Assembly (NCBI GenBank): GCA_018648265.1 | Contig: JABGRN010000014.1 | Coordinates: forward strand, 6,436-70,435 | Direction: 5' to 3' | From: Prolixibacteraceae bacterium | GTDB lineage: Bacteria; Bacteroidota; Bacteroidia; Bacteroidales; Prolixibacteraceae | Length of the DNA: 64,000 nt | Shown: piece after piece, positions 1-64,000 of the stretch | Position numbering within the stretch: the stretch's first letter is position 1 | Layout: each line of letters starts with the position of its first letter | Position numbers and translations under genes: made by a program | The notes under the pieces: model-generated | What the model was told of the DNA's origin: nothing | What the model saw: only the letters and a program-made list of their open reading frames with translations | Databases searched by the model: none

Positions 1-1446
1 TTCCAACAATGTTTTTAACTCTTCAACAACATCCTGATTTTTCAGATAAACATTTGTCGTTTCAGCAAAATCGTTTGCTAAATTGTAGAGTTGGATTGAA
101 TCCTCCGGAATCTCCTCTTTAATCTGTCCAAAACCACCGTGCCCTTTTGCGTCAATGTATTTCCAATCGCCTTTTCTTATCGAAAAATCGCCATTTAATG
201 AATGATGGATTGTTGCTTCGCGAAGTGGCTTTTTGTAACCTTCATTTTTAAGGATCGGCAAAAAACTATAACTGTCGTGTGCTTCATTTAATGTCATTTC
301 GTGACCTAATAAGTTGGCAACTGTTGCATATAAATCGGTTGTGCAAATTATTTCATTTGAAACAGAATTTGCTTCAACCTGTTTTGGCCATGAGACAATA
401 AACGGAACACGGTGCCCACCTTCGTAGGAATGCGATTTCCGACCTTTAAAACCATTGCTGGTGTTGTGTTCGAATTCAATTTCCTGTTGAATTGGAAATC
501 CGTGCGGCGAACATCCATTGTCGGAAGTGAGAATTATAATTGTGTTTTCGTACAACCCTTTTTCTTTTAAAGCCTGAACAATTTTTTTAACAGTTGCATC
601 GCATTCAACAACAAAATCGCCGTATTCTCCTGCCTTGCTTTTTCCAATAAATTCATCGTTGGGAACAACCGGAGTGTGTGGTGCAGCCCACGGGAAATAT
701 AAAAAAAATGGTTTCCCCGGTTTTTGCTGATTTATAAAATCAACCGCTTTCTCAGTAAAATCGGGCATTACATTTTTTGCTTTGAATCCGGGAACAGTTA
801 ATCCTGTTCTACCACCTTCGTTTGTAATTTCTGTGGGAATTCCTTGCGGAAACTGGTTCTCGACATACAAATATGGAGGCATGTCTAAAGAAGCAGGGAT
901 TCCAAAAAAGTAATCGAAGCCAACTGAGTTTGGCCCAAATAAAATGGGTTTTGAATAATCGATTTTTGAATTGTCTTGCTGCCAATTGTCGGTAAGTTCA
1001 ACATTTGGTTCAAGAGTTTGCCAGTTTAAACCCAAATGCCATTTTCCGATAACGGCTGTGTTATAACCATTTTTTCGTAAAAGTGATGCAACTGTTGCTT
1101 CGCCTTTATTAATCAGGGTAGGGGAGCTACCCCACAAAACACCCGATTTTAACCGGGTCCTGAATGCGTAGGTTCCTGTCAAAATTCCGTAGCGGGTTGG
1201 AGTGCAAACAGCTGAATTTGTATGTGCATCTGTAAACATCATCCCATCTTTTGCCAAGGCATCCATTGCCGGAGTAGGGATTTTCGATTCAGGATTATAA
1301 CAACCCAAATCTCCAATTCCCATATCGTCGGCGAGTAAATAAACAATGTTTGGCCGGTCTGGTTTTACAAATTTTTTGTCCTCACAACTTGAAAAGAAAA
1401 TATTTGCGAATATTACAGCAAATGGAATGATGTATTTCTTTTTCAT
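1..1446 (-). CDS. Sulfatase (Cys-type formylglycine enzyme); C-terminus runs off the window edge
   Basis: This gene is absent from the ORF track because it has no in-window stop. My translation from the ATG (complement of 1444-1446) gives MKKKYIIPFAVIFANIFFSSCEDKKFVKPDRPNIVYLLADDMGIGDLGCYNPESK...TNSAVCTPTRYGILTG. That is a lipoprotein-like signal followed by the sulfatase CxPxR signature. Confidence 0.8.
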   Translation of the reverse strand, partial: MKKKYIIPFAVIFANIFFSSCEDKKFVKPDRPNIVYLLADDMGIGDLGCYNPESKIPTPAMDALAKDGMMFTDAHTNSAVCTPTRYGILTGTYAFRTRLKSGVLWGSSPTLINKGEATVASLLRKNGYNTAVIGKWHLGLNWQTLEPNVELTDNWQQDNSKIDYSKPILFGPNSVGFDYFFGIPASLDMPPYLYVENQFPQGIPTEITNEGGRTGLTVPGFKAKNVMPDFTEKAVDFINQQKPGKPFFLYFPWAAPHTPVVPNDEFIGKSKAGEYGDFVVECDATVKKIVQALKEKGLYENTIIILTSDNGCSPHGFPIQQEIEFEHNTSNGFKGRKSHSYEGGHRVPFIVSWPKQVEANSVSNEIICTTDLYATVANLLGHEMTLNEAHDSYSFLPILKNEGYKKPLREATIHHSLNGDFSIRKGDWKYIDAKGHGGFGQIKEEIPEDSIQLYNLANDFAETTNVYLKNQDVVEELKTLLE

Positions 1447-1511
1447 ATTATTATTATTGTTTCAGGTTGCATGTTTCGAGTTTCAGGTTTAACTAAAAAT
1501 TTATTTTATTT

Positions 1512-1540
1512 CTGAAAACTGCGACTGAAAACTGCGACTG
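1512..1540. repeat. Tandem 13-mer (ctgaaaactgcga x2 plus ctg) in the spacer between two sulfatase genes
   Basis: Direct reading of 1511-1540. Related gtttcaggtt/gtttcgag words occur at 1459-1490. Confidence 0.7.
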
Positions 1541-1548
1541 TTTACTTT

Positions 1549-3072
1549 TTAATATCCTCTTATTTCCATTAATTTGGTTTTCAATTCTTCAACTTTTAGG
1601 GGTTCGGTGAGATAAAGATTATCTTTTTCCTGAGGATCGGTTTTTAAGTTATATAATTGTCCTTGCGGGCCACCCGGTATTGGATCTGGGTTTTTAGGTT
1701 CCGAAAAACCACCCGACCCGAGCCCTTCAATTAACTTCCAGTCACCATCCCGAATTCCGAATTTTCCTTGTCCGGAATGATGAATAACCGGAGCACGATT
1801 ATTTGTTTTTTCAATTTCTTTTAATATCGAAAGAATTGAAAAACTGTCCTCTGGTTTTTCTGTCTTATTTGTTTCAAAAAGATTACGCACAGTATCAAAG
1901 AAATCAGTTAGCGAAATAGTTTGTTTGGAAGTTGTACCTGGCTTAATTCTTCCCGGCCATTTTACCATAAAAGGAATGTGATGCCCACCTTCCCAAACAT
2001 CGCTTTTCATTCCACGGAATGAATAATTGGAGCGGTGATTGAATTTGTCAATAAATTCCGGCCTCCAGTATGCACCATTGTCACTGGTGAAAATTACCAT
2101 TGTATTTTCTTCTAATCCATTATCTTTCAAACTTTGTAAAAGTTGACCTACCTGATTATCTACCATTTGTACAAAATCGCCATATTCATCAACCGTCGAA
2201 GTCCCTTTGAATTCTTCCGTTGGTACCCAGGGTGTGTGAGGTGCATTCATAGGGAAATAGAGGAAGAATGGTTTGTCAGAACCTTTTTGTTTTTCAATAA
2301 ATTCTACTGCTTTGTTTGTAAATGTTGGCAAAACTCCTTCAAAAGTAAAAGATGGTGCCATTTGTCCCTGTCTCCAAAATGCACCAGTTGCATAAATTGG
2401 GGCATTTAAACAATTTCCTTCGGTGTAAGCTGTAGGCGCTTCAACGGCCAGGTTATTTTCCAAATACATGTATGGCTGAAAATCGAGAGAGGCGGGTAAA
2501 ATATACGAATAATCGAATCCGGCTCCCAGCGGACCGCCTTTTGCAGGTTGAGTAAAATCAATCGATTCGTGATCTTTAAATCCACGAAGTGCCTGAGTAA
2601 ATTCAATTCCGGGTTCACCCTGATGATAGGTTCCATCTTTCAATTTAAAATCAACACCCAAATGCCACTTACCGATGCAGGCGGTGGTGTAGTTTTGGTT
2701 TTGTAAATATTTTGCAACTGTTGGTGTTGTTTCTTCAATTAACGAAGGACTGTAACCCAAAAGGACTCCGCTTTTGATTCGGCTCCGCCAGCAGTATTGT
2801 CCGGTTAAAATGCCGTAACGTGTTGGTGTACAAACCGATGAATTGGAATGTGCATCCCTGAAAACCATTCCTTCCTGAGATATTTTATCGATGTTTGGGG
2901 TTCTGATTTTTGAATCAGGATTTAACGAAGAAACATCGCCGTAACCCAAATCATCGGCCAAGATGTAAACAATGTTGGGATGGTCTAATTCCATGTTATT
3001 ATTATTTTCACAGGAATTTAGTATAAGTAGCGAAATTAGGATACTTGCAAATAATAATGTCTGTTTTTTCAT
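1549..3072 (-). CDS. Sulfatase (arylsulfatase family)
   Basis: ORF 1549..3150. I prefer the internal ATG at 3072 (MKKQTLLFASILISLLILNSC), which gives a signal peptide. Supporting motifs are DDLGYGD, SSVCTPTRYGILTG (CxPxR) and GKWHLG. Confidence 0.85.
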   Translation of the reverse strand: MKKQTLLFASILISLLILNSCENNNNMELDHPNIVYILADDLGYGDVSSLNPDSKIRTPNIDKISQEGMVFRDAHSNSSVCTPTRYGILTGQYCWRSRIKSGVLLGYSPSLIEETTPTVAKYLQNQNYTTACIGKWHLGVDFKLKDGTYHQGEPGIEFTQALRGFKDHESIDFTQPAKGGPLGAGFDYSYILPASLDFQPYMYLENNLAVEAPTAYTEGNCLNAPIYATGAFWRQGQMAPSFTFEGVLPTFTNKAVEFIEKQKGSDKPFFLYFPMNAPHTPWVPTEEFKGTSTVDEYGDFVQMVDNQVGQLLQSLKDNGLEENTMVIFTSDNGAYWRPEFIDKFNHRSNYSFRGMKSDVWEGGHHIPFMVKWPGRIKPGTTSKQTISLTDFFDTVRNLFETNKTEKPEDSFSILSILKEIEKTNNRAPVIHHSGQGKFGIRDGDWKLIEGLGSGGFSEPKNPDPIPGGPQGQLYNLKTDPQEKDNLYLTEPLKVEELKTKLMEIRGY

Positions 3073-3289
3073 TTTAGAGTAAGTTTGTTTTAACATCAAA
3101 TTTACAAAAGATAATTTATAGATTTTGTAACAATTAAAATCATATTGCACTTTTTATATTTTTCCACTTCCATTCGTTATTTTTTATTTTCTGTTGCTAT
3201 GCTGTGCAAAAGAAAAATGCCCCTGCAATTGAAAAAAAAAGCCATCCTGAAAAAGATGGCATTCTAAAGATATTATTATTTAATGTGGT

Positions 3290-4153
3290 TTAATACTGAT
3301 GAAATGCATCTGAAATAAACGACAAGACCACTGGCAAAGATTGTCTCCAGTAAGTCCAGTTGTGTGCACCTTCGCGAATACGGAATTCATGAGGAATTCC
3401 ATTTTTACGCATTTCTATGTGAACCAGCGAATTCCCTTCATATAAAAAATCATCGTCGCCACAATCGATAAACCAGCGCACTTGCTTTTTCTGATCATCG
3501 GGCATATTTTTCATCATTTCAGGGACACTGTGCTTTTTGAAATAGGTTTCTATTTCTAACTCGGTGGCATCCTCCATTCCGGCTCTCGATGTGTATCTTT
3601 TCATGTCATCCATATTTAACGGGCCACACGAAGCACTTAATGGACAAGCCGATGAAAAAAGTTCGGGATGCCGAAGTGCAAAAACAAAAGTACCACCGCC
3701 GCCCATCGAAAGTCCGGCAACTGCGCGATACCTTTTTTCGCCTTTTATCCTGTATGTTTCTTCAACAAAAGGCATAAATTCTTCAAAGAAAAAGTCTTCG
3801 TATCGCCAGTCTCCTTTTATATTATTAAAGTAACCACGTTGTCCTGTATTTGCATCTGGCATTACAACAATCATTGCAGTTGCGCTTCCTTCCAGAATTG
3901 CTTTGTCGGCAATGCGTAGTATTTCGCCAAATTGCACCCAGCCGGTTTGATCGTCGCCGGCACCGTGCAAAAGATACAAAACCGGATAACTCCGGTCCGA
4001 TGTTTCGTAATCGGGTGGGAGATAAATGGCATATTTTTTATCCATTTTCAGGATTTCGCTTTTCATCGACAGGTTGTCGAAGACTTTTCCGGTTTGGGCA
4101 AAAGCAATTATCGGCAATAAAAGAATGAGTAGTAAGGAAATTTGCTTTTTCAT
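3290..4153 (-). CDS. Secreted alpha/beta-hydrolase, putative esterase (esterase D / CE1-like)
   Basis: ORF 3290..4243. The likely start is the ATG at 4153 (MKKQISLLLILLLPIIAFAQ), which gives a signal peptide. It has the LLHGAGDD motif and the GLSMGG nucleophile elbow. Confidence 0.7.
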   Translation of the reverse strand: MKKQISLLLILLLPIIAFAQTGKVFDNLSMKSEILKMDKKYAIYLPPDYETSDRSYPVLYLLHGAGDDQTGWVQFGEILRIADKAILEGSATAMIVVMPDANTGQRGYFNNIKGDWRYEDFFFEEFMPFVEETYRIKGEKRYRAVAGLSMGGGGTFVFALRHPELFSSACPLSASCGPLNMDDMKRYTSRAGMEDATELEIETYFKKHSVPEMMKNMPDDQKKQVRWFIDCGDDDFLYEGNSLVHIEMRKNGIPHEFRIREGAHNWTYWRQSLPVVLSFISDAFHQY

Positions 4154-4264
4154 TTTTAGTATAGTTTTTTTGATTTGGTTAAACGTACAAAAAAATGTTG
4201 AAAAAAATGAAACCCTTACTTTCAAATAATGATGAAACACCAAGATTGTTTCAAAAGTAGTTGT

Positions 4265-4498
4265 TCAACAACAATTTTCCCCTACTTGAATTGGGGGACA
4301 AGCAACTGTGCCGAAAGAGCAAAATACACAACAGTCACCTTTTTGTGGTTTTAAAATGGCATGGCACTTTTCGCATTCATAAAAAAAAGTACATGCATTT
4401 TCAGGCATTTTCTCCTCTTTTTGAAAGCCACATTTGGGGCAGGTAATTACAGACTTTAAAATTACCGGACGAATATTGTTAAAATCAAAATCTTTCAT
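4265..4498 (-). CDS. GDCCVxC-domain Cys-rich small protein (metal/metalloid associated)
   Basis: The translation contains CPKCG, CEKCH, GDCCVFCSFG, ACPP and a terminal ENCC. I chose the start at the ATG at 4498 (MKDFDFNN); the track start at 4540 is also possible. It is the last gene of the ars cluster. Confidence 0.6.
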   Translation of the reverse strand: MKDFDFNNIRPVILKSVITCPKCGFQKEEKMPENACTFFYECEKCHAILKPQKGDCCVFCSFGTVACPPIQVGENCC

Positions 4499-4638
4499 GG
4501 CATAAATTCCAGTTATATCTGCAAGATAACATGAAAACAAATATTCTAAATTTATTTTCTGGAATTTTCAAGAATTGAAGTAATCCCCGTTTCTTTTTTG
4601 CACTTTTTATTTTGCTCATCGCGCGAAGCAATTCGTCG

Positions 4639-5670
4639 TTAATATTTCCATCTGTTTGCCAAAGCTACCAACGATAACATAACAGGTACTTCAACCAAAA
4701 CTCCCACAACAGTAACTAAAGCAGCCGTAGATTGTAATCCGAAAAGTGCAATTGCAACGGCAACGGCTAATTCAAAAAAATTACTGGCACCAATCATTGC
4801 GGCAGGCGAATTGATGTTATGTGGTAGTTTTAATTTGCGGCCTCCAAACCAGGCAATAAAAAAGATGAAGTAGGTTTGAATAATCAATGGCACGGCGATT
4901 AACAGGATAATAAGTGGTTTTTCGCTTATATTATTGCCCTGAAATGCAAATAGTAATACCAGTGTAATTAAAAGAGCAAAAATTGAAACTGGTTTAAATT
5001 TTGGAAGAAATTCATTCTTAAACCACTCCTCTCCATTCTTGCGAACAAGCATTTTATGGGTAAAGTAACCAGCTGCCAAAGGAATAACTACAAATAGTAA
5101 AACACTTGCAATCAGTGTGATATACGGAATTTCTATATTTGTTATGCCCAAAAGTAATCCAACAATTGGTACAAAAGCAACCAAAATGATAAGATCGTTT
5201 ACTGAAACCTGCACTAACGTGTAATTGGGATCGCCATCGGTTAAATAGCTCCACACAAAAACCATTGCGGTACAGGGAGCTGCTCCTAACAAAATAGCGC
5301 CGGCAATATATTCACCTGCAAGTTCAGGAGATATGATTGCTGAATAAATTTTTGAAAAGAATATCCAGGCAAAAAAGGCCATTGTAAAAGGCTTAATTAG
5401 CCAGTTAATCACCAAAGTAAGTACAAGTCCTTTTGGACGTTTTCCAATATTTTTGATACTTGAAAAGTCAACTTGCAGCATCATTGGATAAATCATCAGC
5501 CAAACCAAAACAGCTACCGGGATATTTACTCCAAAAAACTCTAACCTGCTCAAAAATTGAACACTATCACCAGCAAAATTTCCGATAAGGATTCCGGTTG
5601 CAATACAAAGTGCAACCCATAAACTCAGGTATTTCTCAAAGAAACCTATTTGTCTCCTTTGCTGTTTCAT
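4639..5670 (-). CDS. acr3: Arsenite efflux transporter, ACR3 family
   Basis: A 343-aa polytopic membrane protein with the ACR3 hallmark [14 protein letters not shown]. Its start overlaps the arsM stop by 1 nt (TAATG). Confidence 0.9.
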
Positions 5671-6476
5671 TAAATTGATTTGTTTGCTGTAACAGTAATA
5701 CTGTATATCCCAATTTTCGATTTTTTGAAATTATTAAGTTCCTTTTCCGATAGGTAGTTTGTCTTAATATGATCGGGAATTACAATCTTTTTTTCGTTGT
5801 GAATTTTAATTTCAGAAAATCCCTGGTTTTGAATAATTCCCAAATAATCTTCTTTTTGAAGTGCGCCCGAAACACATCCGGCATACATTTCGGCGTCTTC
5901 TTGTAATCCTTTGGGCAGAGTTCCAGAAAGTACAACATCGGAAATGCAGAAATGGCCTGAATGTTTCAATACACGGTAGATCTCACTGAATGCTTTTTCT
6001 TTATCGGGAACTAAGTTCAGCACACAGTTGCTGATAACCACATCAAACAAATTGTCTGGCAGTGGAATATTTTCAATATCACCTTGAACAAATTCTATAT
6101 TTTTAAAATTGGTTTTATTTAGATTTTCGTTGGCTTTTTCCATCATCTCAACTGTAAAATCCAGCCCTGTAACTTTTCCGTTTTTCCCGACAATCGAACG
6201 TGCAATGAAACAGTCGTTTCCTGCGCCACTTCCCAAATCCAATACATTGTCGGCAAGTTCTATTCCTGCAAATTTTGTTGGGATCCCACATCCTAATTGA
6301 AGGTCGGCATCGGGATTGTAGCCTTTGATTTTAGAGTAATCGTCGTTAAAAACTGTGTAATCGGTACTACTACAGCCTTTTTTTCCACAACAAGAAGATT
6401 GTTCAAGAATTATACTTTGAGAAGCAATTTCCCCGTATTTTTTTCTGACAACAAATTTTAAATCTTCAGCTTTCAT
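5670..6476 (-). CDS. arsM: Arsenite S-adenosylmethionine methyltransferase
   Basis: SAM motif [12 protein letters not shown] and N-terminal Cys cluster SSCCGKKGC. The start at ATG 6476 ([18 protein letters not shown]) forms an ATGA overlap with the arsC stop. The track start at 6512 is less likely. Confidence 0.85.
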
Positions 6477-6898
6477 AATTGCGCTTTTATTTTTTTCAAA
6501 TACAATTTCCAAAAAGCATCTTTTATTTCATCGCGCACCCGAATGTATTCACTCCAGATAAACTTGTCAGTTCCAACTGCGTGAGAAGGATCATCGAATC
6601 CGATGTGCAAACGATTTTTAACTTTACCAATAAAAGCCGGACATTTTTCGTTCGCTCCACCGCAAACTGTAATTACATAATCCCACTCTTCTTTCAAATA
6701 TTTTTCAACCGAATCGGAAGTATGATTACTAATATCAATTCCAATTTCTTTCATGGCTTTTGCCGCTCCTCTATTCAATTTTCCAGATGCTTCAGTACCG
6801 GCAGAAAAAACTTCAAGATTTTTATCAAAAGATTTTAAAAAACCGTGTGCCATTTGGCTGCGGCACGAATTTCCGGTGCAAAGGATTAGTAGTTTCAT
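6473..6898 (-). CDS. arsC: Arsenate reductase, LMW-PTP (thioredoxin-coupled) type
   Basis: The N-terminal P-loop LILCTGNSCRSQMA (CX5R) and the 141-aa length are typical of this type. Confidence 0.9.
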   Translation of the reverse strand: MKLLILCTGNSCRSQMAHGFLKSFDKNLEVFSAGTEASGKLNRGAAKAMKEIGIDISNHTSDSVEKYLKEEWDYVITVCGGANEKCPAFIGKVKNRLHIGFDDPSHAVGTDKFIWSEYIRVRDEIKDAFWKLYLKKIKAQL

Positions 6899-6931
6899 TC
6901 TAACTAATAGTACAATTAAATTTCAAAAATT

Positions 6932-7303
6932 CTAAACCATAAAAATCGCCTCTTCATACATTTTTTCTACGATTTCCGGTGTTGGTGGTGTTTTCCCTTT
7001 TTCGTATCCCAAATCGGTTAATCTGAAGTGCAGGAATTTTTTTAAGCCATTTTTTTCGAAGGTCTTTTTGCCACAATCCAACTTACAACCATCAATTACC
7101 AGCATATTTGTATCACGCACAGAATCTATCATTTCTTCGATTCCTGCACTCACAAAAGCAAGGCACTTCATCGATCGTGCCTGATTAGCATGAAGTTTTC
7201 GGGCAAGCAAATCGCTGGCAAGTCCTAAATCGGCTGCGCCTGAACAGGCAAAAACAGTACATTTTTCAGGATCGGAACAACTACAGCGAATATTTTTTTC
7301 CAT
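6932..7303 (-). CDS. DGC-domain putative zinc-binding protein
   Basis: VIDGCKLDCG motif plus N-terminal CSCS...C...C cysteines. The assignment to the DGC family is from memory. Confidence 0.6.
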   Translation of the reverse strand: MEKNIRCSCSDPEKCTVFACSGAADLGLASDLLARKLHANQARSMKCLAFVSAGIEEMIDSVRDTNMLVIDGCKLDCGKKTFEKNGLKKFLHFRLTDLGYEKGKTPPTPEIVEKMYEEAIFMV

Positions 7304-7320
7304 CGCGTTAAAATTTTAGG

Positions 7321-8334
7321 TTATATATTGAAAAAGTTAAATAAGAACCCAACCATGGTAATTCCGACAGCAACAACACTAACGAAAATGACGATAAGTT
7401 GCCATTTCAGAACTTTTTTCAGAATGATAATTTCGGGTAATGACAAGCCAATAACCGACATCATAAATGCAAGTGCGGTACCAAGTGTAACTCCCTTTTC
7501 CATTAAAACGCCAACTATGGGGATAATTCCTGCGGCATTTGAATATAACGGAATCCCGGCAATAATAGCCAAAGGAACGGCGTACCAATTTTCATCGCCA
7601 AGCAAATTGGCAAGATAATCGTCGGGAACATAACCGTGCGCCCCGGCTCCAACTGCAATTCCTATTAATATGTAAATCCAGATTTTCCCAACGATTTCTT
7701 TAACAGAATCTAATCCGGCTTCAATCCGATCGTTGAGAGTTATCTTTTCATCAACCAGTCCTGGCTGATTTGATTTAACCTGATAAACCCATTCTTCAAC
7801 GTAACGTTGTAACTTCATTTTTTCTAAAATAAAGCCTGAAATAATTGCAATTGTTAAACCGGTTAACGCGTAAATTACGGCTACTTTCCAACCAAATAAA
7901 CTGGCAAGTAAAATTAAAGCAACTTCGTTAATTAATGGGGCTGCTATTAAAAACGAAAATGTAACCCCAATAGGAATGCCGGCTTCAACAAAACCAAGAA
8001 AAAGCGGAATGGCCGAGCAGGAGCAAAATGGAGTTACAATTCCAAGTCCCGATGCCATTACATTTCCCGCAAAAAGCGATTTACCCTCCAAAGCTTTTCG
8101 GGTTCTTTCGGGCGAAAACCAACTGCGAATAATCCCTACAATAAATACAATTAGAACCAGAAGAAGCATAACTTTTGGCACTTCGTAAATAAAAAACCAA
8201 ATAGATTCGGTTAAATGTTTGCCTTCTTCTAAATTTAAAATATTATAAATCAGAAAATCAGCAATATTTGCCAGGTTCATGTAAAAGGCAATCCAGCCAA
8301 CTAAAAGAGCAATTAACAATATAATTTTTTTCAT
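7321..8334 (-). CDS. Permease, ArsP-like (PF03773-type) putative organoarsenical efflux permease
   Basis: A 337-aa polytopic protein with the vicinal-Cys motif TPFCSCSAIP characteristic of ArsP-type permeases. Confidence 0.7.
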   Translation of the reverse strand: MKKIILLIALLVGWIAFYMNLANIADFLIYNILNLEEGKHLTESIWFFIYEVPKVMLLLVLIVFIVGIIRSWFSPERTRKALEGKSLFAGNVMASGLGIVTPFCSCSAIPLFLGFVEAGIPIGVTFSFLIAAPLINEVALILLASLFGWKVAVIYALTGLTIAIISGFILEKMKLQRYVEEWVYQVKSNQPGLVDEKITLNDRIEAGLDSVKEIVGKIWIYILIGIAVGAGAHGYVPDDYLANLLGDENWYAVPLAIIAGIPLYSNAAGIIPIVGVLMEKGVTLGTALAFMMSVIGLSLPEIIILKKVLKWQLIVIFVSVVAVGITMVGFLFNFFNI

Positions 8335-8421
8335 TCTATAATTTCATGTCATTTCGAACGAAGAAATAGATCTGTCTATTTAAAAATGATTTCTATTTCA
8401 ATCATCAGCTGAAATGACAGC

Positions 8422-9141
8422 TTAAATATTTAATAAACCACTAAAATAAATTACAACTACATAATAAATCCCAACACCGATAAACAGTACTGCAATTACA
8501 CGCCGCATCCAAAATTCAACCTTTTTTAAAACGTTATAAAATTTGCTTATTCCTGAAATGGTAAATGCAAGTAACCAGGCAATTATAATTACCGGAATTC
8601 CGGTTGCAAATGCATAAACAACCGGTAGTATTAATCCTTTTGCACTGCCAATCGACATCGGAATTAACATCCCGAAATAAAGCACCCCGCTATACGGGCA
8701 AAACGCCAGTGCAAACACAACTCCAAGTAGCAAAACATTCCAGAAATTCCACTTTCCCTTTTCTTCTAATTTTTTAGAGAAAAGGTTTAATCCCGGAAAA
8801 TTTATTTTAACTATTCCCAGCATAAAAATACCAACAACAATAAGAAGTGGACCTAATATTTTTTCGCCATGCAGCTGAAAAAATGAGGATAATTTGAATT
8901 GGTCGGCACCAATAAAAAACAGAATTGCAAGTATGGAGTACGACAAAGCCCTGCCAAGGGTGTAAATTAATCCATTATAAAATACCCGTTTTTTAACTTC
9001 GAGGTCTTTTCCTATGTATCCAATTGCGGTGATGTTCGTTGCCATTGGGCAAGGACTAATTGCCGTTAAAAGTCCTAAAAAGAAAGCCGATAAAATTGGA
9101 ATATTCGTGTTTTCGTATAGCCCGGTTAAAAATTGTTCCAT
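8422..9141 (-). CDS. CcdA/DsbD-like transmembrane thiol-disulfide electron transporter (ArsG-family naming in recent annotation, from memory)
   Basis: A 239-aa protein with about 6 TM helices and the SPCPMATN motif in the first helix. Confidence 0.6.
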   Translation of the reverse strand: MEQFLTGLYENTNIPILSAFFLGLLTAISPCPMATNITAIGYIGKDLEVKKRVFYNGLIYTLGRALSYSILAILFFIGADQFKLSSFFQLHGEKILGPLLIVVGIFMLGIVKINFPGLNLFSKKLEEKGKWNFWNVLLLGVVFALAFCPYSGVLYFGMLIPMSIGSAKGLILPVVYAFATGIPVIIIAWLLAFTISGISKFYNVLKKVEFWMRRVIAVLFIGVGIYYVVVIYFSGLLNI

Positions 9142-9150
9142 CTTACAATT

Positions 9151-9561
9151 TTATTCGCCCAATGCATCACGCAATGCCTGCCTGAGTTTTTCGGGTTGTC
9201 CAAGACCATACATAAAACCTTTGCTTGTTAAATCAATTTTTTCTTCGCCTTTTACTACTATTAGTGCAGATCCGGTTACCCCTAATTCTTCTGTTAGCTT
9301 TTTATTGGCGGCATTTTCGGCGTTGTACGATTTAAAAACAAGTTCCCCATTTTCCAATTCTTCAGAAAAGGGTTTCTCTTTTAATACTTTTTTGGTTTCC
9401 TTTTCAATGGCCATGCAAGTCGGGCATCGGCGCGTATTGTGGAAATAATAAACTTTTGTTTTTTCACCTTCAACTTTCGATATTGCAAATGTTTCTACAT
9501 TTCCGGCAAAAACAAATCCCAGCACAAACAAGGTTAAGATTAATGATTTTAAAGTTTTCAT
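9151..9561 (-). CDS. Secreted thioredoxin-like CxxC protein (ArsF-family naming in recent annotation, from memory)
   Basis: Signal peptide MKTLKSLILTLFVLGFVFA, then YYFHNTRRCPTCMAIE (CPTC redox motif). Confidence 0.55.
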   Translation of the reverse strand: MKTLKSLILTLFVLGFVFAGNVETFAISKVEGEKTKVYYFHNTRRCPTCMAIEKETKKVLKEKPFSEELENGELVFKSYNAENAANKKLTEELGVTGSALIVVKGEEKIDLTSKGFMYGLGQPEKLRQALRDALGE

Positions 9562-9626
9562 TTTATTTTTTTTTGATTCGTATTATTGATTTAAATCTTA
9601 AATCTGGTATATAAAAGCCTGATAAT

Positions 9627-9860
9627 TTATTTAGTTAGAAACTCTATTAATTCATTCGTTTTTGGTAAACGCCCGGTTAAAACTACTTTTCCATCGATTA
9701 CCAGGCCGGGGGTGCGCATTACACCAAATTGCATGATTTTATAAATGTCTTCTATTTTTTCTATGGTTGCATCCAAACCTAATTCATTAACCGTATTTTC
9801 AGTTAATTTCTCAAGTTTTTTGCATTTTACACAACCTGTTCCTAATACTTTTATTTCCAT
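9627..9860 (-). CDS. Small thioredoxin-fold protein (TM0996/MTH895 glutaredoxin-like family)
   Basis: A 77-aa protein, MEIKVLGTGCVKCKKLE, with a CxxC motif near the N-terminus. Confidence 0.7.
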   Translation of the reverse strand: MEIKVLGTGCVKCKKLEKLTENTVNELGLDATIEKIEDIYKIMQFGVMRTPGLVIDGKVVLTGRLPKTNELIEFLTK

Positions 9861-9875
9861 TTCAAATTTTTTAAT

Positions 9876-9904
9876 TTGTTCGTAGTTCGCAAAATGGCGA
9901 ACAG
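9876..9904 (-). promoter_or_regulatory. Operator-like inverted repeat, copy 2 (tttgttcgtaGTTCGCaaaatgGCGAACag) between arsR and the downstream ars genes
   Basis: A 6-bp perfect inverted repeat. About 75 percent of positions match the element at 10224-10257. Confidence 0.45.
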
Positions 9905-9918
9905 TTATTATAAATTTT

Positions 9919-10215
9919 TTAAACTCCTAAAAATTGTTTGAATAAACTTTGTGCATCTTCCCAATTTTCCCTGTTGATACAATATTTTATTCTTGGCGAT
10001 TCAATTTCACCTTGAATTAAACCAGCATCTTTTAATTCTTTTAAATGCTGTGAAAGAGTACTTTTTGCGATTGGAAGTTCTTCGCTTAAATCGCCACTGT
10101 AACAACATGCTTGTTTCGAAAGTAATTCCAAAACATACATCCGAACCGGATGTCCCATAGCTTTTGCATAACGCGCTATTTTTTGCTGTTCGTCTTTAAT
10201 TGCTTTTTTTTCCAT
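9919..10215 (-). CDS. arsR: ArsR/SmtB-family metalloregulatory repressor
   Basis: The wHTH region reads AKAMGHPVRMYVLELLSKQACCYSGDLSEELPIAKSTLSQHLKELKDAGLI, with a vicinal CC. The track start at 10221 is TTG, so I use the ATG at 10215. Confidence 0.85.
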   Translation of the reverse strand: MEKKAIKDEQQKIARYAKAMGHPVRMYVLELLSKQACCYSGDLSEELPIAKSTLSQHLKELKDAGLIQGEIESPRIKYCINRENWEDAQSLFKQFLGV

Positions 10216-10223
10216 CCACAAAG

Positions 10224-10257
10224 TTTGTTGTTCGTTGTTCGCAAAACTACGAACAAT
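10224..10257 (-). promoter_or_regulatory. Putative arsR operator with embedded -7 promoter box
   Basis: tttgttgttcgTTGTTCGcaaaactaCGAACAAt is a perfect 7-bp inverted repeat. Its 8-nt spacer CAAAACTA (10242-10249) is the reverse complement of the Bacteroidota -7 consensus TAnnTTTG. It ends about 27 nt upstream of the arsR ATG. Confidence 0.5.
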
Positions 10258-10332
10258 TTTTAAAACAACAAATCTATTGCTTAACTTTTTAAAACGATTA
10301 TTTTTGAGACTACTTTTTTTAAAATTGATAAA

Positions 10333-11970
10333 ATGAGATTAACTGTTCAATTAACCCAAGTTTTAATTTCCGTTATATTTTTTGTTACAATTAATTCCGT
10401 TTCTTATGCACAGGAAATTGAAGAAGATCTTTATAACGAAAGTTGCACAAGTATAATGTTGGGAAGAAAAGCTACTGACGATGGCTCGGTAATTACCGCT
10501 CATACTTGTGATGCTTATTATCGTACCTGGCTTGAATTTGTTCCGGCACAAAAATTTGAACGAGATACAACTCATAAAGTTTATTGGGGCACCATGCACA
10601 CCCACACTGCCTGGAGTCGCGAGAATTTAGAGTTAAAAGGTGAAATTCCGCAAGCAAAAGAAACTTACGCTTATTTAAATACTGCCTACCCCTGTTTAAA
10701 CGAAAAACAGTTGGCAATTGGAGAAACAACCATTGGCGGGCATAAAGAATTAAAAAATGAGAATGGATTGTTTTTAATTGAGGAATTGGAACGAATTGTT
10801 TTGCAACGTTGCACAAATGCCCGCGAGGCAATCCGGTTAATAGGTGAATTAATTAAAGAATATGGTTATGGTGATTCGGGAGAATGTATAACAATTGCAG
10901 ATACAAAAGAGGTTTGGCAGTTAGAAATTTTTGGTGAAGGACCCGACCAAATTGGTGGAGTTTGGGCTGCCCAAAGGATTCCGGACAATCATGTGGGAGT
11001 TTCGGCAAATTTATCGAGGATTGCTGAATTGGATTTAGATAATGAGGATTATTTTATGGCATCGGAAAATGTTTTTGAGGTTGCTAAGAATATGGACTTT
11101 TGGGACGAGGAAAAGCCATTTAAATATTGGGAAGTTTACAGCGGGAAAAAGCCATTTACTATTCGCGAGTTTTACGTTTTTAACACACTGGCCTCCAGTT
11201 TAAATCTCAATTTTGAAAGCGATGAACTTCCATTTTCAGTAAAAGTTGATGAAAAAGTTAACGTCAGGCAAGTGCTGGAATTGTACCGTGAAACTTATGA
11301 TGGTACAGAATATGAAATGATTCGGAATTTAATGGTCGAGAAAAAAGAAAAGGACAAAGATGGAAAACAAACTGTGGTTGATACAATTGTAAGTCCGGCT
11401 GCACACCCCTGGTTATCAACCGACAGGCGAAATCTTTTAAATTCGTTGGAAAAAGACGCGGTTGTCCGTCAACGGCCAATTTCGGTTCAGTACTGTGCCT
11501 ATTCATGGATTGCCCAATTACGTGACGATCTGCCCGACGAAATTGGTGGCCGGATTTGGTTTAGTTTCGATGTTCCCCGTTTAAGTCCGAGAATTCCTAT
11601 TTATTGCGGAAACCTGAGTTTACCTGAAAGTTTTAATATTTGCGGACAAGATCATTTTAGCAGGGAATCTGCAGTCTGGGGATTCCGTCGTGCCAACCGT
11701 TTGGCAATGGTAAACTGGGGAACTGCTAAAGATATTATTGAACCTGAAGTTGCTAAATATGAGGACAAAGTTTTTGGTGAAATAGATTTTATTGAAAAGC
11801 GTGCTGAGGAGTTATTAAAACAAGACAAAAAGAGTGAGAAAAATGGAGAAGAATCGCAACTTTGCAAAGAATTTTTGACCGATTATTCAAATACGTTTGC
11901 CCGTTCGGCAATTGATAAATGGTGGGAATTAGGCGATGAACTTTGGGTTTTAATGAGGTGGAAATTTTAG
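10333..11970 (+). CDS. Peptidase family C69 dipeptidase (secreted)
   Basis: Signal peptide followed by the nucleophile context NESCTSIMLG; 545 aa. Confidence 0.75.
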   Translation: MRLTVQLTQVLISVIFFVTINSVSYAQEIEEDLYNESCTSIMLGRKATDDGSVITAHTCDAYYRTWLEFVPAQKFERDTTHKVYWGTMHTHTAWSRENLELKGEIPQAKETYAYLNTAYPCLNEKQLAIGETTIGGHKELKNENGLFLIEELERIVLQRCTNAREAIRLIGELIKEYGYGDSGECITIADTKEVWQLEIFGEGPDQIGGVWAAQRIPDNHVGVSANLSRIAELDLDNEDYFMASENVFEVAKNMDFWDEEKPFKYWEVYSGKKPFTIREFYVFNTLASSLNLNFESDELPFSVKVDEKVNVRQVLELYRETYDGTEYEMIRNLMVEKKEKDKDGKQTVVDTIVSPAAHPWLSTDRRNLLNSLEKDAVVRQRPISVQYCAYSWIAQLRDDLPDEIGGRIWFSFDVPRLSPRIPIYCGNLSLPESFNICGQDHFSRESAVWGFRRANRLAMVNWGTAKDIIEPEVAKYEDKVFGEIDFIEKRAEELLKQDKKSEKNGEESQLCKEFLTDYSNTFARSAIDKWWELGDELWVLMRWKF

Positions 11971-12394
11971 CATATAAACATGTTTCGTATGTTTACTTCA
12001 TCCCTAACTTGTTTTGGAATCCAATTTAATATAATCAATTAGGCATTTAACAGATATTGTTGCATTAAAAGAAATGGGTTAAAACCCTTTGTCTGCTGTC
12101 AATTGTACAAAACCGTTCACTGAAGTGAACGGCAAAAAATAAGAATATATTTGAAAATAATTATTATTCTTTGCCGTCAGCTTTAGCTGGCAGAATTAGT
12201 TAATAGGCTGAATAAAAGGCCTTTAGTCCAACAATTAACAAGTATTAGTTAAGTACATCATTCAATTAAAAAAATAGGCTGAAATTAATTCAACATGATG
12301 GGCTTTAAGAAAAATGATCACAATTTTACAGATTCTCATTTTATTGTAATTGAATTATTTTTCCCACATTTGTTACGTAAAAGAAAATAGATTT

Positions 12395-13441
12395 ATGCAA
12401 AAATATATTGCACTTTTAAAGAAATTAATTTCCACACCTTCGTTTAGTAAAGAGGAAGAAAATGCAGCAGAAGTAATGCGTAATTTTCTTAAAAATGAAG
12501 GAATTGGATTTTCAACAAAAGAAAATAATACCTGGGCTTTTAACAAACATTTTTCTAAAGAAAAGCCCACAATTATGTTGAATTCTCATATCGACACGGT
12601 TCGTCCGGCGAAAGGTTACAAACTCGATCCTTTTTCCCCCATTGAAAAAGGGGATCAACTTTTTGGATTGGGAAGTAACGATGCTGGTGGTCCTTTGGTT
12701 TCTTTGCTGGCAACATTTGTTCATTTTTACGAACGTAATAATTTGCCATTTAATTTAGTTTTTGCAGCAACAGCCGAAGAGGAAATTTCTGGTCGCCGGG
12801 GCTTGGAAATTGTGTTGCCAAAAATTTCGCCCATTGATTTTGCAATTATTGGTGAACCAACTTCAATGGAACTGGCAATTGCCGAAAAAGGCTTGCTGGT
12901 ATTAGATTGTTATGCCCATGGAAAATCGGGGCACGCAGCACGCGATGAAGGAGAAAATGCACTTTACAAAGCATTGGATGACATTCAGAAATTACGTGAT
13001 TTTAAATTTGATAAAATATCGGATGTACTTGGAAAGGTTAAAATATCTGTTACTCAAATAGAGGCAGGAACACAACACAATGTGGTTCCCGATGTTTGTC
13101 ATTTCGTAGTTGACGTGCGTACCAACGAACATTATTTAAATAAAGAAGCAGCCGGAATTTTAAATAATTTATTGGAATCGGATGTAAAACCACGTTCAGT
13201 ACGATTGAATTCTTCGGGTATTTCAGAACTTCATCCGTTTGCACAATTGGTAAAAAGCAAAGGGATAAATATTTATGGATCACCGACTACTTCCGATCAG
13301 GCAATTATTCCATTTCTGACTGTAAAAATGGGCCCCGGAGCTTCGGCACGATCGCACACTGCTGACGAGTTTATTTATAAAAGTGAAATTATTGAGGGAA
13401 TTAAACTTTATATCGAACTTCTGGAAGAACTTGTTCTTTAA
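12395..13441 (+). CDS. M20-family metallohydrolase (acetylornithine deacetylase / succinyl-DAP desuccinylase-like)
   Basis: Metal-ligand motifs NSHIDTV, GSNDAGG and ATAEEEISG. The track start at 12350 is TTG, so I use the ATG at 12395 (MQKYIALLKKLIS). Confidence 0.75.
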   Translation: MQKYIALLKKLISTPSFSKEEENAAEVMRNFLKNEGIGFSTKENNTWAFNKHFSKEKPTIMLNSHIDTVRPAKGYKLDPFSPIEKGDQLFGLGSNDAGGPLVSLLATFVHFYERNNLPFNLVFAATAEEEISGRRGLEIVLPKISPIDFAIIGEPTSMELAIAEKGLLVLDCYAHGKSGHAARDEGENALYKALDDIQKLRDFKFDKISDVLGKVKISVTQIEAGTQHNVVPDVCHFVVDVRTNEHYLNKEAAGILNNLLESDVKPRSVRLNSSGISELHPFAQLVKSKGINIYGSPTTSDQAIIPFLTVKMGPGASARSHTADEFIYKSEIIEGIKLYIELLEELVL

Positions 13442-13465
13442 AATTGAAACCTGAAAAATTGTAAC

Positions 13466-13687
13466 ATGCAACAATCGCAACCCAACAATCCTTTACACGG
13501 AAAAACCCTTGAAGCCATTTTGGTTTATTTGGTTAGTTATTACGGCTGGGAAGAGTTGGGAGATATAATAAAAATTAACAGTTTTCGAAGTAATCCAAGT
13601 ATAAAATCGAGCTTAAAATTTTTACGGCGCACGCCCTGGGCAAGGGAAAAGGTGGAGAAGTTGTATGTTGAGACGATTGACAAATAA
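13466..13687 (+). CDS. VF530/DUF2132-family small putative DNA-binding protein
   Basis: A 73-aa protein, [25 protein letters not shown]...[14 protein letters not shown], which matches my memory of this family. Confidence 0.6.
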
Positions 13688-13755
13688 CTAATAACGTGTT
13701 TTTTTGCATCGGTTTAACGAGTCTGGTTTATTCACATAATGAAGATACTTAGAAA

Positions 13756-13952
13756 GCTCTTGAAGAATTGAAACTTTTATCAGAACAAGACAGTATTCGA
13801 TATGAAATGATTATTGATTTGGAATTTGAACCAATCTTCGGCAGGATCAGAAAAATTCCAGAATTCAAACAAATACTTTCAGAAATTGAAACTTAAATTC
13901 TGGGAAAACCACGAGCGGATTAAAACAAACTTACAGAGGAAAGGTTGCTTTA
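13756..13952 (+). pseudogene. Decayed 3' remnant of a TPR-type protein gene
   Basis: One frame reads ALEELKLLSEQDSIRYEMIIDLEFEPIFGRIRKIPEFKQILSEIET and stops at 13894. A +1 shift continues KFWENHERIKTNLQ, and another shift gives EERLL-stop. There is no start codon, and stops lie upstream. Confidence 0.35.
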
Positions 13953-14151
13953 GGCAAATCTTTAACAGAAATCTGACAAATTCCTGATTGATCATTTCAA
14001 ACAAAGAAATACAAGGAAGCCATTTAATTCCTTTTACAATATTTCAATTTTCTATAGCAATGTGTACATATAAATATCAACATGAGTATTAATCTGTTAA
14101 AAATCATGTTAAAAACATTTGCCGTTAACGTAAACGGTAATTTTAATTTAT

Positions 14152-14159
14152 TAGTTTTG
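14152..14159 (+). promoter_or_regulatory. Candidate Bacteroidota -7 box TAGTTTTG upstream of pntAA
   Basis: Matches TAnnTTTG. It ends 33 nt before the ATG at 14193. Confidence 0.35.
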
Positions 14160-14192
14160 CAGCAAAAATTTGACAACTAAAATTAAATATTT

Positions 14193-15323
14193 ATGATTCT
14201 CGGTTTATTAAAAGAATACGGAACTGAAACCCGTGTAGCTTTACTCCCGGAAACCGTAAAAACCTTTACTGACCTGAAAGTGGAAGTATTGGTTGAAAAA
14301 GGTGCCGGAGAAAATGCGTTTACATCAAATGCCGACTACGAAGCCGTTGGGGCAAAAGTAGTTTCGCGGGCCGATGTTTTCGGGCAAGCAGAAGTTCTGT
14401 TACAAATTCAGCCACCCGCTGAAGAAGATATTCAGAAAATTAAGGAAACCCAGGTTTGGATTAGTGCATTTAATCCACTTTGGGACACAAAATTGGTAAA
14501 AACATTCCTTGAAAAAGGAGTGACTACGTTTAGCCTCGATTTAATTCCACGAACTTCACGTGCACAAGCGATGGATATTTTATCGTCGATGGCAACCGTT
14601 TCAGGTTACATGGCTGTTTTAGAAGCAGCTGTAAAATTACCGACTTTCTTTCCAATGTTTATGACAGCTGCAGGTACAATTCGTCCGGCAAATATTTTGA
14701 TTTTGGGAGCAGGAGTTGCCGGATTGCAAGCAATTGCAACTTCAAGAAAATTGGGTGCACAGGTTCAGGTTTTTGATGTTCGCTCGGCTGTAAAAGAGGA
14801 AGTAATGAGTTTAGGTGGAAAATTTGTTGAAGTTGAAGGTGCTACCGAAGACAAAGCTGCCGGAGGTTATGCTGTTGAACAAACCGAAGATTTCAAGAAG
14901 AAACAGCAACAAGCAATTAACGACCACGCTGCAAAAGCAAATGTTGTTATTTGCACTGCTCAGATTCCGGGAAGAAAAGCTCCGCTATTAATTCCAACAA
15001 AAGCGGTTGAAGCAATGAAACCAGGATCTGTAATTATCGACCTCGCTGCTTCAAGTGGTGGAAACTGCGAAGTAACAAAAGACAACGAAACTATTGTTCA
15101 CAAAGGTGTAACTGTTATTGGTCAGTCGAATTATCCGGCACAAAAACCATTGGACGCCAGTAAAATGTTTGGTAAAAATGTATTCAACTTCATGAAATTA
15201 ATTATTGGTGAAGAGGGTGCATTGAACCTGAATTTTGAAGACGACATTGTAAAAGGAACTTGTATAACTCATGCAAAAGAGATTTACAACGAACGGGTTA
15301 AATCAGTAATCGAAAACGCATAA
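14193..15323 (+). CDS. pntAA: NAD(P) transhydrogenase alpha subunit, part 1 (dI domain)
   Basis: Alanine-dehydrogenase-like fold with the Rossmann motif LGAGVAGLQA; 376 aa. It is followed by the small membrane part and the beta subunit. Confidence 0.9.
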   Translation: MILGLLKEYGTETRVALLPETVKTFTDLKVEVLVEKGAGENAFTSNADYEAVGAKVVSRADVFGQAEVLLQIQPPAEEDIQKIKETQVWISAFNPLWDTKLVKTFLEKGVTTFSLDLIPRTSRAQAMDILSSMATVSGYMAVLEAAVKLPTFFPMFMTAAGTIRPANILILGAGVAGLQAIATSRKLGAQVQVFDVRSAVKEEVMSLGGKFVEVEGATEDKAAGGYAVEQTEDFKKKQQQAINDHAAKANVVICTAQIPGRKAPLLIPTKAVEAMKPGSVIIDLAASSGGNCEVTKDNETIVHKGVTVIGQSNYPAQKPLDASKMFGKNVFNFMKLIIGEEGALNLNFEDDIVKGTCITHAKEIYNERVKSVIENA

Positions 15324-15333
15324 AAATACAGAT

Positions 15334-15648
15334 ATGGAACAAGTATTACAGTTTTTCTTTGAATATAAAGAAGCGATATTTATTATCGCCTTATCCATAT
15401 TTGTGGGTATTGAAGTGATTTCCAATGTACCCGCTGTTTTGCACACCCCACTTATGTCGGGAGCAAACGCAATTAGCGGTGTAATTATTATTGGTGGAAT
15501 TATTCTTGTTGGCCACGCCGACCTTACTTCGTTTTCGTTAAGTCTGGTTTTAGGGATTTTAGCCCTGATGTTCGGAACATTAAACGTAGTAGGTGGATTT
15601 GCCGTTACCGACAGAATGCTTGAAATGTTTAAAAAGAAAAAAAAGTAG
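15334..15648 (+). CDS. pntAB: NAD(P) transhydrogenase alpha subunit, part 2 (membrane)
   Basis: A 104-aa protein with 3-4 TM helices, located between pntAA and pntB. Confidence 0.85.
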   Translation: MEQVLQFFFEYKEAIFIIALSIFVGIEVISNVPAVLHTPLMSGANAISGVIIIGGIILVGHADLTSFSLSLVLGILALMFGTLNVVGGFAVTDRMLEMFKKKKK

Positions 15649-15654
15649 GAAATC

Positions 15655-17094
15655 ATGGATAAAGTAATAGGAATATTAAACGGAATGGAATTTACCATTG
15701 GCGACTCACTACTTGAACTAAGTTACCTGATTGCCGCACTTTTATTTGTTTATGGATTGAAATTGCTTTCGCATCCTGCAACCGCCCGTACAGGAAATTT
15801 ATGGGCGGCAGGCGGAATGGGATTAGCAATGGTTACAACTTTATTATTACATAAAGACGCAAACGGAAGTGGAATTCCGCTAACGAATGTTTGGATAATT
15901 TTAGCTGCAATTGGAGTAGGTTCTGCAATTGGCTGGATGGTTGCCCGTAGAGTTAAAATGACTGCGATGCCACAATTAGTTTCTATTTATAACGCAACCG
16001 GTGGTGCTGCATCAATGTTGGTTGCTTTGTTGGAATACCCAAATGCGGTGGCTGGCGATGTTGGATCTATTTTAGTAACCGTGCTCGGATTATTTATCGG
16101 TGCAGTTGCATTTAGTGGAAGTTTGATTGCTTTCGGGAAATTGGATGGCAGAGTTGGAGATATAATGAAACCATTTATGACATACATAAATTTGGTTTTA
16201 TTGATTGTTACATTAGGGATGGGAGTTTACATTGTAATTTCTCCAAATCCTCCAGCCGAAATGGTTTGGGCAATTTATGCTTTGTTAGGTATCTCATTGG
16301 TTTACGGTGTAATGTTCGTTATGCCAATTGGTGGTGCCGATATGCCGGTTGTAATTTCGCTGTTGAACTCGTTTACAGGTATTGCAGCTGCAATGGCAGG
16401 ATTTATTTACAACAACCAGGCGATGATTTTAGGTGGTATCCTCGTTGGGGCTGCCGGAATGATTCTTACCATGTTGATGTGTAAAGCAATGAACCGTTCA
16501 CTGATAAATGTTATAATTGGTTCATTTGGCGGTGGTGGCGCAGCACTCGACCGCGAACAGGGAAATGTAAAAGAGATAACTTTAAGCGATGCGGCGGTAT
16601 TAATGAGCTACTCACAGAAAATAGTTGTTATTCCCGGATACGGTTTAGCAGTTGCTCAGGCACAGCACATTGCACATGAATTAGATACTTTACTTGAAGG
16701 GAAAGGTGTTGATGTAAAATATGCAATTCACCCGGTTGCCGGAAGGATGCCAGGCCACATGAACGTATTGTTGGCTGAGGCGGATGTACCTTACGAAAAT
16801 CTGGTTGAAATGGATGACATTAATCCGGACATGCCAAATGTTGATGTAGCAATTGTAATTGGAGCAAACGACGTGGTTAATCCTGCTGCCTACGACGATC
16901 CGAGCAGTCCGATTTACGGAATGCCAATTATCGATGCTCACCTTGCAAAAAATATAATCATTATGAAACGTGGAATGGGTAAAGGTTATGCAGGAATTGA
17001 AAACTTCCTGTTCTTTAACGACAAAACGCGCATGTTGTTTGGGGACGCAAAAAGCTCGATTTCGAAGTTGGTGAATGAAATTAAGAGTATGTAA
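15655..17094 (+). CDS. pntB: NAD(P) transhydrogenase beta subunit
   Basis: A polytopic N-terminal half plus a dIII domain with the motifs PGYGLAVAQAQH and GANDVVNPAA. Confidence 0.9.
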   Translation: MDKVIGILNGMEFTIGDSLLELSYLIAALLFVYGLKLLSHPATARTGNLWAAGGMGLAMVTTLLLHKDANGSGIPLTNVWIILAAIGVGSAIGWMVARRVKMTAMPQLVSIYNATGGAASMLVALLEYPNAVAGDVGSILVTVLGLFIGAVAFSGSLIAFGKLDGRVGDIMKPFMTYINLVLLIVTLGMGVYIVISPNPPAEMVWAIYALLGISLVYGVMFVMPIGGADMPVVISLLNSFTGIAAAMAGFIYNNQAMILGGILVGAAGMILTMLMCKAMNRSLINVIIGSFGGGGAALDREQGNVKEITLSDAAVLMSYSQKIVVIPGYGLAVAQAQHIAHELDTLLEGKGVDVKYAIHPVAGRMPGHMNVLLAEADVPYENLVEMDDINPDMPNVDVAIVIGANDVVNPAAYDDPSSPIYGMPIIDAHLAKNIIIMKRGMGKGYAGIENFLFFNDKTRMLFGDAKSSISKLVNEIKSM

Positions 17095-17131
17095 AATAAA
17101 TGATCAATCGATTATCAAAGATAAAAAGAAA

Positions 17132-17163
17132 AAGGCTTCATTAATTTGAGGTCTTTTTTTTTA
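17132..17163 (+). terminator. Rho-independent terminator after pntB
   Basis: A 9-bp stem (aaggcttca / tgaggtctt, with two G-U pairs), loop ttaatt, followed by a run of 8 to 9 T. Confidence 0.6.
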
Positions 17164-17445
17164 GGTAACAATTCGTACTATACCAATTCAATTTTTGAAA
17201 TGAGCTGTTTAGTAAATGAATAATGCTGGTAAATATTTAAAGTGCTTATAAAAAAAGTGAATTATCAGGCGCATTTTAAATAGTAATTGGTATAATTGGC
17301 AGGATAAAAACTTGTAAAAATAACTTAACAGACTGTAAAAAATAGGCCAGTCGTATGTTGATTAATTATTCCAGGATCTATATTTTTGATTAGGATAAAA
17401 TTTAATAATAACTAAATTGGTTCAGAATTTTTATTTTTGATATTT

Positions 17446-20400
17446 ATGGATTCTATTTTATTAAAAGATAAACCAAGTTGTTTCTTAATCGGAAATACAA
17501 GCCTTTTAATTAAGTGTTGTGATCTGTTAATAGAAGAAAAATGGATAATATCAGGCATCATCTCGTTTGATTCTTCAGTAATTAATTATGCAATTAAAAA
17601 GAATATTCCCTTAAAAAATAAACTTGAATCAATAAATAGTTTTCTTTCAAGTGTGCAGTTCGATTATTTATTTAGCATCGTTAACGAAATAATTCTTGAT
17701 AAAACAATATTAAACCTGCCCCTCAAACTATCCGTCAATTATCACGATTCTTTATTACCAGCAGGTGCCGGTGTATTTTCGACAACTTGGGCGCTTATTC
17801 AAGAAGAGAAGGAGCATGGAATAAGCTGGCATATTATCGACGAGGGGATTGATACGGGAGATATTTTAATTCAAAAAAAGATTAGGATTGATAAAAACGA
17901 AAGTTCTATATCTTTAAATGCCAGGTGTTATCAAACTGCCATTGAAAGCTTTCCTGAACTATTACATAGATTGCAAAGTGAAACTATAAATCCCATAAAA
18001 CAGGATTTTATTAAAAGAACATATTTCTCATTCAACAAAAGGCCAACAAATTTAGGTATTCTCGATTTCTCCGATTCAGAGTTTCATTTCGAGGCTTTTT
18101 TAAATGCTTTGGATTTTGGAGAAAATATTGATAATAATTTTTGTACCCCAAAAATTTTTCTTGCTAACAATTATTATATTCCAATTGATTATAGTTTTAA
18201 AAATTCTCAAAAAAATACAAAAAACGGTAGCATTGAAAAAGCAACTTTAAAAGAAATTGATGTAAAAGTTGCTGGGAAAGTTTTGTCGATCAAGGGTATG
18301 ACAACCATTGATGGTGAAATAATAGAATTAGAAAAGTTAATTAAAGAATTCAATCTTCGGCAAGGAAAAGTATTTCCAATTCCTGATAGTCAGGATGTAA
18401 CAAAGCTGCATTTTTTATACGAAAAGATTATCGGGAAGGAAGCTTACTGGATTCAGAAATTGTCTAATTTGAACTTTGTCGATTTCCCCTTTGTAAATAA
18501 TGAAAAGTCCGCGAATGAAAAATACACAACTCTTAAATATGAATTAAGTGTTGAATTACTTAAGTATTGCAAACAAATCAACAAAGCCGGCACTGAGATA
18601 AATTTATTCAGCCTTTTGCTGTTGTATATTTCCCGGTTATTGGATAATACCGAATTTGATATTTGGTACAAAATAAATTCGGAATACAGTAACTATCCGA
18701 ATATGTTTTCTCCTTTTGTTCCATTGGGGTGCAAATTTGAACAAAAGTCATCGCTTGTTAAAAACCTGGAATTAAGTAATAAATATATAAGACAAACAAT
18801 TGATAAAAATACTTTTGCACGCGATGTTTATACCCGTATAAAAATTCTAAGGGAGACTGAAATAAAAGGTTTAGTTAAAAAAATACCTTTTTTTATCGGA
18901 CAAATCCAAAGTCTGGAAGAATTTGAGCCGGTATTAGAAATTGGGTGGGGTATTCTAATTTCAATAAAAACAAGTGCACTGTATCTGGTGTACAACAAAA
19001 GTGAAAGAAATACGACTTTGGCTGAAAAGTTCTTTCATCATTTTTCTGTTTTTACACAAAATATAATTAAAAAGGCAAATAACATTTTTTGTGAAGTTCC
19101 ATTAATTTCAGAGTTGGAAAAGGAACGAAAATTATTTTTATGGAATCAGCAAAAAGAAAACTATCCTGAAAATATTTGTATTCAGGAATTGATAGAAGAT
19201 TGGGCAGAAAAAATCCCGAAAGAAATTGCAATTGTTCAAAATGAGAAAAAGATTTCGTACGGTGAATTAAATCAGAAAGCGAATAAAATTGCTTCATATT
19301 TAATTAAAGAAGGCATCCATCGGGGAGACAAAATTGGTGTAATGATGGATCGTTCAATTAATATCATTGTGTCATATATTGGAATTTTAAAAACCGGTGC
19401 TGCTTATGTTCCCCTTGATACAAATTTGCCGGTTTCGCGATTAAATTATATGATTGAAGTTTCGGAAATTAAAACGATAATTGTTGATGGTGACAAAAAT
19501 CGATCATTCAATAATTTAAATATTGGACTATTTTCTGACATAATTAATAGGCCAACAATTGAATTTACCGCGTTTCCAAAATATTCTTCAAACGATCTGG
19601 CCTACATAAAATTTACTTCAGGGTCAACTGGTCAACCAAAAGGTGTAATGATTACCCAAAAAAATGTTGTAGCGTTTTTGTTTAGCTACAAACCCGTGGT
19701 TAATTTAAATGAAAAAAGAATTGGAACTTGTGTTGCACCTTTAAGTTTCGATACATCAGTCGAGGAGGTATATTCATGTCTTTGTTTTGGAGGAACCGTA
19801 CATATTATGATGACGGAACAGACTTTAGATCTTGAATATTTTGCCAAATACCTTGTTGATAAAAAAATAAATGTCAGTTACATTATTCCTGAATTTGTAC
19901 AGGGGATTGGTAAATATTTAAAAAATGAAGACGTAGTTTCTTTAAAAACGTTGATAACAGGTTTGCACCCAAAGAAAAATAAAATTTTCAAACCTTTTTT
20001 TGAGTTAAAATCGAAGGTATTGATTTTAAATGCTTATGGCCCAACCGAAGTAACTTACGGATCGAGTGCATATCAGGTAAATGGCAATGAAAATCCTTTA
20101 GAAAACACTCCAATCGGAAAACCATTTCCAAACTACAATACTTATGTTGCAGATTCGAATATGCAATTATTACCCGATTATATTCCAGGCGAGTTACTTA
20201 TCGGGGGAATTGGACTTTCACGAGGGTATATTAATAAGCCCGAAATAACTAAATTAAAATTTGTTGATTTTGAATATGAGAATTTTAAGACTCAGGTTTA
20301 TAAATCGGGAGACGTGGTATATTCAGTACCCTCCGGCAATATTCACTTTGTTGGCAGGAATGATGACCAGGTGAAAATTAAAGGTTACAGGATTGAAATT

Positions 20401-21771
20401 AGTGAAATTGAGGAGGCTTTAAAAAGCAATAAAAATGTGGAAACCTCAATTGTAATAAAAAGAAAAGGGAAAAAGAGTCACGAACAATTAATTGCGTATG
20501 TTAAGCTACAAAGGAAGAATAACAATGCTACAATTCAACTTCGTAATTTTTTGCAAGATAAAATTCCCGGTTACATGATTCCCTCATTTATTATATCCCT
20601 TGATTTAGTACCTTATTTCCCAAATGGTAAAATCAACTATTCCCTTTTACCAGAACCCGCTGATTACAAAAAAGCCAACAATGTTAATATTAAAAATCCA
20701 GAATCGGCCACTGAGGAAATACTAAAACAGATTTTTGAGGAATATTTGGATGTGGAAAAAATCTCTGTGGAAGATAATTATTTCGAATTAGGGGGCGATT
20801 CGCTTACTGCGGTTCACATTATGCAAAAGATAGAAGAAATATTTGGCATGAAAATTCCAATTTCAATGCTCTATAAATATTCTTCAATTAGAAAATTGTC
20901 AAACGAAATAACTGATCAATCTATCAATAGTAAGGTAAGTTCAATAATCCCGATAAAAGAACAAGGTAGTAAGGACCCGGTATTTTTTATTCATAATATG
21001 GTGGGATCAGTATTAGGTTATAAAGACATTATTAAAAATATTGATAATCAGTACCCCGTGTATGGGATTCAATCGAATTATAACGAAGATATTATTGATG
21101 AAAATGATGGGATAGAAAAATTATCCGCCATTTATATTAAAAACATTTTACATTTAGTAAAGCATAAAAGTGTTGTATTGATTGGCTTTTCCTTTGGTGG
21201 GGTTGTTGCTTTTGAGATGGCACGGCAACTGTTAAAGCTTGGTTATAAAACTCGTTTAATAGCTGTCGATACAAATATGTCGTTTTATTATAAAAAAATG
21301 TTCCCAATCAGATACTTTTCAATTTTAATATATAATTGGTTAGCATGGGTGATTCCTTATTTTATCAAATCGGTTTCAACAAGTTTTAAAACAAAAAATC
21401 ACAAACCCCTTTTAAGTAGTGTTAATCGAATTCTATTTGAGATTCAATATTTCTTAATAAAAAGAAAAGCCCAAATGCGCGAACTAATACAGAAAGAACC
21501 ATTAATTGAAAATAAAAATGTAAGTAGAAAACTGGCGCGAAATTATTATCCGGGGATATATTCTGAAAAGGTATTTTTGATTCAATGTAAAGGAGAGGTT
21601 GAAGGGGCAATATTAAATAAAACGAAAACTAATTTATTTCGTCGATATGTTAAGGGTGAGATTTTAGTTGAACAAGTGGATACTATTCATGAAGAGATGT
21701 TAAATGAACCTTTTGTTGATGAAATTACGGAGAAAATAAATTCATTTTTACTTATTGATACAAAATCATAG
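17446..21771 (+). CDS. Single-module NRPS-like enzyme: N-terminal formyltransferase-like domain, degenerate condensation-lobe region, adenylation, PCP and thioesterase domains
   Basis: The Fmt-like motifs are SVNYHDSLLPAGAG and IDEGIDTGDI. The A-domain core motifs are ISYGEL (A1), LKTGAAYVPLD (A2), LAYIKFTSGSTGQPKGV (A3), FDTSVEE (A4), NAYGPTE (A5), GELLIGGIGLSRGYINKPE (A6), YKSGDV (A7), GRNDDQVKIKGYRIEISEIE (A8), IPGYMIPS (A9) and NGKINY (A10). The PCP motif is LGGDSLTA (Ser codon 20800-20802). The TE motif is GFSFGG (Ser codon 21190-21192). The track start at 17437 is TTG; the ATG is at 17446. Confidence 0.85.
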   Translation: MDSILLKDKPSCFLIGNTSLLIKCCDLLIEEKWIISGIISFDSSVINYAIKKNIPLKNKLESINSFLSSVQFDYLFSIVNEIILDKTILNLPLKLSVNYHDSLLPAGAGVFSTTWALIQEEKEHGISWHIIDEGIDTGDILIQKKIRIDKNESSISLNARCYQTAIESFPELLHRLQSETINPIKQDFIKRTYFSFNKRPTNLGILDFSDSEFHFEAFLNALDFGENIDNNFCTPKIFLANNYYIPIDYSFKNSQKNTKNGSIEKATLKEIDVKVAGKVLSIKGMTTIDGEIIELEKLIKEFNLRQGKVFPIPDSQDVTKLHFLYEKIIGKEAYWIQKLSNLNFVDFPFVNNEKSANEKYTTLKYELSVELLKYCKQINKAGTEINLFSLLLLYISRLLDNTEFDIWYKINSEYSNYPNMFSPFVPLGCKFEQKSSLVKNLELSNKYIRQTIDKNTFARDVYTRIKILRETEIKGLVKKIPFFIGQIQSLEEFEPVLEIGWGILISIKTSALYLVYNKSERNTTLAEKFFHHFSVFTQNIIKKANNIFCEVPLISELEKERKLFLWNQQKENYPENICIQELIEDWAEKIPKEIAIVQNEKKISYGELNQKANKIASYLIKEGIHRGDKIGVMMDRSINIIVSYIGILKTGAAYVPLDTNLPVSRLNYMIEVSEIKTIIVDGDKNRSFNNLNIGLFSDIINRPTIEFTAFPKYSSNDLAYIKFTSGSTGQPKGVMITQKNVVAFLFSYKPVVNLNEKRIGTCVAPLSFDTSVEEVYSCLCFGGTVHIMMTEQTLDLEYFAKYLVDKKINVSYIIPEFVQGIGKYLKNEDVVSLKTLITGLHPKKNKIFKPFFELKSKVLILNAYGPTEVTYGSSAYQVNGNENPLENTPIGKPFPNYNTYVADSNMQLLPDYIPGELLIGGIGLSRGYINKPEITKLKFVDFEYENFKTQVYKSGDVVYSVPSGNIHFVGRNDDQVKIKGYRIEISEIEEALKSNKNVETSIVIKRKGKKSHEQLIAYVKLQRKNNNATIQLRNFLQDKIPGYMIPSFIISLDLVPYFPNGKINYSLLPEPADYKKANNVNIKNPESATEEILKQIFEEYLDVEKISVEDNYFELGGDSLTAVHIMQKIEEIFGMKIPISMLYKYSSIRKLSNEITDQSINSKVSSIIPIKEQGSKDPVFFIHNMVGSVLGYKDIIKNIDNQYPVYGIQSNYNEDIIDENDGIEKLSAIYIKNILHLVKHKSVVLIGFSFGGVVAFEMARQLLKLGYKTRLIAVDTNMSFYYKKMFPIRYFSILIYNWLAWVIPYFIKSVSTSFKTKNHKPLLSSVNRILFEIQYFLIKRKAQMRELIQKEPLIENKNVSRKLARNYYPGIYSEKVFLIQCKGEVEGAILNKTKTNLFRRYVKGEILVEQVDTIHEEMLNEPFVDEITEKINSFLLIDTKS

Positions 21772-21847
21772 TGAATGTTTACACATATGTTTTGCTCATA
21801 AAAACAAAAGGAGTCAGATTTACATCTAACTCCCTTACTCTCAATTG

Positions 21848-21921
21848 TCGGGATGACAAGATTTGAACTTGCGACCCCTCGCCCCCCAGACGAGTACGCT
21901 ACCAGGCTGCGCCACATCCCG
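21848..21921 (-). tRNA. tRNA-Pro: tRNA-Pro, anticodon GGG
   Basis: I folded the minus-strand sequence CGGGATGTGGCGCAGCCTGGTAGCGTACTCGTCTGGGGGGCGAGGGGTCGCAAGTTCAAATCTTGTCATCCCGA by hand. It gives a 7-bp acceptor stem, a D arm, the anticodon stem CTCGT/GCGAG with loop CTGGGGG, and a T arm with TTCAAAT. CCA is not encoded. Confidence 0.9.
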
Positions 21922-21959
21922 AATTGATTTATATACACACAGATTTTTTTCAGTGCGTG

Positions 21960-21967
21960 CAAATGTA
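21960..21967 (-). promoter_or_regulatory. Candidate -7 box (CAAATGTA = reverse complement of TACATTTG) upstream of tRNA-Pro
   Basis: Matches TAnnTTTG on the minus strand, about 39 nt upstream of the tRNA 5' end. Confidence 0.4.
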
Positions 21968-22097
21968 ACAGTTGATTTTTTTTCTACAAAACTTTTTTGA
22001 CGAATTCATCTAATTTTAAAAATTAAGCAATAGTTTCTGTCTATTCGGTCTTCATATTTATTGATAGAATTTATAGTGTTCAATTAAAGATGTTTTG

Positions 22098-22105
22098 TAC
22101 TTTTG
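22098..22105 (+). promoter_or_regulatory. Candidate -7 box TACTTTTG upstream of trxB
   Basis: Matches TAnnTTTG. Its position inside the track ORF supports the downstream ATG at 22126 as the true trxB start. Confidence 0.45.
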
Positions 22106-22125
22106 CAAAATTAAAAAATAAAGCT

Positions 22126-23121
22126 ATGTTTAAATCACTTGATATTAACGAAAACGAAGAGAAAAAGAATATTCAACCTACTGAGGTTGAGAGGGTAAAA
22201 TGTTTAATTGTTGGTTCGGGGCCTGCTGGTTACACTGCAGCAATCTACGCTGCCCGGGCAAATCTTAATCCGGTGATGTATGAAGGTTTGCAACCCGGCG
22301 GGCAATTAACAACAACAACCGAAGTTGAAAATTATCCGGGATATCCCGAAGGAGTTACCGGGCCGGTTATGATGGAGGACTTTAAAAAGCAGGCTGAACG
22401 TTTTGGTACAGATGTCCGTTGGGGAATGGCAACTAAAGCTGATTTTTCGGGAGAAATTCATAAAGTTTGGATAGACGATAGTAAACTTATTGAAGCTGAA
22501 AGTGTGATTATTGCAACCGGCGCAACTGCAAAATACCTGGGCCTTGATGATGAGCAAAAATATGCCGGTGGTGGTGTTTCGGCTTGCGCAACCTGCGATG
22601 GCTTTTTCTACAGGGGGAAAGATGTTGCGGTTGTTGGTGGTGGCGATACTGCTGCCGAAGAGGCAATGTACCTTGCAGGCTTATGTAAAAAGGTATATTT
22701 AATAGTACGACGAGACGTATTAAGGGCATCAAAAGTAATGGTCGAACGTTTGATGGACACCCCAAATATTGAAGTTTTATGGAAACATCAGACCAAAGGA
22801 TTGTTTGGCGATGGTGTTGTTGAAGGTGCTACCCTTGCAAAAAATCTTGGGGAGGAAAATGAAGAGGAAGTTAAAATTAAAATCGATGGGTTTTTCCTCG
22901 GCATTGGGCACAAACCCAACTCCGATATTTTTGCTGAATATGTAGATACCGACGAAGTGGGGTATATTAACACTATCCCCGGAACTTCGAAAACTAAAGT
23001 GCCTGGTGTTTTTGCCTGTGGCGATGTTCAGGATTCACAATACCGACAGGCAGTTACAGCAGCCGGTTCAGGTTGTATGGCTGCTATCGATACTGAAAGG
23101 TACCTTTCAGAAAAAAATTAG
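22126..23121 (+). CDS. trxB: Thioredoxin-disulfide reductase
   Basis: FAD motif VGSGPAGYTAA, redox-active CATCDG, and NADPH motif VVGGGDTAAEEA. Confidence 0.9.
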   Translation: MFKSLDINENEEKKNIQPTEVERVKCLIVGSGPAGYTAAIYAARANLNPVMYEGLQPGGQLTTTTEVENYPGYPEGVTGPVMMEDFKKQAERFGTDVRWGMATKADFSGEIHKVWIDDSKLIEAESVIIATGATAKYLGLDDEQKYAGGGVSACATCDGFFYRGKDVAVVGGGDTAAEEAMYLAGLCKKVYLIVRRDVLRASKVMVERLMDTPNIEVLWKHQTKGLFGDGVVEGATLAKNLGEENEEEVKIKIDGFFLGIGHKPNSDIFAEYVDTDEVGYINTIPGTSKTKVPGVFACGDVQDSQYRQAVTAAGSGCMAAIDTERYLSEKN

Positions 23122-23143
23122 TTAAGATTAAAAAAATAAATCT

Positions 23144-23175
23144 AAAAAAGCAGGATAAAAGATTCTGCTTTTTTT
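23144..23175 (+). terminator. Terminator hairpin after trxB
   Basis: aaaaaagcag ... ctgcttttttt, a stem with an A/T extension followed by a T-run. Confidence 0.55.
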
Positions 23176-23211
23176 GTGCAAATGATTTTTTTTTCGTGTA
23201 AATTATTAAAA

Positions 23212-23246
23212 TTAAAAAAGGGGGCTATTTGGGCTCCCTTTCTTAA
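23212..23246 (-). terminator. Terminator hairpin after the alpha-oxoamine synthase gene
   Basis: The minus strand reads gggagcccaaatagccccc followed by ttttttaatttt. It lies about 20 nt downstream of the stop at 23264. Confidence 0.45.
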
Positions 23247-23263
23247 TTAATATTTTTAAAAGA

Positions 23264-24517
23264 TTACATATCTACCTGAACATGTGCCATTTCGGTTTTT
23301 GAGTATTTGCCATTTTCTAATTTTTTACGAACAACTTTAAATGCTTTTAATGTTAATTCAACATCCTCAATCGAGTGCATTGCAGTTGGTATTAATCGTA
23401 AAATAATTTCTCCCCTTGGAATTACGGGGTAAACAACTATTGAACAAAAAATCCCATGATTTTCGCGGAGGTCATAAACTAAATTTGCGGCTTCAATTTC
23501 GCCACCTTTCATATAAACAGGTGTAACGGGCGAGTTCGTTTTCCCTAAATCAAAACCGGCTTCTTTTAATCCTTTTTGCAAAGCATTTACGATTGTCCAA
23601 AGTTTTTCTTTGAATTCGGGCATTGTTCGTAACATTTTTAACCGTTTCAAAGCACCAATTACCATTGTCATAGGCAATGCTTTTGCATAAGTTTGCGAAC
23701 GCATATTGTAACGCAGGTAATAACAAATATCAGTTTCGCCGGCAACAAAACCGCCAATTCCGGCCATTGCTTTTGCAAAAGTCCCAAAATGCAAATCCAC
23801 TCCATCCTGAACACCAAAAAATTCGGGAGCACCGGCGCCGGTTTTACCCATTACACCAAAACCGTGGGCATCGTCAACCAGTAAGCGGAATTCAAATTCT
23901 TCTTTTAATTTCACAATTTCATCAAGTTTTCCCAAATCCCCCGACATTCCGAAAACACCTTCGGTAATTACAAAAATCCCACCTTTTTGTTTTTCAGCAA
24001 GTTTGGTAGCCCGTTCAAGTTGTTTCCTGAGATTTTCCATGTTATTGTGCGGATAAACATATCGTTTACCCATGTGCAAACGAACACCATCGAGAATACA
24101 TGCGTGCGATTCAGAATCATAAACTATAACATCATTCCTTCCACAAACAGCGTCAATAATCGAAACCATTCCCTGATAGCCGTAATTCAACAGAAAGGCA
24201 TCTTTTTTACCAACAAACGAAGCCAGTTCTCTTTCCAGTTCTTCGTGCCTGGCTGTTTGCCCCGACATCATCCGTGCACCCATTGGGTACGCCATCCCGT
24301 ATTGTGCTGCTGCATCTGCATCGGTTTTCCTAACTTCAGGGTGGTTTCCCAAACCCAGATAATTGTTTAAACTCCAGGTAAGTACTTCCTTTCCCCTGAA
24401 ATTCATTTTTGCACTAATTTCACCTTCCAGTTTTGGGAAAGCAAAGTATCCATGTGCCTGTTTCATGTACTTACCAATGTCGCCTTGATTTGTCCTGAAT
24501 TTTGCAAATATATCCAC
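23264..24517 (-). CDS. PLP-dependent alpha-oxoamine synthase family enzyme (serine palmitoyltransferase / KBL / BioF / cysteate-acyltransferase-like)
   Basis: A 417-aa protein with the motifs NNYLGLGNHPEV, DDAHGFGVMG and the PLP-lysine context GTFAKAMAG. Confidence 0.75.
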   Translation of the reverse strand: MDIFAKFRTNQGDIGKYMKQAHGYFAFPKLEGEISAKMNFRGKEVLTWSLNNYLGLGNHPEVRKTDADAAAQYGMAYPMGARMMSGQTARHEELERELASFVGKKDAFLLNYGYQGMVSIIDAVCGRNDVIVYDSESHACILDGVRLHMGKRYVYPHNNMENLRKQLERATKLAEKQKGGIFVITEGVFGMSGDLGKLDEIVKLKEEFEFRLLVDDAHGFGVMGKTGAGAPEFFGVQDGVDLHFGTFAKAMAGIGGFVAGETDICYYLRYNMRSQTYAKALPMTMVIGALKRLKMLRTMPEFKEKLWTIVNALQKGLKEAGFDLGKTNSPVTPVYMKGGEIEAANLVYDLRENHGIFCSIVVYPVIPRGEIILRLIPTAMHSIEDVELTLKAFKVVRKKLENGKYSKTEMAHVQVDM

Positions 24518-24545
24518 CTTGTTAATTTTTGAGATTATTTTAGTG

Positions 24546-24553
24546 CAAATGTA
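24546..24553 (-). promoter_or_regulatory. Candidate -7 box (CAAATGTA) for the alpha-oxoamine synthase gene
   Basis: Reverse complement of TACATTTG, 29 nt upstream of the ATG at 24517. Confidence 0.4.
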
Positions 24554-24754
24554 AACTTTTTTAAATTTTTGGCAAATGTGTTAAATTATACTAACATTTC
24601 GCGAGAGGTTGATCAAAGATACATATATTCACCGGGTAAATTTTAATGTGTTGAATTGTATGAAACTCAAAATGAATATACTACGTAATTCAATATTATT
24701 ATTAATATCGTTAAATTTTACAATTCTTTTAGTTTCAGGTATGTAAAAAAAGTA

Positions 24755-24762
24755 TATTTTTG
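24755..24762 (+). promoter_or_regulatory. Candidate -7 box TATTTTTG upstream of bamD
   Basis: Matches TAnnTTTG. Its position favours the ATG at 24773 over 24767. Confidence 0.35.
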
Positions 24763-24772
24763 CGCAATGTTT

Positions 24773-25591
24773 ATGAAAACAAGAAATTTTGGTTTAGGGT
24801 TGATTTTATTGGTTGTGGTTTTAAGTGCTTGTGGCGATTATAATAAAATTGTCAAAAGTACCGACTATGAGTTTAAATATAAAAAAGCAACCGAATATTA
24901 CGAAGCTGGTGAATATGTAAGAGCGGGTACCTTGTTTCAGGAATTAGTGAATATTTATCGAGGTACCAGCCGGGGAGATGATATTTATTATTTTTATGCA
25001 AAAAGTATGATTGGCCAGAAAGATTATTTGATGGCCGGCCATTATTTTAAAACCCTGATTAAGGAATTCCCAACGAGTGAAAATGTTGAGGAAGCCCAGT
25101 TTATGACGGGATATTGTTCGTATTTAATGTCACCAAAACCACTGCTCGATCAGGCTGTTTCATTTGAAGCCATCGATGCCTTGCAGTTGTATATTAACTT
25201 GTACCCGTTTAGCGACAGAGTTGATGAAGCCAATCGTTTAATAGATGAATTAAAGGATAAAATGGTTTATAAATCGTATTTAACAGCTAAATTATATTAC
25301 GATTTTAAAAGCTATAAAGCTGCAGTAGTGGCGCTTTCAAATAGTTTAAAAGATCACCCCGACAGCCAATACCGCGAAGATTTAATGTACATGTTATTAA
25401 AATCGAAATATTTGCTTGCCATAAACAGTGTACAGGAAAAGAAAAACGAAAGGCTTTCGCAAGCACTCGATGAATATTTTTCGTTTGTTGACGAATACCC
25501 GGAAAGCAATCATAAAAGAGAGGTGGAAAGGTTTTATGAAACTACTGCCAAATTGTTGAATTATAAAGAAGAAGAAACAAATATAAACTAG
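24773..25591 (+). CDS. bamD: Outer membrane protein assembly factor BamD (TPR lipoprotein)
   Basis: Lipobox VVVLSAC, a TPR-like body, and its position ahead of rpoZ-coaBC-recN as in other Bacteroidota. Confidence 0.8.
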   Translation: MKTRNFGLGLILLVVVLSACGDYNKIVKSTDYEFKYKKATEYYEAGEYVRAGTLFQELVNIYRGTSRGDDIYYFYAKSMIGQKDYLMAGHYFKTLIKEFPTSENVEEAQFMTGYCSYLMSPKPLLDQAVSFEAIDALQLYINLYPFSDRVDEANRLIDELKDKMVYKSYLTAKLYYDFKSYKAAVVALSNSLKDHPDSQYREDLMYMLLKSKYLLAINSVQEKKNERLSQALDEYFSFVDEYPESNHKREVERFYETTAKLLNYKEEETNIN

Positions 25592-25595
25592 AATA

Positions 25596-25931
25596 ATGGA
25601 TTATAAAAAAACGAAAGCAGCACAAACAACTATTTCGCGCGATCTTGAGGTTTTAACCCAGGAAACCGGTAATATTTATGAAACTGTAATGCTTGTAGCC
25701 AAAAGGGCAAATCAAATTTCGTCGGAATTAAAAGAAGAACTGAACCAAAAATTACAAGAGTTTGCTTCATACACCGATAATCTTGATGAAATATTTGAAA
25801 ACAGGGAACAAATTGAAATTTCAAAGTTTTACGAACGTCTGCCAAAACCTTCATTAATAGCTTTCGAAGAGTTAAAAGAAGGGGAAATTTATCACCGTAA
25901 CCCGGCTCGCGAAAATAAACAACGGATATAA
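25596..25931 (+). CDS. rpoZ: DNA-directed RNA polymerase subunit omega
   Basis: A 111-aa protein with NIYETVMLVAKRANQIS, located upstream of coaBC. Confidence 0.7.
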   Translation: MDYKKTKAAQTTISRDLEVLTQETGNIYETVMLVAKRANQISSELKEELNQKLQEFASYTDNLDEIFENREQIEISKFYERLPKPSLIAFEELKEGEIYHRNPARENKQRI

Positions 25932-25942
25932 TTTTAAGCCCA

Positions 25943-27145
25943 ATGAGGCTTGATAAGAAAAAAATAATACTTGGAATTACCGGAAGTATTGCTGCCTACA
26001 AAGCAGTTTTTCTTTTGAGGCTACTTGTAAAAGAGGGTGCTGAAGTTCAGGTTGTTATTACGCAAGCCGGAAAAGAATTTATTACTCCTGTTACACTTTC
26101 TGCATTGTCGGGGAAACCTATTATAAGTGAGTTTTTTGGTGCTAACGACGGAGTTTGGAACAGCCACGTTGACCTTGGTTTATGGGCCGATTTAATGTTA
26201 GTTGCACCAGCAACAGCTACTACCATTGGTAAGATGGCAAATGGAATTGCCGATAACATGTTAGTAACTACCTATTTATCGGCAAAATGCCCGGTCTTTG
26301 TTGCACCTGCAATGGACCTCGATATGTTTGCCCACCCTTCAACCCAAAATAATTTGAAGATTTTACAGGAGTTCGGTAATATTATTATTGACCCAGGTGA
26401 AGGTCAGTTGGCCAGTGGATTGGAGGGAAAAGGCAGAATGGAAGAACCTGAAAATATCCTGGAAATTGTAATTGATTATTTCGAGCGAAAAAAAAAACTT
26501 CTGAATAAAACCTTTCTGGTAACCGCCGGACCTACATTCGAAAAAATTGATCCTGTTAGATTTATTGGCAACTATTCATCGGGCAAAATGGGATATTCAA
26601 TTGCCGAGGAGTTAGCAGCACAGGGTGCCGATGTAATTTTGGTATCAGGGCCCGTTTCTGTATTTACAAATAAAAAAGGCATAAATGTAATCAGGGTTGA
26701 ATCGGCAGATGAAATGTTTTCAGAATGTGTAAAACATTTTGGCGAGTGTAATGGAGCTGTAATGTGTGCAGCAGTGGCAGATTTTACACCGGTAAAAGCC
26801 GAATTTCAGAAAACCAAAAGAGGGAATAAAAATTGGGATTTGGAACTTCAACCCACAAAAGATATTGCGGCTGCCCTCGGTAAAGCAAAGAGTGATAAAC
26901 AGATTTTAGTCGGGTTTGCACTCGAAACCAACGATGAAATAATCAATGCTAAAAAGAAACTTCAAAAGAAAAAGTTTGATTTTATTGTTCTCAATTCTTT
27001 GAATGAGTTTGGGGCGGGTTTCCAGGTCGATACCAATAAAATTACAATCATCGATAAAAACAATAATCAGCAATCTTTTGAGTTAAAGAGTAAGAAAGAG
27101 GTAGCAGTCGATATTGTTGATAAAATGATTTCGCTTCTACCGTAG
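25943..27145 (+). CDS. coaBC: Bifunctional phosphopantothenoylcysteine decarboxylase / phosphopantothenate-cysteine ligase
   Basis: Flavoprotein N-terminal domain ILGITGSIAAYK and CoaB domain NYSSGKMG; 400 aa. Confidence 0.9.
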   Translation: MRLDKKKIILGITGSIAAYKAVFLLRLLVKEGAEVQVVITQAGKEFITPVTLSALSGKPIISEFFGANDGVWNSHVDLGLWADLMLVAPATATTIGKMANGIADNMLVTTYLSAKCPVFVAPAMDLDMFAHPSTQNNLKILQEFGNIIIDPGEGQLASGLEGKGRMEEPENILEIVIDYFERKKKLLNKTFLVTAGPTFEKIDPVRFIGNYSSGKMGYSIAEELAAQGADVILVSGPVSVFTNKKGINVIRVESADEMFSECVKHFGECNGAVMCAAVADFTPVKAEFQKTKRGNKNWDLELQPTKDIAAALGKAKSDKQILVGFALETNDEIINAKKKLQKKKFDFIVLNSLNEFGAGFQVDTNKITIIDKNNNQQSFELKSKKEVAVDIVDKMISLLP

Positions 27146-27198
27146 TTTAACTTCCTTTTGAGGATTTTTTATATTTTTATAGTTCTATTTTAATGTTT

Positions 27199-28107
27199 AT
27201 GAAAAAGTCATCAGTTTTTATCATACTAATTCTTTTCCTGTCCACCACATTGTTTTCGCAGGAATTGAGGTGCAATATTACAGTTTCGTCGCAGAAAATC
27301 CAGGGTGCTAACCAAAACCTGTTTCGTACAATGCAGTCCGATTTGTACGAATTTGTAAATAACCGAAAATGGACCGACCATGTTTATACTTACGACGAAA
27401 AAATCAGGTGTAATATATTAATTCGGCTCGAAGAACAAATTTCATCCGATGAATTTAAAGGTACAATGCAGGTTCAGTTGACGCGGCCAGTATTTAATTC
27501 AAGCTACGAAACCACTATTTTAAATATTAAAGACAACGATTTTCATTGCAGGTATGTTGAGTTTCAACCACTTGAATTTAACGAAACTTCGAACCGAGAC
27601 AACCTGACTAATATTTTGGCTTTTTATGCCTACATTATTCTGGGTTTCGATTACGACACATTTTCGCCTGAAGGTGGAACTCCCTATTTTGAAAAAGCAC
27701 AGGCCATTGTAAATAATTCGCAAAATGCCAGGGAAAAAGGTTGGAAAGCATTCGAAAGCGAGCGAAACCGGTACTGGTTAATTGAAAATATATTAAATAA
27801 ATCGTATTCCGATTATCGAAATTGCATGTACAATTACCACCGAAACGGGCTCGATTTAATGTCGGAAAAACCGGAAGAGGGCAGGGCAGTTATTGCCGAC
27901 TCAATGCGCGATATTCAAAAAGTATTTCGCCGCCGGCCTTCAATTTATATTTTGCAAATGTTTTTCGATTCGAAATCGGATGAGTTGGTAAATATTTTTT
28001 CCAAATCGTTCCCCGATGAAAGAAATCGGGTTATGGCCATTCTAAATGAAGTGGATCCCTCTAACGGAAGTAAGTACGAGAAAATAGCAGAGAACGAAGG
28101 TTTTTAG
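27199..28107 (+). CDS. DUF4835-family protein (named T9SS PorD in recent annotation, from memory)
   Basis: It has a signal peptide and the conserved position between coaBC and recN. I see no motif I can verify independently. Confidence 0.55.
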   Translation: MKKSSVFIILILFLSTTLFSQELRCNITVSSQKIQGANQNLFRTMQSDLYEFVNNRKWTDHVYTYDEKIRCNILIRLEEQISSDEFKGTMQVQLTRPVFNSSYETTILNIKDNDFHCRYVEFQPLEFNETSNRDNLTNILAFYAYIILGFDYDTFSPEGGTPYFEKAQAIVNNSQNAREKGWKAFESERNRYWLIENILNKSYSDYRNCMYNYHRNGLDLMSEKPEEGRAVIADSMRDIQKVFRRRPSIYILQMFFDSKSDELVNIFSKSFPDERNRVMAILNEVDPSNGSKYEKIAENEGF

Positions 28108-28289
28108 ATTTCATTTTAATTTCACAACCCAAATTTAAGACTTTCTGTAATGTACATTATTATTCTATTCATTTCGAAGAATTATTATTTAAAATTTAAA
28201 ATTGAATTTTATTTGGCTTTTGTAATTTGATTTTTGGTATTTTTAGTTCAAATTAGTTCTCTTTGTAATTTACTTAATTTCTGAGTTGA

Positions 28290-29945
28290 ATGCTGATTAA
28301 ATTGACCATTTCAAATTATGCTTTAATAAACGAACTTTCGGTTGAGTTTAGTAAAGGTTTAAATACAGTTACCGGTGAAACGGGAGCAGGAAAATCAATA
28401 ATTCTGGGAGCTTTGGGATTGATTTTGGGCAACCGTGCAGATTTGTCTGTTTTAAAGGAAAAATCAAAAAAATGTATTGTTGAAGGAATTTTTGAAATCG
28501 GCAATTACAATACAGAAGCATACTTTATTGAAAATGACCTGGACTACGAATCGATGACTATTTTCAGGAGAGAAATTACACCCGCCGGGAAATCGAGGGC
28601 TTTTATAAACGATACTCCTGTTAATCTGAAAATAATGCGCGATTTGGGTTTAAAACTTATTGATATCCATTCGCAACATCAGAACCTGGAATTAAGCAAT
28701 CAAAAATTTCAACTTAATTTGGTTGATACTGTTTCGGGTTCACAACGCGTTTTAAACGAATATCAAAAGTTATACGCCGAATATTTATTTTTGCAAAAGT
28801 CGTTTGCAGAGCTGAAACAGAAATCGGAAAAAGCCAAGGCCGATTTAGATTATTTCCAGTTTCAGTTTAACCAACTGGAAGAAGCTAAATTAGAGGGGAA
28901 TGAGCAGTTGGAGTTGGAAAGTGAGTTGGAGAAACTTACACATGCCGAAGAAATTAAAAGCGCGTTGCTTGAAATTCAGCAATTAATGGAAAACGATCAT
29001 TTTTCGGTAATTCAGAATTTAAAAGAAAGCCAAAAAGTAATAAACAAAATCGAAAATTTTATTTCCGATGCTGCGAGTATTGAAAAACGCTTGCAAAGCA
29101 GTTTGTTTGAATTAAGAGATATTCTCGATGAAACAGAAATGCTTGCTGAAAAAGTTGAATACAACCCGGAACGTATTGAGCAGGTTAATAATCGTTTAAA
29201 CCTTTTATATGGTCTGGAACAAAAACATCGGGTTAGCAGCGTTAAAGAATTAATTGATATTAGAAATTATTTTGATGAAAAAATAAATGCTGTTGTTGCT
29301 TACGACAATGAAATTAAAAGTGTTGAATTAGAGTTACAAAAGCATTACAAGATTCTCGAAAGTAAGTCCGGTAAACTGTCGGCAATTAGGATTAAATCAT
29401 TTTCTAAAATTGAAAAATCGGTTGTCTCTGATTTAAAACAACTGGGAATGCCAAAATCAAAGTTTACAGTTGAGCATCAAATATTGCCCGATTTTGGAGC
29501 CAACGGACAGGATACAATTTCATTTCTTTTTAATGCCAACTCTGATACAGATCCGGCGGAAATCTCAAAAATTGCTTCTGGTGGAGAGATGTCGCGTTTA
29601 ATGCTTGCCATTAAAAACCTGTTGCGAAGTTCAAAAGCCCTTCCAACGGTTATTTTTGATGAGATTGACTCGGGTGTTTCAGGTGAGATTGCATTGAAAA
29701 TGGGGAGTATTATCAAGTCGTTTTCGTCAACAACACAAATAATAAATATTACTCATCTTCCGCAAATTGCTGCGCGCGGCGATGCTCATTTTCAGGTGTA
29801 TAAATTTGAGAAGGGAGGGAAAACATTCACTTCAATTCGAAAACTCTCTGATAATGAAAGGGTAGAAGAACTCGCGAAAATGGTTGGCGGCGATAATATT
29901 ACCGAAAATACATTAAAAACCGCACAGGAACTTCTAAATGGGTGA
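28290..29945 (+). CDS. recN: DNA repair protein RecN
   Basis: Walker A GETGAGKSI, a long coiled-coil, the SMC signature SGGEMSRLMLA, and Walker B VIFDEIDSG. Confidence 0.9.
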   Translation: MLIKLTISNYALINELSVEFSKGLNTVTGETGAGKSIILGALGLILGNRADLSVLKEKSKKCIVEGIFEIGNYNTEAYFIENDLDYESMTIFRREITPAGKSRAFINDTPVNLKIMRDLGLKLIDIHSQHQNLELSNQKFQLNLVDTVSGSQRVLNEYQKLYAEYLFLQKSFAELKQKSEKAKADLDYFQFQFNQLEEAKLEGNEQLELESELEKLTHAEEIKSALLEIQQLMENDHFSVIQNLKESQKVINKIENFISDAASIEKRLQSSLFELRDILDETEMLAEKVEYNPERIEQVNNRLNLLYGLEQKHRVSSVKELIDIRNYFDEKINAVVAYDNEIKSVELELQKHYKILESKSGKLSAIRIKSFSKIEKSVVSDLKQLGMPKSKFTVEHQILPDFGANGQDTISFLFNANSDTDPAEISKIASGGEMSRLMLAIKNLLRSSKALPTVIFDEIDSGVSGEIALKMGSIIKSFSSTTQIINITHLPQIAARGDAHFQVYKFEKGGKTFTSIRKLSDNERVEELAKMVGGDNITENTLKTAQELLNG

Positions 29946-30042
29946 TGCGAATTCCGATTCGCATTGTTGGAGTTTTAACTCCAACTCCCGGTTCGATACT
30001 TCCTTTAAGTATCAACGTCATTCCGGCGAAGACCGGAATCTG
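29935..30042. repeat. 108-bp four-hairpin repeat, copy 1 (includes the last codons and stop of recN)
   Basis: Matches 30916-31024 with 2 substitutions and 1 indel. The hairpins are GCGAAT/ATTCGC (29947-29962), TTGGAG/CTCCAA (29967-29984), GATACTT/AAGTATC (29995-30013) and TTCCGG/CCGGAA (30021-30038). Confidence 0.85.
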
Positions 30043-30143
30043 AATCTTTTTAAAAAGATTCCGCATCTTTGTTAATATCGCCCGGATAATTTCTAATATA
30101 TTTTTATTATATATTTGTAAAGCGTAAATATAAAATAAAAATA

Positions 30144-30377
30144 ATGACAACATTCACAAGTACATTACCCGATGAATTGCTTTTGAAATTGAATGAGATG
30201 GCAAAAAAGATGGCTATTCCCAAAAATAAGATTATTGAAAAAGCACTTCATATTTATCTTGACCAATTGGTTCGGGCAGAATACATTAGGTCGTACAAAC
30301 AAGCCAGAGAAGATGAGAATATTTTGGAAATAGCCGAAGAGGGAATGGCGGATTACCTGAAACAATTGGAAGAATGA
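30144..30377 (+). CDS. Type II antitoxin, ribbon-helix-helix (CopG/ParD-like)
   Basis: A 77-aa protein whose N-terminus, TSTLPDELLLKLNEMAKKMAIPKNKIIEKALHIYL, fits an RHH fold. It has an ATGA overlap with the toxin gene. Confidence 0.7.
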   Translation: MTTFTSTLPDELLLKLNEMAKKMAIPKNKIIEKALHIYLDQLVRAEYIRSYKQAREDENILEIAEEGMADYLKQLEE

Positions 30378-30706
30378 AACAATGTGAAATTTGGTATGCC
30401 GATTTGAATCCCGTTCGTGGAAGCGAACAGCAAGGATTCCGGCCTGTAGTTATTATTAGTGGAAATATGTTGAACCAGTATCTCAAAACAGTAATTGCCT
30501 GCCCGTTAACAACCAAAATTAAAGGTTACAAAGGAAATATAATTTTAAAGCCAACAGTTAAAAATGGCTTATTAAAGGATTCAGAGATATTGATTTTTCA
30601 TATTCGATCAATTTCAAAAGAACGACTTATCCGAAAAATTGGGAATATAAGCAAAGTACAACTTGACGAATTAAAACAAGGATTGGATGATATTTTGAGG
30701 TATTAA
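30374..30706 (+). CDS. Type II toxin, MazF/PemK-family endoribonuclease
   Basis: A 110-aa protein, EIWYADLNPVRGSEQQGFRPVVIISGN, which is the typical MazF N-terminal signature. Confidence 0.85.
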   Translation: MKQCEIWYADLNPVRGSEQQGFRPVVIISGNMLNQYLKTVIACPLTTKIKGYKGNIILKPTVKNGLLKDSEILIFHIRSISKERLIRKIGNISKVQLDELKQGLDDILRY

Positions 30707-30915
30707 TTGGAGTCTGTATTTTAATTCAAAAAATGACAAATATCAAATGACAATCTCCAAAATACAAATAAATAACAATTACCGAAATCCCAATTTTGAA
30801 TACTATTTTGAACATTGATATTTGCGATTTATTTGTGAGTTAAATTTTGTGATTTGGTGCTTTATTTCAAAACCTGCCGACTTTGTTGACATTCACAAAT
30901 TATGTTTCATTTGTA

Positions 30916-31024
30916 TAAATGGGTGATGCGAATTCCGATTCGCATTGTTGGAGTTTTAAACTCCAACTCCCGGTTCGATACTTCCTTTAAGTATCAACGT
31001 CATTCCGTCGAAGGCCGGAATCTG
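30916..31024. repeat. Four-hairpin repeat, copy 2
   Basis: See copy 1. This copy even includes the taaatgggtga that in copy 1 encodes the recN C-terminal ..NG-stop. Confidence 0.85.
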
Positions 31025-31041
31025 TAATTTTTATTAATTTC

Positions 31042-32457
31042 TTAGAAAATATCAATATTGTTTAATTCATAAAAAGATTCAGCTTTTCCAATAATTTGTA
31101 AGTTTTTATCAACTATAAAAAGGGTAGGAGTGGCAAAAATATTATAATCGATGGCAACTTTGCTGTCCCATTTTTGAAAGTCTGAAAGGTTGTGCCACGA
31201 TTCTGTTCCAAGTTCAAAAACAATTTTCTTCCAATCCTTTTTATCCGTGTCGAGCGAAATGGCAAAAATTTCAACATTACTGTTTTTAGCTTGTTTTTGC
31301 CACTGTTTAATTTGAGGCAACATTTCTAAACAATGTGGACACCACGAAGCCCAAAACAAGATTAAATTTCGTTCCTTTAAAACATCTGACAGAGTTATTG
31401 GATCCCCGTTAATATCGTTAATTGTGAAATCGGAAACGGTTGTGCCAACCTTCATTTTTTGTGCTTCAAGCTTACGTTCAAGAGTAGTTACTTCATCGGT
31501 TTGGCAAGTTGTGCCCGAATAATTGTCGGCAATGTATGTTATTAAATTATCCAGGTTCAGTTTTTCAAATCCTCGTACAAGGTAATCGAGGATAAATTCA
31601 TATACTTTTTCGTTTTGGTTTGTATTAGTTAAGATTATATCCGAAGCTTTTTTAAACTCCTTTTCCTGTTGTTCCCGGTTCAATCCACGTTGGGCATAAT
31701 TCATTAAATAGTTAAAAATTTTATCAGTGTAAACCGCCGAGTTTATTATTGTTTCATCGGTAAAATCAAGGTTTTTGAAATATCCATCCTTGAAAATTTT
31801 ATTGCGGTTTTGTTTTGTCAGCGTACCATCTAAAAATGGTTCGCGGTACATTTTTATGAGTTTAGAAGCAAACAGATTGGGATTTTCATTAATGGTTTTA
31901 GTTATCAATTTATCCCGTTCCTGTTGAAGATAGTTAAATTGAGTAATGTAGTTTGTAATTGCATTGCCGGAGTTGGATACTCCTGCTCCTTTTTCCCGGA
32001 AATAGTCCAATTCCATCTCCACTTCCTTTTGTTTTTCCTTCAGCTCTTTTTCTTTTTTTATGAAATCAAACCAAAGCTTGTTTTCCACAGATTGAATTAT
32101 CTCTAAACTATCTGCCGGGGCTTTAAAATCGGTTTTAAATATAATGTTCTCGTAGTTGAAAATAAAATCCAATTGTTGTGGAGGTTCGTTCATTATTCTG
32201 GCGTAAGTAGTTTGGCCCAGAATAAGTCGGTACATTCCTTTGGATATGTTGGCAGATAATTGAAATTTGACGATACCATTTAGCGATTGTGTTGTGTCTA
32301 TTGGGTTGAATTTATCTCCTTTAAGCGTGCCAAATAATATCTGGTTTTGGGGTTGATTTTTAATTTCAAGTTGCAGGCTATAGGTTTGTGCGGATGAATT
32401 GAAAATAACACCAACTGAAAACAAAAAAAGAAACGCCCTTAGAAATAAATTTGTCAT
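31042..32457 (-). CDS. TlpA-family thiol:disulfide oxidoreductase with a long N-terminal domain
   Basis: It has a signal peptide and a C-terminal thioredoxin fold with LILFWASWCPHC. Confidence 0.75.
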   Translation of the reverse strand: MTNLFLRAFLFLFSVGVIFNSSAQTYSLQLEIKNQPQNQILFGTLKGDKFNPIDTTQSLNGIVKFQLSANISKGMYRLILGQTTYARIMNEPPQQLDFIFNYENIIFKTDFKAPADSLEIIQSVENKLWFDFIKKEKELKEKQKEVEMELDYFREKGAGVSNSGNAITNYITQFNYLQQERDKLITKTINENPNLFASKLIKMYREPFLDGTLTKQNRNKIFKDGYFKNLDFTDETIINSAVYTDKIFNYLMNYAQRGLNREQQEKEFKKASDIILTNTNQNEKVYEFILDYLVRGFEKLNLDNLITYIADNYSGTTCQTDEVTTLERKLEAQKMKVGTTVSDFTINDINGDPITLSDVLKERNLILFWASWCPHCLEMLPQIKQWQKQAKNSNVEIFAISLDTDKKDWKKIVFELGTESWHNLSDFQKWDSKVAIDYNIFATPTLFIVDKNLQIIGKAESFYELNNIDIF

Positions 32458-32621
32458 TTAAATTATTTTGTTGATTGAGTTTAGCTAAAAAATATAATAA
32501 AAACGTGGTTTTTTAAATTGGGAAGTTGCTTTGTATTCCGTAAACAAATCAGGCAAAAAACAATAATCGGGACAGCTATTATTAATGCAAGAAACCATAT
32601 TGAAGCCAGGAAACGTTTCAT

Positions 32622-32715
32622 AAAGTTTAAGGCAAAACTCAAATATAGAAAGGAATAGTTTAAAGTTCAAGGGTAATTGTTGAAAGTTTAAGGTTTGAAT
32701 GTTCAAAGTTATAAA
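32622..32715. promoter_or_regulatory. Helically phased AAAGTT(T/C)AAGG repeats in the divergent TlpA / sulfatase promoter region
   Basis: Copies begin at 32622, 32662 and 32683, with a degenerate copy at 32705. The spacings are 40, 21 and 22 nt. Confidence 0.35.
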
Positions 32716-32781
32716 AAGGATACTTCTTATAATTTTTGATATCGAATTATAAAACTTACTTTTGAATAAAACTATACCAAT

Positions 32782-34086
32782 ATGAAAGCAAAAATTTTAA
32801 TACTGATAGTTTTTCCAATCCTATTTTCATGTGTTTCAAATAAAGAGAACCCGCCCAATATTATTTTAATAATGGCCGACGACATGGGTTATGGCGATAT
32901 TAGTTGTTTTGGTAGTGAATTTATTCAAACCCCTGTTTTGGACAAAATGGCGTCTGAAGGAATTAAGTTTACAGATTACCATTCAAACGGAGCAGTTTGT
33001 ACACCCACCCGGGCGGCATTGATGACCGGGAATTATCAGCAACGTGCAGGTTTGGAAGGTGTAATTTACGCAGCTCTCGACAAGAGAATGTTTGGGATTC
33101 AAGACTCTGAAAAAACAATAGCCGAGATATTTAAAGATGCTGGTTATTCTACCGGGATTTTTGGGAAATGGCATTTGGGTTACCAACCTGAATATAATCC
33201 GGTACATCATGGTTTCGATGAATTTTATGGTTACGTAAGTGGAAATGTTGATTTTATTTCACACCGCGACGGGGTTGGCTTGTACGACTGGTGGCACAAC
33301 ACCGATACCGCGTATGAAGAAGGTTATGTTACCGATTTAATAACCGATTTTGCCCTTAAATTTATGGAGCGGAACAAGAAAAAACCTTTTTTGCTGTACA
33401 TTCCACACGAAGCTCCGCATTATCCGTATCAGGGAAGAAATGACAAAGCCGATCGCTTGCCCGGAGTGAATTTTCAGGGGCATGGAAGTCGTCCTGATAA
33501 AAAACAAGCATACAAAGAAATGGTTGAAATAATGGATGAAAATATTGGTCGGGTGATGGATAAACTTAAAGATTTGGGAATTGAAAAAAATACTTTCGTC
33601 TTTTTCTGCTCCGATAATGGAGCTACCAATTTGGGAAATAACGGGACTCTAAATGGATTTAAAGGCAGCTTGTGGGAAGGCGGACATCGGGTTCCGGCAA
33701 TTGCATGGTATCCTGAAAAAATTGAAGCCGGGGCAATTACCGAAAGCACCGTTTTAGGAATAGATGTTTTACCAACACTGCTTTCAGTAGCTGGAATTGA
33801 TACAGATAATAAATTTGATGGTAAAGATTTTTCTGAAGTATTATTTTCAGGAAATCAGTTAAACGAGCGACCTTTGTTTTGGAGGTATCGAAATCAGTGG
33901 GTTGTGCGTAGGGGCGATTGGAAATATTTGAAGATAAAAGAAAAGGAATATCTTTTTAATTTGAAAATTGATATTGGAGAACAAAATAATTTAATTGAAA
34001 CTAATTCGGAAAGGGCAAGTGATTTGAAATATTTGCTAGAAAAATGGGAAAATGAAATGGCGGAATATGAATTGAAAACAGAGTAG
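32782..34086 (+). CDS. Sulfatase (arylsulfatase A family)
   Basis: Lipoprotein-like signal ..LFSC, plus DDMGYGD, GAVCTPTRAALMTG and GKWHLG. Confidence 0.85.
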   Translation: MKAKILILIVFPILFSCVSNKENPPNIILIMADDMGYGDISCFGSEFIQTPVLDKMASEGIKFTDYHSNGAVCTPTRAALMTGNYQQRAGLEGVIYAALDKRMFGIQDSEKTIAEIFKDAGYSTGIFGKWHLGYQPEYNPVHHGFDEFYGYVSGNVDFISHRDGVGLYDWWHNTDTAYEEGYVTDLITDFALKFMERNKKKPFLLYIPHEAPHYPYQGRNDKADRLPGVNFQGHGSRPDKKQAYKEMVEIMDENIGRVMDKLKDLGIEKNTFVFFCSDNGATNLGNNGTLNGFKGSLWEGGHRVPAIAWYPEKIEAGAITESTVLGIDVLPTLLSVAGIDTDNKFDGKDFSEVLFSGNQLNERPLFWRYRNQWVVRRGDWKYLKIKEKEYLFNLKIDIGEQNNLIETNSERASDLKYLLEKWENEMAEYELKTE

Positions 34087-34094
34087 GGAAGTAT

Positions 34095-34150
34095 TCAGTT
34101 TCAGTTTTCAGTCTCAGTCTCAGTTTTCAGTCTCAGTCTCAGCTTGCAGT
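34095..34150. repeat. Tandem 19-mer (cagttttcagtctcagtct x2) with flanking cagttt/cagctt words
   Basis: The units at 34101-34119 and 34120-34138 are identical. Confidence 0.8.
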
Positions 34151-34216
34151 TAAAGTATTTAAACCAGGTAAATTAATATAACGACAAAAAAATGACCGGT
34201 GACAAAAACTAATATC

Positions 34217-35590
34217 ATGAAAAATCGACTATTATTTATTATTCTGGCCATTTTCGGTCTTACATCTTGTAGCAATTCAGGAAATCAGGAAGAAAAAAAA
34301 CAGCAAGCTAATTTTATAGTATTTATTGCCGACGATGCAGCTTGGAACGATTGCGGCCCCTATGGAAACAATGTAATTAAAACGCCAAATATCAACAAAC
34401 TGGCTGAAGAGGGGGTTGTCTTCGACAATGCATTTTTAACTACCAGTTCATGTAGCCCAAGTCGTTGCAGTATTTTAACTGGCCGTTATCCGCATAGTAC
34501 CGGTGCTCAGGAGTTGCACATGCCACTTCCCGCAGAACAAGTTCTTTTTGCCGGTGAATTGCAAAAAGCGGGTTATTATACTGCCGTTGCCGGAAAATAT
34601 CACATTGGAGATCTCCGGGCTGAGTTCGACAGCATTTATGGAGGTAGTGTCAGTGGATGCGAAAATTGGGTTCGTGCGATACAAAACCGCCCGAAAGAAA
34701 AACCATTTTTTTTATGGTTGGCAGCAAAAGATCCTCATCGTAATTACAAACCCAATGCTATTCCAGAACCGCATAAACCGGAGAATGTAATTGTTCCACC
34801 ATTTTTGCCGGATGCCGATTCAACGCGAAAAGACATTGCATTATATTACGACGAAATTTCACGGCTCGACAGTTATCTTGGACAAGTGATGCAGGTGGTA
34901 AAAGATCAGGGTGTTGATGAAAATACCCTTGTAATTTATATGACCGATAATGGAAGACCGTTTCCCCGGAGCAAAACCCGTATGTACGACAGTGGCATAA
35001 AAACTCCTTTTATTGTTCGCTGGCCATTAAAAATTAAAAAAGGAAGAACCAATGCCTTGGTGAGTTCAATCGATATCGCCCCAACTTTTTGCGAATTGGC
35101 AGGAGCTGAAATATCTAAAACATTTCAGGGTGTTTCTTTCGTGTCTGTTTTGGAAGATTATTCAATTAACACAAGAGATTATATTGTTGGCGAACACAAC
35201 TGGCACGATTTTCAGGCACACGAACGCGCCATAAGAAATCATAAATACCTGTACATCCGGAATGCTTTCCCTGAATTTAACGCTTCGCCGCCAGCAGATG
35301 CAGTGCGCAGTTTAACATATCAGGAAATGATTAAAATGCAGGAGGCAGGGGAATTAAACGAAAATCAATTGGATTGTTTTATTGAACCCAGGGTAGCCGA
35401 AGAACTTTACGATGTAATTAATGATCCGTATCAATTTAATAATTTAGCAGAAAATCTTGAATTCAAAGAATCTTTAAATGAAATGAGAAACTTGTTGGAT
35501 AATTGGATTGTTGAATTTGAAGATAAAATACCTGAAAATCCAACACCCGATAAATTTGACAGGTGGAGTGGTAGAGATTTGAGGAATTAA
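34217..35590 (+). CDS. Sulfatase
   Basis: The track start at 34199 is GTG, and the ATG at 34217 gives MKNRLLFIILAIFGLTSC. Supporting motifs are ADDAAWND and SSCSPSRCSILTG (CxPxR). Confidence 0.85.
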   Translation: MKNRLLFIILAIFGLTSCSNSGNQEEKKQQANFIVFIADDAAWNDCGPYGNNVIKTPNINKLAEEGVVFDNAFLTTSSCSPSRCSILTGRYPHSTGAQELHMPLPAEQVLFAGELQKAGYYTAVAGKYHIGDLRAEFDSIYGGSVSGCENWVRAIQNRPKEKPFFLWLAAKDPHRNYKPNAIPEPHKPENVIVPPFLPDADSTRKDIALYYDEISRLDSYLGQVMQVVKDQGVDENTLVIYMTDNGRPFPRSKTRMYDSGIKTPFIVRWPLKIKKGRTNALVSSIDIAPTFCELAGAEISKTFQGVSFVSVLEDYSINTRDYIVGEHNWHDFQAHERAIRNHKYLYIRNAFPEFNASPPADAVRSLTYQEMIKMQEAGELNENQLDCFIEPRVAEELYDVINDPYQFNNLAENLEFKESLNEMRNLLDNWIVEFEDKIPENPTPDKFDRWSGRDLRN

Positions 35591-35708
35591 TTTTCTGCAA
35601 AAATAAACGCTGCCCGAAAAGTCAAAATGGCCGTCATTCCAAGAGTTCACCTAATTTTATTAGGTACAATGAGATATTGACAGAAATACCAAAATAAAAT
35701 TTAACAAA

Positions 35709-36401
35709 TCAGTTTAAAGAATTAAATTTATACCCAACTCCTCTAACGCTAATAATGTATTTTGGGTCTGAAGGATTTTCTTCCAATTTTTTTCTGAGGT
35801 CGAGAATAAAATTATCTACAGTTCGCGTTGTTGGCATGGCTTCAAAACCCCAAACTTCGTTTAATAAATCGTGCCGGTGAACCGCTTTACCATCATGTAA
35901 AATTAAATATTCCATGATATCAAATTCTTTATTGGAGAGTTTAACCTCTCGATTTTGATAAAAAGCCTGAAGATTTTTAAAATCAAGTTTGACCTTACCA
36001 TAGGAAAAGCTGGTTAATGGTCCGGGTTCTTTGTTAATCCTGCGGAAAGCCGCTCTTATTCTGGCTAAAAGTTCGGGAAGGCTAAATGGTTTGGTTATAT
36101 AATCATCGGCACCGATATCCAATCCCGCCACTTTATCCATTTCCGATCCTCGGGCTGTAAGCATAATTACCGGTAAATCAGGTTTATCTTTTTTAATTTT
36201 ACGGCAAATCTCATAACCATTAATTCCGGGCAGCATTATATCTAATAACACCAGGTCAATCTCATTTTTCAAAGCCGTTTTTAATCCTTCTATTCCATTT
36301 GTTGCTGTGATAATGCTGTACTCTTCAAGTATTAAATTTTCTTCAAGCCCCAATAAAATATTAAGGTCGTCTTCAATTACTAAAATGACTTTTTTCTTCA
36401 T
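35709..36401 (-). CDS. OmpR/PhoB-family response regulator (module D, subfamily I)
   Basis: Receiver domain with LLDIMLPGINGYE and a C-terminal winged helix ...TRTVDNFILDLRKKLEENPSDPKYIISVRGVGYKF. Confidence 0.9.
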   Translation of the reverse strand: MKKKVILVIEDDLNILLGLEENLILEEYSIITATNGIEGLKTALKNEIDLVLLDIMLPGINGYEICRKIKKDKPDLPVIMLTARGSEMDKVAGLDIGADDYITKPFSLPELLARIRAAFRRINKEPGPLTSFSYGKVKLDFKNLQAFYQNREVKLSNKEFDIMEYLILHDGKAVHRHDLLNEVWGFEAMPTTRTVDNFILDLRKKLEENPSDPKYIISVRGVGYKFNSLN

Positions 36402-36411
36402 AATTAAGTGA

Positions 36412-38418
36412 TCAAGAATTTAACACGATTGTGAATTTACTGCCTTTATTTAATTCACTTGTAACTTTTAGTTCTCCATTATGGGCTTTAATAATATCCC
36501 CTGCAACTGTTAATCCTAAACCTGTTCCACTGGTTGTTTCATTTTCCTTACTTCTGACCCGATAGAATTTTTCAAAAATCAGCGAAATTTGATTTTTGGG
36601 AATACCAAGTCCTGTATCTTCAATTTCAATACTAATTTTATCCAATTGTTTTTTTAACCTGACAAATAAATTTTTATTAACCGAGGAATATTTTATAGCA
36701 TTTCCTATTAAGTTGGACAAAGCCTGCTTTATCGCTTCCGGGTCAACAAAAGCTTTTATATCTTCTTCAATTTCAATCGACACATTAAATTTATTTATTT
36801 CAAGCCAATATTCCATTTCATTTAGCACCAACTTTAATAATGCTGACAAATCAGTGTCCTGCAATTTGTATTTCGAACTCTCATTTTTCTTTACTGAATA
36901 TTCAAGTATATTATCAATTTTACGTTTTAGGTTTTCACTTTCTTTAATGATAATATTTGAATATTTTTTTCGCGAAGCTTCCGATTTTGCCTTGTCCAGA
37001 TAGATTGATTCAGCAAACATATTGATAGAAGTAAGTGGCGTTTTTAATTCATGCGTTACATTGGCAATAAATTCCGATTGCCGGGCTGCCATCCTTTTTT
37101 CCCTGTTAACATCTCTCAAAATCAAATTAACCCCCATTATCATTCCGCCAATCAGCAATGTAAGTGCAATTCCGTAAATCCAGCTTCTGCGGGTAACATA
37201 TTTTTTTATTATTGATTCGTTTTTTAATTTAAGCTGAATTACATAAGATGGAAAAAACATCGACAACGGTGTTATTGTTTCCAGACCATTAAAAGTGGAA
37301 TTGCTGTTGCTGTTTTCTGTCAGTTCAATCCGATATTCAAATTCCGTATCTCCCCATTTTATATTATTCAAAGTCATTTCCCATAAACTGTCGAGCGGAA
37401 CAGTAAATCCAAAAAGATTTTCGTGTTTGTGATTGATAAACAGGACCATTTCTGGATTCTGAACGAATCCGGGAATGATATAATAATCTCCTAATTTGAG
37501 TATACTTTCCAATTCGTCAACAATGGTGTATTTTCTGATTTGACTTCCGTATTCATTTACAAATGTAAGTTGTATTCTAATTTCCTGAATGAGTTCATTA
37601 ATAGACTGTAAACTTATATCTGAACCTCCCGGTATCCGTTCTGTCCATTTCCCAATCTGGTCAAGAATATTGCCGGTACTGTGATTTAAAAGTATTTCGC
37701 CGGATGCCATTCCTGCAAGACACTTTTCCAACTTTTTTAACAAGCTTTCAGGATTGTTGTTGCCGCTTATTTTAATAAGTTGTGGAATTGCATAATATAC
37801 AAAAGGGAAATTGTATTTGTCTGTTACGGAATAATATTTTGAAATGACAGTGCTATACAGATCAATGGCTTTATCTGTATTTTCCATTTTAACAGAAACC
37901 CTGGCCAGGGCATTGTAACATAAGGCAGAATCGTGTTTACTTACAGCAAATTTTAAAGCAGAGCGATAAGTCTTTTCTGCGTTGTTTAACTTTTGTGTTT
38001 TAAATTCCAATAATTCTGCTCTGTTATACTGAATCCTACATTTCCCGGAATTGTATTTTCCTGATTCTAATGGTAATCCTTCATTAAAAGGAGGCCATAA
38101 AAAATTTCCTTTTCTGTCGATGATAAACCAGTCGTTAATAAAAACGGGCTTTTGTAAAGTTGTAAAACGGTTAACATTAACCGTATCGGTTTCAGTAAGT
38201 TTTGCGAATGTGTCGCTTACTTCTTCAAGTACTTTATGGAAATTCAGGGCAAGATCCGCTGCAAATATTCCTTCTTCCTCCAAAACTTTTTTTTCTGTTA
38301 ATTCCTTTAGGTTCGAAATGTTACTTATGCTCAGATATGCAAGAATACCCGCCGAAATAAATACAGCGAGTATAAATACGATGGTCAATTTTAAAACAGG
38401 TTTTTCTCTGTTCTTCAT
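36412..38418 (-). CDS. Sensor histidine kinase with a large extracytoplasmic TPR-like domain (module D)
   Basis: TM1 near the N-terminus, a ~380-aa loop, and TM2 (SWIYGIALTLLIGGMIMGVNLIL). Catalytic motifs are the H-box VTHELKTPLTSI, N-box NLIGNAIKYS, G1 EDTGLGIP and G2 GTGLGLTV. Confidence 0.9.
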   Translation of the reverse strand: MKNREKPVLKLTIVFILAVFISAGILAYLSISNISNLKELTEKKVLEEEGIFAADLALNFHKVLEEVSDTFAKLTETDTVNVNRFTTLQKPVFINDWFIIDRKGNFLWPPFNEGLPLESGKYNSGKCRIQYNRAELLEFKTQKLNNAEKTYRSALKFAVSKHDSALCYNALARVSVKMENTDKAIDLYSTVISKYYSVTDKYNFPFVYYAIPQLIKISGNNNPESLLKKLEKCLAGMASGEILLNHSTGNILDQIGKWTERIPGGSDISLQSINELIQEIRIQLTFVNEYGSQIRKYTIVDELESILKLGDYYIIPGFVQNPEMVLFINHKHENLFGFTVPLDSLWEMTLNNIKWGDTEFEYRIELTENSNSNSTFNGLETITPLSMFFPSYVIQLKLKNESIIKKYVTRRSWIYGIALTLLIGGMIMGVNLILRDVNREKRMAARQSEFIANVTHELKTPLTSINMFAESIYLDKAKSEASRKKYSNIIIKESENLKRKIDNILEYSVKKNESSKYKLQDTDLSALLKLVLNEMEYWLEINKFNVSIEIEEDIKAFVDPEAIKQALSNLIGNAIKYSSVNKNLFVRLKKQLDKISIEIEDTGLGIPKNQISLIFEKFYRVRSKENETTSGTGLGLTVAGDIIKAHNGELKVTSELNKGSKFTIVLNS

Positions 38419-38433
38419 AAGCTACTAAAATTT

Positions 38434-40653
38434 TTACTCCAAACCTTCCATCATCCAAAGCTGATTTTTCCGTGTTATAATATTATAAACCATATATTTT
38501 CCATCTTTACTCCAACTGGGAAGTGATTCATGAAAATTTGCATTCTTAGAAAAAAGGGATATTTCTTTTGACTTTGTATTATACTTGTATACCGATGATG
38601 TATTCTCGTAGTGTCCCTCGAAATAATAATACTCACCCTTAGGATCCCAGACACCTACATAGTCCCAAACATCTGGCTGATCTATCATTTCTGTAGTTGG
38701 GCTGCCGTCAACATAAGCTTCCCGGATACCATCCTCATCATTTTCAGGATCGTAATACATATAAGCCAGTTTTTTGCTGTCAGGATACCATCCAATACTC
38801 TCTTTATAGTTCCATTCTTCTTTGGGAGTTAATCTTTTCATTTCCCCGTTAAGCGTAGAAACAATAAAAATATCGTTATCTCGACCTTCTTCTTCCAAAA
38901 AAGCAAAACAAGCAATATACTTGCCATCGGGAGACCATCGTAAAGGAACATTTTCTTCCCATTTCCCATTTTCAACTACAGCTAATTTTTCAGCTTTATC
39001 ACTCCAGGCCGGAATAGTATATATGCTATTTCCAAGGGGGAAGGCAACCTTTTTACTGTCGGGCGACCAAGTGAGAAATGAACAATTAGCATTTTTATGA
39101 GTAACTGATTTCTCTAATCTTCCTGTATTTGTAGATAAAAAATAAAGTTCCTGAATTTCTTCCTCTTTTGTGGTAAAAAATGCCATCGTTGATCCATCAG
39201 GCGATAAAGCATAACAAGGCCAATCATGGATACCTTTACCTGGATTCATTTCGGTAAGCCTTTTTTTATCTCCTCCTAATCGATTAGCAGAATAAATACC
39301 ATCGTTGTTATTTCCTGCTTCAACATAATAGACGGTTGCCCCATCCGGCGACAGTATTGCACCATTTCCTGTTGCGATTGTTTTGTTACTATCGAGATTT
39401 TCATTTCCCAGGATTACTATTCGCCGTATTTCTTTCTGAAGGCCGTAAACTAATGTAGAATTATCCTTAATAATAACTGGTGAAAAGACATTAGCATTAT
39501 AATGAAAAGTTATTTGTTCCGCAACTCCAATTTTCTCCCCTGTTTCAGGATCTATTTTTATCTTAAAAATATTCCAATCCCCATTCCGATCTGAAATAAA
39601 ATAAAAAGAATAATCTGTTGCTGACCATGTTCCATACGCATTTCTTCCCATATTTTGCGTAAGCCTGATATTTTTATCTCCGGATGATGAGACTAGCCAG
39701 CAATCGATTTTATACCTGTTGTCCTCATTAGTACAGGAATAATACGAGATCCATTTACCGTCTGGTGAGTGAGATGTCAACCTCGGTACACACCAATCGT
39801 AATTCCAGGCTATTGTATTGGTAGTTTCCCCAGCCAGATTGTACGTTACGAGGCCTTTCTTTGAGTTTAAGGAAACAATATGTTTGCTATCCGGGTGCCA
39901 GCAAGAACCGTAGGATTCACCAGATTCACCAGACTTAAATTTTTCACTTATTTGTTTTAATACACCATTTTCCACATTAATCGCATAAAATGCCCATTCC
40001 CCTGTATCATTTCGCCCAGCAAATGAAATATTTTTCCCATCTGGTGAGAACTTGGGAAACAAAATCGTTTCAAATTGAAGAGAATTTGTCAGAAGGTCAA
40101 CGGGAGCCCCGGAAACATCGGCAATAAAAAGCCCAGGGTGAGAAATTGAATTTTCCATGTTTTTATGAACATCTTTGAAAACAATTTTTTTTCCGTCCGG
40201 TGAAAAATCAAACACATGTTCACCAAACCATGTTGATCCCTCTCTCATTGCCAAAGGTATTTGTGTAATTAAAGGTTTACCAGTGGTCTCTTTTTGAGTT
40301 GTATTTTGAATTCTTAAAACCTGAAGCCTGGTTTTAGCAATCTTCACAGATTGTTGCTGGTCGGCATATTGTTCAATTACTTTATTGTAGGCTTCCGTTG
40401 CCTGTTTTTTGCCCAGCTTTTCGTAACACAGTCCGATTTGGAGTTGAGCATTTGCCCGGAGCGACCTTTCAGCAACTGAGTTCTCAACAATTTTAGTGTA
40501 AATATCAATCGCTTGCTGAAGTGCCCCTTCACCCTCTTCTTTCATTAGCGCCTTTTGAAACAGTTGTTCCTGATTTTGCGAAACAACGGGTTCAATTGCA
40601 CACGTTGCCAGGATAAGCAACAATATCAATGATTTAATAACTTGTGTTTTCAT
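38434..40653 (-). CDS. Secreted TPR + PD40 (TolB-like) beta-propeller protein, 739 aa
   Basis: It has a signal peptide and an N-terminal TPR segment (EQLFQKALMKEEGEGALQQAIDIYTKIVEN...LQIGLCYEKLGK). I count about 11 PD40 blade motifs (FSPDGKKIVF, FSPDGKNISF, HSPDGKWISY, WSPDGKYIAC and others). There is no catalytic domain. Confidence 0.85.
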   Translation of the reverse strand: MKTQVIKSLILLLILATCAIEPVVSQNQEQLFQKALMKEEGEGALQQAIDIYTKIVENSVAERSLRANAQLQIGLCYEKLGKKQATEAYNKVIEQYADQQQSVKIAKTRLQVLRIQNTTQKETTGKPLITQIPLAMREGSTWFGEHVFDFSPDGKKIVFKDVHKNMENSISHPGLFIADVSGAPVDLLTNSLQFETILFPKFSPDGKNISFAGRNDTGEWAFYAINVENGVLKQISEKFKSGESGESYGSCWHPDSKHIVSLNSKKGLVTYNLAGETTNTIAWNYDWCVPRLTSHSPDGKWISYYSCTNEDNRYKIDCWLVSSSGDKNIRLTQNMGRNAYGTWSATDYSFYFISDRNGDWNIFKIKIDPETGEKIGVAEQITFHYNANVFSPVIIKDNSTLVYGLQKEIRRIVILGNENLDSNKTIATGNGAILSPDGATVYYVEAGNNNDGIYSANRLGGDKKRLTEMNPGKGIHDWPCYALSPDGSTMAFFTTKEEEIQELYFLSTNTGRLEKSVTHKNANCSFLTWSPDSKKVAFPLGNSIYTIPAWSDKAEKLAVVENGKWEENVPLRWSPDGKYIACFAFLEEEGRDNDIFIVSTLNGEMKRLTPKEEWNYKESIGWYPDSKKLAYMYYDPENDEDGIREAYVDGSPTTEMIDQPDVWDYVGVWDPKGEYYYFEGHYENTSSVYKYNTKSKEISLFSKNANFHESLPSWSKDGKYMVYNIITRKNQLWMMEGLE

Positions 40654-40686
40654 TTTAGTTTCCTCCTTATAATTAGTTTATAAGTA

Positions 40687-40755
40687 CAAAACTACTTTCA
40701 AATAACAGGCTCAGTGTCACATCTTTGTTTTGTAAATGTAAAATTACGTCACAAA
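40687..40755 (-). promoter_or_regulatory. Class I promoter/operator: -7 box plus 11-bp phased octamers upstream of the 739-aa propeller gene
   Basis: The box is CAAAACTA (40687-40694, reverse complement of TAGTTTTG). Octamers on the plus strand are TGTCACAT at 40715, TGTTTTGT at 40726, TGTAAAAT at 40737 and CGTCACAA at 40747. The offset from box end to first octamer is 21 nt. Confidence 0.5.
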
Positions 40756-40775
40756 ACGGTTAATGTGAAACCCGT

Positions 40776-41456
40776 TTATTTTACAAATTTATACCCAACT
40801 CCTCTAATGCTAATAATATGTTTAGGTTCCGAGGGATTTTCTTCCAGTTTTTTTCTGAGGTCAAGAATAAAATTATCAACTGTGCGTGTAGTGGGCATAG
40901 CTTCAAAACCCCAAACTTCGTTCAATAAATCGTGCCGGTGAACAGCTTCGCCTTCGTGTTTGATAAAATATTCCATTATTGCAAATTCCTTACTCGACAA
41001 TTTAATTTCCTGATTATCACGCGAAGCCTGATATTTTTTGAAATCTAATTTTACTTTTCCAAAAGAATATTGATCCGGAATAGGATTCGTCGGTGTCGTT
41101 CTTCTGAAAACAGCTCTTAGCCGCGCCAAAAGTTCAGGAATGCTGAATGGTTTAGTAACATAATCGTCTGCACCAATATCGAGTCCCGAAACTTTATCCA
41201 TTTCCGAGCCCCGGGCAGTAATCATGATTACGGGTAATTGAGGTTTTTCTTTTTTTACTCTTTTGCAAATTTCATATCCGTTTATTCCCGGCAACATGAT
41301 ATCAAGCAAAAGTAAATCCGGATTTTTCTCAAGAGCGGTTTGCAAACCCTTTTTCCCATTTGTTTCAGAAACAACGGCGTAACCTTCGTATTCCAAGTTA
41401 TCTTTTAATCCACGCAGAATACTAACATCGTCTTCTATAATTAATATTGTCTTCAC
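40776..41456 (-). CDS. OmpR/PhoB-family response regulator (module C, subfamily I)
   Basis: Its GTG start overlaps the kinase stop (GTGA). The C-terminal 53 aa differ at only 3 positions from the RR at 35709-36401. Confidence 0.9.
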   Translation of the reverse strand: MKTILIIEDDVSILRGLKDNLEYEGYAVVSETNGKKGLQTALEKNPDLLLLDIMLPGINGYEICKRVKKEKPQLPVIMITARGSEMDKVSGLDIGADDYVTKPFSIPELLARLRAVFRRTTPTNPIPDQYSFGKVKLDFKKYQASRDNQEIKLSSKEFAIMEYFIKHEGEAVHRHDLLNEVWGFEAMPTTRTVDNFILDLRKKLEENPSEPKHIISIRGVGYKFVK

Positions 41457-43474
41457 ACTTTTTCTGTTTGCCGATTTAAAGTTATAGAAAATTTACTTCC
41501 CCCACCTAATTTACTTTCAACAGATATTTTTCCTTTATGAGCTTCAATAATTTCTTTTACAACTGTTAACCCGAGTCCGGTTCCGCTAATGTTTTCTTTT
41601 TGGTCAACACGATAGAATTTCTCAAATATTTGCGACAATTGATTTTCAGGGATGCCGATTCCCTGGTCTTCAACCTCAATATGAATATTATTTGATGTTT
41701 TAAATAAACGAATAAAAATCTTTTTTGTGATGGTTGAATATTTTAACGCATTGCTAAGTAGATTGCTAATCGCTTGTTTCATTTTTTCAGGGTCAACTTC
41801 GGCAAATATATTTTCATCCATTTCAGCAAGCACCTCAAAGTTCTCTTTCTCAAACCAGTAATCAAACTGGTGAATTGACGCATTGATTATTGACGCCAGA
41901 TTTGAAGAAACAAAATGATATTCAGGTTTGCCCTTTTCCATTTTCGAAAATTCAAGAATATTATTTATCATCCTTTTCAACCTTTCACTCTCTTTTAAAA
42001 TTATTGATAGATATTCATCTTTGTCCGTCTCCTTTTTTACCCGTTTTAACAAAAGAGATTCTGCAAACATATAAATTGATGTGAGGGGTGTTTTTAATTC
42101 ATGAGTAACATTAGAAATAAAATCGGACTGTAACCGGGCTATTTGCTTTTCTCTTGCAATATCTCTGACAATTAAAGCAACTCCGAGAGACAACGCAACC
42201 AAAAGTAATGCGGTAGCAATCCCATAAATCCAACTTCTGCGTTTTATAAAATCGTTGATTAGGTTTTCATCGTTCAATTTGATTTGCATCATTTGCCCCG
42301 GAAAATAAGGATTCATTTGCGCAGTATAAATCAGGCTTTTTTCATTTGCATTTGAGGGATATCCTGGTAAAAATTCAATTTTATAATCAAATTCAAAAAC
42401 AGATTGAAGACCTTGATTTAAGACAGAATCAAATAGTTTTATACCATCTATTAAAAAGCCTACCGGATTCTCTAAATTTGTGTTGACCAGGAGCAATTTC
42501 TGACTGTTTCCTGAATATGAATTAATAACTCTAAAATCATTGTTGACATTTAAATAATTGTCCGGACTCTCTTTTTTCATTAACTCCAACATTGAATTTT
42601 TATATTCATCGATAAATTGAAGCTGTTTGTTAATTTTCTGTTCCAGTTTATTTACGTGAGCTAATTTTTCTGTGCTAATAAAACTGTTTTCCTGTGTCCA
42701 TTTTATAACGAGTGCTAATAATTCTTTTGTACCAAAATTCAGCGGAATAAAACCCGTTTCCATTTTTTCGAGACAGAATTCAAACAGTACCAATATTTCG
42801 TCACAGTTATCAGAATTTGAAATTTTTACAAGCTGTGGAATAGCATAATAAACATACAAAAGACCGTCAGATCCCGAAATATTAAAATAGTCCAAAACAA
42901 TATGTTTGTAATATCCGATTGCAATTTCCGGCTCTTTTAATTTTACAGAAACCCGGCCCAGTGCATTTAAAGCTTTAACCGAATCGTTTGCATTTTTTGA
43001 AAAACTCAGGCACGACAAATAATGTTTTTTAGCCGTTTTTAGATTATTACGAGCAAATTCATTTTCTTCACCATTTTTGAAAGCAGAAATATAACGACTT
43101 GAAAATTTAGGTAGAGTCATATTTTCAGATAATCCCATAAAATTTGGATAAAGAAAAGAGCCATTATTTTTTAAAATAAATGGCAGCGTAATAAAATTAT
43201 TTTCGGATGTTGTTTTTATGAGCGAATCTTTTAGTAAACCGGGCGGACTGATTTCATTTTTGAAACCACCGGTTACGGTTTCTATTTTATTTTGCATTAC
43301 AAGCGAAAACTTTGCAGCTAGTTCCCGTTGCTCCTCAGTAACTCTTCTTTCAGTCAGTTCTTTCAGGTTCGAAATACTGTTAATACTAAACCAGGTTAAT
43401 ATACTTCCCGAAATTACAACGGCAAGAATGAAAATAATTGTAAGTCGCGAAGCTGGTTTTAATTTTTGGTTCAT
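41453..43474 (-). CDS. Sensor histidine kinase with extracytoplasmic TPR-like domain (module C)
   Basis: Same architecture as 36412-38418. The H-box is VTHELKTPLTSI. The track start at 43477 is TTG; the ATG is at 43474. Confidence 0.9.
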   Translation of the reverse strand: MNQKLKPASRLTIIFILAVVISGSILTWFSINSISNLKELTERRVTEEQRELAAKFSLVMQNKIETVTGGFKNEISPPGLLKDSLIKTTSENNFITLPFILKNNGSFLYPNFMGLSENMTLPKFSSRYISAFKNGEENEFARNNLKTAKKHYLSCLSFSKNANDSVKALNALGRVSVKLKEPEIAIGYYKHIVLDYFNISGSDGLLYVYYAIPQLVKISNSDNCDEILVLFEFCLEKMETGFIPLNFGTKELLALVIKWTQENSFISTEKLAHVNKLEQKINKQLQFIDEYKNSMLELMKKESPDNYLNVNNDFRVINSYSGNSQKLLLVNTNLENPVGFLIDGIKLFDSVLNQGLQSVFEFDYKIEFLPGYPSNANEKSLIYTAQMNPYFPGQMMQIKLNDENLINDFIKRRSWIYGIATALLLVALSLGVALIVRDIAREKQIARLQSDFISNVTHELKTPLTSIYMFAESLLLKRVKKETDKDEYLSIILKESERLKRMINNILEFSKMEKGKPEYHFVSSNLASIINASIHQFDYWFEKENFEVLAEMDENIFAEVDPEKMKQAISNLLSNALKYSTITKKIFIRLFKTSNNIHIEVEDQGIGIPENQLSQIFEKFYRVDQKENISGTGLGLTVVKEIIEAHKGKISVESKLGGGSKFSITLNRQTEKV

Positions 43475-43595
43475 CAAGTGTTTTATGTATTCTTCATCTT
43501 TACGATTACATTTGCATCGTGTTTTTTATTACTGGCAAAGGGGAACCCGATTTTCTCGAATACCCCTTTCCATCGATTATTATTTTCGATTCCCT

Positions 43596-46500
43596 TTATT
43601 CATTCAGATTATAAATTTTGTTGAGCTCGTTAACCAAACCTTCTATCACCCTTACTTCGGTTATTCTTTCCCGTACTGAATATGAAATCTTTTCTCCTGA
43701 AGGATGCATAATAAACGATTCTGCTCCTTTGTCGGTTTTCCAAGTTTTCTCTGGCGTTCCTCCATTAGCATCAACTCTCCATAAATTGGTCCCCTCAGGT
43801 CTTTCTGAAAAATAAACATACTTGCCGTCCGGCGACCAAAAGGCCGAACCTGAAATATTCGATTCCTGTGACATACACAACTCCTTTTCATCTCCCCCTT
43901 GAGTTGAAATAGTCAATAAACGGCTCAGCTTTTCTCCTTTATTCTGAATGGCAAATAACAACTTATTACCATCCGGAGACAACTGAAAAACTCCCCTTAC
44001 AAATTTGGGATGCCGGTAAAGAATGGTATCTTTTCCAGTATTCAAATCATGTTTCACAATCCAATCATTTTGAAACAGCATATAAATAAATTGCTGATCA
44101 TCAGACACGACAATACCTGAGATTTCTAATGCATCATCAACGGAAGGAGTATATTCATAATCCGATATCAATAATTTCTGTTCTAAATTATTGGAATTTT
44201 TATCAACTTTATAAATACCTCCTTTATATCCTTTGTTTTGAAGCCTTTTCTTATCCATTCCAAAGATATAAACAGATTGTCCGTCATTCGACCAGTAAGG
44301 TCTCCTCACAGAAATAAGTTCTTCAACCACTCTCCTTTCATTTCCATTTTCTACATCACGTATAATAAGTTCCCAAGAACGTTTCCCCTCTTGCACTCGA
44401 GCCATGTATTTCCCATCAGGCGACCAATTTTTACTATAGATAGAGCCCGCCAGGGGGATTTCTGGTTTTCCTTCTGGTTTTCCTGTTAATTTATTTACAG
44501 GAAGAATATACGCGTTAAAATTTCGTTTGCGAAATCCAATAAAACATTCACCTTTTTCGGTGATTCCAACAGGTTCAACTTCACCAATCTCACTGAATAA
44601 TCGCCTTGGTTCTCCAGATGGTTTATCGTTTATAATTTGGATTGACCATAAATCCCATGTTCCCGACCGGTCGCTAATAAAAAGGAATTCATCCCTATTG
44701 GGAATCCAGCCAATAACTTTATCGTTTGCCGGATGAACAATCAGAGGAACTTCAACTTTTTCATCAATTGTTAACAAATAAATATCCGAATTGCTCTGAC
44801 CACCTTTTTTCGTGCTATACGCCAAAAAATTACCATCAGGAGAAACGCATAAGCCTGGCCACCCAGTTTTCAGTTCTTGAAATGTACCATCTAAAATATT
44901 GAATAATGTTACCTGAGACAATTCTTTATTTCTATCCCGCCTTATAACTATAATTTCATTGTCAGCTCGCCATGCAACAGGGTAAGCTTCAACTTTATCT
45001 TCTTTATAAAGTAGCTTAGATGAATTTTTTTCTATATCGAAAATATGCAGATCAAAAGTATGGTTTGGTCTCCACCAGGAATAAGCCACTTTTTTCCCAT
45101 TTTTTGATATTGCAGAGCCAATTACAAACTTTTCAGGATTCTCATCCAATGTAGCATTTTTTGTGAGTATCCTTTTTTCTCCGGTATTTAGATCAAGAAT
45201 TGCAAGCTCGCCATCCTCCCAATCTACAAAAGATAAATATCTACCATCTCTGGATACAGTCCCAAAATCATCTAAAAAGGGCTTTTTACCTATTTGCCGA
45301 ATTCTAATTCCTTCCGGTTCTTTGGAAGCTGTTTCTTCATTTTCAGAAGGGAGAAAATTATCCAGTTTCCATACTTCCGAGTTTAATTTATCTCTAGATG
45401 AATAGGAAAAGTGTTTTCCATCGGGGTGTGCATTTAAATTCGCAAAGTGACTATTCGTTTTTATTCCAAGCTTATCTATCTTTTGATTAGCAACTGAAAT
45501 ACGACACATTTCCAATTCAGAATTATTTACATCATTATTTCTCATTGCAAAATAGATGTATTTACCATCACTACTCCATGTCAAAGAAAGACCGCGGGGT
45601 TCAAATTCAAACTTTTTTACTTCTTCAGATTTTAAAAGTTCTTTGGATTCACCTCCTTTAACGGGTACAATCTTTAAACTTTTTGCATGACCGGCAAAAA
45701 GACCCAAAAAGGCACCATCTCGTGAAGCAGAAATACCAAAATAGGAACTGGATTGATACAATACCTGCTTTTTACCACTGTTGATATTTTGCAGAATTAC
45801 CTGGTACTCTCTTGTTATGCTATCGCGTAAGCCATAGAAAAAAGTATTACCATCGGATAGCCATCCATGGCCTCCAAATAAATCTCTGCTATTGGTAATT
45901 AGAAGTGGCTTGGGAATACCCGTGCGCGTGTCAATCTGATAATATCCAAAATTCCCATCTACGTTAAAACTAACCACCATAACTGAATTACCGTCAGGTG
46001 ACCATCTAGGCCAGCCAAATACATTGATATTCGGCCGGAATTCTCTTTCTTCTTTGGTTTCTAAAGAACGAATGCGTAAGACATTACCAACCGGATTGGT
46101 TGTAAAACTCATTGTTCCGGGAGGACGCCGGGAAACATATGCCAGGTATTTTCCATCGGGCGAATAATCAGGACAACCATTTGCCCCTATGTAACTTTGT
46201 ATTATTCTTGTCGGGGTAGTAATAATTTCACCTGTTAATGGATCAATTTCAGTTTCATAAATATTTATATTGTTTCTTCGTTGCCCATAATAAAAAGATC
46301 CATTATTTGTAAAACCAAGGTTTATTGGAGGGAAAGGCCCCTTATTACTTTTGACAAGTTCAGCCTCACCTAAACTTTTCCCATTTTGCACTTTAACCCG
46401 CCAAAAATCAGGAGTACCGGTTCTGTCACTAATAAACAGTATATCATTTCCATTGGGCACCCTTCCCACTAATCTATCATCTCCCGGATGTTCAATTAAT

Positions 46501-47465
46501 TTGGTTTCATTTTTTGTATCCAGTTCCATGATATAAATGTCCTTGTTGCCTTTATCGTCTTTTTGAGGAAGATCGTAAATTACGTAACGTTGATCATGCG
46601 AAAAAGAGGCACCACTGGTATAACCTGATCTCAGAGCCCTTTCAGAACCGTCGTTTAAAGAGATAAGTGTCAATATTCCTTTATCGTTTTTTCTATCCAG
46701 GCAAGCCAATACATATTTCCCGTCCCGGGAACATTCGTAAATTTCCGCCCATTCCATTTCCTTGTCTTTTATCAAAGTTTCCGGCTCCTGATTATCTATG
46801 TTGATGGTACGCAATTCTGCAATCCCCTCTTCTTCATTATACCACAGATAAATGATTCTTTTACCGTCGGGAAACCATCTGGAATATTCACAATATGATG
46901 GGGATTTTTCCCACGAACCCTTATTGGTTAATCTTCGTTTTTTACCTGTCGCTATTTCGTAAAGAGCCAGATCCCCTGTATCCCAATCAACATAAGAAAG
47001 ATATTTTCCATCGGGTGAAACAGCACCTTCCAAGTCTGTATCAGATTCATCCCAAATTTTTTTGTTGGTTAGTGTTCTTTTTAATATCTCCTCTTCCTTC
47101 TTCTTTACTGTTTTTTGATTGTCCATAATTAAACGGTTCAATCGTGTTCGTGCTATCGCCACCTCCTGCTTCTCTCCCGGGAAATTATTTACCAGTTGCT
47201 GATAGGCTTTCAAAGCTTCCTCTTTGCCCAGTTTTTCGTAGCACATTCCAACGTGCAGCAATGCTTTTGCCTGCAACGATTGATCCGCATTTTGGTTTTC
47301 TACTATTAAATTATAAATGTTGATAGCTTCCACCAGGTTTCCTTCGCCTTCTTCTTTCATAAGGCCTTTTTGATACAACTGCTCAGGTGTCTGGGCCATT
47401 AAAGGATAAACACTTCCAACAACCAAGAAAATTACGAGAATAAGATTAATGGATAAAGTTTTCAT
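43596..47465 (-). CDS. Secreted TPR + multi-propeller PD40 protein, 1289 aa
   Basis: Signal peptide ..YPLMA-QT and TPR segment PEQLYQKGLMKEEGEGNLVEAINIYNLIVEN. I count about 24 PD40 motifs. An internal unit boundary, VWKLDNFLPSENEE, lies near nt 45345. Confidence 0.85.
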   Translation of the reverse strand: MKTLSINLILVIFLVVGSVYPLMAQTPEQLYQKGLMKEEGEGNLVEAINIYNLIVENQNADQSLQAKALLHVGMCYEKLGKEEALKAYQQLVNNFPGEKQEVAIARTRLNRLIMDNQKTVKKKEEEILKRTLTNKKIWDESDTDLEGAVSPDGKYLSYVDWDTGDLALYEIATGKKRRLTNKGSWEKSPSYCEYSRWFPDGKRIIYLWYNEEEGIAELRTINIDNQEPETLIKDKEMEWAEIYECSRDGKYVLACLDRKNDKGILTLISLNDGSERALRSGYTSGASFSHDQRYVIYDLPQKDDKGNKDIYIMELDTKNETKLIEHPGDDRLVGRVPNGNDILFISDRTGTPDFWRVKVQNGKSLGEAELVKSNKGPFPPINLGFTNNGSFYYGQRRNNINIYETEIDPLTGEIITTPTRIIQSYIGANGCPDYSPDGKYLAYVSRRPPGTMSFTTNPVGNVLRIRSLETKEEREFRPNINVFGWPRWSPDGNSVMVVSFNVDGNFGYYQIDTRTGIPKPLLITNSRDLFGGHGWLSDGNTFFYGLRDSITREYQVILQNINSGKKQVLYQSSSYFGISASRDGAFLGLFAGHAKSLKIVPVKGGESKELLKSEEVKKFEFEPRGLSLTWSSDGKYIYFAMRNNDVNNSELEMCRISVANQKIDKLGIKTNSHFANLNAHPDGKHFSYSSRDKLNSEVWKLDNFLPSENEETASKEPEGIRIRQIGKKPFLDDFGTVSRDGRYLSFVDWEDGELAILDLNTGEKRILTKNATLDENPEKFVIGSAISKNGKKVAYSWWRPNHTFDLHIFDIEKNSSKLLYKEDKVEAYPVAWRADNEIIVIRRDRNKELSQVTLFNILDGTFQELKTGWPGLCVSPDGNFLAYSTKKGGQSNSDIYLLTIDEKVEVPLIVHPANDKVIGWIPNRDEFLFISDRSGTWDLWSIQIINDKPSGEPRRLFSEIGEVEPVGITEKGECFIGFRKRNFNAYILPVNKLTGKPEGKPEIPLAGSIYSKNWSPDGKYMARVQEGKRSWELIIRDVENGNERRVVEELISVRRPYWSNDGQSVYIFGMDKKRLQNKGYKGGIYKVDKNSNNLEQKLLISDYEYTPSVDDALEISGIVVSDDQQFIYMLFQNDWIVKHDLNTGKDTILYRHPKFVRGVFQLSPDGNKLLFAIQNKGEKLSRLLTISTQGGDEKELCMSQESNISGSAFWSPDGKYVYFSERPEGTNLWRVDANGGTPEKTWKTDKGAESFIMHPSGEKISYSVRERITEVRVIEGLVNELNKIYNLNE

Positions 47466-47499
47466 TTTACATTCCTCCGAATTAAATTTAACAACTAAG

Positions 47500-47568
47500 C
47501 AAAATTAATTCGTTATAAGAAGCTCATTGTCATACGGATGTATAAGTTATGTAAAAATTGTGTCATGG
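47500..47568 (-). promoter_or_regulatory. Class I promoter/operator upstream of the 1289-aa propeller gene
   Basis: The box is CAAAATTA (47500-47507). Octamers are TGTCATAC at 47528, TGTATAAG at 47539, TGTAAAAA at 47550 and TGTCATGG at 47561, an exact 11-bp period. The offset is 21 nt. Confidence 0.5.
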
Positions 47569-47872
47569 CAAATTATTATTTGGAGTAAAGAGTTGTGAGT
47601 AGTTAAGTAGTAAGTAAAGAGTAAAAAGTCGTAAGATTGAAAATAACAACTATTTGTTAAAGACGACAAACCTTTTTATAAATATTATTGGCTCTGGCCT
47701 TTTAGTAAGTAATTTCCAAAAGTGATGCCATTCCTAAATTAAAGTAAAAACGTTTTCATCTTTTTAATTCACTGCTGGTGAGGAAGTCATCCTTATTCTG
47801 TGAAATACGAAACTTTGCAAAATTTTAGGGAATCATTCCCTTTTTTTACATTAATCGTAAAACAAGAACCGT

Positions 47873-47910
47873 ATAAAAAAACAGCCGGAAATTTTTGCTT
47901 CCGGCTGTCT
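47873..47910 (-). terminator. Terminator hairpin T1 after the beta-helix gene
   Basis: acagccggaa atttttgc ttccggctgt is a perfect 10-bp stem at 47881-47908. On the minus strand it is followed by TTTTTT. Confidence 0.7.
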
Positions 47911-47941
47911 GTAATTTGAATTAGATTTTTATTAAATTATA

Positions 47942-49981
47942 TTATTTATTGTGTAATATTTTACCATTAAATATTTCTTCACCAAGAATCATTCGGTAAA
48001 CGTAATAGCAATCTCTATTAATTTCAGAACTAAACTCAATTTTATAAGGAATTCCTTTTATAACCGGATTATTGAAAACGGTTTTTACCAGGCGACCAGT
48101 CGCATCGAACAAATCAATTCGGGCATGAGTGGTTTCCTGCGAATTAAACTCAAAGAATACTTTGTTGTTAAATGGATTTGGATAAACCTGAAGCCCAATA
48201 TTTTCCTTATCCACTAAATTGTCTTGTAAAATCTGAGCAGATTTATTTTTTACAGAATGGATAACAATTGAACCACCCCCAATTTCGGTTGCTGCTTCGG
48301 CTGTTTCATCTGCAAAAATATTATTATCGTATATTACATTATCTCCGTCATCTTTGTCCCAGATTTTAATTCTGAATTTATCTATTAATGAACCAGGAGT
48401 TAATTCCGCATCAACTGCACTCAACATAAAACCGTAATTACCTGAATCGTTAATTGTTCCAACTCCCCTGAACTGAGCTTTAGCACCTGCAATTATTAAC
48501 CAATCGTATTTAGTACTTTTAAATTTCAGATTGCCGGTATTAATATGAAACCGGGTGTTACCAACAGGTTTTATTTGTCCCTTTTTATATTTTGAAACAA
48601 ATCCGAAGTTGACCTTACCCGATAAATCTGGAGCAGCAACAAATGCACCTTCCGGCGACATTATCCATCCACCACCAGTAACAAAACCTGCTGTCGGATC
48701 ATAGACTACAACATACTGGTAAGTTTTACTGTCTGATTCATCAAATTCATCTATTACAGTTACAGTTACAGAATAAATGCCGGGGGTAATATAAATATGA
48801 TTCTTCTGGAAAGGAGTAGAAAGATTTTCAGAGTAAACTATGGGAGGATTTCCGTCTCCCCAATCAATTGTAATACTGGTCACATTGTCCTCATTGTCTG
48901 TGTATTCTATTTCCAATGTTATTTCTGTATCGATTTGAACCGGGTCAACTGGTGCAAAAACGGAAGTAATAACAGGTGGTGTATTAAATAAGGATTGCAT
49001 TAATGGGTAATTATCTTTATTGTTATTAAAAGTGTAAGGTGTATCCCCAATCCCATCATTATTTGAATCTACACCTGTATAGTCATTATAATAATTTCCA
49101 CCAGAGGGGTATCCGTTATCCCAGATATTGGTACTGTAATCATCCTGAGCTTGAACCGTATTGTCAATAAAGTCATTATGGTAAACCCTATTGTTTGTTA
49201 CTCTTGGTTCATGAAACCTAACTCCCACTGAATTATGGCTTATAATATTATTTCTAATCGTATTGGAACTCCCAACATAGCCAACCTCTACACCGCATCC
49301 ATTATCATGAATATTATTTTTCTCAATGATTGAATTAAACATTGAGTCAAAATGAATACTTGTGCCATTATTGTGATGAACGTTATTGTTTGTTATCAAG
49401 GTATTGGATCCCCATGAAACAGATAGACCACTACTATTACCAACTATTTCATTATTTCTAATAATGCAATTGTTAAATTGGTGAGCATACGATACTCCAA
49501 TATTATTTGATATGATGCAGTCTTCAATAAGGAGATACCCCCCACTGCGTGTGAGATTTAATCCCACTTGGTTCAAAGTAATTATAACATCTTTTATTGT
49601 AACATGATTAATAGAATAGTTGGGAATAGACTTTATCCCAATTTCTCCGTTGGCTACAGTTAATCCACTAATCGTTATATCGTTCGCGGTAACATATATA
49701 ACTTGCCCACTTCCGCTACCATCGATAATAGTAGTCTCTCTATCTTCTCCTTGTAAAGTCAAAGACTTATTTATCGTTACATATTCATAGTAGGTTCCTG
49801 CCTGCACATATACTTCATCACCCACGCCGGCAGCATTTACTGCCTGTTGAATTGTTGGATAGTCAACAGGAACTGTTATAGTTGTTGCATTTGTAATTTT
49901 AGGTAATATCAATGCAATTGCAATTGCCAAAAATATTACACAAAATCTAACTTTTATTATTTTAGTATTCTTGTTTTCCAT
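47942..49981 (-). CDS. Secreted right-handed parallel beta-helix (NosD/CASH-like) + PKD-like protein with T9SS C-terminal sorting domain
   Basis: After the signal peptide come TITVPVDYPTIQQAVNAAGVGDEVYVQAGTYYE, repeated N-I-x-x-N beta-helix turns, and DSNNDGIGDTPY. A PKD-like motif, DWGDGNP, follows. The C-terminus, LQVYPNPFNNKVFFEF...ATGRLVKTVF, is typical of a T9SS CTD. Confidence 0.8.
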   Translation of the reverse strand: MENKNTKIIKVRFCVIFLAIAIALILPKITNATTITVPVDYPTIQQAVNAAGVGDEVYVQAGTYYEYVTINKSLTLQGEDRETTIIDGSGSGQVIYVTANDITISGLTVANGEIGIKSIPNYSINHVTIKDVIITLNQVGLNLTRSGGYLLIEDCIISNNIGVSYAHQFNNCIIRNNEIVGNSSGLSVSWGSNTLITNNNVHHNNGTSIHFDSMFNSIIEKNNIHDNGCGVEVGYVGSSNTIRNNIISHNSVGVRFHEPRVTNNRVYHNDFIDNTVQAQDDYSTNIWDNGYPSGGNYYNDYTGVDSNNDGIGDTPYTFNNNKDNYPLMQSLFNTPPVITSVFAPVDPVQIDTEITLEIEYTDNEDNVTSITIDWGDGNPPIVYSENLSTPFQKNHIYITPGIYSVTVTVIDEFDESDSKTYQYVVVYDPTAGFVTGGGWIMSPEGAFVAAPDLSGKVNFGFVSKYKKGQIKPVGNTRFHINTGNLKFKSTKYDWLIIAGAKAQFRGVGTINDSGNYGFMLSAVDAELTPGSLIDKFRIKIWDKDDGDNVIYDNNIFADETAEAATEIGGGSIVIHSVKNKSAQILQDNLVDKENIGLQVYPNPFNNKVFFEFNSQETTHARIDLFDATGRLVKTVFNNPVIKGIPYKIEFSSEINRDCYYVYRMILGEEIFNGKILHNK

Positions 49982-50221
49982 TTTGAAGTTTTTTAATTTT
50001 TAAAGTAAATTTTCATTCATACTAAAGGTTTGTGAATGTTACTATTGTAGCCATTTAAGAATTGTTTTTGAAGAAATAAATAATACCACGAATCGTTAGG
50101 AATTAACTGCAAGTATTTTTTATGGCGAGCGAATTCTTTTCATATTCTACTCTTTAAGTTTTTCGGAAAAACCAATAATGCAATTAGATACGGAGAAAGA
50201 GCTTTCTAAATAATTTTTATT

Positions 50222-50290
50222 CAAAATTAAGGTGAACGGAAATGTCAGTTGTCATAAACATGTATTAGTTGTGTAAAAGTTGTGTCATGT
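50222..50290 (-). promoter_or_regulatory. Class I promoter/operator about 240 nt upstream of the beta-helix gene
   Basis: The box is CAAAATTA (50222-50229). Octamers are TGTCATAA at 50250, TGTATTAG at 50261, TGTAAAAG at 50272 and TGTCATGT at 50283. The offset is 21 nt. About 80 percent of positions match 47528-47568. Confidence 0.45.
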
Positions 50291-50314
50291 CCATTTCTAA
50301 ACTCAACAATACAA

Positions 50315-50340
50315 CAGCGGGAAACTTTTGCTACCGGCTG
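50315..50340 (-). terminator. Terminator hairpin T2 after the 1329-aa propeller gene
   Basis: cagcgggaaacttttgctaccggctg is a near-copy of T3 and T4. The downstream T-tract on the minus strand is weaker here. Confidence 0.5.
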
Positions 50341-50375
50341 CCTGTTATTTTGATTTTAAATTCTAATTGATTGTT

Positions 50376-53300
50376 TCATTCGCTTTGTTTCAGTTTATTT
50401 TCAGTTTCTTCTTTTGGAAGGAAGTTTTCCATCATCCAAATCTGAGGCAATTTATAAGATGAACCCTTATTGCTATAGACGAGTTTCCGGCCATCGGGAT
50501 GGGCACTAATCTGCCAAATGTAGGTTATTTCCAATCCAAGGTTAACTGGGTTACCACCGTTAACTGGGATTTGCCAAAGATTCCAGATACCGTCGCCTCT
50601 TGGTTCGCGAAATTTTTGTAAATAAATATACTTTCCATCCGCACTCCAACAGTGATGAATAAACTCATTTGCATATGATTTTGAACTCCATATTTTTCCC
50701 TCAATTGTCTTTTTTTTATCCAGAGAATAAATTTCCCGGACTTCACCCCCAGAAGTGGGTATAATCTTTATTGTCTTTTTTTGATCCAGCCCAAGGAACG
50801 CTATCCAATTTCCGTCTGGCGAGCATGAAATTGTTGCTAAGTCTGGAAAATATCCTTTTCTACCATGATTTACGAATAGAATCTTTTCTTCTTTGGTTTC
50901 CAGATTATACCTTACCAGTTTATGTTTTGTAGTATCATTTTCCTGATATTGGAGTACCATAAATATTGACATTCCATCTGCGCACCATTCAAAGTCAAAA
51001 ATTTTCTTGTTTTTATCACTGAAAATCAGACTAAGTTTATCACTTTGTAAATCGATTTTGTAAATTTCTGTTGTTCTTTCGGTATTCCGTTTCATCATCA
51101 GGATCGAGCGGTTATCTGGTGACCATTTGGGAATTCCGAAATTTTCAATGTTTGGTCTTATTTCACGTATATTACCATTTTTAAGAGATTTAATACAAAG
51201 GACATTACCTGTAGGGATTCCATTTTCACGTGTAAAGAACGGGGACCTTCGTGAAATAAAAGCCAGGTATTTGCCATCGGAAGAATAATCAGGGGCTGAA
51301 TTTTCGCCCATAAAACTTCCGATAATTTCATTAGGATGCGAGATAATAGCACCTGTTTCTGAATTTATTTCGGTTTCATAAACATCGGTAACAAATGGTT
51401 GGTAGAAACTATAAAATACTCCATTGTCAGAAAAACCTAATCCTGTTAGGTTAGGATATTCACTTGTTTTAATAAATTTTGGATTCCCCTGTGTTTTTCC
51501 ATTTTTCAATCCGACGTAATAAAAACCCATTTTCCCGGAACGGCTGCTGGCGAAAAGTAGTTGATTCCCATCGGGTGATAAATCAAGTACAAAATCATGG
51601 GCTGGATGTTTAATAATCGGAGTTTCCGTTTTTCCGTCTAGCGATAAGCAATAAATATCGTGAACAGGAGAATCCAAATCGGGAGGATAATCATATACAA
51701 CACCAGCTCCGTCACTTGTAAATTTAAGTTTTCCTACAATACGAATTCCAGACAATTCCTTAATAATCTGTTTTTCACCATCGCGCACAGAAAACAGTAT
51801 AATTTGTGTTGTCGTATCCATGGTTTCGATGGTTCCTAAAATAGTTTCGCCATCCCCCGAGATATCAGAAACCTGCACAACCCATTCATTTTTTGTTTCT
51901 TTTTTACGAATGGTACGAGGAGTTGAGTTTTCAAGTCCGATGGTACGGATTTCTTTTCTACCCGTGGAGTAAATAATCTGCCTGCTATCAGCTGACCATA
52001 TGGAAGATAAGACATAGGTTGTTTTGGCACCAGTACCCCAGGTTTCACCAAAATTATAATTTGTTAATCTACGTTTTTTTCCGGTAGCAATTTCATAAAT
52101 TGCCAAGTCACCAGCAGGCCAATCAGTATAGGATATGTATTTCCCGTCGGGAGAAATTTCACCTAAATTGTCAATTTCATCTTCTTCCCATATTTTTTTA
52201 CTGGTCATAACTTTTGGAGTTTCTACTGCCAATGTCTTTTTTTGTGCCAGTTTTTCAAGTGGCAGAAAATCTTCCATAAACCAAAATTCTTTATTGCCAT
52301 CTTTTACTCCTCCAAAAACAAAACGTTTTCCATCGGGCGACCAGTCAAGATGATATATTCTAACATCCTCCAGATTCGTTTCGACATCCTCAATGCTACC
52401 CTCGGATAATGACACGACTTTAACCACTTTACTCTTATTATCAAGAAAAGCAATACTTTTACTATCTGGTGACCATGCCAAATCAGTATGTACATCAGAA
52501 TTTTTTGGAATTTCCATTATCATTTCAGATTCACCGTTGATGACATTTACAACATTAATTGAAGATACATCATCATCTTGTAGAGAGAGATAGGCAATCA
52601 TTTTCCCATCTGGAGACCAAACCGGCGATAAAATATATTTTTCCTCTAACAATAGTTTTGGTATTCTATCATCAATATTTAACATATAAATGGCACAACT
52701 AACTTCTTCCTTGCCAGAAAAAATTTTTAATGGGAGTCGTAAAAATGCTACCTGTTTTCCATCAGGAGACCAACTGGGAGCAAAATCACCGTACGAAGGA
52801 TTTGGATTTGTAATCTGAGTTGGTGTTCCTCCATCGATAGGAATTTTCCAGATTTGGGTGCTTGGAGGCTTATTATAACCCAATTCTTTTGAAGCTGATG
52901 CTGCTGAAATAATCAGTTTACCATCAGGCGAAATCCGATTGCCTGCCTGATACTGATATGGAAAATTTAATAACACATCTTTTCTTACAGAAAGTAATTT
53001 CCCTTTACCTCCTGCTGCTGAAACAACACCAAGAGTCTTACTTGTATACGATAAAACATCATTATCATTAATGTAGTAAATTTTTTTACTATCAGGTGAC
53101 CAACGGGGCTGCACAGTATTTCCCTCACTTAAAACAATAGCAGGTTGACCTCCTTTAGCTGGCAGAGTGTATAATCCGAATTCCACTTTTGTCCTTAATA
53201 ACGCTCCAATTTTATTATCCGGAGTCCAACCCGCAAAATGTAGGACTTCTACCATTCCCTCAGGGAGATCAATACTAGTTACTTTCCCTGGTGAGGCGCT

Positions 53301-54365
53301 ATCACTGAAATCATGAACAATTTTGATTTGTTTACCATTATTATACTCCAAAAAAGCAATTTTTTTACTGTCTGGTGACCAAACCGGACTATATGCCTTT
53401 TCGGCATTAGCAACAAGGTGAGGTGTTCCATTATGGGTAGAAACAACCCATAATCCCAAATCACCAGAGCCTTTACCTCTACTTTTGTCTTCAACATAGG
53501 CAATCATTTTTCCGTTGGGAGAATAAACCGGTTCTCGAGCTTCCATATCAGTTAATTGCCTATGATTACTTCCGTCAACAGATATACTATGAACGTATTG
53601 TTTTTTGTCCACAATCGATGAAAAAGCTAACTTTTCCCCGTTGGGCGAAAGACTTATTCCGTAATTTATTATTCTAATACCCCGATTAGTTTCAACTATT
53701 TTATTTGGTTTACCCCCTGCAGAAGATACAATGTATATACCCTTATCCTTTAAGTCCCCTTTAATATTTTCATTGAAGGCAATCCATTTGCCGTCACCAG
53801 ACCAAGAAAGCCCAGTATAAAAAACCTCTATTCCTTCTGTATTTATTTGTACAGGGATTCCTGAAAATTCGGGTCCAAGATTCCCGGACACAGGCATTTT
53901 CCAAAGTTTTTCATCTGAAACCAAGACAAGGTCTTTTCCATTGGGAGATAGTTTTATAGACGAGGAAAATTCTGTCGGAATATTAATTTTTGTGAATTTT
54001 GGTACAAGAGGAGTTTTCGAAACTTTCTCAACAACCAGTAATTTTGAAAGCCTTTCTTTAGCAATTCGAACAAATTCCGGTTGGTCAGCAAAATTATTGA
54101 CCACCTTTTCGTAGTATTCTTTTGCCTTTTTATTTCCCAGCTTCTCATTACTTAATCCAAGATGATAAAACGCTTCCGCTGTAACCGTACGGTTTGTCGA
54201 ATTCTTCTCAACAATTTCAAGGAATAATTTTATTGCTTCTTCCAGATTACCGTTTACTTCTTCCTCATAAATGGCCTTGTTGAGCATCTCCTGTGGTGTT
54301 GTCTGTGCTGAAACATTACATGTGACCGCCAAACAAAACATCGAAATAATGATTAGTGTTTTCAT
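50376..54365 (-). CDS. Secreted TPR + multi-propeller PD40 protein, 1329 aa
   Basis: It has a signal peptide, the TPR segment PQEMLNKAIYEEEVNGNLEEAIKLFLEIVEKN, and more than 20 PD40 motifs. An internal boundary, EFWFMEDFLPLEK, lies near nt 52260. The C-terminus reads IWMMENFLPKEE. Confidence 0.85.
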   Translation of the reverse strand: MKTLIIISMFCLAVTCNVSAQTTPQEMLNKAIYEEEVNGNLEEAIKLFLEIVEKNSTNRTVTAEAFYHLGLSNEKLGNKKAKEYYEKVVNNFADQPEFVRIAKERLSKLLVVEKVSKTPLVPKFTKINIPTEFSSSIKLSPNGKDLVLVSDEKLWKMPVSGNLGPEFSGIPVQINTEGIEVFYTGLSWSGDGKWIAFNENIKGDLKDKGIYIVSSAGGKPNKIVETNRGIRIINYGISLSPNGEKLAFSSIVDKKQYVHSISVDGSNHRQLTDMEAREPVYSPNGKMIAYVEDKSRGKGSGDLGLWVVSTHNGTPHLVANAEKAYSPVWSPDSKKIAFLEYNNGKQIKIVHDFSDSASPGKVTSIDLPEGMVEVLHFAGWTPDNKIGALLRTKVEFGLYTLPAKGGQPAIVLSEGNTVQPRWSPDSKKIYYINDNDVLSYTSKTLGVVSAAGGKGKLLSVRKDVLLNFPYQYQAGNRISPDGKLIISAASASKELGYNKPPSTQIWKIPIDGGTPTQITNPNPSYGDFAPSWSPDGKQVAFLRLPLKIFSGKEEVSCAIYMLNIDDRIPKLLLEEKYILSPVWSPDGKMIAYLSLQDDDVSSINVVNVINGESEMIMEIPKNSDVHTDLAWSPDSKSIAFLDNKSKVVKVVSLSEGSIEDVETNLEDVRIYHLDWSPDGKRFVFGGVKDGNKEFWFMEDFLPLEKLAQKKTLAVETPKVMTSKKIWEEDEIDNLGEISPDGKYISYTDWPAGDLAIYEIATGKKRRLTNYNFGETWGTGAKTTYVLSSIWSADSRQIIYSTGRKEIRTIGLENSTPRTIRKKETKNEWVVQVSDISGDGETILGTIETMDTTTQIILFSVRDGEKQIIKELSGIRIVGKLKFTSDGAGVVYDYPPDLDSPVHDIYCLSLDGKTETPIIKHPAHDFVLDLSPDGNQLLFASSRSGKMGFYYVGLKNGKTQGNPKFIKTSEYPNLTGLGFSDNGVFYSFYQPFVTDVYETEINSETGAIISHPNEIIGSFMGENSAPDYSSDGKYLAFISRRSPFFTRENGIPTGNVLCIKSLKNGNIREIRPNIENFGIPKWSPDNRSILMMKRNTERTTEIYKIDLQSDKLSLIFSDKNKKIFDFEWCADGMSIFMVLQYQENDTTKHKLVRYNLETKEEKILFVNHGRKGYFPDLATISCSPDGNWIAFLGLDQKKTIKIIPTSGGEVREIYSLDKKKTIEGKIWSSKSYANEFIHHCWSADGKYIYLQKFREPRGDGIWNLWQIPVNGGNPVNLGLEITYIWQISAHPDGRKLVYSNKGSSYKLPQIWMMENFLPKEETENKLKQSE

Positions 54366-54381
54366 AATTTGCTTTTTTCAC

Positions 54382-54449
54382 CAAAGTTAAATCACCGAAA
54401 ATTCATATCAGACAAGTCATAAATGAGTTGTGTCAAGTTAAAATCAAGT
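54382..54449 (-). promoter_or_regulatory. Class II promoter/operator upstream of the 1329-aa propeller gene
   Basis: The box is CAAAGTTA (54382-54389). Octamers are AGACAAGT at 54410, TGTCAAGT at 54431 and AATCAAGT at 54442, with spacings of 21 and 11 nt. The offset is 21 nt. Confidence 0.5.
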
Positions 54450-54450
54450 T

Positions 54451-55140
54451 TTAAGAAGATAAAAATTTATACCCTCTTCCCCGCACGCTAATAATCCATT
54501 TAGCTTGTGCAGGATTATCTTCAATTTTTTTTCTCAAATTTAAAATATGTGTATCTACGGTTCTTGGCGCTACAAAAACCTCTTTTCCCCATACTTCATC
54601 CATTATCCGGTCGCGGCTTACTACCACCCCTTTGTGATTGATTAGGAATTTTAACAGATCAAATTCAAGGGTGGTTAACTGAATAATTTCTCCGGCTTTT
54701 AAACATTCATATTTTTGAAAATCAACGGTTATATCCCCAAATAAGAATTGACTTTCAGACGATATTTCAGGTTTTTCATTCACACGTCGTAAAACAGCTT
54801 TTACCCGCGCCTGCAATTCTCTTGGGCTAAATGGTTTTGTAATGTAATCATCGGCACCAAATTCCAATCCCAGGATTTTATCTATCTCCTGGCTTTTAGC
54901 AGTGAGCATAATGATGGGAGTTCGCACATTTCTTTTACGAAGTTCCTTTAACACTTCAAAACCATCCATTTCTGGAAGCATTATATCCAGCAAAATAATA
55001 TCATAAATTGGCTCCAATCCTTTTTTAAGTCCAGCTGTTCCTGTATTTGCAGAATCAACTTCATATCCTTCTGCGAGGAAGTCATCTTCCAACGCCATCC
55101 GAATTGCTTTTTCGTCTTCTATAATTAATATTCTTGTCAT
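54451..55140 (-). CDS. OmpR/PhoB-family response regulator (module B, subfamily II)
   Basis: Receiver domain ILLDIMLPEMDGFE and winged helix PRTVDTHILNLRKKIEDNPAQAKWIISVRGRGYKF. Confidence 0.9.
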   Translation of the reverse strand: MTRILIIEDEKAIRMALEDDFLAEGYEVDSANTGTAGLKKGLEPIYDIILLDIMLPEMDGFEVLKELRKRNVRTPIIMLTAKSQEIDKILGLEFGADDYITKPFSPRELQARVKAVLRRVNEKPEISSESQFLFGDITVDFQKYECLKAGEIIQLTTLEFDLLKFLINHKGVVVSRDRIMDEVWGKEVFVAPRTVDTHILNLRKKIEDNPAQAKWIISVRGRGYKFLSS

Positions 55141-55172
55141 TTTACAGCTAATTGTTTATATATTTTGATTAA

Positions 55173-55266
55173 CCAATCCCCCTTTTATTCCCCCTTCACC
55201 AAGGGGGACTGTCCTTCTTTCCTAAAGGAGGTTGCCCTGAGTACCCGGGGTCGGAGGATTTCAGCT
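55173..55266. repeat. GC-rich hairpin-bearing element inserted in the kinase-regulator spacer of module B
   Basis: There is an 8-bp hairpin, TCCCCCTT cacc AAGGGGGA, at 55189-55208. It is followed by ggaggttgccctgagtacccggggtcggagg. The local GC content is far above that of the surrounding sequence. Confidence 0.55.
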
Positions 55267-55291
55267 AGTTAATAATATTTCAATGCTCGTT

Positions 55292-57406
55292 TCAATCTTC
55301 CTGTTTTAATGGTAACTTAATAATAAAAGTACTTCCTTTCCCCAGTGTACTTTCCAGAGAAACTGTGCCTCGATGTGCTTCAATTATCTTTTTTACAATG
55401 GTAAGTCCAATACCGCTCCCTTTAACAGAACGCGTGAGCTCGTTACCGCCTCTGAAAAAACGGTCGAAGATTTTAAGTTGGTCTTCGCGTTGTATTCCTA
55501 CTCCAAAATCCTTTACACTGATTTTTACCCAATCTCCGGTATGTTCTACCACTATTTCGATGTTTTTTGAACTTCCGGAGTATTTATATGCATTATCGAG
55601 TAAATTATAGATAACCTGCTGAATGGCCTCTTTGTCAATTACCAGTTCAGGAAGCATTTCGGGCATGGATAGTGAAACGTTGAATCCTTCGTTTGAAATG
55701 CTATTCTGAAAAACTGATTTTACATGGTCTATTTGTTCTGACACATCGATTTTCTCAAACCGAAAAGCTTTTTTCCCTTCTTCTATTTTTGAAAAATCAA
55801 GAATATTATCAATCAGATGACTTAACCGTTCCGATTGCTCCAACATTACCGCATAATATTCTTTTTTCCTGCTTTCAGTTTTTATCCTTTCGCTAAACAG
55901 CATTTCCGACATTTGCCTGATGGAAGTCAGAGGGCTTTTAAATTCATGGGAAACCGTGCTGATAAAATCGGATTTCATTTTCGAAAGCATAAGTTCTTTA
56001 TTAATTATCTGCAGGGTGAAGAATAAGCCCAATGCCAACACAATTACAATAAACAGGAATATGTAAATAAAGATTCCCTGCGATGCCCTTAAAAAAGTAG
56101 TTATCATGCCACTTGATTCCTTATAAAGCACCAAAGACCAGGAAGGCATAAACGGTGGAAATACCGATGTGATTTTGATATCTTCGGGTAAATCTACCAG
56201 TGACTGCGCAATTAATTCCCTGCCTTCTTTTATGATTTGCCACTGAAAATCGAAGTTTTGTTTTTCGTTGGGAATAATTGTATCCTTCAACTGATTTAAA
56301 AATTGGGAAAGATTATAGATTATACCCCACTGCCCATTCCCTGTATGCGGGAATAAAGAGAGAAGGGTTGCCTTTCGTTCCACATCCGTATATATTCTGT
56401 ATTCGCTTTCCGCTTCAGGTGACCTAAAACCGGGTTCTTTTAAAACAATTGCAGCGTTATCAAGAAACACCAGTTGATTGTTGGTTTTATCAACAAAATT
56501 TGTTAGTTCACCCAGAACTGATATAATTTGCTTTCCCTGTTCAAGGCAGAGCTCATTTTTACAACTTTCACTTCTTTTTATAATTTCATCGCATGCAGCC
56601 ACCAGTTGGTTATATTGCGAAAACTCCAATGCCCAATGTGATTTAGCTGTAAGGGAAAGGAGATAATTAGTCGATTTTAATGCGTTCAAAGTATCTCCCT
56701 TGATTAAATGCAAACTACCGATTTCCATTAACGCAATAACACCCAGGAGGATTCCTCCGGTCAGTCTTTCCTGACCATGCTTTTCTTCAATTAGCTTGTA
56801 TGTATCTATGGCATCGGTAAAATTTAGAAGTTTTTTCTGAATCCTTGCTACGGATATTGAATGAGAAGCAATCAAAGCATCGTTTTTGGTTTTTTTGATT
56901 TGACTCCGGTAAAAATTTAACGCTTTTGGATAATTTTTATCCTTAAATTCGTATTCCCATCCTTGAAAATAGTTGTTGTTTAAATCAGATTCATTGACTA
57001 AGTACCTTTGCTTAAATGTACCGTCAGGAAAATAGAGTAATCCTGATTTTAGGATTTGGACAGTACCTGCGGACTGGATATAAAAAATGCCTTCAATCAC
57101 TGGTTTCTTCTTCAGGAAATTTGCAAAGATTGAATCTTCAAAAAATATTCTTTCTGCAGGAGGTATTCCACTTACTCCGGTTTTTCGTAATAATTGTTTT
57201 TCTGTTTCTGCAAGAAACAAGTCAGCTTCTTTAATGATTTTTGCACCGGTTTCAGTAAGTTGCTGCCTGATTTCTCTTTCATTAATAGCCTGATCGTTGA
57301 TAACACCTCTAAAAGCAAGAGCACCAAGAATAATGCTCGGTAATACAACAACCAAAAAATAATAAAACAGGATCTTATTTTTTCCTATCCGGATTTTCTT
57401 ATGCAT
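55292..57406 (-). CDS. Sensor histidine kinase with extracytoplasmic TPR-like domain (module B)
   Basis: It has two TM segments flanking a ~400-aa loop. Catalytic motifs are H-box VSHEFKSPLTSI, N-box NLLDNAYKYS, KDFGVGI and GSGIGLTI. Confidence 0.9.
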   Translation of the reverse strand: MHKKIRIGKNKILFYYFLVVVLPSIILGALAFRGVINDQAINEREIRQQLTETGAKIIKEADLFLAETEKQLLRKTGVSGIPPAERIFFEDSIFANFLKKKPVIEGIFYIQSAGTVQILKSGLLYFPDGTFKQRYLVNESDLNNNYFQGWEYEFKDKNYPKALNFYRSQIKKTKNDALIASHSISVARIQKKLLNFTDAIDTYKLIEEKHGQERLTGGILLGVIALMEIGSLHLIKGDTLNALKSTNYLLSLTAKSHWALEFSQYNQLVAACDEIIKRSESCKNELCLEQGKQIISVLGELTNFVDKTNNQLVFLDNAAIVLKEPGFRSPEAESEYRIYTDVERKATLLSLFPHTGNGQWGIIYNLSQFLNQLKDTIIPNEKQNFDFQWQIIKEGRELIAQSLVDLPEDIKITSVFPPFMPSWSLVLYKESSGMITTFLRASQGIFIYIFLFIVIVLALGLFFTLQIINKELMLSKMKSDFISTVSHEFKSPLTSIRQMSEMLFSERIKTESRKKEYYAVMLEQSERLSHLIDNILDFSKIEEGKKAFRFEKIDVSEQIDHVKSVFQNSISNEGFNVSLSMPEMLPELVIDKEAIQQVIYNLLDNAYKYSGSSKNIEIVVEHTGDWVKISVKDFGVGIQREDQLKIFDRFFRGGNELTRSVKGSGIGLTIVKKIIEAHRGTVSLESTLGKGSTFIIKLPLKQED

Positions 57407-57434
57407 CTGAAATGTAACTTTTATTCAATCTGTA

Positions 57435-57501
57435 AAAGTTCTCAATTATAAATTACATACGTATCAAGAAACAGAATTGTTTTGTCAAGACTTTGTCAAG
57501 T
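57435..57501 (-). promoter_or_regulatory. Class II operator repeats upstream of the module B kinase
   Basis: Octamers are TATCAAGA at 57462, TGTCAAGA at 57483 and TGTCAAGT at 57494, with spacings of 21 and 11 nt. AAAGTT at 57435-57440 sits 27 nt before the first octamer, exactly as at 54383. The -7 box is degenerate here. Confidence 0.45.
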
Positions 57502-57524
57502 ATTCAGATTCCAGCGGGAATTAC

Positions 57525-57556
57525 AAAAAACAGCGGGAAACTTTTGCTCCCGGCTG
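57525..57556 (-). terminator. Terminator hairpin T3 after the 700-aa propeller gene
   Basis: cagcgggaaacttttgctcccggctg at 57531-57556, followed on the minus strand by TTTTTT. Confidence 0.6.
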
Positions 57557-57620
57557 CCTGTTTTGCTAATATAATTTCTAATTGATTTCAGCATTAGCTT
57601 CACTTTTGTTTGTTAATGGT

Positions 57621-59723
57621 TTATTTCTTTGGCAGGAAATCGCTGATCATATAAAATTCTGGTCTACCTCCAATAATGTTTTTAAAAGCTATTTTTTTGC
57701 CATCCGGCGACCAGCTGAATCTACCTTGTCTGGATTCCTTCGGGAGGCCAGTGGGTAGCAATTTTGGTTTTCCTTCGCTAAGTGTGGTTATCCAGATGTT
57801 ACGAGGGCCTACTTTATGTGCAATTTTTGATCCGTCAGGAGAAAAAGCCAAATGACTCCACCTATCGAATCTAATATCTGCAACCAGTACTTTAGATTGA
57901 CCGCCTTCAACCGGTATTGTTTTTATTGCACTACCTGAGAAGAAAGCGATGTTTTTACCGTCGGGAGAGAAGGTGATGGCACTACGTCCTATGCTATCAG
58001 ATTTTGAGGTGATTTGCCTTATTTTACCACCTTCTGATGGAATAATATATATTGCGCGGAAGTCATTAATGTCATTTTTACCTTCATAAAATGCGACCCA
58101 CTTTCCATCAGGTGACCAGCGCGGATAATAACTTTCGAAGGGTCTGTCACTGGTTAGTTGAACAGGTATTCCACTTTCCAGTATTATGGTAAATAAATTA
58201 CTTTTGTTAGCTTTATTTTCTATCATCCCGGTACCGGTGCTGATAAGGATCTTTTTTCCATCGGGAGAAATATTATGGGCGCCCCCTGGTATGGTTGACA
58301 TAAGATCTTCACTGGTCTGTACCGGAACTTTTATTGCTTTACCGCCATTTGATGGAACAAAAAGTATTTCTGATCCTACTTCTTTATTATATCCTCTGAA
58401 GTAGATACGTTTCCCATCGGGTGACCACGCTGGATAATTAGGACCAAGTCCATCAGGTGATACCTGCATTGCCTTTCCTCCGGTTGAGGGCACAGTATAA
58501 ATCGCTGATCGCCGTTCCGATTGAAGGAAAATTCCAAGTTCATTTTCTGCTGTCCATCCTGCCAGCATATTAGGACTCTCACTGGGAAGCTTAATCTTTG
58601 TAGGATCTTCTGTGGTGGATTTGTCTGGTGAAAACGGGTAAATTATTATTTCTTTATCTAAAAGAGTAGCGATGTATTTGCTATCAGGTGACCAAATGGG
58701 ACCACTCAATCCTTCGTTAACGTTTGAAAGTTTTACCGGTTTGCCATTTTTAGCAGAAACAACCCATAGATCACAAATTGTTTCATCATTGTCCGGGTCA
58801 TTGTTTTTCATGCTATAACCAATATATGCTATAAATTGATCGTCGGGAGAATAGGAAGGCTTATTGCTCATTCCGGATATTAATTGTTTAGGTTTACCAC
58901 CTAATGTAGGAATTGTATAAATACTACGATCTAAGGGAAAAGATTCTGTCTTTCCTAATTCAAGAGCCGAGAAAGTCAGCATATCACCATCATGTGATAA
59001 GCTAAGTCTACGGTTAAAGGCATAATCACCACGAGGTATCATTTCTACCAGTCGGGGTTTAGCTCCGTCCACAGGAATGATATACACAATCTCATTTTCA
59101 ACACCACTTTCCTCAGTATCTATTGCATTAACCGCTATCCACTTCCCGTCGGCTGACCATGACATCAAAGTGCCATTATCCCAACCTCCCGGTATTTTTG
59201 CAAGTTGAATTGGTTCACCGGCAATGTCGGGATTAACTTTTCCATGGAGAGGAATGATCCACACGGAACCATCGGAGAACGTGGCCAATCTGTTCCCATC
59301 AGGTGATAAAACCCCGTTTTGAGGATTACTGGCAATCTTGATTTTCGTGAATTTTGGCTTAATGGAAGTTTTAGAAACTTTTTCGGCAACCCGTAATCTG
59401 GAAATCCTTTCCCTGGCAAGTTCAGCTATTTTTTTCTGGTCTTCGTATTTATTAATTATCTGCTCATAATAAGCCTGGGCTTTTTTTGTTCCAAGCCTTT
59501 CACTTGAGAGCCCCAGATGAAAAAGTGCCGTTGCGGTAATTTCTCTTTGATCAGGATAATTTTTGACAATATCCTCATAAATGAGTATAGCTTCTTCAAG
59601 GTTACCTTTCACTTCTTCCAGATAAATGGCATTACTAAGTAACTCATCAGGGTTTTTTTCCTGTCCGGAAGTTATACCAGACACCAACAGACTGCATAAT
59701 AGAAAAACAAAAATTCGTTTCAT
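57621..59723 (-). CDS. Secreted TPR + PD40 beta-propeller protein, 700 aa
   Basis: Signal peptide and the TPR segment DELLSNAIYLEEVKGNLEEAILIYEDIVKNYPD. PD40 motifs include LSPDGNRLAT, WSADGKWIAV, YSPDDQFIAY, WSPDSKYIAT, WSPDGKRIYF and WSPDGKWVAF. The C-terminus is EFYMISDFLPKK. Confidence 0.85.
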   Translation of the reverse strand: MKRIFVFLLCSLLVSGITSGQEKNPDELLSNAIYLEEVKGNLEEAILIYEDIVKNYPDQREITATALFHLGLSSERLGTKKAQAYYEQIINKYEDQKKIAELARERISRLRVAEKVSKTSIKPKFTKIKIASNPQNGVLSPDGNRLATFSDGSVWIIPLHGKVNPDIAGEPIQLAKIPGGWDNGTLMSWSADGKWIAVNAIDTEESGVENEIVYIIPVDGAKPRLVEMIPRGDYAFNRRLSLSHDGDMLTFSALELGKTESFPLDRSIYTIPTLGGKPKQLISGMSNKPSYSPDDQFIAYIGYSMKNNDPDNDETICDLWVVSAKNGKPVKLSNVNEGLSGPIWSPDSKYIATLLDKEIIIYPFSPDKSTTEDPTKIKLPSESPNMLAGWTAENELGIFLQSERRSAIYTVPSTGGKAMQVSPDGLGPNYPAWSPDGKRIYFRGYNKEVGSEILFVPSNGGKAIKVPVQTSEDLMSTIPGGAHNISPDGKKILISTGTGMIENKANKSNLFTIILESGIPVQLTSDRPFESYYPRWSPDGKWVAFYEGKNDINDFRAIYIIPSEGGKIRQITSKSDSIGRSAITFSPDGKNIAFFSGSAIKTIPVEGGQSKVLVADIRFDRWSHLAFSPDGSKIAHKVGPRNIWITTLSEGKPKLLPTGLPKESRQGRFSWSPDGKKIAFKNIIGGRPEFYMISDFLPKK

Positions 59724-59735
59724 AATTTTTTATTT

Positions 59736-59792
59736 CAAAATTAACCTTCCCTTTTAACACCTATATGTTGGAATTGTGAACTTGTGTTAAAC
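59736..59792 (-). promoter_or_regulatory. Class III promoter/operator upstream of the 700-aa propeller gene
   Basis: The box is CAAAATTA (59736-59743). Octamers are TATGTTGG at 59764, TGTGAACT at 59775 and TGTTAAAC at 59785. The offset is 21 nt. Confidence 0.4.
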
Positions 59793-59816
59793 AAATGCAA
59801 AGCACTAAAACAGTGT

Positions 59817-60506
59817 TTAAATACAAGTAAATTTATAGCCTATACCTCTAAACCCTATTATCCATCTTGGATTTGAAGGATCATCTTCTATTTTTTTTCT
59901 TAATTTGGCAATATGGGTATCCACAGTCCGCGGAGAAACTAAAATATCTTCACCCCATACCTTGTCCAATATTTCATTCCTGCTTATTACCTGTTCCCTT
60001 TTTTTTATCAAATAATGTAGTAATGAGAATTCCAGTGTTGTCAGGATTATGTTTTTTTCTTTTTTCTTACAGGAAAATTTCTTGAAATTAATTTCGAGAT
60101 CGCCAATTTTAAATTGAATTTCAACTGTCCCATTTTTTTCACTGTTTCTTCGTCGAAGAACGGCTTTAACCCTGGCATGAAGTTCCCTGGAACTATACGG
60201 TTTTGTAATATAATCATCAGCTCCAAACTCCAATCCGAGAACCTTGTCAATTTCCTGGCTCTTAGCTGTTAACATGATAATTGGTGTTTCAATTCCTTTT
60301 TTTCTTAGTTCTTTACAAATTTCAAAACCATCAATCCCCGGTAACATAACATCCAGCAGAATAATATCTATATCAGGATCAAAAGCCTTTTCCAGTCCTT
60401 CATTTCCTTCAACTGCTGATTCAACCAGGTAACCTTCAAAGGTAAAATCATCAACTATTGCTTTTCTGATGGAAATATCATCTTCAACAACTAATAATTT
60501 TCTCAT
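59817..60506 (-). CDS. OmpR/PhoB-family response regulator (module A, subfamily II)
   Basis: It has an ATGA overlap with the kinase stop. Motifs are ILLDVMLPGIDGFE and PRTVDTHIAKLRKKIEDDPSNPRWIIGFRGIGYKF. Confidence 0.9.
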   Translation of the reverse strand: MRKLLVVEDDISIRKAIVDDFTFEGYLVESAVEGNEGLEKAFDPDIDIILLDVMLPGIDGFEICKELRKKGIETPIIMLTAKSQEIDKVLGLEFGADDYITKPYSSRELHARVKAVLRRRNSEKNGTVEIQFKIGDLEINFKKFSCKKKEKNIILTTLEFSLLHYLIKKREQVISRNEILDKVWGEDILVSPRTVDTHIAKLRKKIEDDPSNPRWIIGFRGIGYKFTCI

Positions 60507-62626
60507 GTTATACTTTTTTGGAATATGGGTAATTTGATAATAAAAGTGCTGCCTTTACTAATTTGGCTTTCATGTGAAATAGTTCCACCATGATAATTTA
60601 CAATTTGTTTCACAATAGTTAAACCAATTCCACTTCCCTTAACAAGGTGGATCCGATCATCACTAACCCGGTAAAACCGATTGTATATTTTATCATTGTC
60701 TTCTGCTGGAATTCCGATTCCAAAATCTTTAATTGAAATAAAAACCGATTTTTTGTCCGATTTTGTTTGAACCTCGATCAAATCTGATTTTCCGGAATAT
60801 TTATACGCGTTATCCAAAAGATTATGGATTACCTGGGAGATAGCTTCTTTGTCGGCATGTATAAGCGGTAAAATATTGGCTTGCTCATAAGTTAGCTTAA
60901 ATTCCTTATCGGGTATCGATTTTTTGAACGATTCAATAATTTCCTTCAGAATTAAATCCATATTAACAGGTTCAAATCTGAATTTCTTTTGCCCTTCCTC
61001 TAATTTTGAAAAATCGAGTATATTTTCAATCAAATGGCTTAACCTTTCACTTTGTTGCTGAATGATCTCGTAGTACTCCTGCTTTTTCGATTCCGTGAGA
61101 ACCCTTTTAAAAACCAGCATGTCGGTTATATGCCTTATGGATGTCAACGGGCTTTTGAATTCATGTGAAACCGTTGAAATAAAATCAGACTTCATTTTTG
61201 ACAACTGAAGTTCTTTGCTAACAATTTGAATTGTAAAAAATAAACCAAGGGCTAAAACCAGAACTATAAAAATGAATATAAACAAAAAGATACTATGCCC
61301 CGAAAGGAACAAAGTATTTATTAAACCGGATGGTTCAGAATATAATTTAAGCGTCCAGACCGGCATTTCACCTGGCGATTCTATTATTACCGGTTCCACT
61401 TCGAAATTGATACTTAATGATTCTGCCACCGTCTTTCCACTTTCGTCAACCAATTGCCATTGAAAATTTTCATTTTCAGAATGTTCTTTTATTAATGGAA
61501 GGAGTACCTTATTAATAAATTCTTTACAGTTATATATTATGCCCCAGTATCGGTTTTTTGTTCCGCTAAAGAGTGAAAAATAATATGAATTATTATCTGT
61601 TACAGTATATCTTATGTAAGGTAATTGTCCTTCAATACTCCGGTATATGAGAGAATCATTAATTATAAGTGAATAATCTTCCACAAATTCAAGAAGATAT
61701 TCTGAAGTTTTTTCCCTGATTTTTATTTTTTCATAAAGAGTATCTACCCTGGCCGATAAGTCTATTAGGGTTTTATTATTTGTCTGTTTAATCTGACTGT
61801 TTATGTTTTGAATAGAAGATAGCAGGTTATTATAACCGGAAGGATCTATTTGCCATTCAGTATTTAATATTCTGTTTAAAAATTTAATGGTATTATTCAA
61901 AGATAAAATCGTATCTCCGGCTAACTTATTAAGATCAATTTTTTCAAGTTGAGCCATAATACCCAAATGGATCCGTTTATCGATTATTATTTCTCCGTAC
62001 TCAGATTCGATAAGCCGGTAAGTTTCTATGGCCTTATTGTGCTCTGACAATTTAGTTTGTACCCGGGCAATTTGTATCAGTATATAAGCTTTTGTTTCCT
62101 TATTCTTAAATTCCCTGAATCTGTTTTTATAATAATTAAGAGCTTTTTGAAGATTTTTTTCCTGGTATTCATATTTCCATCCTTGCGTAAACATATTTAC
62201 ATATTTATATGGAGACTGAACTTCCTCTTTTTCTTCATAAATTTTAGGAATATATAAAAGAGAGGGATGAAAAATTCGAATTGAACCAGAAGGTTGAATT
62301 AAAAAAAAGCTTCTGAGCAGGTTGTTTTTATTCGCGAAAGATTTTAATGTATCTTCTTCAAAAGTCAGATAGGAAGGGAAGGAAGGCACTAAATCCGGGA
62401 TTTTCCCCTTGAATTTATTATTAATTATTGTAATAGCTGAATTGGTTTGAGAAATAAGAACTGCACCTGTTTCAGTCAGTTGTTTTCTCTGCTCCCTTTC
62501 GATTAGTGCATGGTCATTTTTTATGCCTCTGAAAGCAAGTATTCCGAGCAAACAACATGGTATAACAATAACCAAAACATAATATAGAATGATCTTTTTT
62601 TTACTAAAATATCTTTTGGTACTCAT
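60503..62626 (-). CDS. Sensor histidine kinase with extracytoplasmic TPR-like domain (module A)
   Basis: A paralogue of 55292-57406. It has the H-box VSHEFKSPLTSI and the motifs NLLDNAYKYS, KDFGIGI and GSGIGLTI. Confidence 0.9.
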   Translation of the reverse strand: MSTKRYFSKKKIILYYVLVIVIPCCLLGILAFRGIKNDHALIEREQRKQLTETGAVLISQTNSAITIINNKFKGKIPDLVPSFPSYLTFEEDTLKSFANKNNLLRSFFLIQPSGSIRIFHPSLLYIPKIYEEKEEVQSPYKYVNMFTQGWKYEYQEKNLQKALNYYKNRFREFKNKETKAYILIQIARVQTKLSEHNKAIETYRLIESEYGEIIIDKRIHLGIMAQLEKIDLNKLAGDTILSLNNTIKFLNRILNTEWQIDPSGYNNLLSSIQNINSQIKQTNNKTLIDLSARVDTLYEKIKIREKTSEYLLEFVEDYSLIINDSLIYRSIEGQLPYIRYTVTDNNSYYFSLFSGTKNRYWGIIYNCKEFINKVLLPLIKEHSENENFQWQLVDESGKTVAESLSINFEVEPVIIESPGEMPVWTLKLYSEPSGLINTLFLSGHSIFLFIFIFIVLVLALGLFFTIQIVSKELQLSKMKSDFISTVSHEFKSPLTSIRHITDMLVFKRVLTESKKQEYYEIIQQQSERLSHLIENILDFSKLEEGQKKFRFEPVNMDLILKEIIESFKKSIPDKEFKLTYEQANILPLIHADKEAISQVIHNLLDNAYKYSGKSDLIEVQTKSDKKSVFISIKDFGIGIPAEDNDKIYNRFYRVSDDRIHLVKGSGIGLTIVKQIVNYHGGTISHESQISKGSTFIIKLPIFQKSIT

Positions 62627-62690
62627 CTGATTGTCATCTCATAAACTACTTAATATAAAGAGTTTAATATAACTATTTTTCTCCACATTT

Positions 62691-62730
62691 TGTTAAGGAA
62701 TAAATTAGTTTTGTGAAATTTTTGTGAAGT
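62691..62730 (-). promoter_or_regulatory. Class III operator repeats upstream of the module A kinase
   Basis: Octamers are TGTTAAGG at 62691, TGTGAAAT at 62712 and TGTGAAGT at 62723, with spacings of 21 and 11 nt. I found no clear -7 box. Confidence 0.4.
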
Positions 62731-62837
62731 GACAAAATATAAGCAAAACCTAAGGAACCTATCTATAAGAAGAACAATTTCTTTCAGTGAAGCAAAAGCA
62801 ACAACCTGAGGCTATCGACTCACAACTATTTTATCAC

Positions 62838-62869
62838 CAAAAACAGCCGGAAACTTTTGCTCCCGGCTG
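62838..62869 (-). terminator. Terminator hairpin T4 downstream of the partial propeller gene
   Basis: cagccggaaacttttgctcccggctg at 62844-62869, followed on the minus strand by TTTTT. Confidence 0.6.
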
Positions 62870-63052
62870 CCTATTTTGAAGATTAAAACATCTGATTCTT
62901 TATTCATTCACTGTTTATGATTATTATTTATTTCTTCCAAAATAGTGGTTTTTATTTGCAGTTAAAATGAATTTCAAACTCATCATTGAAATTATGTAAA
63001 AGTGAGAAGGTTTATAAAGGTTTGTCATAATTACGAGATAAAAAATTAGCAT

Positions 63053-64000
63053 CTAAAAATCAAATTCAAGTGTCCATAAATTAGTGGAACGAATTCTTTT
63101 GCTAAATACAAGGGTTTTTCCATCGGGCGATAATCTGACATCTCTAATATAATGATTCGCATCTGATAGCTTTTTACCGAAAGGCTTTTTTTGCAGCGTG
63201 TTTATATCGATGGTATAGAATTGTTTGCTTACACCACTGGATTTATCCATGTCATTGGTTGTTATGGATAATAATAAAATTTTTCCATCCTGAAAGAAAT
63301 TAAGCCCACCGTACCATGAAAACGATTCTTCTTCAGCAACTTCCCATAATAACTTAGCCTCAGTACTATTTAACTGCATGCTGAATAATTCCTGTTGTAA
63401 TGCATCTCCCACTTCTCCTTCAAAAAATGCCAGTGTGGTTTTATCTTCAGAGATTGCAAGATGATAAATTTGCTTATTAGTTTTATAAACTGTTTTTTCT
63501 TTGCCAGTGCTTATAGTCTGTTGAATGATTTTATTGCCAAGCGGGTCAACATAGAGAATTGTGTTTTCAGGGCCAAATACTTTCCACGAATGACCTTTTA
63601 GAATTTTTTTGTCTCCAGATTCAATGTTTACAATAACAAGTTTTTCGTTACCTCCGTATTGCAAAAGAATGCTTTCCCCATTTGCAGACCATTGAGGCCA
63701 TTCCCATCCTCCAGGTCGTTCAAGTATATTCAGCTCAAGCTTGAGATTTTTTTCATTTCCTGTTTTATAGTCATGAATAATTATATCGTCACCATAATGG
63801 TAATTGTCATCTATTCTTCTGGAGATATAAGCTATTTTGTTACCATCGGGAGACCAGAAAGGCGTTGTAAATATCCCGGGCTTGTTATCTGTTAAAGAAG
63901 TAGGATTTTCAAAAATTTCCTCGTCTGGTTTTACCGTGTCATGAAAAATATTTGAATAGGTGGATGTGGATAAAAACACAAATTTGCCTTCATTTGTAAA
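63053..64000 (-). CDS. PD40 beta-propeller protein; N-terminus lies beyond the window
   Basis: The track ORF starts at a GTG at 63979, but the frame stays open to nt 64000 (..FTNEGKFVFLSTST..). PD40 motifs are WSPDGNKIAY, WSANGESILL and LSPDGKTLVF. The C-terminus is NLWTLEFDF. Confidence 0.8.
   Translation of the reverse strand, partial: FTNEGKFVFLSTSTYSNIFHDTVKPDEEIFENPTSLTDNKPGIFTTPFWSPDGNKIAYISRRIDDNYHYGDDIIIHDYKTGNEKNLKLELNILERPGGWEWPQWSANGESILLQYGGNEKLVIVNIESGDKKILKGHSWKVFGPENTILYVDPLGNKIIQQTISTGKEKTVYKTNKQIYHLAISEDKTTLAFFEGEVGDALQQELFSMQLNSTEAKLLWEVAEEESFSWYGGLNFFQDGKILLLSITTNDMDKSSGVSKQFYTIDINTLQKKPFGKKLSDANHYIRDVRLSPDGKTLVFSKRIRSTNLWTLEFDF

What the first reader, a model, noticed from the sequence alone, without database searches (positions are those of the whole stretch)
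17446..21771. Orphan single-module NRPS-like gene with an N-terminal formyltransferase domain and a catalytically dead condensation remnant
The 1441-aa protein (from the ATG at 17446) has the following domains in order:
- A methionyl-tRNA-formyltransferase-like domain. The N/H/D-containing motifs SVNYHDSLLP and IDEGIDTGD are present, but PAGAG replaces the usual P-x-Y-R-G.
- A ~230-aa region resembling only the C-terminal lobe of a condensation domain (EAYWIQKLSNL...). I find no HHxxxDG motif anywhere in the protein.
- A complete A domain, with motifs A1-A10 all recognisable.
- A PCP domain (LGGDSL).
- A TE domain (GFSFGG), followed by an unusual hydrophobic stretch (YFSILIYNWLAWVIPYFIKSV).

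No other NRPS or PKS genes, tailoring genes or transporters are adjacent. F-A-PCP initiation modules are known from linear gramicidin LgrA, which is established knowledge. A stand-alone F-(C*)-A-T-TE enzyme in a Bacteroidota chromosome suggests a one-enzyme route to an N-formyl or otherwise N-modified amino acid product.
Basis: partly seen in the sequence, partly recalled or inferred. Interest (0 to 1): 0.7.

Follow-up and report, generated by a model that had tools for sequence, protein, structure and literature searches.

The report
Stand-alone formylating NRPS module with thioesterase
This is an intact single-module peptide-synthetase-like enzyme that most likely loads one amino acid, adds a formyl group and releases the product by itself; it belongs to a widespread type of formylating module that has been noticed before, so it is a solid but fairly ordinary find whose product is unknown.

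Summary
The gene at 17446-21771(+) encodes a 1441-aa protein with five parts in order:
- a two-subdomain Fmt/ArnA-like formyltransferase (catalytic N98/H100/D136 intact);
- only the C-terminal lobe of a condensation domain (no HHxxxDG);
- a complete amino-acid adenylation domain (D769 and K1062 are the Asp235 and Lys517 equivalents);
- a PCP (Ser1119);
- a type I thioesterase (S1249/D1275/H1415).

No other NRPS, PKS, PPTase or tailoring gene lies in the 64 kb window.

- "AG" in place of "RG" is universal in this family (NYHDxxLPxYAG).
- The F + C-lobe + A-T block recurs colinearly in about 90 of the 120 best database hits. One of them clusters at 90% identity with ApdA, the anabaenopeptilide synthetase.
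- A DNA scan found 473 loci of the F/C-lobe block among GTDB species genomes, across many phyla.

This block differs from LgrA, whose 193-aa F domain joins the A domain directly.

Monomodular TE-terminated NRPSs predicted to make N-formyl amino acids were reported in Legionella in 2016, by prediction only.

Most likely function: a one-enzyme route to an N-formyl amino acid. The substrate is unknown (code DTEYIGAYGK, possibly a cationic side chain).

Verdict: new member of a known kind, modest interest.

The parts
17446..21771 (+). Whole gene: 1441-aa F-C*-A-T-TE single-module NRPS (stop codon included)
   Evidence: ORF and translation. Identical protein P0001 from a Prolixibacteraceae MAG. Carried on 17 metagenome contigs; the six places listed all show the same context.
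17467..18345 (+). Formyltransferase domain, aa ~8-300. It has two subdomains, Formyl_trans_N-like and Formyl_trans_C-like. Catalytic N98, H100 and D136 are present. Motif NYHDSLLPAGAG.
   Evidence: Pfam Formyl_trans_N at 81-171. Family profile positions 23-307 match ArnA residues 17-304 and Fmt (E 1e-31). AlphaFold model with pLDDT 89; Foldseek top hits are Fmt and ArnA with target-normalised TM ~0.8 over ~310 columns. N98, H100 and D136 are invariant in alignment A1.
18388..19140 (+). C* domain, aa ~315-565: the C-terminal lobe of a condensation domain plus the C-A linker. No N-lobe and no HHxxxDG.
   Evidence: No HH motif. Homologs match Pfam Condensation at profile positions 191-456 only. 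Profiles hit solved C domains at residues ~200-475. A model of the query region finds only C/Cy/E domains. The query region alone gives no Pfam hit.
19141..20670 (+). Adenylation domain, aa 566-1075. The core motifs checked (A3-A8, A10) are present. D769 is the Asp235 equivalent and K1062 the Lys517 equivalent. Specificity code DTEYIGAYGK.
   Evidence: Pfam AMP-binding and AMP-binding_C. TIGR01733 at 347 bits, above its cutoff. 1AMU and LgrA are among the PDB hits. Code read from an alignment with a GrsA fragment that returns DAWTIAAIC. Motif positions.
20719..20904 (+). Peptidyl carrier protein domain, aa 1092-1153. Phosphopantetheine attachment Ser1119 in LGGDSL.
   Evidence: Pfam PP-binding, E 3e-14. 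Motif position.
20977..21768 (+). Type I thioesterase domain, aa 1178-1441. Triad S1249 (GFSFGG), D1275 (IAVDT), H1415 (VDTIHEEML).
   Evidence: Pfam Thioesterase at 1178-1271. Alignment with 18 homologous TE domains shows the Ser, Asp and His columns conserved. PDB sequence hits are PKS and NRPS TE domains, N-terminal half only.
21313..21375 (+). Aromatic and hydrophobic segment YFSILIYNWLAWVIPYFIKSV (aa 1290-1310), inside the TE lid between the catalytic Asp and His.
   Evidence: Position. Partly conserved only in the closest relatives P0002-P0004. It is not among the most hydrophobic 19-residue windows of the protein. Mean Kyte-Doolittle ~1.2, from my hand sum over the 21 residues.

Best explanation
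The gene encodes a self-contained, single-module, formylating NRPS-like enzyme.

Proposed cycle:
1. A phosphopantetheinyl transferase encoded elsewhere converts Ser1119 of the carrier domain to the holo form (inferred).
2. The A domain adenylates one alpha-amino acid and loads it as a thioester. This is inferred from intact core motifs and from D769 and K1062. The substrate is unknown. The code DTEYIGAYGK, with Glu at position 239, hints at a cationic side chain.
3. The carrier arm presents the aminoacyl thioester to the N-terminal Fmt/ArnA-like domain. That domain transfers a formyl group from N10-formyl-tetrahydrofolate to an amino group through the N98/H100/D136 triad. This step rests on homology with LgrA and with ApdA-type modules.
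4. The formyl-aminoacyl thioester moves to Ser1249 of the TE and is released, most simply by hydrolysis, as a free N-formyl amino acid (inferred).

The C-lobe between F and A is not catalytic. It is a conserved scaffold that keeps the usual C-A platform contact with the A domain. The formyltransferase sits where the N-lobe of a condensation domain would be.

The enzyme needs no dedicated partner genes, which fits its different neighbourhood in every genome examined.
For: - Domain order and intact catalytic residues.
- The F domain is a full two-subdomain formyltransferase by profile and by fold.
- The C-lobe is shown by profile and by fold.
- The F(1-300) + C*(300-565) + A-T block is colinear in about 90 of the 120 best hits. 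A DNA scan found 473 loci encoding relatives of the F/C* region among GTDB species genomes.
- One hit, P0010, clusters at 90% identity with anabaenopeptilide synthetase ApdA of Anabaena sp. 90. ApdA is one of the three assembly lines whose product carries an N-formyl group installed by an F domain (PMC8949500). The F-linked A domain of P0010 has the code DAWQFGLID, which I recognise from memory as a Gln code.
- LgrA F-A-PCP biochemistry and structures establish formylation of the carrier-bound amino acid from N10-fTHF (PMC10510592).
- TE-terminated monomodular NRPSs in Legionella were independently predicted to give N-formyl amino acids (PMC5126622). Legionella proteins with this domain order are 30-31% identical over 87-88% of the query.
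- The six places listed, of the 17 metagenome contigs carrying the identical protein, share the same context. This argues for a maintained, functional gene.
- Six clade members share no neighbouring gene.
Against: - No biochemical data exist for this protein or for any F-C*-A-T-TE enzyme I could find.
- The substrate cannot be assigned. The code matches none that I know.
- Which nitrogen is formylated is not shown. Relatives that carry the F domain between a complete C domain and the A domain cannot be using the alpha-amine for both reactions.
- The TE could cyclise, oligomerise or transfer the product rather than hydrolyse it.
- The query's C* region is so diverged that it gives no Pfam hit on its own.
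- No PPTase is present in the window.
- Only 64 kb of the genome was visible.
Confidence: 0.65

Rival explanations
1. Side-chain formylation. The module activates a diamino or otherwise cationic amino acid, and the F domain formylates the side-chain nitrogen (or a hydroxylamine), leaving the alpha-amine free. The TE then releases an N-omega-formyl amino acid or a lactam.
For: - The code has Glu at position 239, as in Lys/Orn-type codes (the assignment of those codes is from memory).
- Relatives with the order A-T-C-F-C*-A-T-TE exist. All of their F-linked A domains have D.E(D/N)(I/V)GT(V/I)(V/I) codes. The amino acid in those modules must offer two nucleophiles, one for the C domain and one for the F domain.
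- In the NJ tree the query's F domain sits next to such internal F domains, and it shares the IDEGIDTGD motif with them.
Against: - Bootstrap support for grouping the query clade with the internal F domains is poor: 12 of 50 and 2 of 50 replicates.
- The query code differs from the internal-module codes at positions 278, 322, 330 and 331.
- In the internal modules the C domain could just as well use the side chain while the F domain takes the alpha-amine.
- All characterised F domains act on alpha-amines (PMC8949500, PMC10510592).
Confidence: 0.15
2. The TE is not a simple hydrolase. It either works iteratively, oligomerising or cyclising formyl-aminoacyl units, or it transfers the acyl group to another acceptor such as a lipid, sugar or amine. 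Its aromatic lid may sit at the membrane.
For: - The TE lid carries an aromatic and hydrophobic segment that is conserved only in the closest relatives.
- PDB sequence hits include the Pks13 TE. From memory, that TE transfers its acyl chain to trehalose.
- The Legionella study left linear versus cyclic release open (PMC5126622).
Against: - The lid segment is not transmembrane-grade (mean Kyte-Doolittle ~1.2 by hand sum; not among the top hydrophobic windows).
- The PDB hits cover only the generic N-terminal half of the TE fold, at weak E-values (1e-7 to 5e-3).
- An alpha-N-formyl amino acid has no nucleophile for self-condensation unless the side chain supplies one.
- No acceptor-supplying gene is conserved nearby.
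Confidence: 0.1
3. The protein is one piece of a split pathway. Partner NRPS or tailoring genes lie outside the window, and the product is a building block handed on in trans.
For: - Many relatives are F-C*-A-T proteins without a TE (~1180-1215 aa), which must pass their product on.
- Only 64 kb of the genome could be inspected.
- The PPTase, at least, must be encoded elsewhere.
Against: - A fused C-terminal TE marks a terminating enzyme.
- No NRPS or PKS gene is in the window.
- Relatives sit next to unrelated genes in every genome examined.
Confidence: 0.07
4. The F domain is catalytically silent and only structural, so the enzyme merely activates and releases (or cyclises) an unmodified amino acid.
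For: - The Arg of the classical SLLPxxRG motif is replaced by Ala.
- The query alone matches only part of the Pfam Formyl_trans_N profile (positions 89-179 of 181).
Against: - Ala at that position is universal in the family, which includes the ApdA cluster.
- N98, H100 and D136, and many surrounding residues, are invariant across 22 diverse members.
- The modelled fold is a complete Fmt/ArnA-like domain.
- Activating an amino acid only to hydrolyse it again would be a futile cycle.
Confidence: 0.03

Closest known systems
ApdA-type formylating initiation module (anabaenopeptilide synthetase ApdA, Anabaena sp. 90)
   Same: - The same colinear block: two-subdomain F (~300 aa) + C-lobe (~265 aa) + A + T.
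- The same NYHDxxLPxYAG motif and the same conserved Asn/His/Asp.
- P0010, which clusters at 90% identity with ApdA, aligns with the query over F (38% identity), C* (22%) and A (32%).
   Different: - ApdA continues with C-A-T and feeds a multimodular depsipeptide line. The window protein ends in a TE after one module.
- The A-domain code differs: DAWQFGLID in the ApdA cluster representative P0010 (a Gln code, from memory) versus DTEYIGAYG here.
LgrA initiation module F-A-PCP (linear gramicidin), the only structurally and biochemically characterised F module
   Same: - An N-terminal formyltransferase-fold domain placed before an A-T pair.
- A recognisable sequence match of the catalytic subdomain (E 1e-9 for the query, 7e-30 for the family profile).
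- The presumed chemistry: formylation of the carrier-bound amino acid from N10-fTHF.
   Different: - The LgrA F domain is only 193 residues (PMC10510592), and its A domain starts at about residue 204.
- Here about 370 extra residues lie in between: a Formyl_trans_C-like subdomain and a condensation C-lobe.
- LgrA has no TE.
Monomodular TE-terminated NRPSs of Legionella, clusters G and I (Tobias et al. 2016, PMC5126622)
   Same: - Monomodular, TE-terminated NRPSs predicted to release an N-formyl amino acid.
- Legionella proteins with this domain order are among the hits: P0077, P0091, P0100, P0113 and P0115 are 30-31% identical over 87-88% of the query. They also carry the middle region.
- I did not check whether these hits are the genes of clusters G and I themselves.
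   Different: - Different phylum and different A-domain codes (DAWQFGLID, DLPE[LM]GEVS).
- The Legionella products were only predicted, so this is a precedent for the architecture and not for the chemistry.
Mollusc FmtATR (bursatellin/oxazinin pathway, PMC11869996)
   Same: A single-module Fmt-A-T enzyme with a fused releasing domain, proposed to make an N-formyl amino acid derivative without any condensation step.
   Different: - Release is by an NADPH-dependent reductase domain, giving N-formyl-tyrosinol, not by a TE.
- It is animal-encoded and sits in a gene cluster with tailoring enzymes.
- Only its T-R part was reconstituted.
C* / ADA domains: C-lobe-only domains preceding the first A domain of ACV synthetases and Lys2-type reductases (PMC7884236)
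   Same: An isolated C-terminal lobe of a condensation domain sits directly upstream of an A domain. It lacks motifs C1-C3, including HHxxxDG. It is conserved and presumably supports the A domain.
   Different: In those enzymes the C-lobe is the N-terminus of the protein. Here a complete formyltransferase is fused in front of it, at the position of the missing N-lobe.

Membership tests
Amino-acid-activating NRPS adenylation domain | Matches the curated adenylation-domain model above its cutoff | tested here: met
   TIGR01733 scores 347.2 bits against a cutoff of 317.4. Pfam AMP-binding E 2e-70.
Amino-acid-activating NRPS adenylation domain | Asp235 and Lys517 equivalents (GrsA numbering), which bind the alpha-amino and carboxylate groups | tested here: met
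   D769 in FDTS and K1062 in PNGKINY.
Amino-acid-activating NRPS adenylation domain | Amino-acid-dependent ATP-PPi exchange | not testable with these tools
   Needs the purified protein.
Formyltransferase (Fmt/ArnA/PurN superfamily) domain | Formyl_trans_N fold with the Asn-x-His ... Asp catalytic triad | tested here: met
   Pfam hit above cutoff (60.5 bits against 26.1). N98, H100 and D136 are invariant in the family alignment. Foldseek target-normalised TM ~0.8 to Fmt and ArnA.
Formyltransferase (Fmt/ArnA/PurN superfamily) domain | Classical SLLPxxRG motif | tested here: not met
   The query has SLLPAGAG. The whole F-C*-A family, including the ApdA cluster, has xYAG, so this is a family signature and not a defect.
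Formyltransferase (Fmt/ArnA/PurN superfamily) domain | N10-formyl-THF-dependent formyl transfer | not testable with these tools
   Needs an enzyme assay.
ApdA-type formylating NRPS module (F_N-F_C-C lobe-A-T) | Colinear F (~300 aa) + C-lobe (~265 aa) + A + T, with the carrier Ser about 1100-1140 residues after the start of F | tested here: met
   BLAST of the four query segments against 120 hits shows the same order and spacing in about 90 of them. Carrier Ser positions. ApdA is in the 90% cluster of P0010.
LgrA-type F-A-PCP initiation module | A small (~190 aa) F domain fused directly to the A domain | tested here: not met
   The query's A domain starts at ~566, against ~204 in LgrA. The LgrA F domain is 193 residues (PMC10510592).
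Canonical NRPS condensation domain | N-lobe with the HHxxxDG active-site motif | tested here: not met
   No HH motif in the protein. Only profile positions ~191-456 of Condensation are matched in homologs. Solved C domains are matched from residue ~200 onward.
Canonical NRPS condensation domain | C-lobe fold | tested here: met
   The model of residues 305-580 (pLDDT 85) hits only C/Cy/E domains, with query-normalised TM 0.6-0.7.
Type I NRPS/PKS thioesterase | Alpha/beta-hydrolase fold with GxSxG Ser, Asp ~26 residues later, and C-terminal His | tested here: met
   S1249, D1275 and H1415 align with the conserved columns of 18 homologs. Pfam Thioesterase scores 44.1 bits against a cutoff of 26.4.
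Peptidyl carrier protein | PP-binding domain with the (L/I)GG(D/H)S(L/I) serine | tested here: met
   Pfam PP-binding E 3e-14. LGGDSL at 1115-1120.
Multi-gene NRPS biosynthetic cluster | Adjacent NRPS, PKS, tailoring, transporter, MbtH or PPTase genes | tested here: not met
   All ORFs of at least 100 aa in the window were scanned. The neighbours are pntAB, trxB-like, an aminotransferase, BamD, RpoZ, CoaBC and similar genes. Relatives have no shared neighbour.

The most novel reading that the evidence does not exclude
The F domains of this Bacteroidota clade may belong with those embedded between a complete C domain and the C-lobe/A domain of dimodular relatives. In that case they act on the side-chain nitrogen of a cationic amino acid and not on the alpha-amine. 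The stand-alone enzyme would then make a free N-omega-formyl diamino acid or its lactam. That would be an undescribed small-metabolite class, made by one orphan enzyme in uncultured Prolixibacteraceae, and the first in-cis F domain that is not an N-terminal cap.
Probability: 0.12. Interest if true: 0.55.

Novelty: new member of a known kind. Interest (0 to 1): 0.3.

Why it matters
If the prediction holds, the protein is a compact, partner-free biocatalyst. It would turn one amino acid, ATP and formyl-folate into an N-formyl amino acid. It would also give a first handle on what such molecules do in uncultured sediment and marine Bacteroidota.

The comparison has a wider point. The formylating module studied in detail (LgrA) is the less common design. 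The common design in sequence databases is a larger Fmt/ArnA-like domain fused to a condensation C-lobe; a DNA scan found 473 such loci among species-representative genomes. No structure or enzymology exists for that design. A small single-module member with its own TE, like this one, would be a convenient model for it.

None of this overturns current understanding. The architecture and its predicted chemistry were already anticipated in Legionella and demonstrated in part for a mollusc enzyme.

Tried and rejected
1. **Genomic island.** I looked for evidence that the gene is an island inserted at the adjacent tRNA-Pro. No repeat of the tRNA 3' end or any other att-like repeat flanks the gene, and no integrase is present. 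The gene's GC (0.309) is the lowest among 29 window genes, but only about 2.3 SD below the mean, and GC3 about 1.7 SD. Horizontal origin is possible but not shown.

2. **Promoter.** I searched for a Bacteroidota-type promoter (TTTG N17-23 TAnnTTTG). There are 7 hits in the window against 6.8 expected, and none lies upstream of the gene. Only -7-like TATTTTTG motifs sit in a 27-nt imperfect repeat before the start codon.

3. **Membrane anchor.** I tested whether the hydrophobic stretch is a membrane anchor. It lies in the TE lid, is not among the protein's most hydrophobic 19-residue windows, and averages about 1.2 on the Kyte-Doolittle scale by hand sum. Rejected as a transmembrane helix.

4. 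**F-domain phylogeny.** The NJ tree places the query clade beside internal F domains. Bootstrap support is only 24% and 4% (an earlier attempt timed out). I do not rely on it.

5. **Direct Pfam detection of the C-lobe.** The query region gives no hit at E<=1. The assignment needed family profiles and a structure model.

6. **Conserved neighbours.** I looked for shared neighbours in six relatives: none. A class-III aminotransferase sits next to P0037, and an FkbO-like gene next to P0034. Each is a single occurrence.

7. **Literature.** Searches for a characterised F-A-T-TE enzyme, or for a description of the F plus C-lobe fusion, found nothing.

8. **Substrate assignment.** The ten-residue code matches none that I can recall, and no predictor was available.

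Full report
**1. What is at the coordinates**

The ORF runs from the ATG at 17446 to the stop codon ending at 21771 on the plus strand and encodes 1441 aa. An in-frame TTG lies three codons upstream. An identical 1441-aa protein is on record from a Prolixibacteraceae MAG. The exact sequence is carried on 17 metagenome contigs, and the six places listed all show it between pntAB and a thioredoxin-reductase-like gene.

Pfam places five domains on the query:
- Formyl_trans_N at 81-171
- AMP-binding at 584-928
- AMP-binding_C at 987-1062
- PP-binding at 1092-1153
- Thioesterase at 1178-1271

The NCBIfam adenylation-domain model TIGR01733 is passed above its cutoff. The key residues are as follows:
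- F domain: N98, H100, D136
- A domain: D769 and K1062, the Asp235 and Lys517 equivalents
- Carrier domain: Ser1119
- TE domain: S1249, D1275, H1415

No HHxxxDG motif exists in the protein.

**2. The region between F and A**

The query's residues 305-580 give no Pfam hit on their own, even at E<=1. Three other lines of evidence identify the region.
- Nine of 15 homologous regions match Condensation. In full-length homologs the match covers only profile positions ~191-456 of 456.
- A 22-sequence family profile of residues 1-580 matches ArnA and Fmt over both of their subdomains with positions 23-307 (E 1e-31). With positions 327-582 it matches solved C domains from residue ~200 to ~475 (McyB E 9e-22, TycB, Txo1). 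A profile of the middle region alone gives the same result.
- An AlphaFold model of residues 1-580 is confident (pLDDT 89, pTM 0.82), and its best PDB matches are Fmt and ArnA at target-normalised TM ~0.8. A model of residues 305-580 (pLDDT 85) retrieves only C, Cy and E domains. TM is 0.6-0.7 normalised to the query and ~0.4 normalised to isolated C domains, which means it covers half of a C domain.

The protein therefore reads F_N-F_C-(C-lobe)-A-T-TE.

**3. These features are family traits**

I cut the query into F, middle, A and TE segments and compared them with the 120 best database hits. The F(~300 aa) + C-lobe(~265 aa) + A-T block has the same order and spacing in about 90 of them. It occurs in four settings:
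- alone, as F-C*-A-T;
- with a TE, as here;
- at the head of dimodular proteins;
- surprisingly, after a complete A-T-C (see section 7).

In all of these the formyltransferase motif reads NYHDxxLPxYAG.

One hit, P0010, clusters at 90% identity with anabaenopeptilide synthetase ApdA of Anabaena sp. 90. ApdA's assembly line is one of only three for which an F domain has been tied to an N-formylated product (PMC8949500).

A degenerate DNA scan of one genome per GTDB species found 473 loci encoding relatives of this F/C-lobe region. They come from cyanobacteria, Acidobacteriota, Chloroflexota, Desulfobacterota, Bacteroidota, Lentisphaerota, Proteobacteria and others.

LgrA, the structurally characterised F module, is built differently. 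Its F domain is 193 residues (PMC10510592) and its A domain begins at about residue 204. It has neither a Formyl_trans_C-like subdomain nor a C-lobe. I found no paper describing the F plus C-lobe fusion. C-lobe-only domains in front of first A domains are known from ACV synthetases and Lys2-type reductases, where they are needed for activity (PMC7884236).

**4. Substrate**

I aligned the F-linked A domains with a GrsA fragment recalled from memory. That fragment returns the textbook Phe code DAWTIAAIC, which validates the register. The query code comes out as DTEYIGAYG, plus K1062.

The same type of code, D[TV]E[YF][IL]G.[YF]G, occurs in P0002-P0004, P0019, P0037 and P0046. Other F-linked A domains carry many different codes. 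From memory, these include Thr-, Val-, Gly-, Gln-, Ala- and Phe/Tyr-like codes. The module type is thus not tied to one amino acid.

I cannot assign the query code. Glu at position 239 is typical of codes for basic amino acids (from memory), so a cationic side chain is a reasonable guess and no more than that.

**5. Context**

All ORFs of at least 100 aa in the window were scanned.
- Upstream lie two peptidases and pntAB.
- Downstream lie tRNA-Pro, a thioredoxin-reductase-like gene, an aminotransferase on the other strand, BamD, RpoZ, CoaBC and others.
- There is no NRPS, PKS, PPTase, MbtH-like or tailoring gene, and no exporter next to the gene.

Six relatives of the same clade sit in six unrelated neighbourhoods. 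Together with the fused TE, this supports a self-sufficient enzyme.

The gene has the lowest GC of 29 window genes (0.309 against 0.372 +/- 0.027) and is followed by a tRNA gene. No att-like repeat or integrase was found, so horizontal acquisition remains an open possibility only.

**6. Mechanism and rivals**

The best-supported mechanism is the classical one. The holo-carrier is loaded by the A domain. The aminoacyl thioester is formylated by the F domain from N10-formyl-THF. The TE then releases an N-formyl amino acid. The C-lobe serves as the scaffold that preserves the C-A platform, with the F domain in place of the N-lobe.

Shown here: domain identities, intact catalytic residues, family membership and the orphan context. 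Inferred: every chemical step.

The rivals are:
- side-chain rather than alpha-N formylation;
- non-hydrolytic release by the TE;
- a split pathway with partners elsewhere in the genome;
- a silent F domain.

The TE's hydrophobic stretch lies in the lid and is not transmembrane-grade (mean Kyte-Doolittle ~1.2 by hand sum).

**7. Noticed on the way**

Several relatives, such as P0016, P0017 and P0036, have the order A-T-C(complete)-F_N-F_C-C*-A-T-TE. This contradicts the textbook statement that F domains are always N-terminal (PMC8949500, PMC10510592). All of their F-linked A domains have D.E(D/N)(I/V)GT(V/I)(V/I) codes. An amino acid with two nucleophiles is implied.

The query's F domain sits next to these in an NJ tree, but bootstrap support is poor. 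I use this only to frame the most novel reading that is not excluded.

**8. Comparison with the known, and verdict**

The protein is a member of the ApdA-type formylating module family and is not of the LgrA type. TE-terminated monomodular NRPSs were already noted in Legionella and predicted to make N-formyl amino acids (PMC5126622), and Legionella proteins with this same domain order are 30-31% identical to the query. A single-module Fmt-A-T-R enzyme has been partly characterised in molluscs (PMC11869996).

It is therefore a new member of a known kind. It is real, intact and probably functional, with an unknown substrate and product. A specialist would not be surprised by it, although it would be a convenient model for the common but unstudied F plus C-lobe design. 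Interest 0.3.

Noticed in passing
window 21847-21921 (-): tRNA-Pro (anticodon GGG) lies 76 nt downstream of the NRPS stop codon, with its 3' end facing the gene. The NRPS gene has the lowest GC of 29 window genes (0.309 against a mean of 0.372). No att-like repeat or integrase was found, so an island origin is unproven.
   Followed up: partly
window 17364-17390 and 17415-17441 (+): A 27-nt imperfect direct repeat (78% identity, 51 nt apart) lies immediately upstream of the start codon. Each copy ends in TATTTTTG, which fits the Bacteroidota -7 promoter motif TAnnTTTG. No matching -33 TTTG element at the usual spacing was found.
   Followed up: partly
relatives P0016, P0017, P0036 (also P0015, P0018, P0020-P0023, P0030, P0032, P0035, P0039, P0040, P0043, P0055, P0059, P0071): These are dimodular NRPSs with the formyltransferase inside the protein: A-T-C(complete, with HHxxxDG)-F_N-F_C-C lobe-A-T-TE. 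All of their F-linked A domains have D.E(D/N)(I/V)GT(V/I)(V/I) codes. The reviews I read state that F domains occur only at the N-terminus. This arrangement implies a substrate with two nucleophiles, perhaps with side-chain formylation.
   Followed up: partly
relatives P0109, P0110, P0112, P0114, P0089: These are F-C*-A-T modules whose A domain is interrupted by a luciferase-like monooxygenase domain and/or methyltransferase domains, judging from the precomputed Pfam lists and the split A-domain BLAST hits.
   Followed up: no
window 4639-10221 (-): An arsenic-resistance-like gene string: ArsR-type HTH regulator (9919-10221), an ORF with no family hit (9151-9561), a DsbD_2 membrane protein, an ArsP-type permease, a DGC-domain protein, a low-molecular-weight phosphatase (ArsC-like), a SAM methyltransferase (ArsM-like) and an SBF/ACR3-like transporter.
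   Followed up: partly
window 35709-64000 (-): Four tandem paralogous sets of OmpR-type response regulator + ~670-710-aa histidine kinase + large TPR/PD40 beta-propeller protein (700-1290 aa). A fifth PD40 protein (50376-54365, 1329 aa) and a NosD/PKD protein with a T9SS sorting domain (47942-49981) lie between them.
   Followed up: partly
window 30374-30706 (+): A MazF/PemK-type toxin gene (Pfam E 5e-29). No antitoxin was looked for.
   Followed up: no
L084 6160-7644 and L085 5615-7956: Two relatives have suggestive same-strand upstream neighbours. P0037, which has the same A-domain code type as the query, is preceded by a class-III aminotransferase. P0034, which has a different code (DTWYKGLVC), is preceded by an FkbO/Hyg5-like chorismatase-family gene plus an unknown ORF. 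Each is a single occurrence and is not conserved.
   Followed up: no

Follow-up and report, generated by a model that had tools for sequence, protein, structure and literature searches.

A sediment Bacteroidota genome was found to carry a three-gene signalling unit in five tandem copies, each comprising a histidine kinase (HK), an OmpR-type regulator (RR), and an exported TPR+PD40 propeller protein (PP). The unit is a two-component system accompanied by an exported propeller protein that is very probably switched on by it and is possibly its signal receptor. Taken as a whole, the region seems best explained as five signalling cassettes arrayed in tandem, each self-contained and made up of three genes, together with one additional target gene, an interpretation to which we give about an even chance of being correct. 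The three-gene unit is widespread in several phyla, and no description of it was found in the literature searched.

Within the window (the whole 64-kb stretch of DNA that was analyzed), the array consists of four HK, four RR, five PP, and one T9SS beta-helix protein (BH). The original prediction of 14 consecutive minus-strand genes matches the ORF coordinates exactly, whereas its itemization (four sets of three genes, a 1289-aa protein, a gene cut by the window edge, and a beta-helix protein) adds up to 15, not 14. The five PPs are matched one to one with five kinase/regulator pairs, and the 1289-aa protein is PP2 (Table 1). The array had also been expected to run on past nt 64000, and a fifth HK-RR-PP unit is indeed present in the same contig sequence (L001). 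Beyond the window edge, PP5 is complete (699 aa), with HK5 (686 aa) and then RR5 (229 aa) ahead of it, while a tRNA_edit gene marks the end of the array after this fifth unit. Modules 3, 4, and 5 are arranged as HK-RR-PP, with the PP behind its own promoter, and modules 1 and 2 are arranged as PP-HK-RR; in the PP1-HK1-RR1 operon, PP1 comes first and the gaps are 15 and 10 nt. Instead of the two subfamilies previously proposed, three were found, with modules 1 and 2 forming subfamily A, modules 3 and 4 subfamily B, and module 5 subfamily C. As noted before, the array contains no SusC/SusD pair.

Table 1. Predicted features of the array, with positions numbered within the window.
Feature	Coordinates	Strand	Support or remarks
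RR1, OmpR-type response regulator, subfamily A	35709..36401	-	Response_reg 102 bits, Trans_reg_C 88 bits; 72% identity with RR2
HK1, sensor histidine kinase, subfamily A	36412..38418	-	HisKA + HATPase_c; TM helices 13-31, 416-434; H-box His456; weak TPR_12 match 128-190
PP1, exported TPR + double-propeller protein, 739 aa	38434..40653	-	PD40 86.9 bits, TPR_6, signal peptide
PP1 promoter region, T(T/G)ACA-type boxes; -7 box TAGTTTTG at 40687-40694	40654..40775	-	Promoter motif analysis
RR2, subfamily A	40776..41456	-	Response_reg + Trans_reg_C
HK2, subfamily A	41453..43477	-	4-nt overlap with RR2; HisKA + HATPase_c
PP2, 1289 aa, A-type TPR + two double-propeller units	43596..47465	-	PD40 122 bits; unit 1 36% identity with PP3 C-half
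PP2 promoter, operator TGACACAATTTTTACATAACT (47545-47565); -7 box TAATTTTG (47500-47507)	47500..47565	-	Motif comparison
Terminator hairpin 3' of BH gene, copy 1 of 4	47882..47907	-	Hairpin search
BH, NosD/beta-helix + PKD + T9SS sorting domain	47942..49981	-	TIGR04183 25 bits vs cutoff 23
BH promoter, operator TGACACAACTTTTACACAACT (50267-50287); -7 box (50222-50229)	50222..50287	-	Motif comparison
Terminator hairpin 3' of PP3, copy 2	50315..50340	-	Hairpin search
PP3, 1329 aa, B-type TPR + PP4-like double propeller + PP2-like double propeller	50376..54365	-	Domain search, pairwise identity
PP3 promoter, CTTGA-N6-CTTGACA (54431-54448); -7 box TAACTTTG (54382-54389)	54382..54448	-	Conserved in orthologous spacers
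RR3, subfamily B	54451..55140	-	Response_reg + Trans_reg_C
HK3, subfamily B	55292..57406	-	TM helices 12-30, 445-463; AF2 model pLDDT 77.9
HK3 promoter operator CTTGACAAAGTCTTGACA, box type as at PP3 promoter	57483..57500	-	Conserved in orthologues
Terminator hairpin 3' of PP4, copy 3	57531..57556	-	Hairpin search
PP4, 700 aa, TPR + linker helix + double propeller	57621..59723	-	AF2 model pLDDT 87.6
PP4 promoter, TTAACAC/TTCACAA boxes; -7 box TAATTTTG (59736-59743)	59736..59790	-	Motifs, orthologous spacers
RR4, subfamily B	59817..60506	-	Response_reg + Trans_reg_C
HK4, subfamily B	60503..62626	-	HisKA + HATPase_c
HK4 promoter boxes TTCACAAAAATTTCACAA ... TTAACAA	62690..62728	-	Motifs, conserved in orthologues
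Terminator hairpin 3' of PP5, copy 4	62844..62869	-	Hairpin search
PP5, subfamily C, C-terminal 315 aa in window	63053..64000	-	Remainder of gene, HK5, and RR5 outside window

The linkage of the three genes is conserved outside this genome in both search directions, a check that had been suggested with the original prediction. When PP genes were located via their N-terminal TPR domain alone, an RR gene was directly upstream in 42 of the 46 testable cases (38 genomes), mostly at a gap of 80-110 nt, and all 10 metagenome loci that were located via the kinase sensor alone and had enough DNA continue as HK-RR-PP. The arrangement is also seen in Draconibacterium and further MAGs, as a single copy or as tandem copies, and its hosts include Bacteroidota, Aminicenantes, Calditrichia, and MAGs labelled Gemmatimonadota and Planctomycetes. 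The PP TPR domain belongs to a family of 6100 clusters (50% identity, E<=1e-10) in which it is always N-terminal and the protein lengths are ~700-725 or ~1263-1405 aa. Besides HK, RR, and PP, no conserved neighbours were found in the compared loci.

The kinases and regulators have the layouts previously assigned to them. All four kinases in the window are HisKA+HATPase_c proteins with two hydrophobic helices around ~384-415 extracytoplasmic residues and all retain the H-box His, while the four OmpR/PhoB-type regulators are Response_reg+Trans_reg_C proteins that retain the acidic pocket and Asp. The ~400-aa periplasmic domain of the kinases includes an alpha/beta part beside a helical unit that resembles TPRs. 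Its TPR-like character, also part of the original prediction, is supported by seven helices at 147-278 in an AF2 model, a weak TPR_12 match, and a match of the PP N-terminal profile to the same region. Across kinase sensors, this profile matched at residues ~135-225, and 12 of 26 sensors scored above the best of 546 decoys; its matches to the window's own kinases are weak, with HK4 alone exceeding the decoys. A comparison of the PP TPR with the kinase sensor by hhalign yielded E=1.4e-3 with a probability of only 17%. In a fold search with the HK3 AF2 model, kinase-core matches dominated, and the top match, a WalK-YycH integrative model, was obtained via the kinase core.

In the HK and PP promoters, boxes are repeated in tandem every 11 bp, the pattern expected of OmpR/PhoB-family operators, and the box type is module-specific. 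At a lag of 11, we counted 105 4-mer self-matches in 46 RR-to-PP spacers versus 20 expected (z=15) and 110 in 30 kinase upstream regions (z=12), while a coding control gave z=-0.1. Each PP gene, as well as the BH gene, is preceded by a Bacteroidota-type -7 box (TAnnTTTG) with tandem 11-bp boxes upstream, and the exact TAnnTTTG box is located 12-34 nt before the ATG of PP1, PP2, PP3, and PP4. The cognate kinase gene has the same box type in front of it as the PP of that module. For example, CTTGA-N6-CTTGACA occurs in the window solely at the HK3 and PP3 promoters (two matches vs 0.02 expected). HK2 has no boxes of its own upstream and is therefore probably co-transcribed with PP2. The 21-nt A-type operator is of identical type at the PP2 and BH promoters, and the promoter spacers are kept in orthologues (PP3 and PP4 spacers; HK3 and HK4 upstream regions). 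A terminator hairpin was detected in four copies, solely after PP5, PP4, PP3, and BH. The sharing of module-specific boxes by the HK and PP promoters argues that the PP is very probably a target of the RR, alongside autoregulation, in line with its original designation as a regulon output. Judging from these promoter sequences, we predict with high confidence that the RR binds the tandem boxes at HK and PP. In its phosphorylated form, it would thereby act upon its own kinase operon and the propeller gene, and in subfamily A also upon the T9SS beta-helix gene, with a conserved terminator closing each unit.

All five PPs carry PD40 repeats behind a signal peptide and a TPR_6-like N-terminus, and domain searches identified no catalytic domain in any of them, both as originally described. 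The export signal is of the signal peptidase I type and has no lipobox. In each protein, two TPRs form a ~95-aa N-terminal domain, followed by a linker helix and by one or two double beta-propeller units of non-catalytic type. The PP4 AF2 model places the TPR helices at 25-92, the linker helix at 97-116, and the double propeller at 124-700. The earlier count of ~11 to 24 blades can be corrected to 12 SPDG-type motifs in the one double propeller of PP4 and two such units each in PP2 and PP3. A fold search with the PP4 model returned generic tandem propellers only, 1k32 among them. The propeller proteins had been thought to split as the kinases and regulators do, through whole-module duplication. 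This holds for the kinase, the regulator, and the PP TPR segment (49% identity for PP1/PP2 and 51% for PP3/PP4), but not for the propeller bodies, which are shuffled between modules. The PP1 body has ~20% identity to every other PP body, PP3 is a chimera (N-half 35% identity with PP4, C-half 36% with the first propeller unit of PP2), and in another locus (L005) an A-type TPR is joined onto a B-type propeller. Mirror-tree correlations, the congruence test proposed earlier, show the same division, with values of 0.64 for sensor-TPR and 0.65 for RR-TPR versus 0.115 for sensor-propeller. From these comparisons, we have high confidence that the cassettes have diversified by tandem duplication and propeller-unit swapping, presumably towards different cues. 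The TPR domain is the sole part of the PP that co-diverges with the kinase.

Beyond being a mere product, the propeller protein may form one half of a split receptor, the half that binds the ligand. Its interchangeable double propeller would bind the cue, the TPR domain would dock the PP onto the kinase periplasmic domain with its related TPR unit, and the feedback loop would be closed because the regulator induces the propeller gene. We hold this view of the PP as a TPR-docked periplasmic co-sensor tentatively, at somewhat less than an even chance. It gains plausibility because the kinase sensor holds a TPR unit akin to the N-terminus of the PPs, and because of the position that a related propeller has in a BlaR1-type transducer. 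P0259 is a Peptidase_M56 (BlaR1-type) protein fused to a double propeller, and a Penicillinase_R (BlaI) repressor gene lies upstream. The propeller has 51% identity with PP4 117-699, precisely what remains of PP4 once the TPR domain is taken away, and thus a double propeller without TPR stands in for the sensor domain. The tie to the BlaR1/MecR1-BlaI/MecI transducers is through the PP4 relatives P0259 and P0269, M56 transducers whose C-terminal, extracytoplasmic domain is this propeller, whereas neither M56 nor BlaI genes occur in the window and its propeller is a free exported protein with a TPR domain and a histidine kinase partner.

It is also conceivable, though on balance unlikely, that the kinase needs no partner to sense the cue, relying on its own 400-aa periplasmic domain, and that the PP is an effector without feedback on the kinase. 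The PP could then be a periplasmic binder, a scaffold, or a factor for the quality control or sequestration of peptides or glycans. The size of the kinase's own sensor domain would permit this, and a gene with its own promoter, regulator-type boxes, and a terminator bears the classic signature of an effector rather than a sensor. The PP is likewise the sole conserved neighbour, as expected of a dedicated product. Furthermore, the TPR domain co-diverges with the RR to the same degree as with the sensor. Physical linkage to the RR gene, with recombination breakpoints after the TPR segment, can account for this co-divergence without any kinase-TPR contact. However, a propeller of 51% identity is the sensor domain of a BlaR1-type transducer, the TPR is retained without exception beside two-component genes yet dropped in the M56 fusion, no enzymatic domain hints at an effector activity, and the free swapping of bodies between modules fits variable recognition modules.

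Considerably less probable is a CpxP/ExoR-type negative feedback, along the lines of the original CpxP/CpxA analogy, in which the RR-induced PP would bind the kinase sensor and shut the kinase off until the cue titrates or destroys the PP and frees the kinase. CpxP belongs to the Cpx regulon and is its most strongly induced member, while ExoR is a TPR-like (Sel1) periplasmic inhibitor that acts on the sensor of the kinase ExoS. These precedents, the same wiring evidence as for the split receptor, and TPR units in both partners speak for the scheme, and the CpxP/CpxA analogy is acceptable as one of logic only. Nevertheless, the PPs are homologous to neither CpxP nor ExoR, the sequence data give no indication of the feedback sign, a ligand-type double propeller of 570-1200 aa appears excessive for a simple inhibitor, and the BlaR1 fusion favours an activating ligand sensor. 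The idea that the PPs are housekeeping envelope proteins of the TolB/CpoB or Tricorn kind, placed next to two-component genes by chance, draws upon weak NCBIfam similarity to TolB and YbgF/CpoB TPR (a periplasmic protein with a PD40-type propeller and repeats of the TPR_6 type), Tricorn_N and Tricorn_2nd matches, the 1k32 fold match, and a JGI annotation as 'Tol biopolymer transport system component', but it is effectively refuted by the conserved linkage across phyla and is very improbable, as all TolB/YbgF scores are far under the curated cutoffs (e.g. 87-207 bits vs 343), there is no TolB N-domain, tolQRA or pal neighbour, or PDZ or S41 protease domain, and the kinase and PP promoters share module-specific operators.

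For the split receptor as well as for the alternatives, several known systems offer points of comparison. TorT and LuxP are ligand-binding partners of their sensors, TorS and LuxQ, and like CpxP-CpxA, ExoR-ExoS/ChvI, and YycH/YycI-WalK, these systems have a kinase and regulator encoded beside a secreted protein. The PPs are homologous to none of these proteins and are far larger (700-1330 aa), and the present system differs in its TPR adapter, swappable double propellers, and tandem amplification. A combination of TPR with a beta-propeller has been described for PorE (PG1058) of Bacteroidota (PMC5053529). Unlike it, the PPs lack CRD and OmpA_C domains as well as a lipobox. In the Bacteroides HTCS (e.g. 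BT4663), two periplasmic beta-propellers form the ligand sensor of a single polypeptide (Reg_prop/YYY + HisKA + REC + AraC HTH) encoded in PULs with SusC/SusD. The cassettes described here instead have PD40/Tricorn-type propellers on a separate protein, an OmpR-type regulator, and no SusC/SusD, and they resemble the HTCS as Bacteroidota signalling systems with tandem propellers. The HTCS are likewise amplified into many paralogues, which differ in specificity.

Within the window, the array consists of 14 consecutive minus-strand ORFs, in exact agreement with the gene number and coordinates of the original prediction, whose own list of parts nevertheless sums to 15 rather than 14. By Pfam these ORFs encode four sensor histidine kinases (HK), four OmpR-type response regulators (RR), five exported propeller proteins with an N-terminal TPR segment (PP), and one beta-helix protein (BH), which confirms the domain assignments made from the sequence. 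The suspected continuation past nt 64000 was also borne out, as a longer copy of the contig (L001) carries the complete PP5 (699 aa), preceded by RR5 and HK5. The order of transcription is HK5-RR5-PP5, HK4-RR4-PP4, HK3-RR3-PP3, BH, PP2-HK2-RR2, and PP1-HK1-RR1. In total, the array comprises five HK/RR/PP cassettes plus the beta-helix gene over ~33 kb, and in L001 its far end begins immediately after a tRNA_edit gene. Proteins identical to those of the window also occur in the Prolixibacteraceae MAG GCA_018694395.1. The genes flanking the array are unrelated to it and encode sulfatases, a peroxiredoxin-like protein, RecN, CoaBC, BamD, an NRPS-like protein, and a transhydrogenase. The NRPS-like gene is a single-module gene (1444 aa, Formyl_trans_N + AMP-binding + PP-binding + Thioesterase) and is unconnected with the array. 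It should be noted that sulfatase genes flank the array on both sides, adjoin the gene for an M56-propeller fusion protein at another locus (L052), and occur at L009 as well, which may be coincidence in sulfatase-rich genomes. Sulfatase and glycoside-hydrolase genes are frequent near such cassettes, but they are common in these genomes, so they do not point to a particular cue.

Locations of the array, its neighbors, and related features at other loci (L-numbers)
Feature	Sequence	Position	Strand
Cassette array	window	35709-64000	-
Sulfatase gene	window	1549-3150	-
NRPS-like gene	window	17437-21771	+
Sulfatase gene	window	32782-34086	+
Sulfatase gene	window	34199-35590	+
Sulfatase gene	L001	1-264	
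Shine-Dalgarno-like motif	window	40654-40670	
Shine-Dalgarno-like motif	window	47466-47482	
Shine-Dalgarno-like motif	L001	4560-4571	
BH leader (promoter/operator to start codon)	window	49982-50221	
HK3/RR3 spacer	window	55141-55291	-
BlaI-type repressor + M56-propeller pair	L052	1-3383	
PP with second TPR unit	L004	13403-15868	
PP with second TPR unit	L004	18930-21518	
PP with second TPR unit	L041	7905-10388	
PP with second TPR unit	L058	2450-4930	
PP4 orthologue and propeller-only ORF	L012	7941-12199	
Surroundings of PP (NosD-like gene; BTAD + Ser/Thr kinase + PD40 gene)	L050	8513-10399 and 10758-14124	

The kinases and regulators are ordinary members of OmpR/PhoB-type two-component systems. 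All four window kinases exceed the Pfam gathering thresholds for HisKA (52-69 bits) and HATPase_c (89-105 bits), contain an H-box of the form H-E-[LF]-K-[TS]-P with its conserved His, and possess two membrane helices around 384-415 residues according to a hydropathy scan. Pfam detected no HAMP domain in any of them. The window regulators match Response_reg at 96-109 bits and Trans_reg_C at 86-93 bits, retain both the acidic pocket ED(D/E) and the phospho-accepting Asp52-54, and fall below every NCBIfam equivalog cutoff (PhoB, OmpR, RprY, CpxR, and others); no kinase, regulator, or propeller protein attained any curated NCBIfam cutoff. In an AF2 model of HK3 (pLDDT 77.9), TM1 extends into a long helix (9-78) followed by a small alpha/beta element (88-120), seven helices (147-278), a further long helix (285-323), and a beta-rich part (336-429), after which TM2 passes straight into the DHp helix. 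A fold search with this full-length model was dominated by kinase-core matches, none of which classified the sensor domain. The HK3 and RR3 genes are separated by a 151-nt G+C-rich spacer, compared to 4-nt overlaps for HK2/RR2 and HK4/RR4. This spacer holds a CCCCCTT-GGTG-AAGGGGG hairpin, its RNA fold was not better than shuffles (z=-1.4), and its motif GGACAGTCCCCCTT was found only in copies of the source genome. HK-RR gaps of 120-350 nt are present at several other loci too.

For the five PPs, the only Pfam matches are a weak N-terminal TPR_6 and many PD40/propeller families, and a search for catalytic domains in Pfam and NCBIfam returned none, as expected from the earlier reading of these proteins as devoid of enzymatic domains. 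A hydropathy scan assigned a signal peptide to every PP and to BH. The mature PP N-termini start at or near Gln (+1), which fits signal peptidase I processing in Bacteroidota better than a lipobox. The AF2 model of PP4 (pLDDT 87.6) begins with a signal helix, continues with two TPR-like hairpins made of four helices (25-92) and a long linker helix (97-116), and is beta structure from 124 to 700; the protein has 12 SPDG-type motifs. Its best PDB matches are generic tandem double propellers, among them tricorn protease, and provide no functional lead. PP2 (1289 aa) and PP3 (1329 aa) each contain two double-propeller units, and an (E/D)(D/N)FLP motif terminates PP2 unit 1, PP3, PP4, and the fusion protein encoded at L052 (P0259). 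Some PPs of 821-862 aa carry a second TPR unit behind the first, which is the part of these proteins that best matches the kinase-sensor HMM. At L012, where the HK3 orthologue is ~80% identical in its sensor domain, a propeller-only ORF of 697 aa begins 60 nt behind a PP4 orthologue (701 aa); either a second double-propeller unit was acquired recently, or this long-read MAG contains a frameshift.

The PPs differ from each of the described protein families they resemble. TolB normally combines an N-terminal TolA-binding domain with a six-bladed propeller, whereas the PPs match TIGR02800 only in the propeller part and at 87-207 bits versus a cutoff of 343. Their neighbors are kinases, regulators, sulfatases, and housekeeping genes, and the Tol-Pal context (tolQ-tolR-tolA-tolB-pal-cpoB) is absent. 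Tricorn protease has two N-terminal propellers followed by PDZ and Peptidase_S41; the PPs have the propeller part but neither of the others, and a genuine Tricorn-like protein with PDZ + S41 is encoded elsewhere, at L009. PorE (PG1058) is a lipoprotein composed of TPR, beta-propeller, CRD, and OmpA_C, but the PPs lack CRD, OmpA_C, and a lipobox. The Bacteroides HTCS unite Reg_prop/YYY, HisKA, HATPase, REC, and an AraC-type HTH in a single polypeptide, whereas the window proteins are separate, belong to a different propeller family, and have no Reg_prop/YYY or AraC-type HTH. As for BlaR1/MecR1, there is no Peptidase_M56 or BlaI/MecI gene in the window, while both are present at L052. The overall logic resembles the two-component systems with accessory proteins (CpxP, ExoR, YycHI, TorT, LuxP) as well as the propeller sensors of Bacteroides HTCS.

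We searched for PP genes using the PP TPR domain alone as query and one genome per species, which yielded 38 loci that were annotated with HMMs made from the window proteins; only PP genes with ≥300 bp of upstream DNA were counted. In 42 of 46 PP genes, an OmpR-type RR gene lies directly upstream on the same strand, and ahead of it is a kinase gene with a sensor domain recognized by the sensor HMM. Of the four exceptions, two are PPs located behind another PP, one is a PP-HK-RR unit, and one is a fragment. Conversely, a metagenome scan using the sensor domain alone gave 26 loci, and the order HK-RR-PP was found in all ten that had enough downstream DNA. Thus, the predicted adjacency is kept well outside the source genome. 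Relatives of the HK3 sensor in Draconibacterium and other MAGs are followed by RR and then PP in every case, and the number of cassettes per locus ranges from a single one among unrelated genes (L007) to three or more in tandem (L004 and L005). Among the titles of the 38 loci are Prolixibacteraceae genera, Rikenellaceae, Aminicenantes, Calditrichia/Caldithrix, Syntrophaceae, and some MAGs labelled Eubacteriales, a doubtful assignment given that the spacers of these MAGs hardly differ from those of Aminicenantes. The same triad holds PP4-like proteins of ~710 aa in sequences labelled Gemmatimonadota and Planctomycetes. The hosts are Bacteroidota, Aminicenantes, Calditrichia, and MAGs labelled Gemmatimonadota, Planctomycetes, and Syntrophaceae. 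Many of the loci come from MAGs, whose taxonomy is uncertain and which, when assembled from long reads, contain frameshifts. The TPR-domain profile matches at least 6100 representative clusters at 50% identity (E≤1e-10); among the best 150 of these, the domain is always N-terminal and full lengths cluster at ~700-725 aa and ~1263-1405 aa. Matches <175 aa were mostly fragments or frameshifted genes of long-read MAGs, and we do not count them as evidence for a stand-alone TPR protein. Databases name these proteins "tetratricopeptide repeat protein", "PD40 domain-containing protein", or "Tol biopolymer transport system component". A description of the cassette was not found in the full-text literature searched; most subscription journals lie outside that search, so this is not proof of absence.

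The intergenic DNA suggests how the cassettes are wired. A near-identical hairpin, CAGCCGGnAGCAAAAnTTTCCnGCTG with a T run behind it, is present in four copies in the 64 kb (0 expected), located just after PP5, PP4, PP3, and BH. Pattern searches for the Bacteroidota -7 consensus, TAnnTTTG, identified exact copies 12-34 nt before the ATG of PP1, PP2, PP3, and PP4 and 240 nt before that of BH, an arrangement that recurs in orthologous spacers. A sigma-70 promoter scan was uninformative (82 sites versus 73 expected), and an Rfam search of the array gave nothing at threshold. Upstream of the -7 boxes, boxes of the type T(T/G)ACA recur with an 11-bp period; OmpR/PhoB-type regulators characteristically bind direct tandem repeats at intervals of about one helical turn. 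In a set of 46 RR-to-PP spacers, 4-mer self-matches at lag 11 numbered 105 versus 20 expected (z=15), with lags 21/22 enriched too and lags 10 and 12 not, while 30 kinase upstream regions gave 110 (z=12) and 30 control pieces of kinase coding sequence (160 nt) gave z=-0.1. Because related spacers are not independent samples, this lag-specific contrast within the same sequences is the relevant control; orthologous spacers are nearly identical across genera. The boxes also appear to be module-specific. CTTGA-N6-CTTGACA has two occurrences in the window (0.02 expected), only at the HK3 and PP3 promoters, while TGACACAAyTnTTACAyAACT is found only at the BH and PP2 promoters and TTCACAA/TTAACA boxes are common to the HK4 and PP4 promoters. 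Aminicenantes-type cassettes follow the same logic with their own variant, CTTGACA / CTTCACA / CTTAAC, at both promoters. Since HK2 lacks boxes and HK1 starts 15 nt after PP1, the sets PP2-HK2-RR2 and PP1-HK1-RR1 would be driven from the PP promoter and are probably operons. From these patterns, we infer that each regulator switches on the operon of its own kinase along with the corresponding PP gene, with BH additionally activated by an A-type regulator (subfamily of modules 1 and 2). It is highly probable that the adjacent regulator acts directly on the PP gene and is also autoregulated, and both cassette and wiring are well supported because of the conservation and motif statistics. If the wiring alone is correct, it would offer a clean case of module-specific operator/regulator co-diversification following tandem duplication.

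An AGGAGG/GGAGG Shine-Dalgarno-like motif precedes the ATG by 6-9 nt in PP1, PP2, PP5, and many A-, C-, and D-type PPs, while the B-type PP3 and PP4 have A-rich leaders in its place. Strong motifs of this kind are unusual in Bacteroidota, so some of the cassette types may have been acquired laterally.

Sensor, kinase core, regulator, and PP TPR domain all divide into the same three subfamilies, A (modules 1 and 2), B (3 and 4), and C (5). RR1/RR2 are 71% and RR3/RR4 59% identical, sensors share 33-34% identity inside a subfamily and ~15% across subfamilies, and the TPR domains share 49-51% and 30-39%, respectively. Individual modules have counterparts elsewhere: module 3 in Maribellus (L015; sensor 65%, RR 86%, TPR 90%, propeller 86%), module 4 at L014 and L017, and module 5 at L005. 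Distance matrices over 26 complete triads correlated strongly for sensor versus RR (r 0.93) and less so, with nearly equal values, for sensor versus TPR (r 0.64) and RR versus TPR (r 0.65), with values of 0.29 for TPR versus propeller and 0.115 for sensor versus propeller, though noisy alignments of the repetitive propellers lower the correlations. PP3 is a PP4-like unit joined to a PP2-like unit, and in one PP of L005 an A-type TPR is followed by a PP3-like propeller (46% identity). These comparisons indicate that propeller bodies are exchanged between modules. Hence, the whole-module duplication originally proposed is supported for the sensor, kinase core, regulator, and TPR domain, with the propeller units shuffled later; likewise, the propeller proteins split in parallel with the kinases in their TPR segment and not in their propeller bodies.

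Clues to function came from P0259 (968 aa), in which a Peptidase_M56 domain of BlaR1 type (15-339) is followed by a double propeller 51% identical to PP4 117-699, i.e. all of PP4 minus its signal peptide and TPR domain. A gene for a Penicillinase_R (BlaI/MecI) repressor (129.6 bits) lies upstream. Because the C-terminal extracytoplasmic domain of BlaR1-type proteins is their sensor, a close relative of the PP propeller here occupies the position of a covalently attached sensor domain. L052 thus shows a second signaling architecture that uses this propeller, and what is peculiar to the two-component setting is the TPR domain. A related two-TPR unit also appears to exist inside the kinase sensor. 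The PP TPR profile matches the sensors at one consistent place (residues ~135-225) with scores up to 23.8 bits, such that 12 of 26 sensors beat the best of 546 shuffled or reversed decoys, HK4 alone among the window kinases. Reciprocally, the sensor HMM matches PP TPR units, and hhalign aligned PP TPR 7-77 with HK3 144-214 at E=1.4e-3 and a probability of 17%, so that the evidence for such a unit is modest. At L050, a protein with BTAD, Ser/Thr kinase, and PD40 propeller is encoded opposite a PP; we rejected this fusion as support for a sensor role, since a propeller identity of 25-27% to PP is weak.

We tentatively favor a model in which the PP is a co-sensor for its kinase, based upon the BlaR1 fusion, the fact that the two-component cassettes keep the TPR domain, the co-divergence of this domain with kinase and regulator, the lack of enzymatic domains in the PPs, and the lack of other conserved neighbors in the cassette. 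The PP might otherwise be an effector only. The strongest point for this is that the correlation of the TPR domain with the regulator is just as high; linkage then suffices to explain its co-divergence with the kinase, and we accordingly do not take the mirror-tree result as proof of kinase-TPR contact. We regard an effector-only PP as the main rival, though a less likely one. An inhibitory variant similar to CpxP/ExoR differs from the co-sensor model only in the sign of feedback; the PPs are not homologous to CpxP/Spy (the LTXXQ helical hairpin family) by Pfam and NCBIfam, and we consider this variant improbable. PPs are tied to a particular kinase/regulator pair in nearly all cases examined, and their being coincidental TolB-like neighbors is effectively excluded.

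Extending the co-sensor model, the cassette could represent a widespread but hitherto overlooked class of split receptor with a modular build, which we advance with considerable reserve. A small TPR adapter, related to the TPR unit within the kinase's own periplasmic domain, would plug interchangeable double-propeller ligand-binding units onto the cognate histidine kinase, and BlaR1-type proteolytic transducers would reuse the same propeller units. With the propeller gene driven by the regulator, each receptor would be self-amplifying, and tandem duplication with propeller swapping would create receptor arrays for different cues. If true, OmpR-type systems would have undergone an expansion comparable to those of the HTCS and ECF sensors in Bacteroidota, two-component signaling would gain a new accessory-sensor architecture, and a large number of uncharacterised propeller proteins of the periplasm would be accounted for. 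The system would also be tractable in Prolixibacteraceae genera that can be cultivated (Draconibacterium, Mariniphaga, Maribellus), and the operators and promoters predicted here could go straight into reporters.

Lastly, BH consists of NosD/beta-helix + PKD with a C-terminal type A T9SS sorting domain, which scores 25 bits against a TIGR04183 cutoff of 23 and 24.6 bits with Pfam Por_Secre_tail, slightly below the cutoff of 27. We rejected BH as a conserved cassette member, as it has no homologues at any other locus; at L050, a Gemmatimonadota-labelled MAG, a NosD-like gene after PP is not detectably related to it. The distance between the BH promoter/operator and its start codon implies a long 5' leader.

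What the first reader, a model, noticed from the sequence alone, without database searches (positions are those of the whole stretch)
40687..50290. Class I promoter architecture shared by three units: -7 box, 21-nt offset, then four octamers on an exact 11-bp period
Three genes carry a CAAA(A)(T/C)TA box upstream, which is the reverse complement of the Bacteroidota -7 consensus TAnnTTTG. They are the 739-aa propeller gene, the 1289-aa propeller gene and the beta-helix gene.

In each case the first of four TGT-anchored octamers begins exactly 21 nt from the box end, and the octamers are spaced 11, 11 and 10-11 nt apart:
- 40715-40754: TGTCACAT, TGTTTTGT, TGTAAAAT, CGTCACAA.
- 47528-47568: TGTCATAC, TGTATAAG, TGTAAAAA, TGTCATGG.
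- 50250-50290: TGTCATAA, TGTATTAG, TGTAAAAG, TGTCATGT.

Direct repeats on a one-helical-turn period, abutting the position of the -33 promoter element, are what OmpR/PhoB-family activator sites look like.

The two subfamily I regulators (35709-36401 and 40776-41456) have nearly identical DNA-binding domains. They are therefore the natural candidates to bind all three sites. That would place the T9SS beta-helix protein in their regulon.
Basis: partly seen in the sequence, partly recalled or inferred. Interest (0 to 1): 0.65.

Follow-up and report, generated by a model that had tools for sequence, protein, structure and literature searches.

The report
Response-regulator binding sites in three promoters
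Three promoters in this Prolixibacteraceae genome share four 11-bp-spaced repeats set exactly 20 bases upstream of the promoter box; comparison with many other genomes indicates these are docking sites for the neighbouring OmpR-type regulators, a well-known kind of switch found here in an unstudied regulator family.

Summary
Three minus-strand promoters (upstream of 38434-40653, 43596-47465 and 47942-49981) carry a TAnnTTTG -7 box, a 20-nt spacer, and then four direct repeats, (A/G)TGACA / WAWACA / TTTACA / RTGAC(A/G), spaced 11, 11 and 10-11 bp.

Nothing else in the 64-kb window resembles them (28-34 bits against at most 10.6). The combined pattern is very rare in 596 Gb of genomes: 21 hits, almost all in Bacteroidota or Ignavibacteriota.

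Those hits, and 39 metagenome hits, mostly lie in one of two places. Either they sit just upstream of homologous propeller-kinase-regulator operons, or just downstream of an OmpR-family regulator whose recognition helix is TTRTVDN(F/Y)IL.LRKK. Both local regulators share that helix exactly.

Loci chosen only by that helix show about 40-fold enrichment of the repeats next to the regulator gene, with the promoter "TA" exactly 20 nt away in 17 of 22 cases.

An ortholog of the beta-helix gene keeps the whole promoter, and in other lineages beta-helix domains are fused to the propeller.

The best reading is an OmpR/PhoB-style operator overlapping the -33 position, giving autoregulation plus control of a T9SS cargo gene. 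It is a new member of a known kind. Binding, transcription start sites and the direction of regulation are untested.

The parts
40687..40694 (-). -7 box TAGTTTTG of the promoter for the 739-aa propeller operon. Inferred TSS is about 40682.
   Evidence: The box occupies -12 to -5 according to PMC9723704. The TSS is inferred.
40715..40754 (-). Site 1. Four direct repeats on the gene strand, distal to proximal: GTGACG-N4-TTTACA-N5-AAAACA-N5-GTGACA. A possible fifth repeat, TTAACC, lies at 40758-40763.
   Evidence: 27.8 bits. Conserved upstream of orthologous operons in L001 and L004, including the 10-bp R1-R2 spacing.
47500..47507 (-). -7 box TAATTTTG of the promoter for the 1289-aa propeller operon. 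Inferred TSS is about 47495.
47528..47568 (-). Site 2. ATGACA-N5-TTTACA-N5-TATACA-N5-ATGACA.
   Evidence: 30.9 bits. Near-identical elements lie upstream of P_C-like operons in L029, L114, L119, L122, L144 and L148.
50222..50229 (-). -7 box TAATTTTG upstream of the beta-helix gene. Inferred TSS is about 50217.
   Evidence: It is the only TAnnTTTG on this strand in the intergenic region.
50250..50290 (-). Site 3. ATGACA-N5-TTTACA-N5-AATACA-N5-ATGACA.
   Evidence: 33.7 bits. Conserved upstream of the beta-helix ortholog in L234.
49982..50216 (-). Inferred leader of about 236 nt for the beta-helix mRNA. It contains a 7-codon uORF, MKRIRSP*, at 50120-50143.
   Evidence: It is 84% identical to the L234 leader, against 74% for the coding sequence. 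No Rfam match and no stable fold (z = +1.2).
47942..49981 (-). Beta-helix (NosD-like) + PKD protein with a signal peptide and a T9SS C-terminal sorting domain. Proposed regulon member.
43596..47465 (-). P_C: exported TPR + PD40/Tricorn-like beta-propeller protein, 1289 aa. First gene of unit C.
41453..43477 (-). HK_C: sensor histidine kinase. Two membrane segments flank a periplasmic domain of about 385 aa.
40776..41456 (-). RR_C: OmpR-family response regulator with recognition helix TTRTVDNFILDLRKK.
38434..40653 (-). P_D: exported TPR + PD40 propeller protein, 739 aa. First gene of unit D.
36412..38418 (-). HK_D: sensor histidine kinase with a TPR-containing periplasmic domain.
35709..36401 (-). 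RR_D: OmpR-family response regulator with the same recognition helix as RR_C.
50310..50343 (-). Hairpin after the 1329-aa propeller gene, immediately upstream of site 3. One of a four-copy hairpin family.
   Evidence: (family D9). Also present upstream of the element in L234.

Best explanation
The three elements are operators for the TVDN(F/Y)-type OmpR-family regulators encoded next to them, RR_C (40776-41456) and RR_D (35709-36401). They are built into Bacteroidota sigma-A promoters.

Proposed mechanism:
- If the TAnnTTTG box sits at -12 to -5, the four hexamers occupy about -38/-33, -49/-44, -60/-55 and -71/-66.
- Two head-to-tail regulator dimers would then lie on one face of the helix, with the promoter-proximal monomer on the -33 element. 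This is the class-II geometry used by PhoB and by B. subtilis PhoP.
- The periplasmic TPR-domain kinases would phosphorylate the regulators and drive binding. The most likely outcome is activation.
- Targets would be the regulators' own propeller-kinase-regulator operons (positive autoregulation at sites 1 and 2) and the monocistronic T9SS beta-helix gene (site 3).

Shown here: the sequence architecture, its rarity, its conservation, and its co-occurrence with this regulator subfamily.

Inferred: the transcription start sites, binding, activation as opposed to repression, and which regulator acts at which site.
For: Architecture and rarity:
- Exact architecture in all three sites.
- No similar site elsewhere in the window.
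- The strict 23-base pattern gives 21 hits in 596 Gb of genomes. I estimate fewer than 0.2 expected by chance. Almost all hits are in Bacteroidota or Ignavibacteriota. There are 39 more in metagenomes.

Location of the hits:
- Many lie 25-45 nt upstream of an ATG of PD40 propeller genes that are followed by HK_C-like and RR_C-like genes (L013, L026, L114, L119, L122, L140, L144).
- Others lie directly after regulators carrying the helix TTRTVDN[FY]IL.LR.K (L011, L021, L023, L027, L028, L116, L118, L123, L128, L129).
- Stand-alone orthologous P_D-HK_D-RR_D operons keep the element (L001, L004).

Unbiased tests:
- Among 80 loci chosen by the regulator helix alone, 12/79 have a site of at least 15 bits within 300 nt downstream of the regulator gene on the same strand. 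The figure is 17/4544 for other windows and 2/77 for RR_A/B-type control loci.
- In those hits, TA starts exactly 20 nt after the proximal repeat in 17/22 (p about 1e-13).

Supporting points:
- The box position of -12 to -5 comes from PMC9723704.
- RR_C and RR_D are identical across the recognition helix and differ there from RR_A and RR_B, which have their own different 11-bp repeats nearby.
- The beta-helix ortholog L234 keeps the promoter.
- Propeller-beta-helix fusion proteins are encoded after kinase-regulator pairs. Their promoters carry GTGACA-N4-GAGACA-N5-TTTACA-N5-TTGACA-N17-TATAAT.
- 11-nt direct-repeat units are the documented binding mode of this protein family (PMC2275107, PMC4832192).
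Against: - There are no binding, TSS or expression data.
- The proximal repeat may be the -33/-35 element itself. It is TTGACA in several relatives and forms a perfect sigma-70 promoter in L229-L231. Occupancy there could therefore repress.
- Class-I-like elements also occur next to RR_B-like regulators (L014/L164). They also occur upstream of the class-II repeats of HK_A-like and HK_B-like operons in relatives, there without a -7 box at 20 nt. Regulator-to-site assignment is therefore not strictly one-to-one.
- Site 3 is 241 nt from its gene.
- A more distant beta-helix homolog (L233, 49% identity) has no such site.
- The control locus set is more GC-rich than the test set (55% against 48%).
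Confidence: 0.75

Rival explanations
1. The same sites are bound by the same regulators, but they act as repressor operators. A regulator sitting on the -33 element would exclude RNA polymerase, giving negative autoregulation.
For: - The proximal repeat coincides with the -33/-35 position.
- In relatives it reads TTGACA. In L229-L231 it forms TTGACA-N17-TATAAT, a promoter that should need no activator.
- From my own knowledge, not tested here: OmpR-family proteins such as B. subtilis PhoP repress some promoters.
Against: - In the window the proximal hexamers are ATGACA or GTGACA, not a TTG-containing -33 element. That is consistent with activator-dependent promoters.
- From my own knowledge: four in-phase direct repeats ending at the -35 position is the classic activating geometry for PhoB and for B. 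subtilis PhoP.
- Placing the operator ahead of the regulator's own operon is typical of positive feedback in two-component systems.
Confidence: 0.12
2. The elements are bound by a different protein from RR_C or RR_D. Candidates are the other OmpR paralogues in the cluster (RR_A, RR_B) or an unlinked factor. The similarity to the RR_C/D neighbourhood would then reflect shared ancestry of a multi-unit island.
For: - Class-I-like elements lie beside RR_B-like kinase-regulator operons (L014/L164).
- They also lie upstream of HK_A-like and HK_B-like operons in L149, L151 and L161.
- Class I and class II half-sites share a TGACA/ACA core.
Against: - In Ignavibacteriota loci that lack the multi-unit island, the element directly follows a TVDN(F/Y) regulator of only 45-50% identity.
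- Control loci chosen by the RR_A/B helix show 2/77, against 12/79 for the RR_C/D helix.
- RR_A and RR_B have their own distinct repeats at their own promoters. Those repeats score below 10 bits with the class I matrix.
Confidence: 0.08
3. The shared sequence is only inherited promoter DNA, copied along with paralogous gene duplications or left as a relic, and the repeats have no regulatory role.
For: - Sites 1 and 2 precede paralogous genes.
- In L029 a class I promoter is followed by a degenerate propeller gene start.
- In L149 and L151 class-I-like elements lack a correctly spaced -7 box.
- Whole promoter-leader regions are conserved among close orthologs, not only the repeats.
Against: - The hexamers and the 20-nt phase persist across phyla while the spacers and downstream genes change. 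Downstream genes include lipoproteins, small HEAT-like proteins and T9SS cargo.
- Sites 2 and 3 share 36 of the 44 element positions but only 3-7 of each 11-nt block of flank, apart from the -7 box.
- The element is enriched specifically beside one regulator subfamily.
Confidence: 0.05

Closest known systems
Bacillus subtilis PhoP core binding region: four TT(A/T/C)ACA-like repeats with 11-bp periodicity on the coding strand of Pho-activated promoters. From my own knowledge; not retrieved from the paper library.
   Same: - Hexamers of the xTxACA type.
- Four copies, consistent with two dimers.
- 11-bp period.
- Same orientation relative to transcription.
- The array ends at the -35 region.
   Different: - The regulators here are not PhoP or PhoB orthologs; all named equivalog models score below cut-off.
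- No pst or pho genes are nearby.
- The promoter is of the Bacteroidota -33/-7 type.
- The regulon is propeller/kinase operons plus a T9SS cargo gene.
E. coli PhoB pho box: two 7-bp CTGTCAT repeats with 4-bp spacers, taking the place of the -35 element. From my own knowledge.
   Same: - TGTCA core.
- 11-bp direct repeats.
- Overlap with the -35 position.
- Winged-helix OmpR-family regulator.
   Different: - TGTCAT reads on the template strand here, so the orientation relative to transcription is opposite.
- Four repeats rather than two.
- RR_C scores 210 bits against the PhoB model cut-off of 296, and 186 against 270 for the Bacteroidetes PhoB model.
Streptomyces coelicolor PhoP 11-nt direct repeat units (PMC2275107) and M. 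tuberculosis PhoP 7-bp repeats with a 4-bp spacer (PMC4832192)
   Same: Operators built from variable numbers of 11-nt direct repeat units, bound by cooperative head-to-tail dimers.
   Different: - Different half-site sequence and a different phylum.
- Those sites were demonstrated experimentally; these are predicted.
M. tuberculosis RegX3 (PDB 2oqr), the closest solved structure to RR_C
   Same: Full-length match, E = 8e-51, with the same two-domain OmpR architecture.
   Different: - No orthology is implied.
- The TVDNF recognition-helix signature and the TPR-kinase and propeller partners are specific to the family described here.

Membership tests
OmpR/PhoB-family response-regulator operator | The cognate regulator has a receiver domain plus a winged-helix Trans_reg_C domain. 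| tested here: met
   Pfam: Response_reg 102-109 bits and Trans_reg_C 86-88 bits for both regulators.
OmpR/PhoB-family response-regulator operator | Direct (head-to-tail) repeats of a 6-7 bp half-site, with centre-to-centre spacing of 10-11 bp. | tested here: met
   Spacing 11/11/10 and 11/11/11. Consensus from 57 distinct sites.
OmpR/PhoB-family response-regulator operator | Operator and regulator co-occur across genomes. | tested here: met
   A DNA-only scan lands beside TVDN(F/Y) regulators. A regulator-only selection gives 12/79, against 17/4544 background and 2/77 in the control subfamily.
OmpR/PhoB-family response-regulator operator | Physical, phosphorylation-enhanced binding of the regulator to the repeats. 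| not testable with these tools
   Needs EMSA, footprinting or DAP-seq.
Class II (-35-overlapping) activator-dependent promoter | The proximal half-site abuts or overlaps the -35/-33 element at a fixed phase to the -10/-7 element. | tested here: met
   20 nt between the proximal repeat and TAnnTTTG in 3/3 window sites. TA at exactly 20 nt in 17/22 unbiased hits. Box position from PMC9723704.
Class II (-35-overlapping) activator-dependent promoter | Transcription depends on the activator, and the TSS lies at the predicted position. | not testable with these tools
   No transcriptome or reporter data are available.
Bacteroidota sigma-A promoter (-33 TTG / -7 TAnnTTTG) | TAnnTTTG box about 5-12 nt upstream of the TSS, plus TTG 17-23 nt further upstream. 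| tested here: inconclusive
   The box is present at all three sites. The -33 position holds ATG or GTG inside the proximal repeat rather than TTG. Spacing rule from preprint 10.1101/172254. The box alone is frequent: 102 copies in the window.
Pho regulon (PhoB/PhoR) | The regulator and kinase reach the PhoB/PhoR equivalog thresholds. | tested here: not met
   RR_C scores 210 against 296 (TIGR02154) and 186 against 270 (Bacteroidetes PhoB). HK_C scores 126 against 500 (Bacteroidetes PhoR).
T9SS cargo (for the beta-helix protein) | N-terminal signal peptide plus a C-terminal Por_Secre_tail sorting domain. | tested here: inconclusive
   The N-terminus is hydrophobic. Por_Secre_tail scores 24.6 bits, below the gathering score of 27. 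PF18962 is listed in the precomputed domains for this protein and for its orthologs.

The most novel reading that the evidence does not exclude
The three sites may be the visible part of an undescribed and widespread envelope-sensing module in Bacteroidota, Ignavibacteriota and related phyla.

The module would consist of:
- an exported TPR + beta-propeller protein;
- a sensor kinase with a periplasmic TPR domain;
- a TVDN(F/Y)-type OmpR regulator.

Its operator code (four T(T/G)ACA-type repeats, 11-bp period, ending 20 nt before the -7 box) would be readable from sequence. That would allow regulon prediction in uncultured bacteria.

In this genome, four paralogous modules with distinct operator classes would form a wired island. 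The island would also control a T9SS-secreted beta-helix protein through a conserved uORF-containing leader.
Probability: 0.35. Interest if true: 0.55.

Novelty: new member of a known kind. Interest (0 to 1): 0.4.

Why it matters
Regulator-operator pairs are almost unknown for two-component systems of Bacteroidota and Ignavibacteriota. How activators engage the unusual -33/-7 promoters of this group has also hardly been described.

This result gives three things:
- a sequence-level operator model with a fixed phase to the -7 box;
- a recognisable signature in the regulator (TVDN[F/Y]I);
- a set of conserved targets: propeller-kinase-regulator operons, small lipoproteins and T9SS cargo.

Together these make regulon prediction possible in uncultured genomes. 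They also provide concrete probes for EMSA and reporter experiments. The mechanism itself is the textbook OmpR/PhoB one, so it is a useful annotation and not a surprise.

Tried and rejected
- Searches for relatives of the 739-aa propeller in GTDB genomes found nothing useful, either with the single protein or with a 13-sequence alignment. Protein-database orthologs and their contigs were used instead.
- Rfam found nothing in the cluster or in the site 3 leader.
- The leader is not more stable than shuffled sequence (z = +1.2). A two-sequence consensus fold gave one compensatory pair only. A structured leader RNA was therefore not supported.
- I tested whether the leader is a relic of the about 135-aa lipoprotein gene that occupies the equivalent slot in relatives. 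tblastn found no significant match.
- A sigma-70-type promoter scan showed no enrichment (82 found against 72.8 +/- 7.6 expected), as expected for this phylum.
- The putative terminator between RR_C and site 1 is not significant (z = 0.14), so read-through into unit D cannot be excluded.
- A mobile-element or MITE reading was rejected. There are no inverted repeats or repeated flanks, only three copies, all are in the promoter position and orientation, and similarity is confined to the element.
- Pho regulon membership was rejected on model thresholds.
- Literature searches found no description of this propeller/TPR-kinase/OmpR system or of its operator.
Full report
**Source and gene layout**

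The window comes from contig JABHML010000048.1 of a Prolixibacteraceae MAG, GCA_018694395.1. Its GC content is 35.7%.

From 35.7 kb to the end of the window, the minus strand carries an array of paralogous units. Each unit is built from three proteins:
- an exported TPR + PD40/Tricorn-like beta-propeller protein (P);
- a sensor kinase (HK) with two membrane segments flanking a periplasmic domain of about 385 aa, which contains TPR repeats;
- an OmpR-family regulator (RR).

In transcription order the array reads:
- P (63053-63979, continuing beyond the window);
- HK_A 60503-62626, RR_A 59817-60506, P_A 57621-59723;
- HK_B 55292-57406, RR_B 54451-55140, P_B 50376-54365;
- the beta-helix/PKD/T9SS-tail gene (BH) 47942-49981;
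- P_C 43596-47465, HK_C 41453-43477, RR_C 40776-41456;
- P_D 38434-40653, HK_D 36412-38418, RR_D 35709-36401.

**The observation**

On the gene strand each site reads as four hexamers, a 20-nt spacer, and then TAnnTTTG.

| Site | Repeats (distal to proximal) | -7 box |
|---|---|---|
| 1 | GTGACG-N4-TTTACA-N5-AAAACA-N5-GTGACA | TAGTTTTG |
| 2 | ATGACA-N5-TTTACA-N5-TATACA-N5-ATGACA | TAATTTTG |
| 3 | ATGACA-N5-TTTACA-N5-AATACA-N5-ATGACA | TAATTTTG |

- A three-repeat-plus-box pattern finds only these three places, against 0.02 expected.
- A half-site matrix summed over four phased positions scores them 27.8-33.7 bits. The next unrelated site in the window scores 10.6.
- The other intergenic regions of the array also have 11-bp direct repeats, but of different sequence. 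Unit B has CTTGAC repeats and unit A has TTCACA/TTAACA repeats. They do not score with the class I matrix.
- Sites 2 and 3 are alike inside the element and at the box, but not in their other flanks.
- At sites 1 and 2 the box lies 34-35 nt from an ATG preceded by GGAGG. At site 3 it lies 241 nt from the ATG of the beta-helix gene. No other box is present in that intergenic region.

**The regulators**

All four RRs have Response_reg and Trans_reg_C domains.

RR_C and RR_D are 72% identical overall and 79% over the DNA-binding domain. They are 100% identical over 39 residues that include the recognition helix, TTRTVDNFILDLRKK. RR_B has APRTVDTHILNLRKK and RR_A has SPRTVDTHIAKLRKK. At the DNA level, the segment encoding the DNA-binding domain is more conserved between RR_C and RR_D than the receiver segment (81% against 71%).

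Neither regulator reaches any named equivalog threshold, PhoB included. The closest solved structure is RegX3.

**Comparative evidence, from DNA to protein**

I scanned 596 Gb of species-representative genomes for the strict pattern TGAC-N6/7-TTACA-N8-ACA-N6-TGACA-N20-TANNTTTG. It has 23 specified bases, and I estimate fewer than 0.2 chance hits. The scan gave 21 hits, nearly all in Bacteroidota or Ignavibacteriota. The metagenome collection gave 39 more.

No protein information went into these scans, yet most hits fall into two classes.

- Class (a): 25-45 nt upstream of the ATG of a PD40 propeller gene. Where the contig is long enough, that gene is followed by HK_C-like and RR_C-like genes (73-76% identity). 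Examples are L013, L026, L114, L119, L122, L140 and L144.
- Class (b): directly downstream of an OmpR-family RR of only 45-50% identity, and upstream of an unrelated exported protein. Examples are L011, L021, L023, L027, L028, L116, L118, L123, L128 and L129.

The RRs next to these hits carry (T/S)TRTVDN(F/Y)IL.LR.K; L028 has the variant NSRTVDNFIVRLRHK.

Orthologs of P_D found through the protein database sit in other genomic contexts as stand-alone P-HK-RR operons. They keep the element, including the 10-bp R1-R2 spacing of site 1.

**Comparative evidence, from protein to DNA**

I selected 80 loci solely by a DNA-binding domain of the TVDN(F/Y) type. I scanned them with the matrix built from the window sites plus L001 and L004.

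| Region scanned | Sites of at least 15 bits |
|---|---|
| 300 nt downstream of the RR gene, same strand (test loci) | 12 of 79 |
| All other 300-nt windows in the test loci | 17 of 4544 |
| Same region in 80 RR_A/B-type control loci | 2 of 77 |

The control set is more GC-rich than the test set.

The matrix contains no promoter information. Even so, in the 22 best hits a TA begins exactly 20 nt after the proximal repeat in 17 cases, and TAnnTT is present in 14 (binomial p about 1e-13). The repeats are therefore part of a promoter architecture with a fixed phase.

**Geometry and mechanism**

The sigma-A box TAnnTTTG occupies -12 to -5 in Flavobacterium (PMC9723704). The -33 TTG lies 17-23 nt upstream of it (cited in preprint 10.1101/172254).

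The hexamers therefore fall at about -38/-33, -49/-44, -60/-55 and -71/-66. This fits two head-to-tail dimers on one helical face, with the proximal monomer on the -33 element. Inferred transcription starts are 40682, 47495 and 50217.

11-nt direct-repeat units are the established binding mode of this protein family (PMC2275107, PMC4832192). From my own knowledge, the closest analogue is the four-repeat TT(A/T/C)ACA core region of B. subtilis PhoP-activated promoters.

I consider activation the likelier outcome, but it is not shown. In some relatives the proximal repeat is TTGACA. In a lineage with sigma-70-type promoters it forms TTGACA-N17-TATAAT. That is compatible with either activation or repression.

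**Wiring**

Sites 1 and 2 precede P-HK-RR operons, which implies autoregulation. Site 1 also lies directly after RR_C, the arrangement typical of class (b). The hairpin between RR_C and site 1 is not significant. Unit D may therefore be driven by RR_C, by RR_D, or by read-through from unit C. Which regulator acts where cannot be resolved from sequence.

**The beta-helix gene**

BH is bracketed by a hairpin at 50310-50343 and a strong terminator at 47879-47910. It has its own class I promoter.

- Its closest ortholog with flanking DNA is L234 (62% protein identity, 74% coding DNA identity). L234 retains the hairpin, the four repeats (R3 reads TATACC), the box and the leader. The leader is 84% identical.
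- A more distant homolog, L233 (49% identity), follows a 1251-aa protein but has no class I site.
- In relatives, the equivalent slot after a propeller gene holds other small exported genes behind a class I promoter. L016, L138, L142 and L146 have a lipoprotein of about 135 aa. L029 has a 152-aa T9SS-tail protein behind a degenerate propeller start.
- Many homologs of the beta-helix domain are 800-860-aa TPR-propeller-beta-helix fusions. Three of those examined are encoded immediately after an HK-RR pair.

Together these points support a functional link between the beta-helix protein and these systems, and its membership of the regulon in this lineage.

**Complications**

- In L149, L151 and L161, class-I-like elements lie 45-150 nt upstream of the class II repeats of HK_A-like and HK_B-like operons, without a correctly spaced box.
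- In L014/L164 a class-I-like promoter is divergent from an RR_B-like operon.

These may be relics, or sites of cross-regulation between units. Either way, operator classes and regulator subfamilies are not perfectly partitioned.

**Comparison with known systems, and verdict**

This works like an OmpR/PhoB class II operator and meets every sequence-testable criterion for one. It is not part of the Pho regulon. Literature searches found no description of this propeller/TPR-kinase/OmpR system or of its operator.

I rate it a new member of a known kind. It is a well-supported and useful regulatory annotation for an uncharacterised and widespread regulator subfamily. The mechanism is not surprising. 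Confidence that these are the operators of RR_C/RR_D-type regulators is 0.75. Interest is 0.4.

Noticed in passing
window 49982-50216 (minus strand); uORF 50120-50143; L234 174-404: The inferred leader of about 236 nt for the beta-helix gene is more conserved than the coding sequence (84% against 74% nucleotide identity with L234). It contains a conserved 7-codon uORF, M(K/Y)RIRSP-stop, with a synonymous AGA-to-CGA change. There is no Rfam hit and no stable fold, so its function is unknown.
   Followed up: partly
window 47880-47942, 50313-50375, 57529-57591, 62842-62904; also L234 41-70: A four-copy family of near-identical hairpins, CAGCCGG.AGCAAAAGTTTCC.GCTG, follows the stop codons of three propeller genes and of the beta-helix gene. 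Only the copy after the beta-helix gene meets the terminator criteria.
   Followed up: partly
window 54385-54445, 57470-57520, 59740-59800, 62690-62740 (minus strand): Units A and B have their own 11-bp direct repeats. Unit B has CTTGAC(A) repeats and unit A has TTCACA/TTAACA repeats. They lie ahead of both the kinase-regulator operon and the downstream propeller gene, which suggests separate operator classes for RR_A and RR_B.
   Followed up: partly
window 40660-40672 and 47472-47484; many related loci: A strong GGAGG Shine-Dalgarno-like motif lies 8-9 nt before the ATG of the propeller genes. It is conserved in relatives, including Prolixibacteraceae. Bacteroidota mRNAs are reported generally to lack SD sequences (PMC6847099).
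   Followed up: no
window 43534-43571 (minus strand): A very stable hairpin (-26.5 kcal/mol for the 121-nt intergenic region, z = -4.2) lies between P_C and HK_C and has no U-tract. It may be an attenuator or an mRNA stability element that sets the propeller-to-kinase ratio.
   Followed up: partly
L229 4696-7269, L230 7001-9487, L231 7001-9520: Proteins of 828-857 aa fuse the TPR-propeller module to a NosD-like beta-helix. They are encoded directly after kinase-regulator pairs whose regulator helix is TRTIDNHILKLRKK. Their promoters carry GTGACA/GAGACA/TTTACA/TTGACA repeats in which the last repeat serves as a consensus -35.
   Followed up: partly
L149 8790-8976; L151 250-520 and 7370-7556; L161 3190-3376: In related Bacteroidales MAGs, a class-I-like element without a correctly spaced -7 box lies 45-150 nt upstream of the class II repeats of HK_A-like and HK_B-like operons. 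This may reflect cross-regulation between paralogous units, or promoter relics.
   Followed up: partly
window 47597-47624; L149 8530-8640; L161 10190-10260: Short low-complexity tandem repeats lie just upstream of class I elements. The window has AGTAGTTA/GAGTAAGTAAA units. Relatives have TAGTCTCT and GCCGTTAT units.
   Followed up: no
L029 4351-5061: In a close relative, a promoter like site 2 is followed by a degenerate propeller gene start and then a 152-aa protein with a T9SS sorting tail. This shows turnover of the gene placed behind class I promoters.
   Followed up: partly
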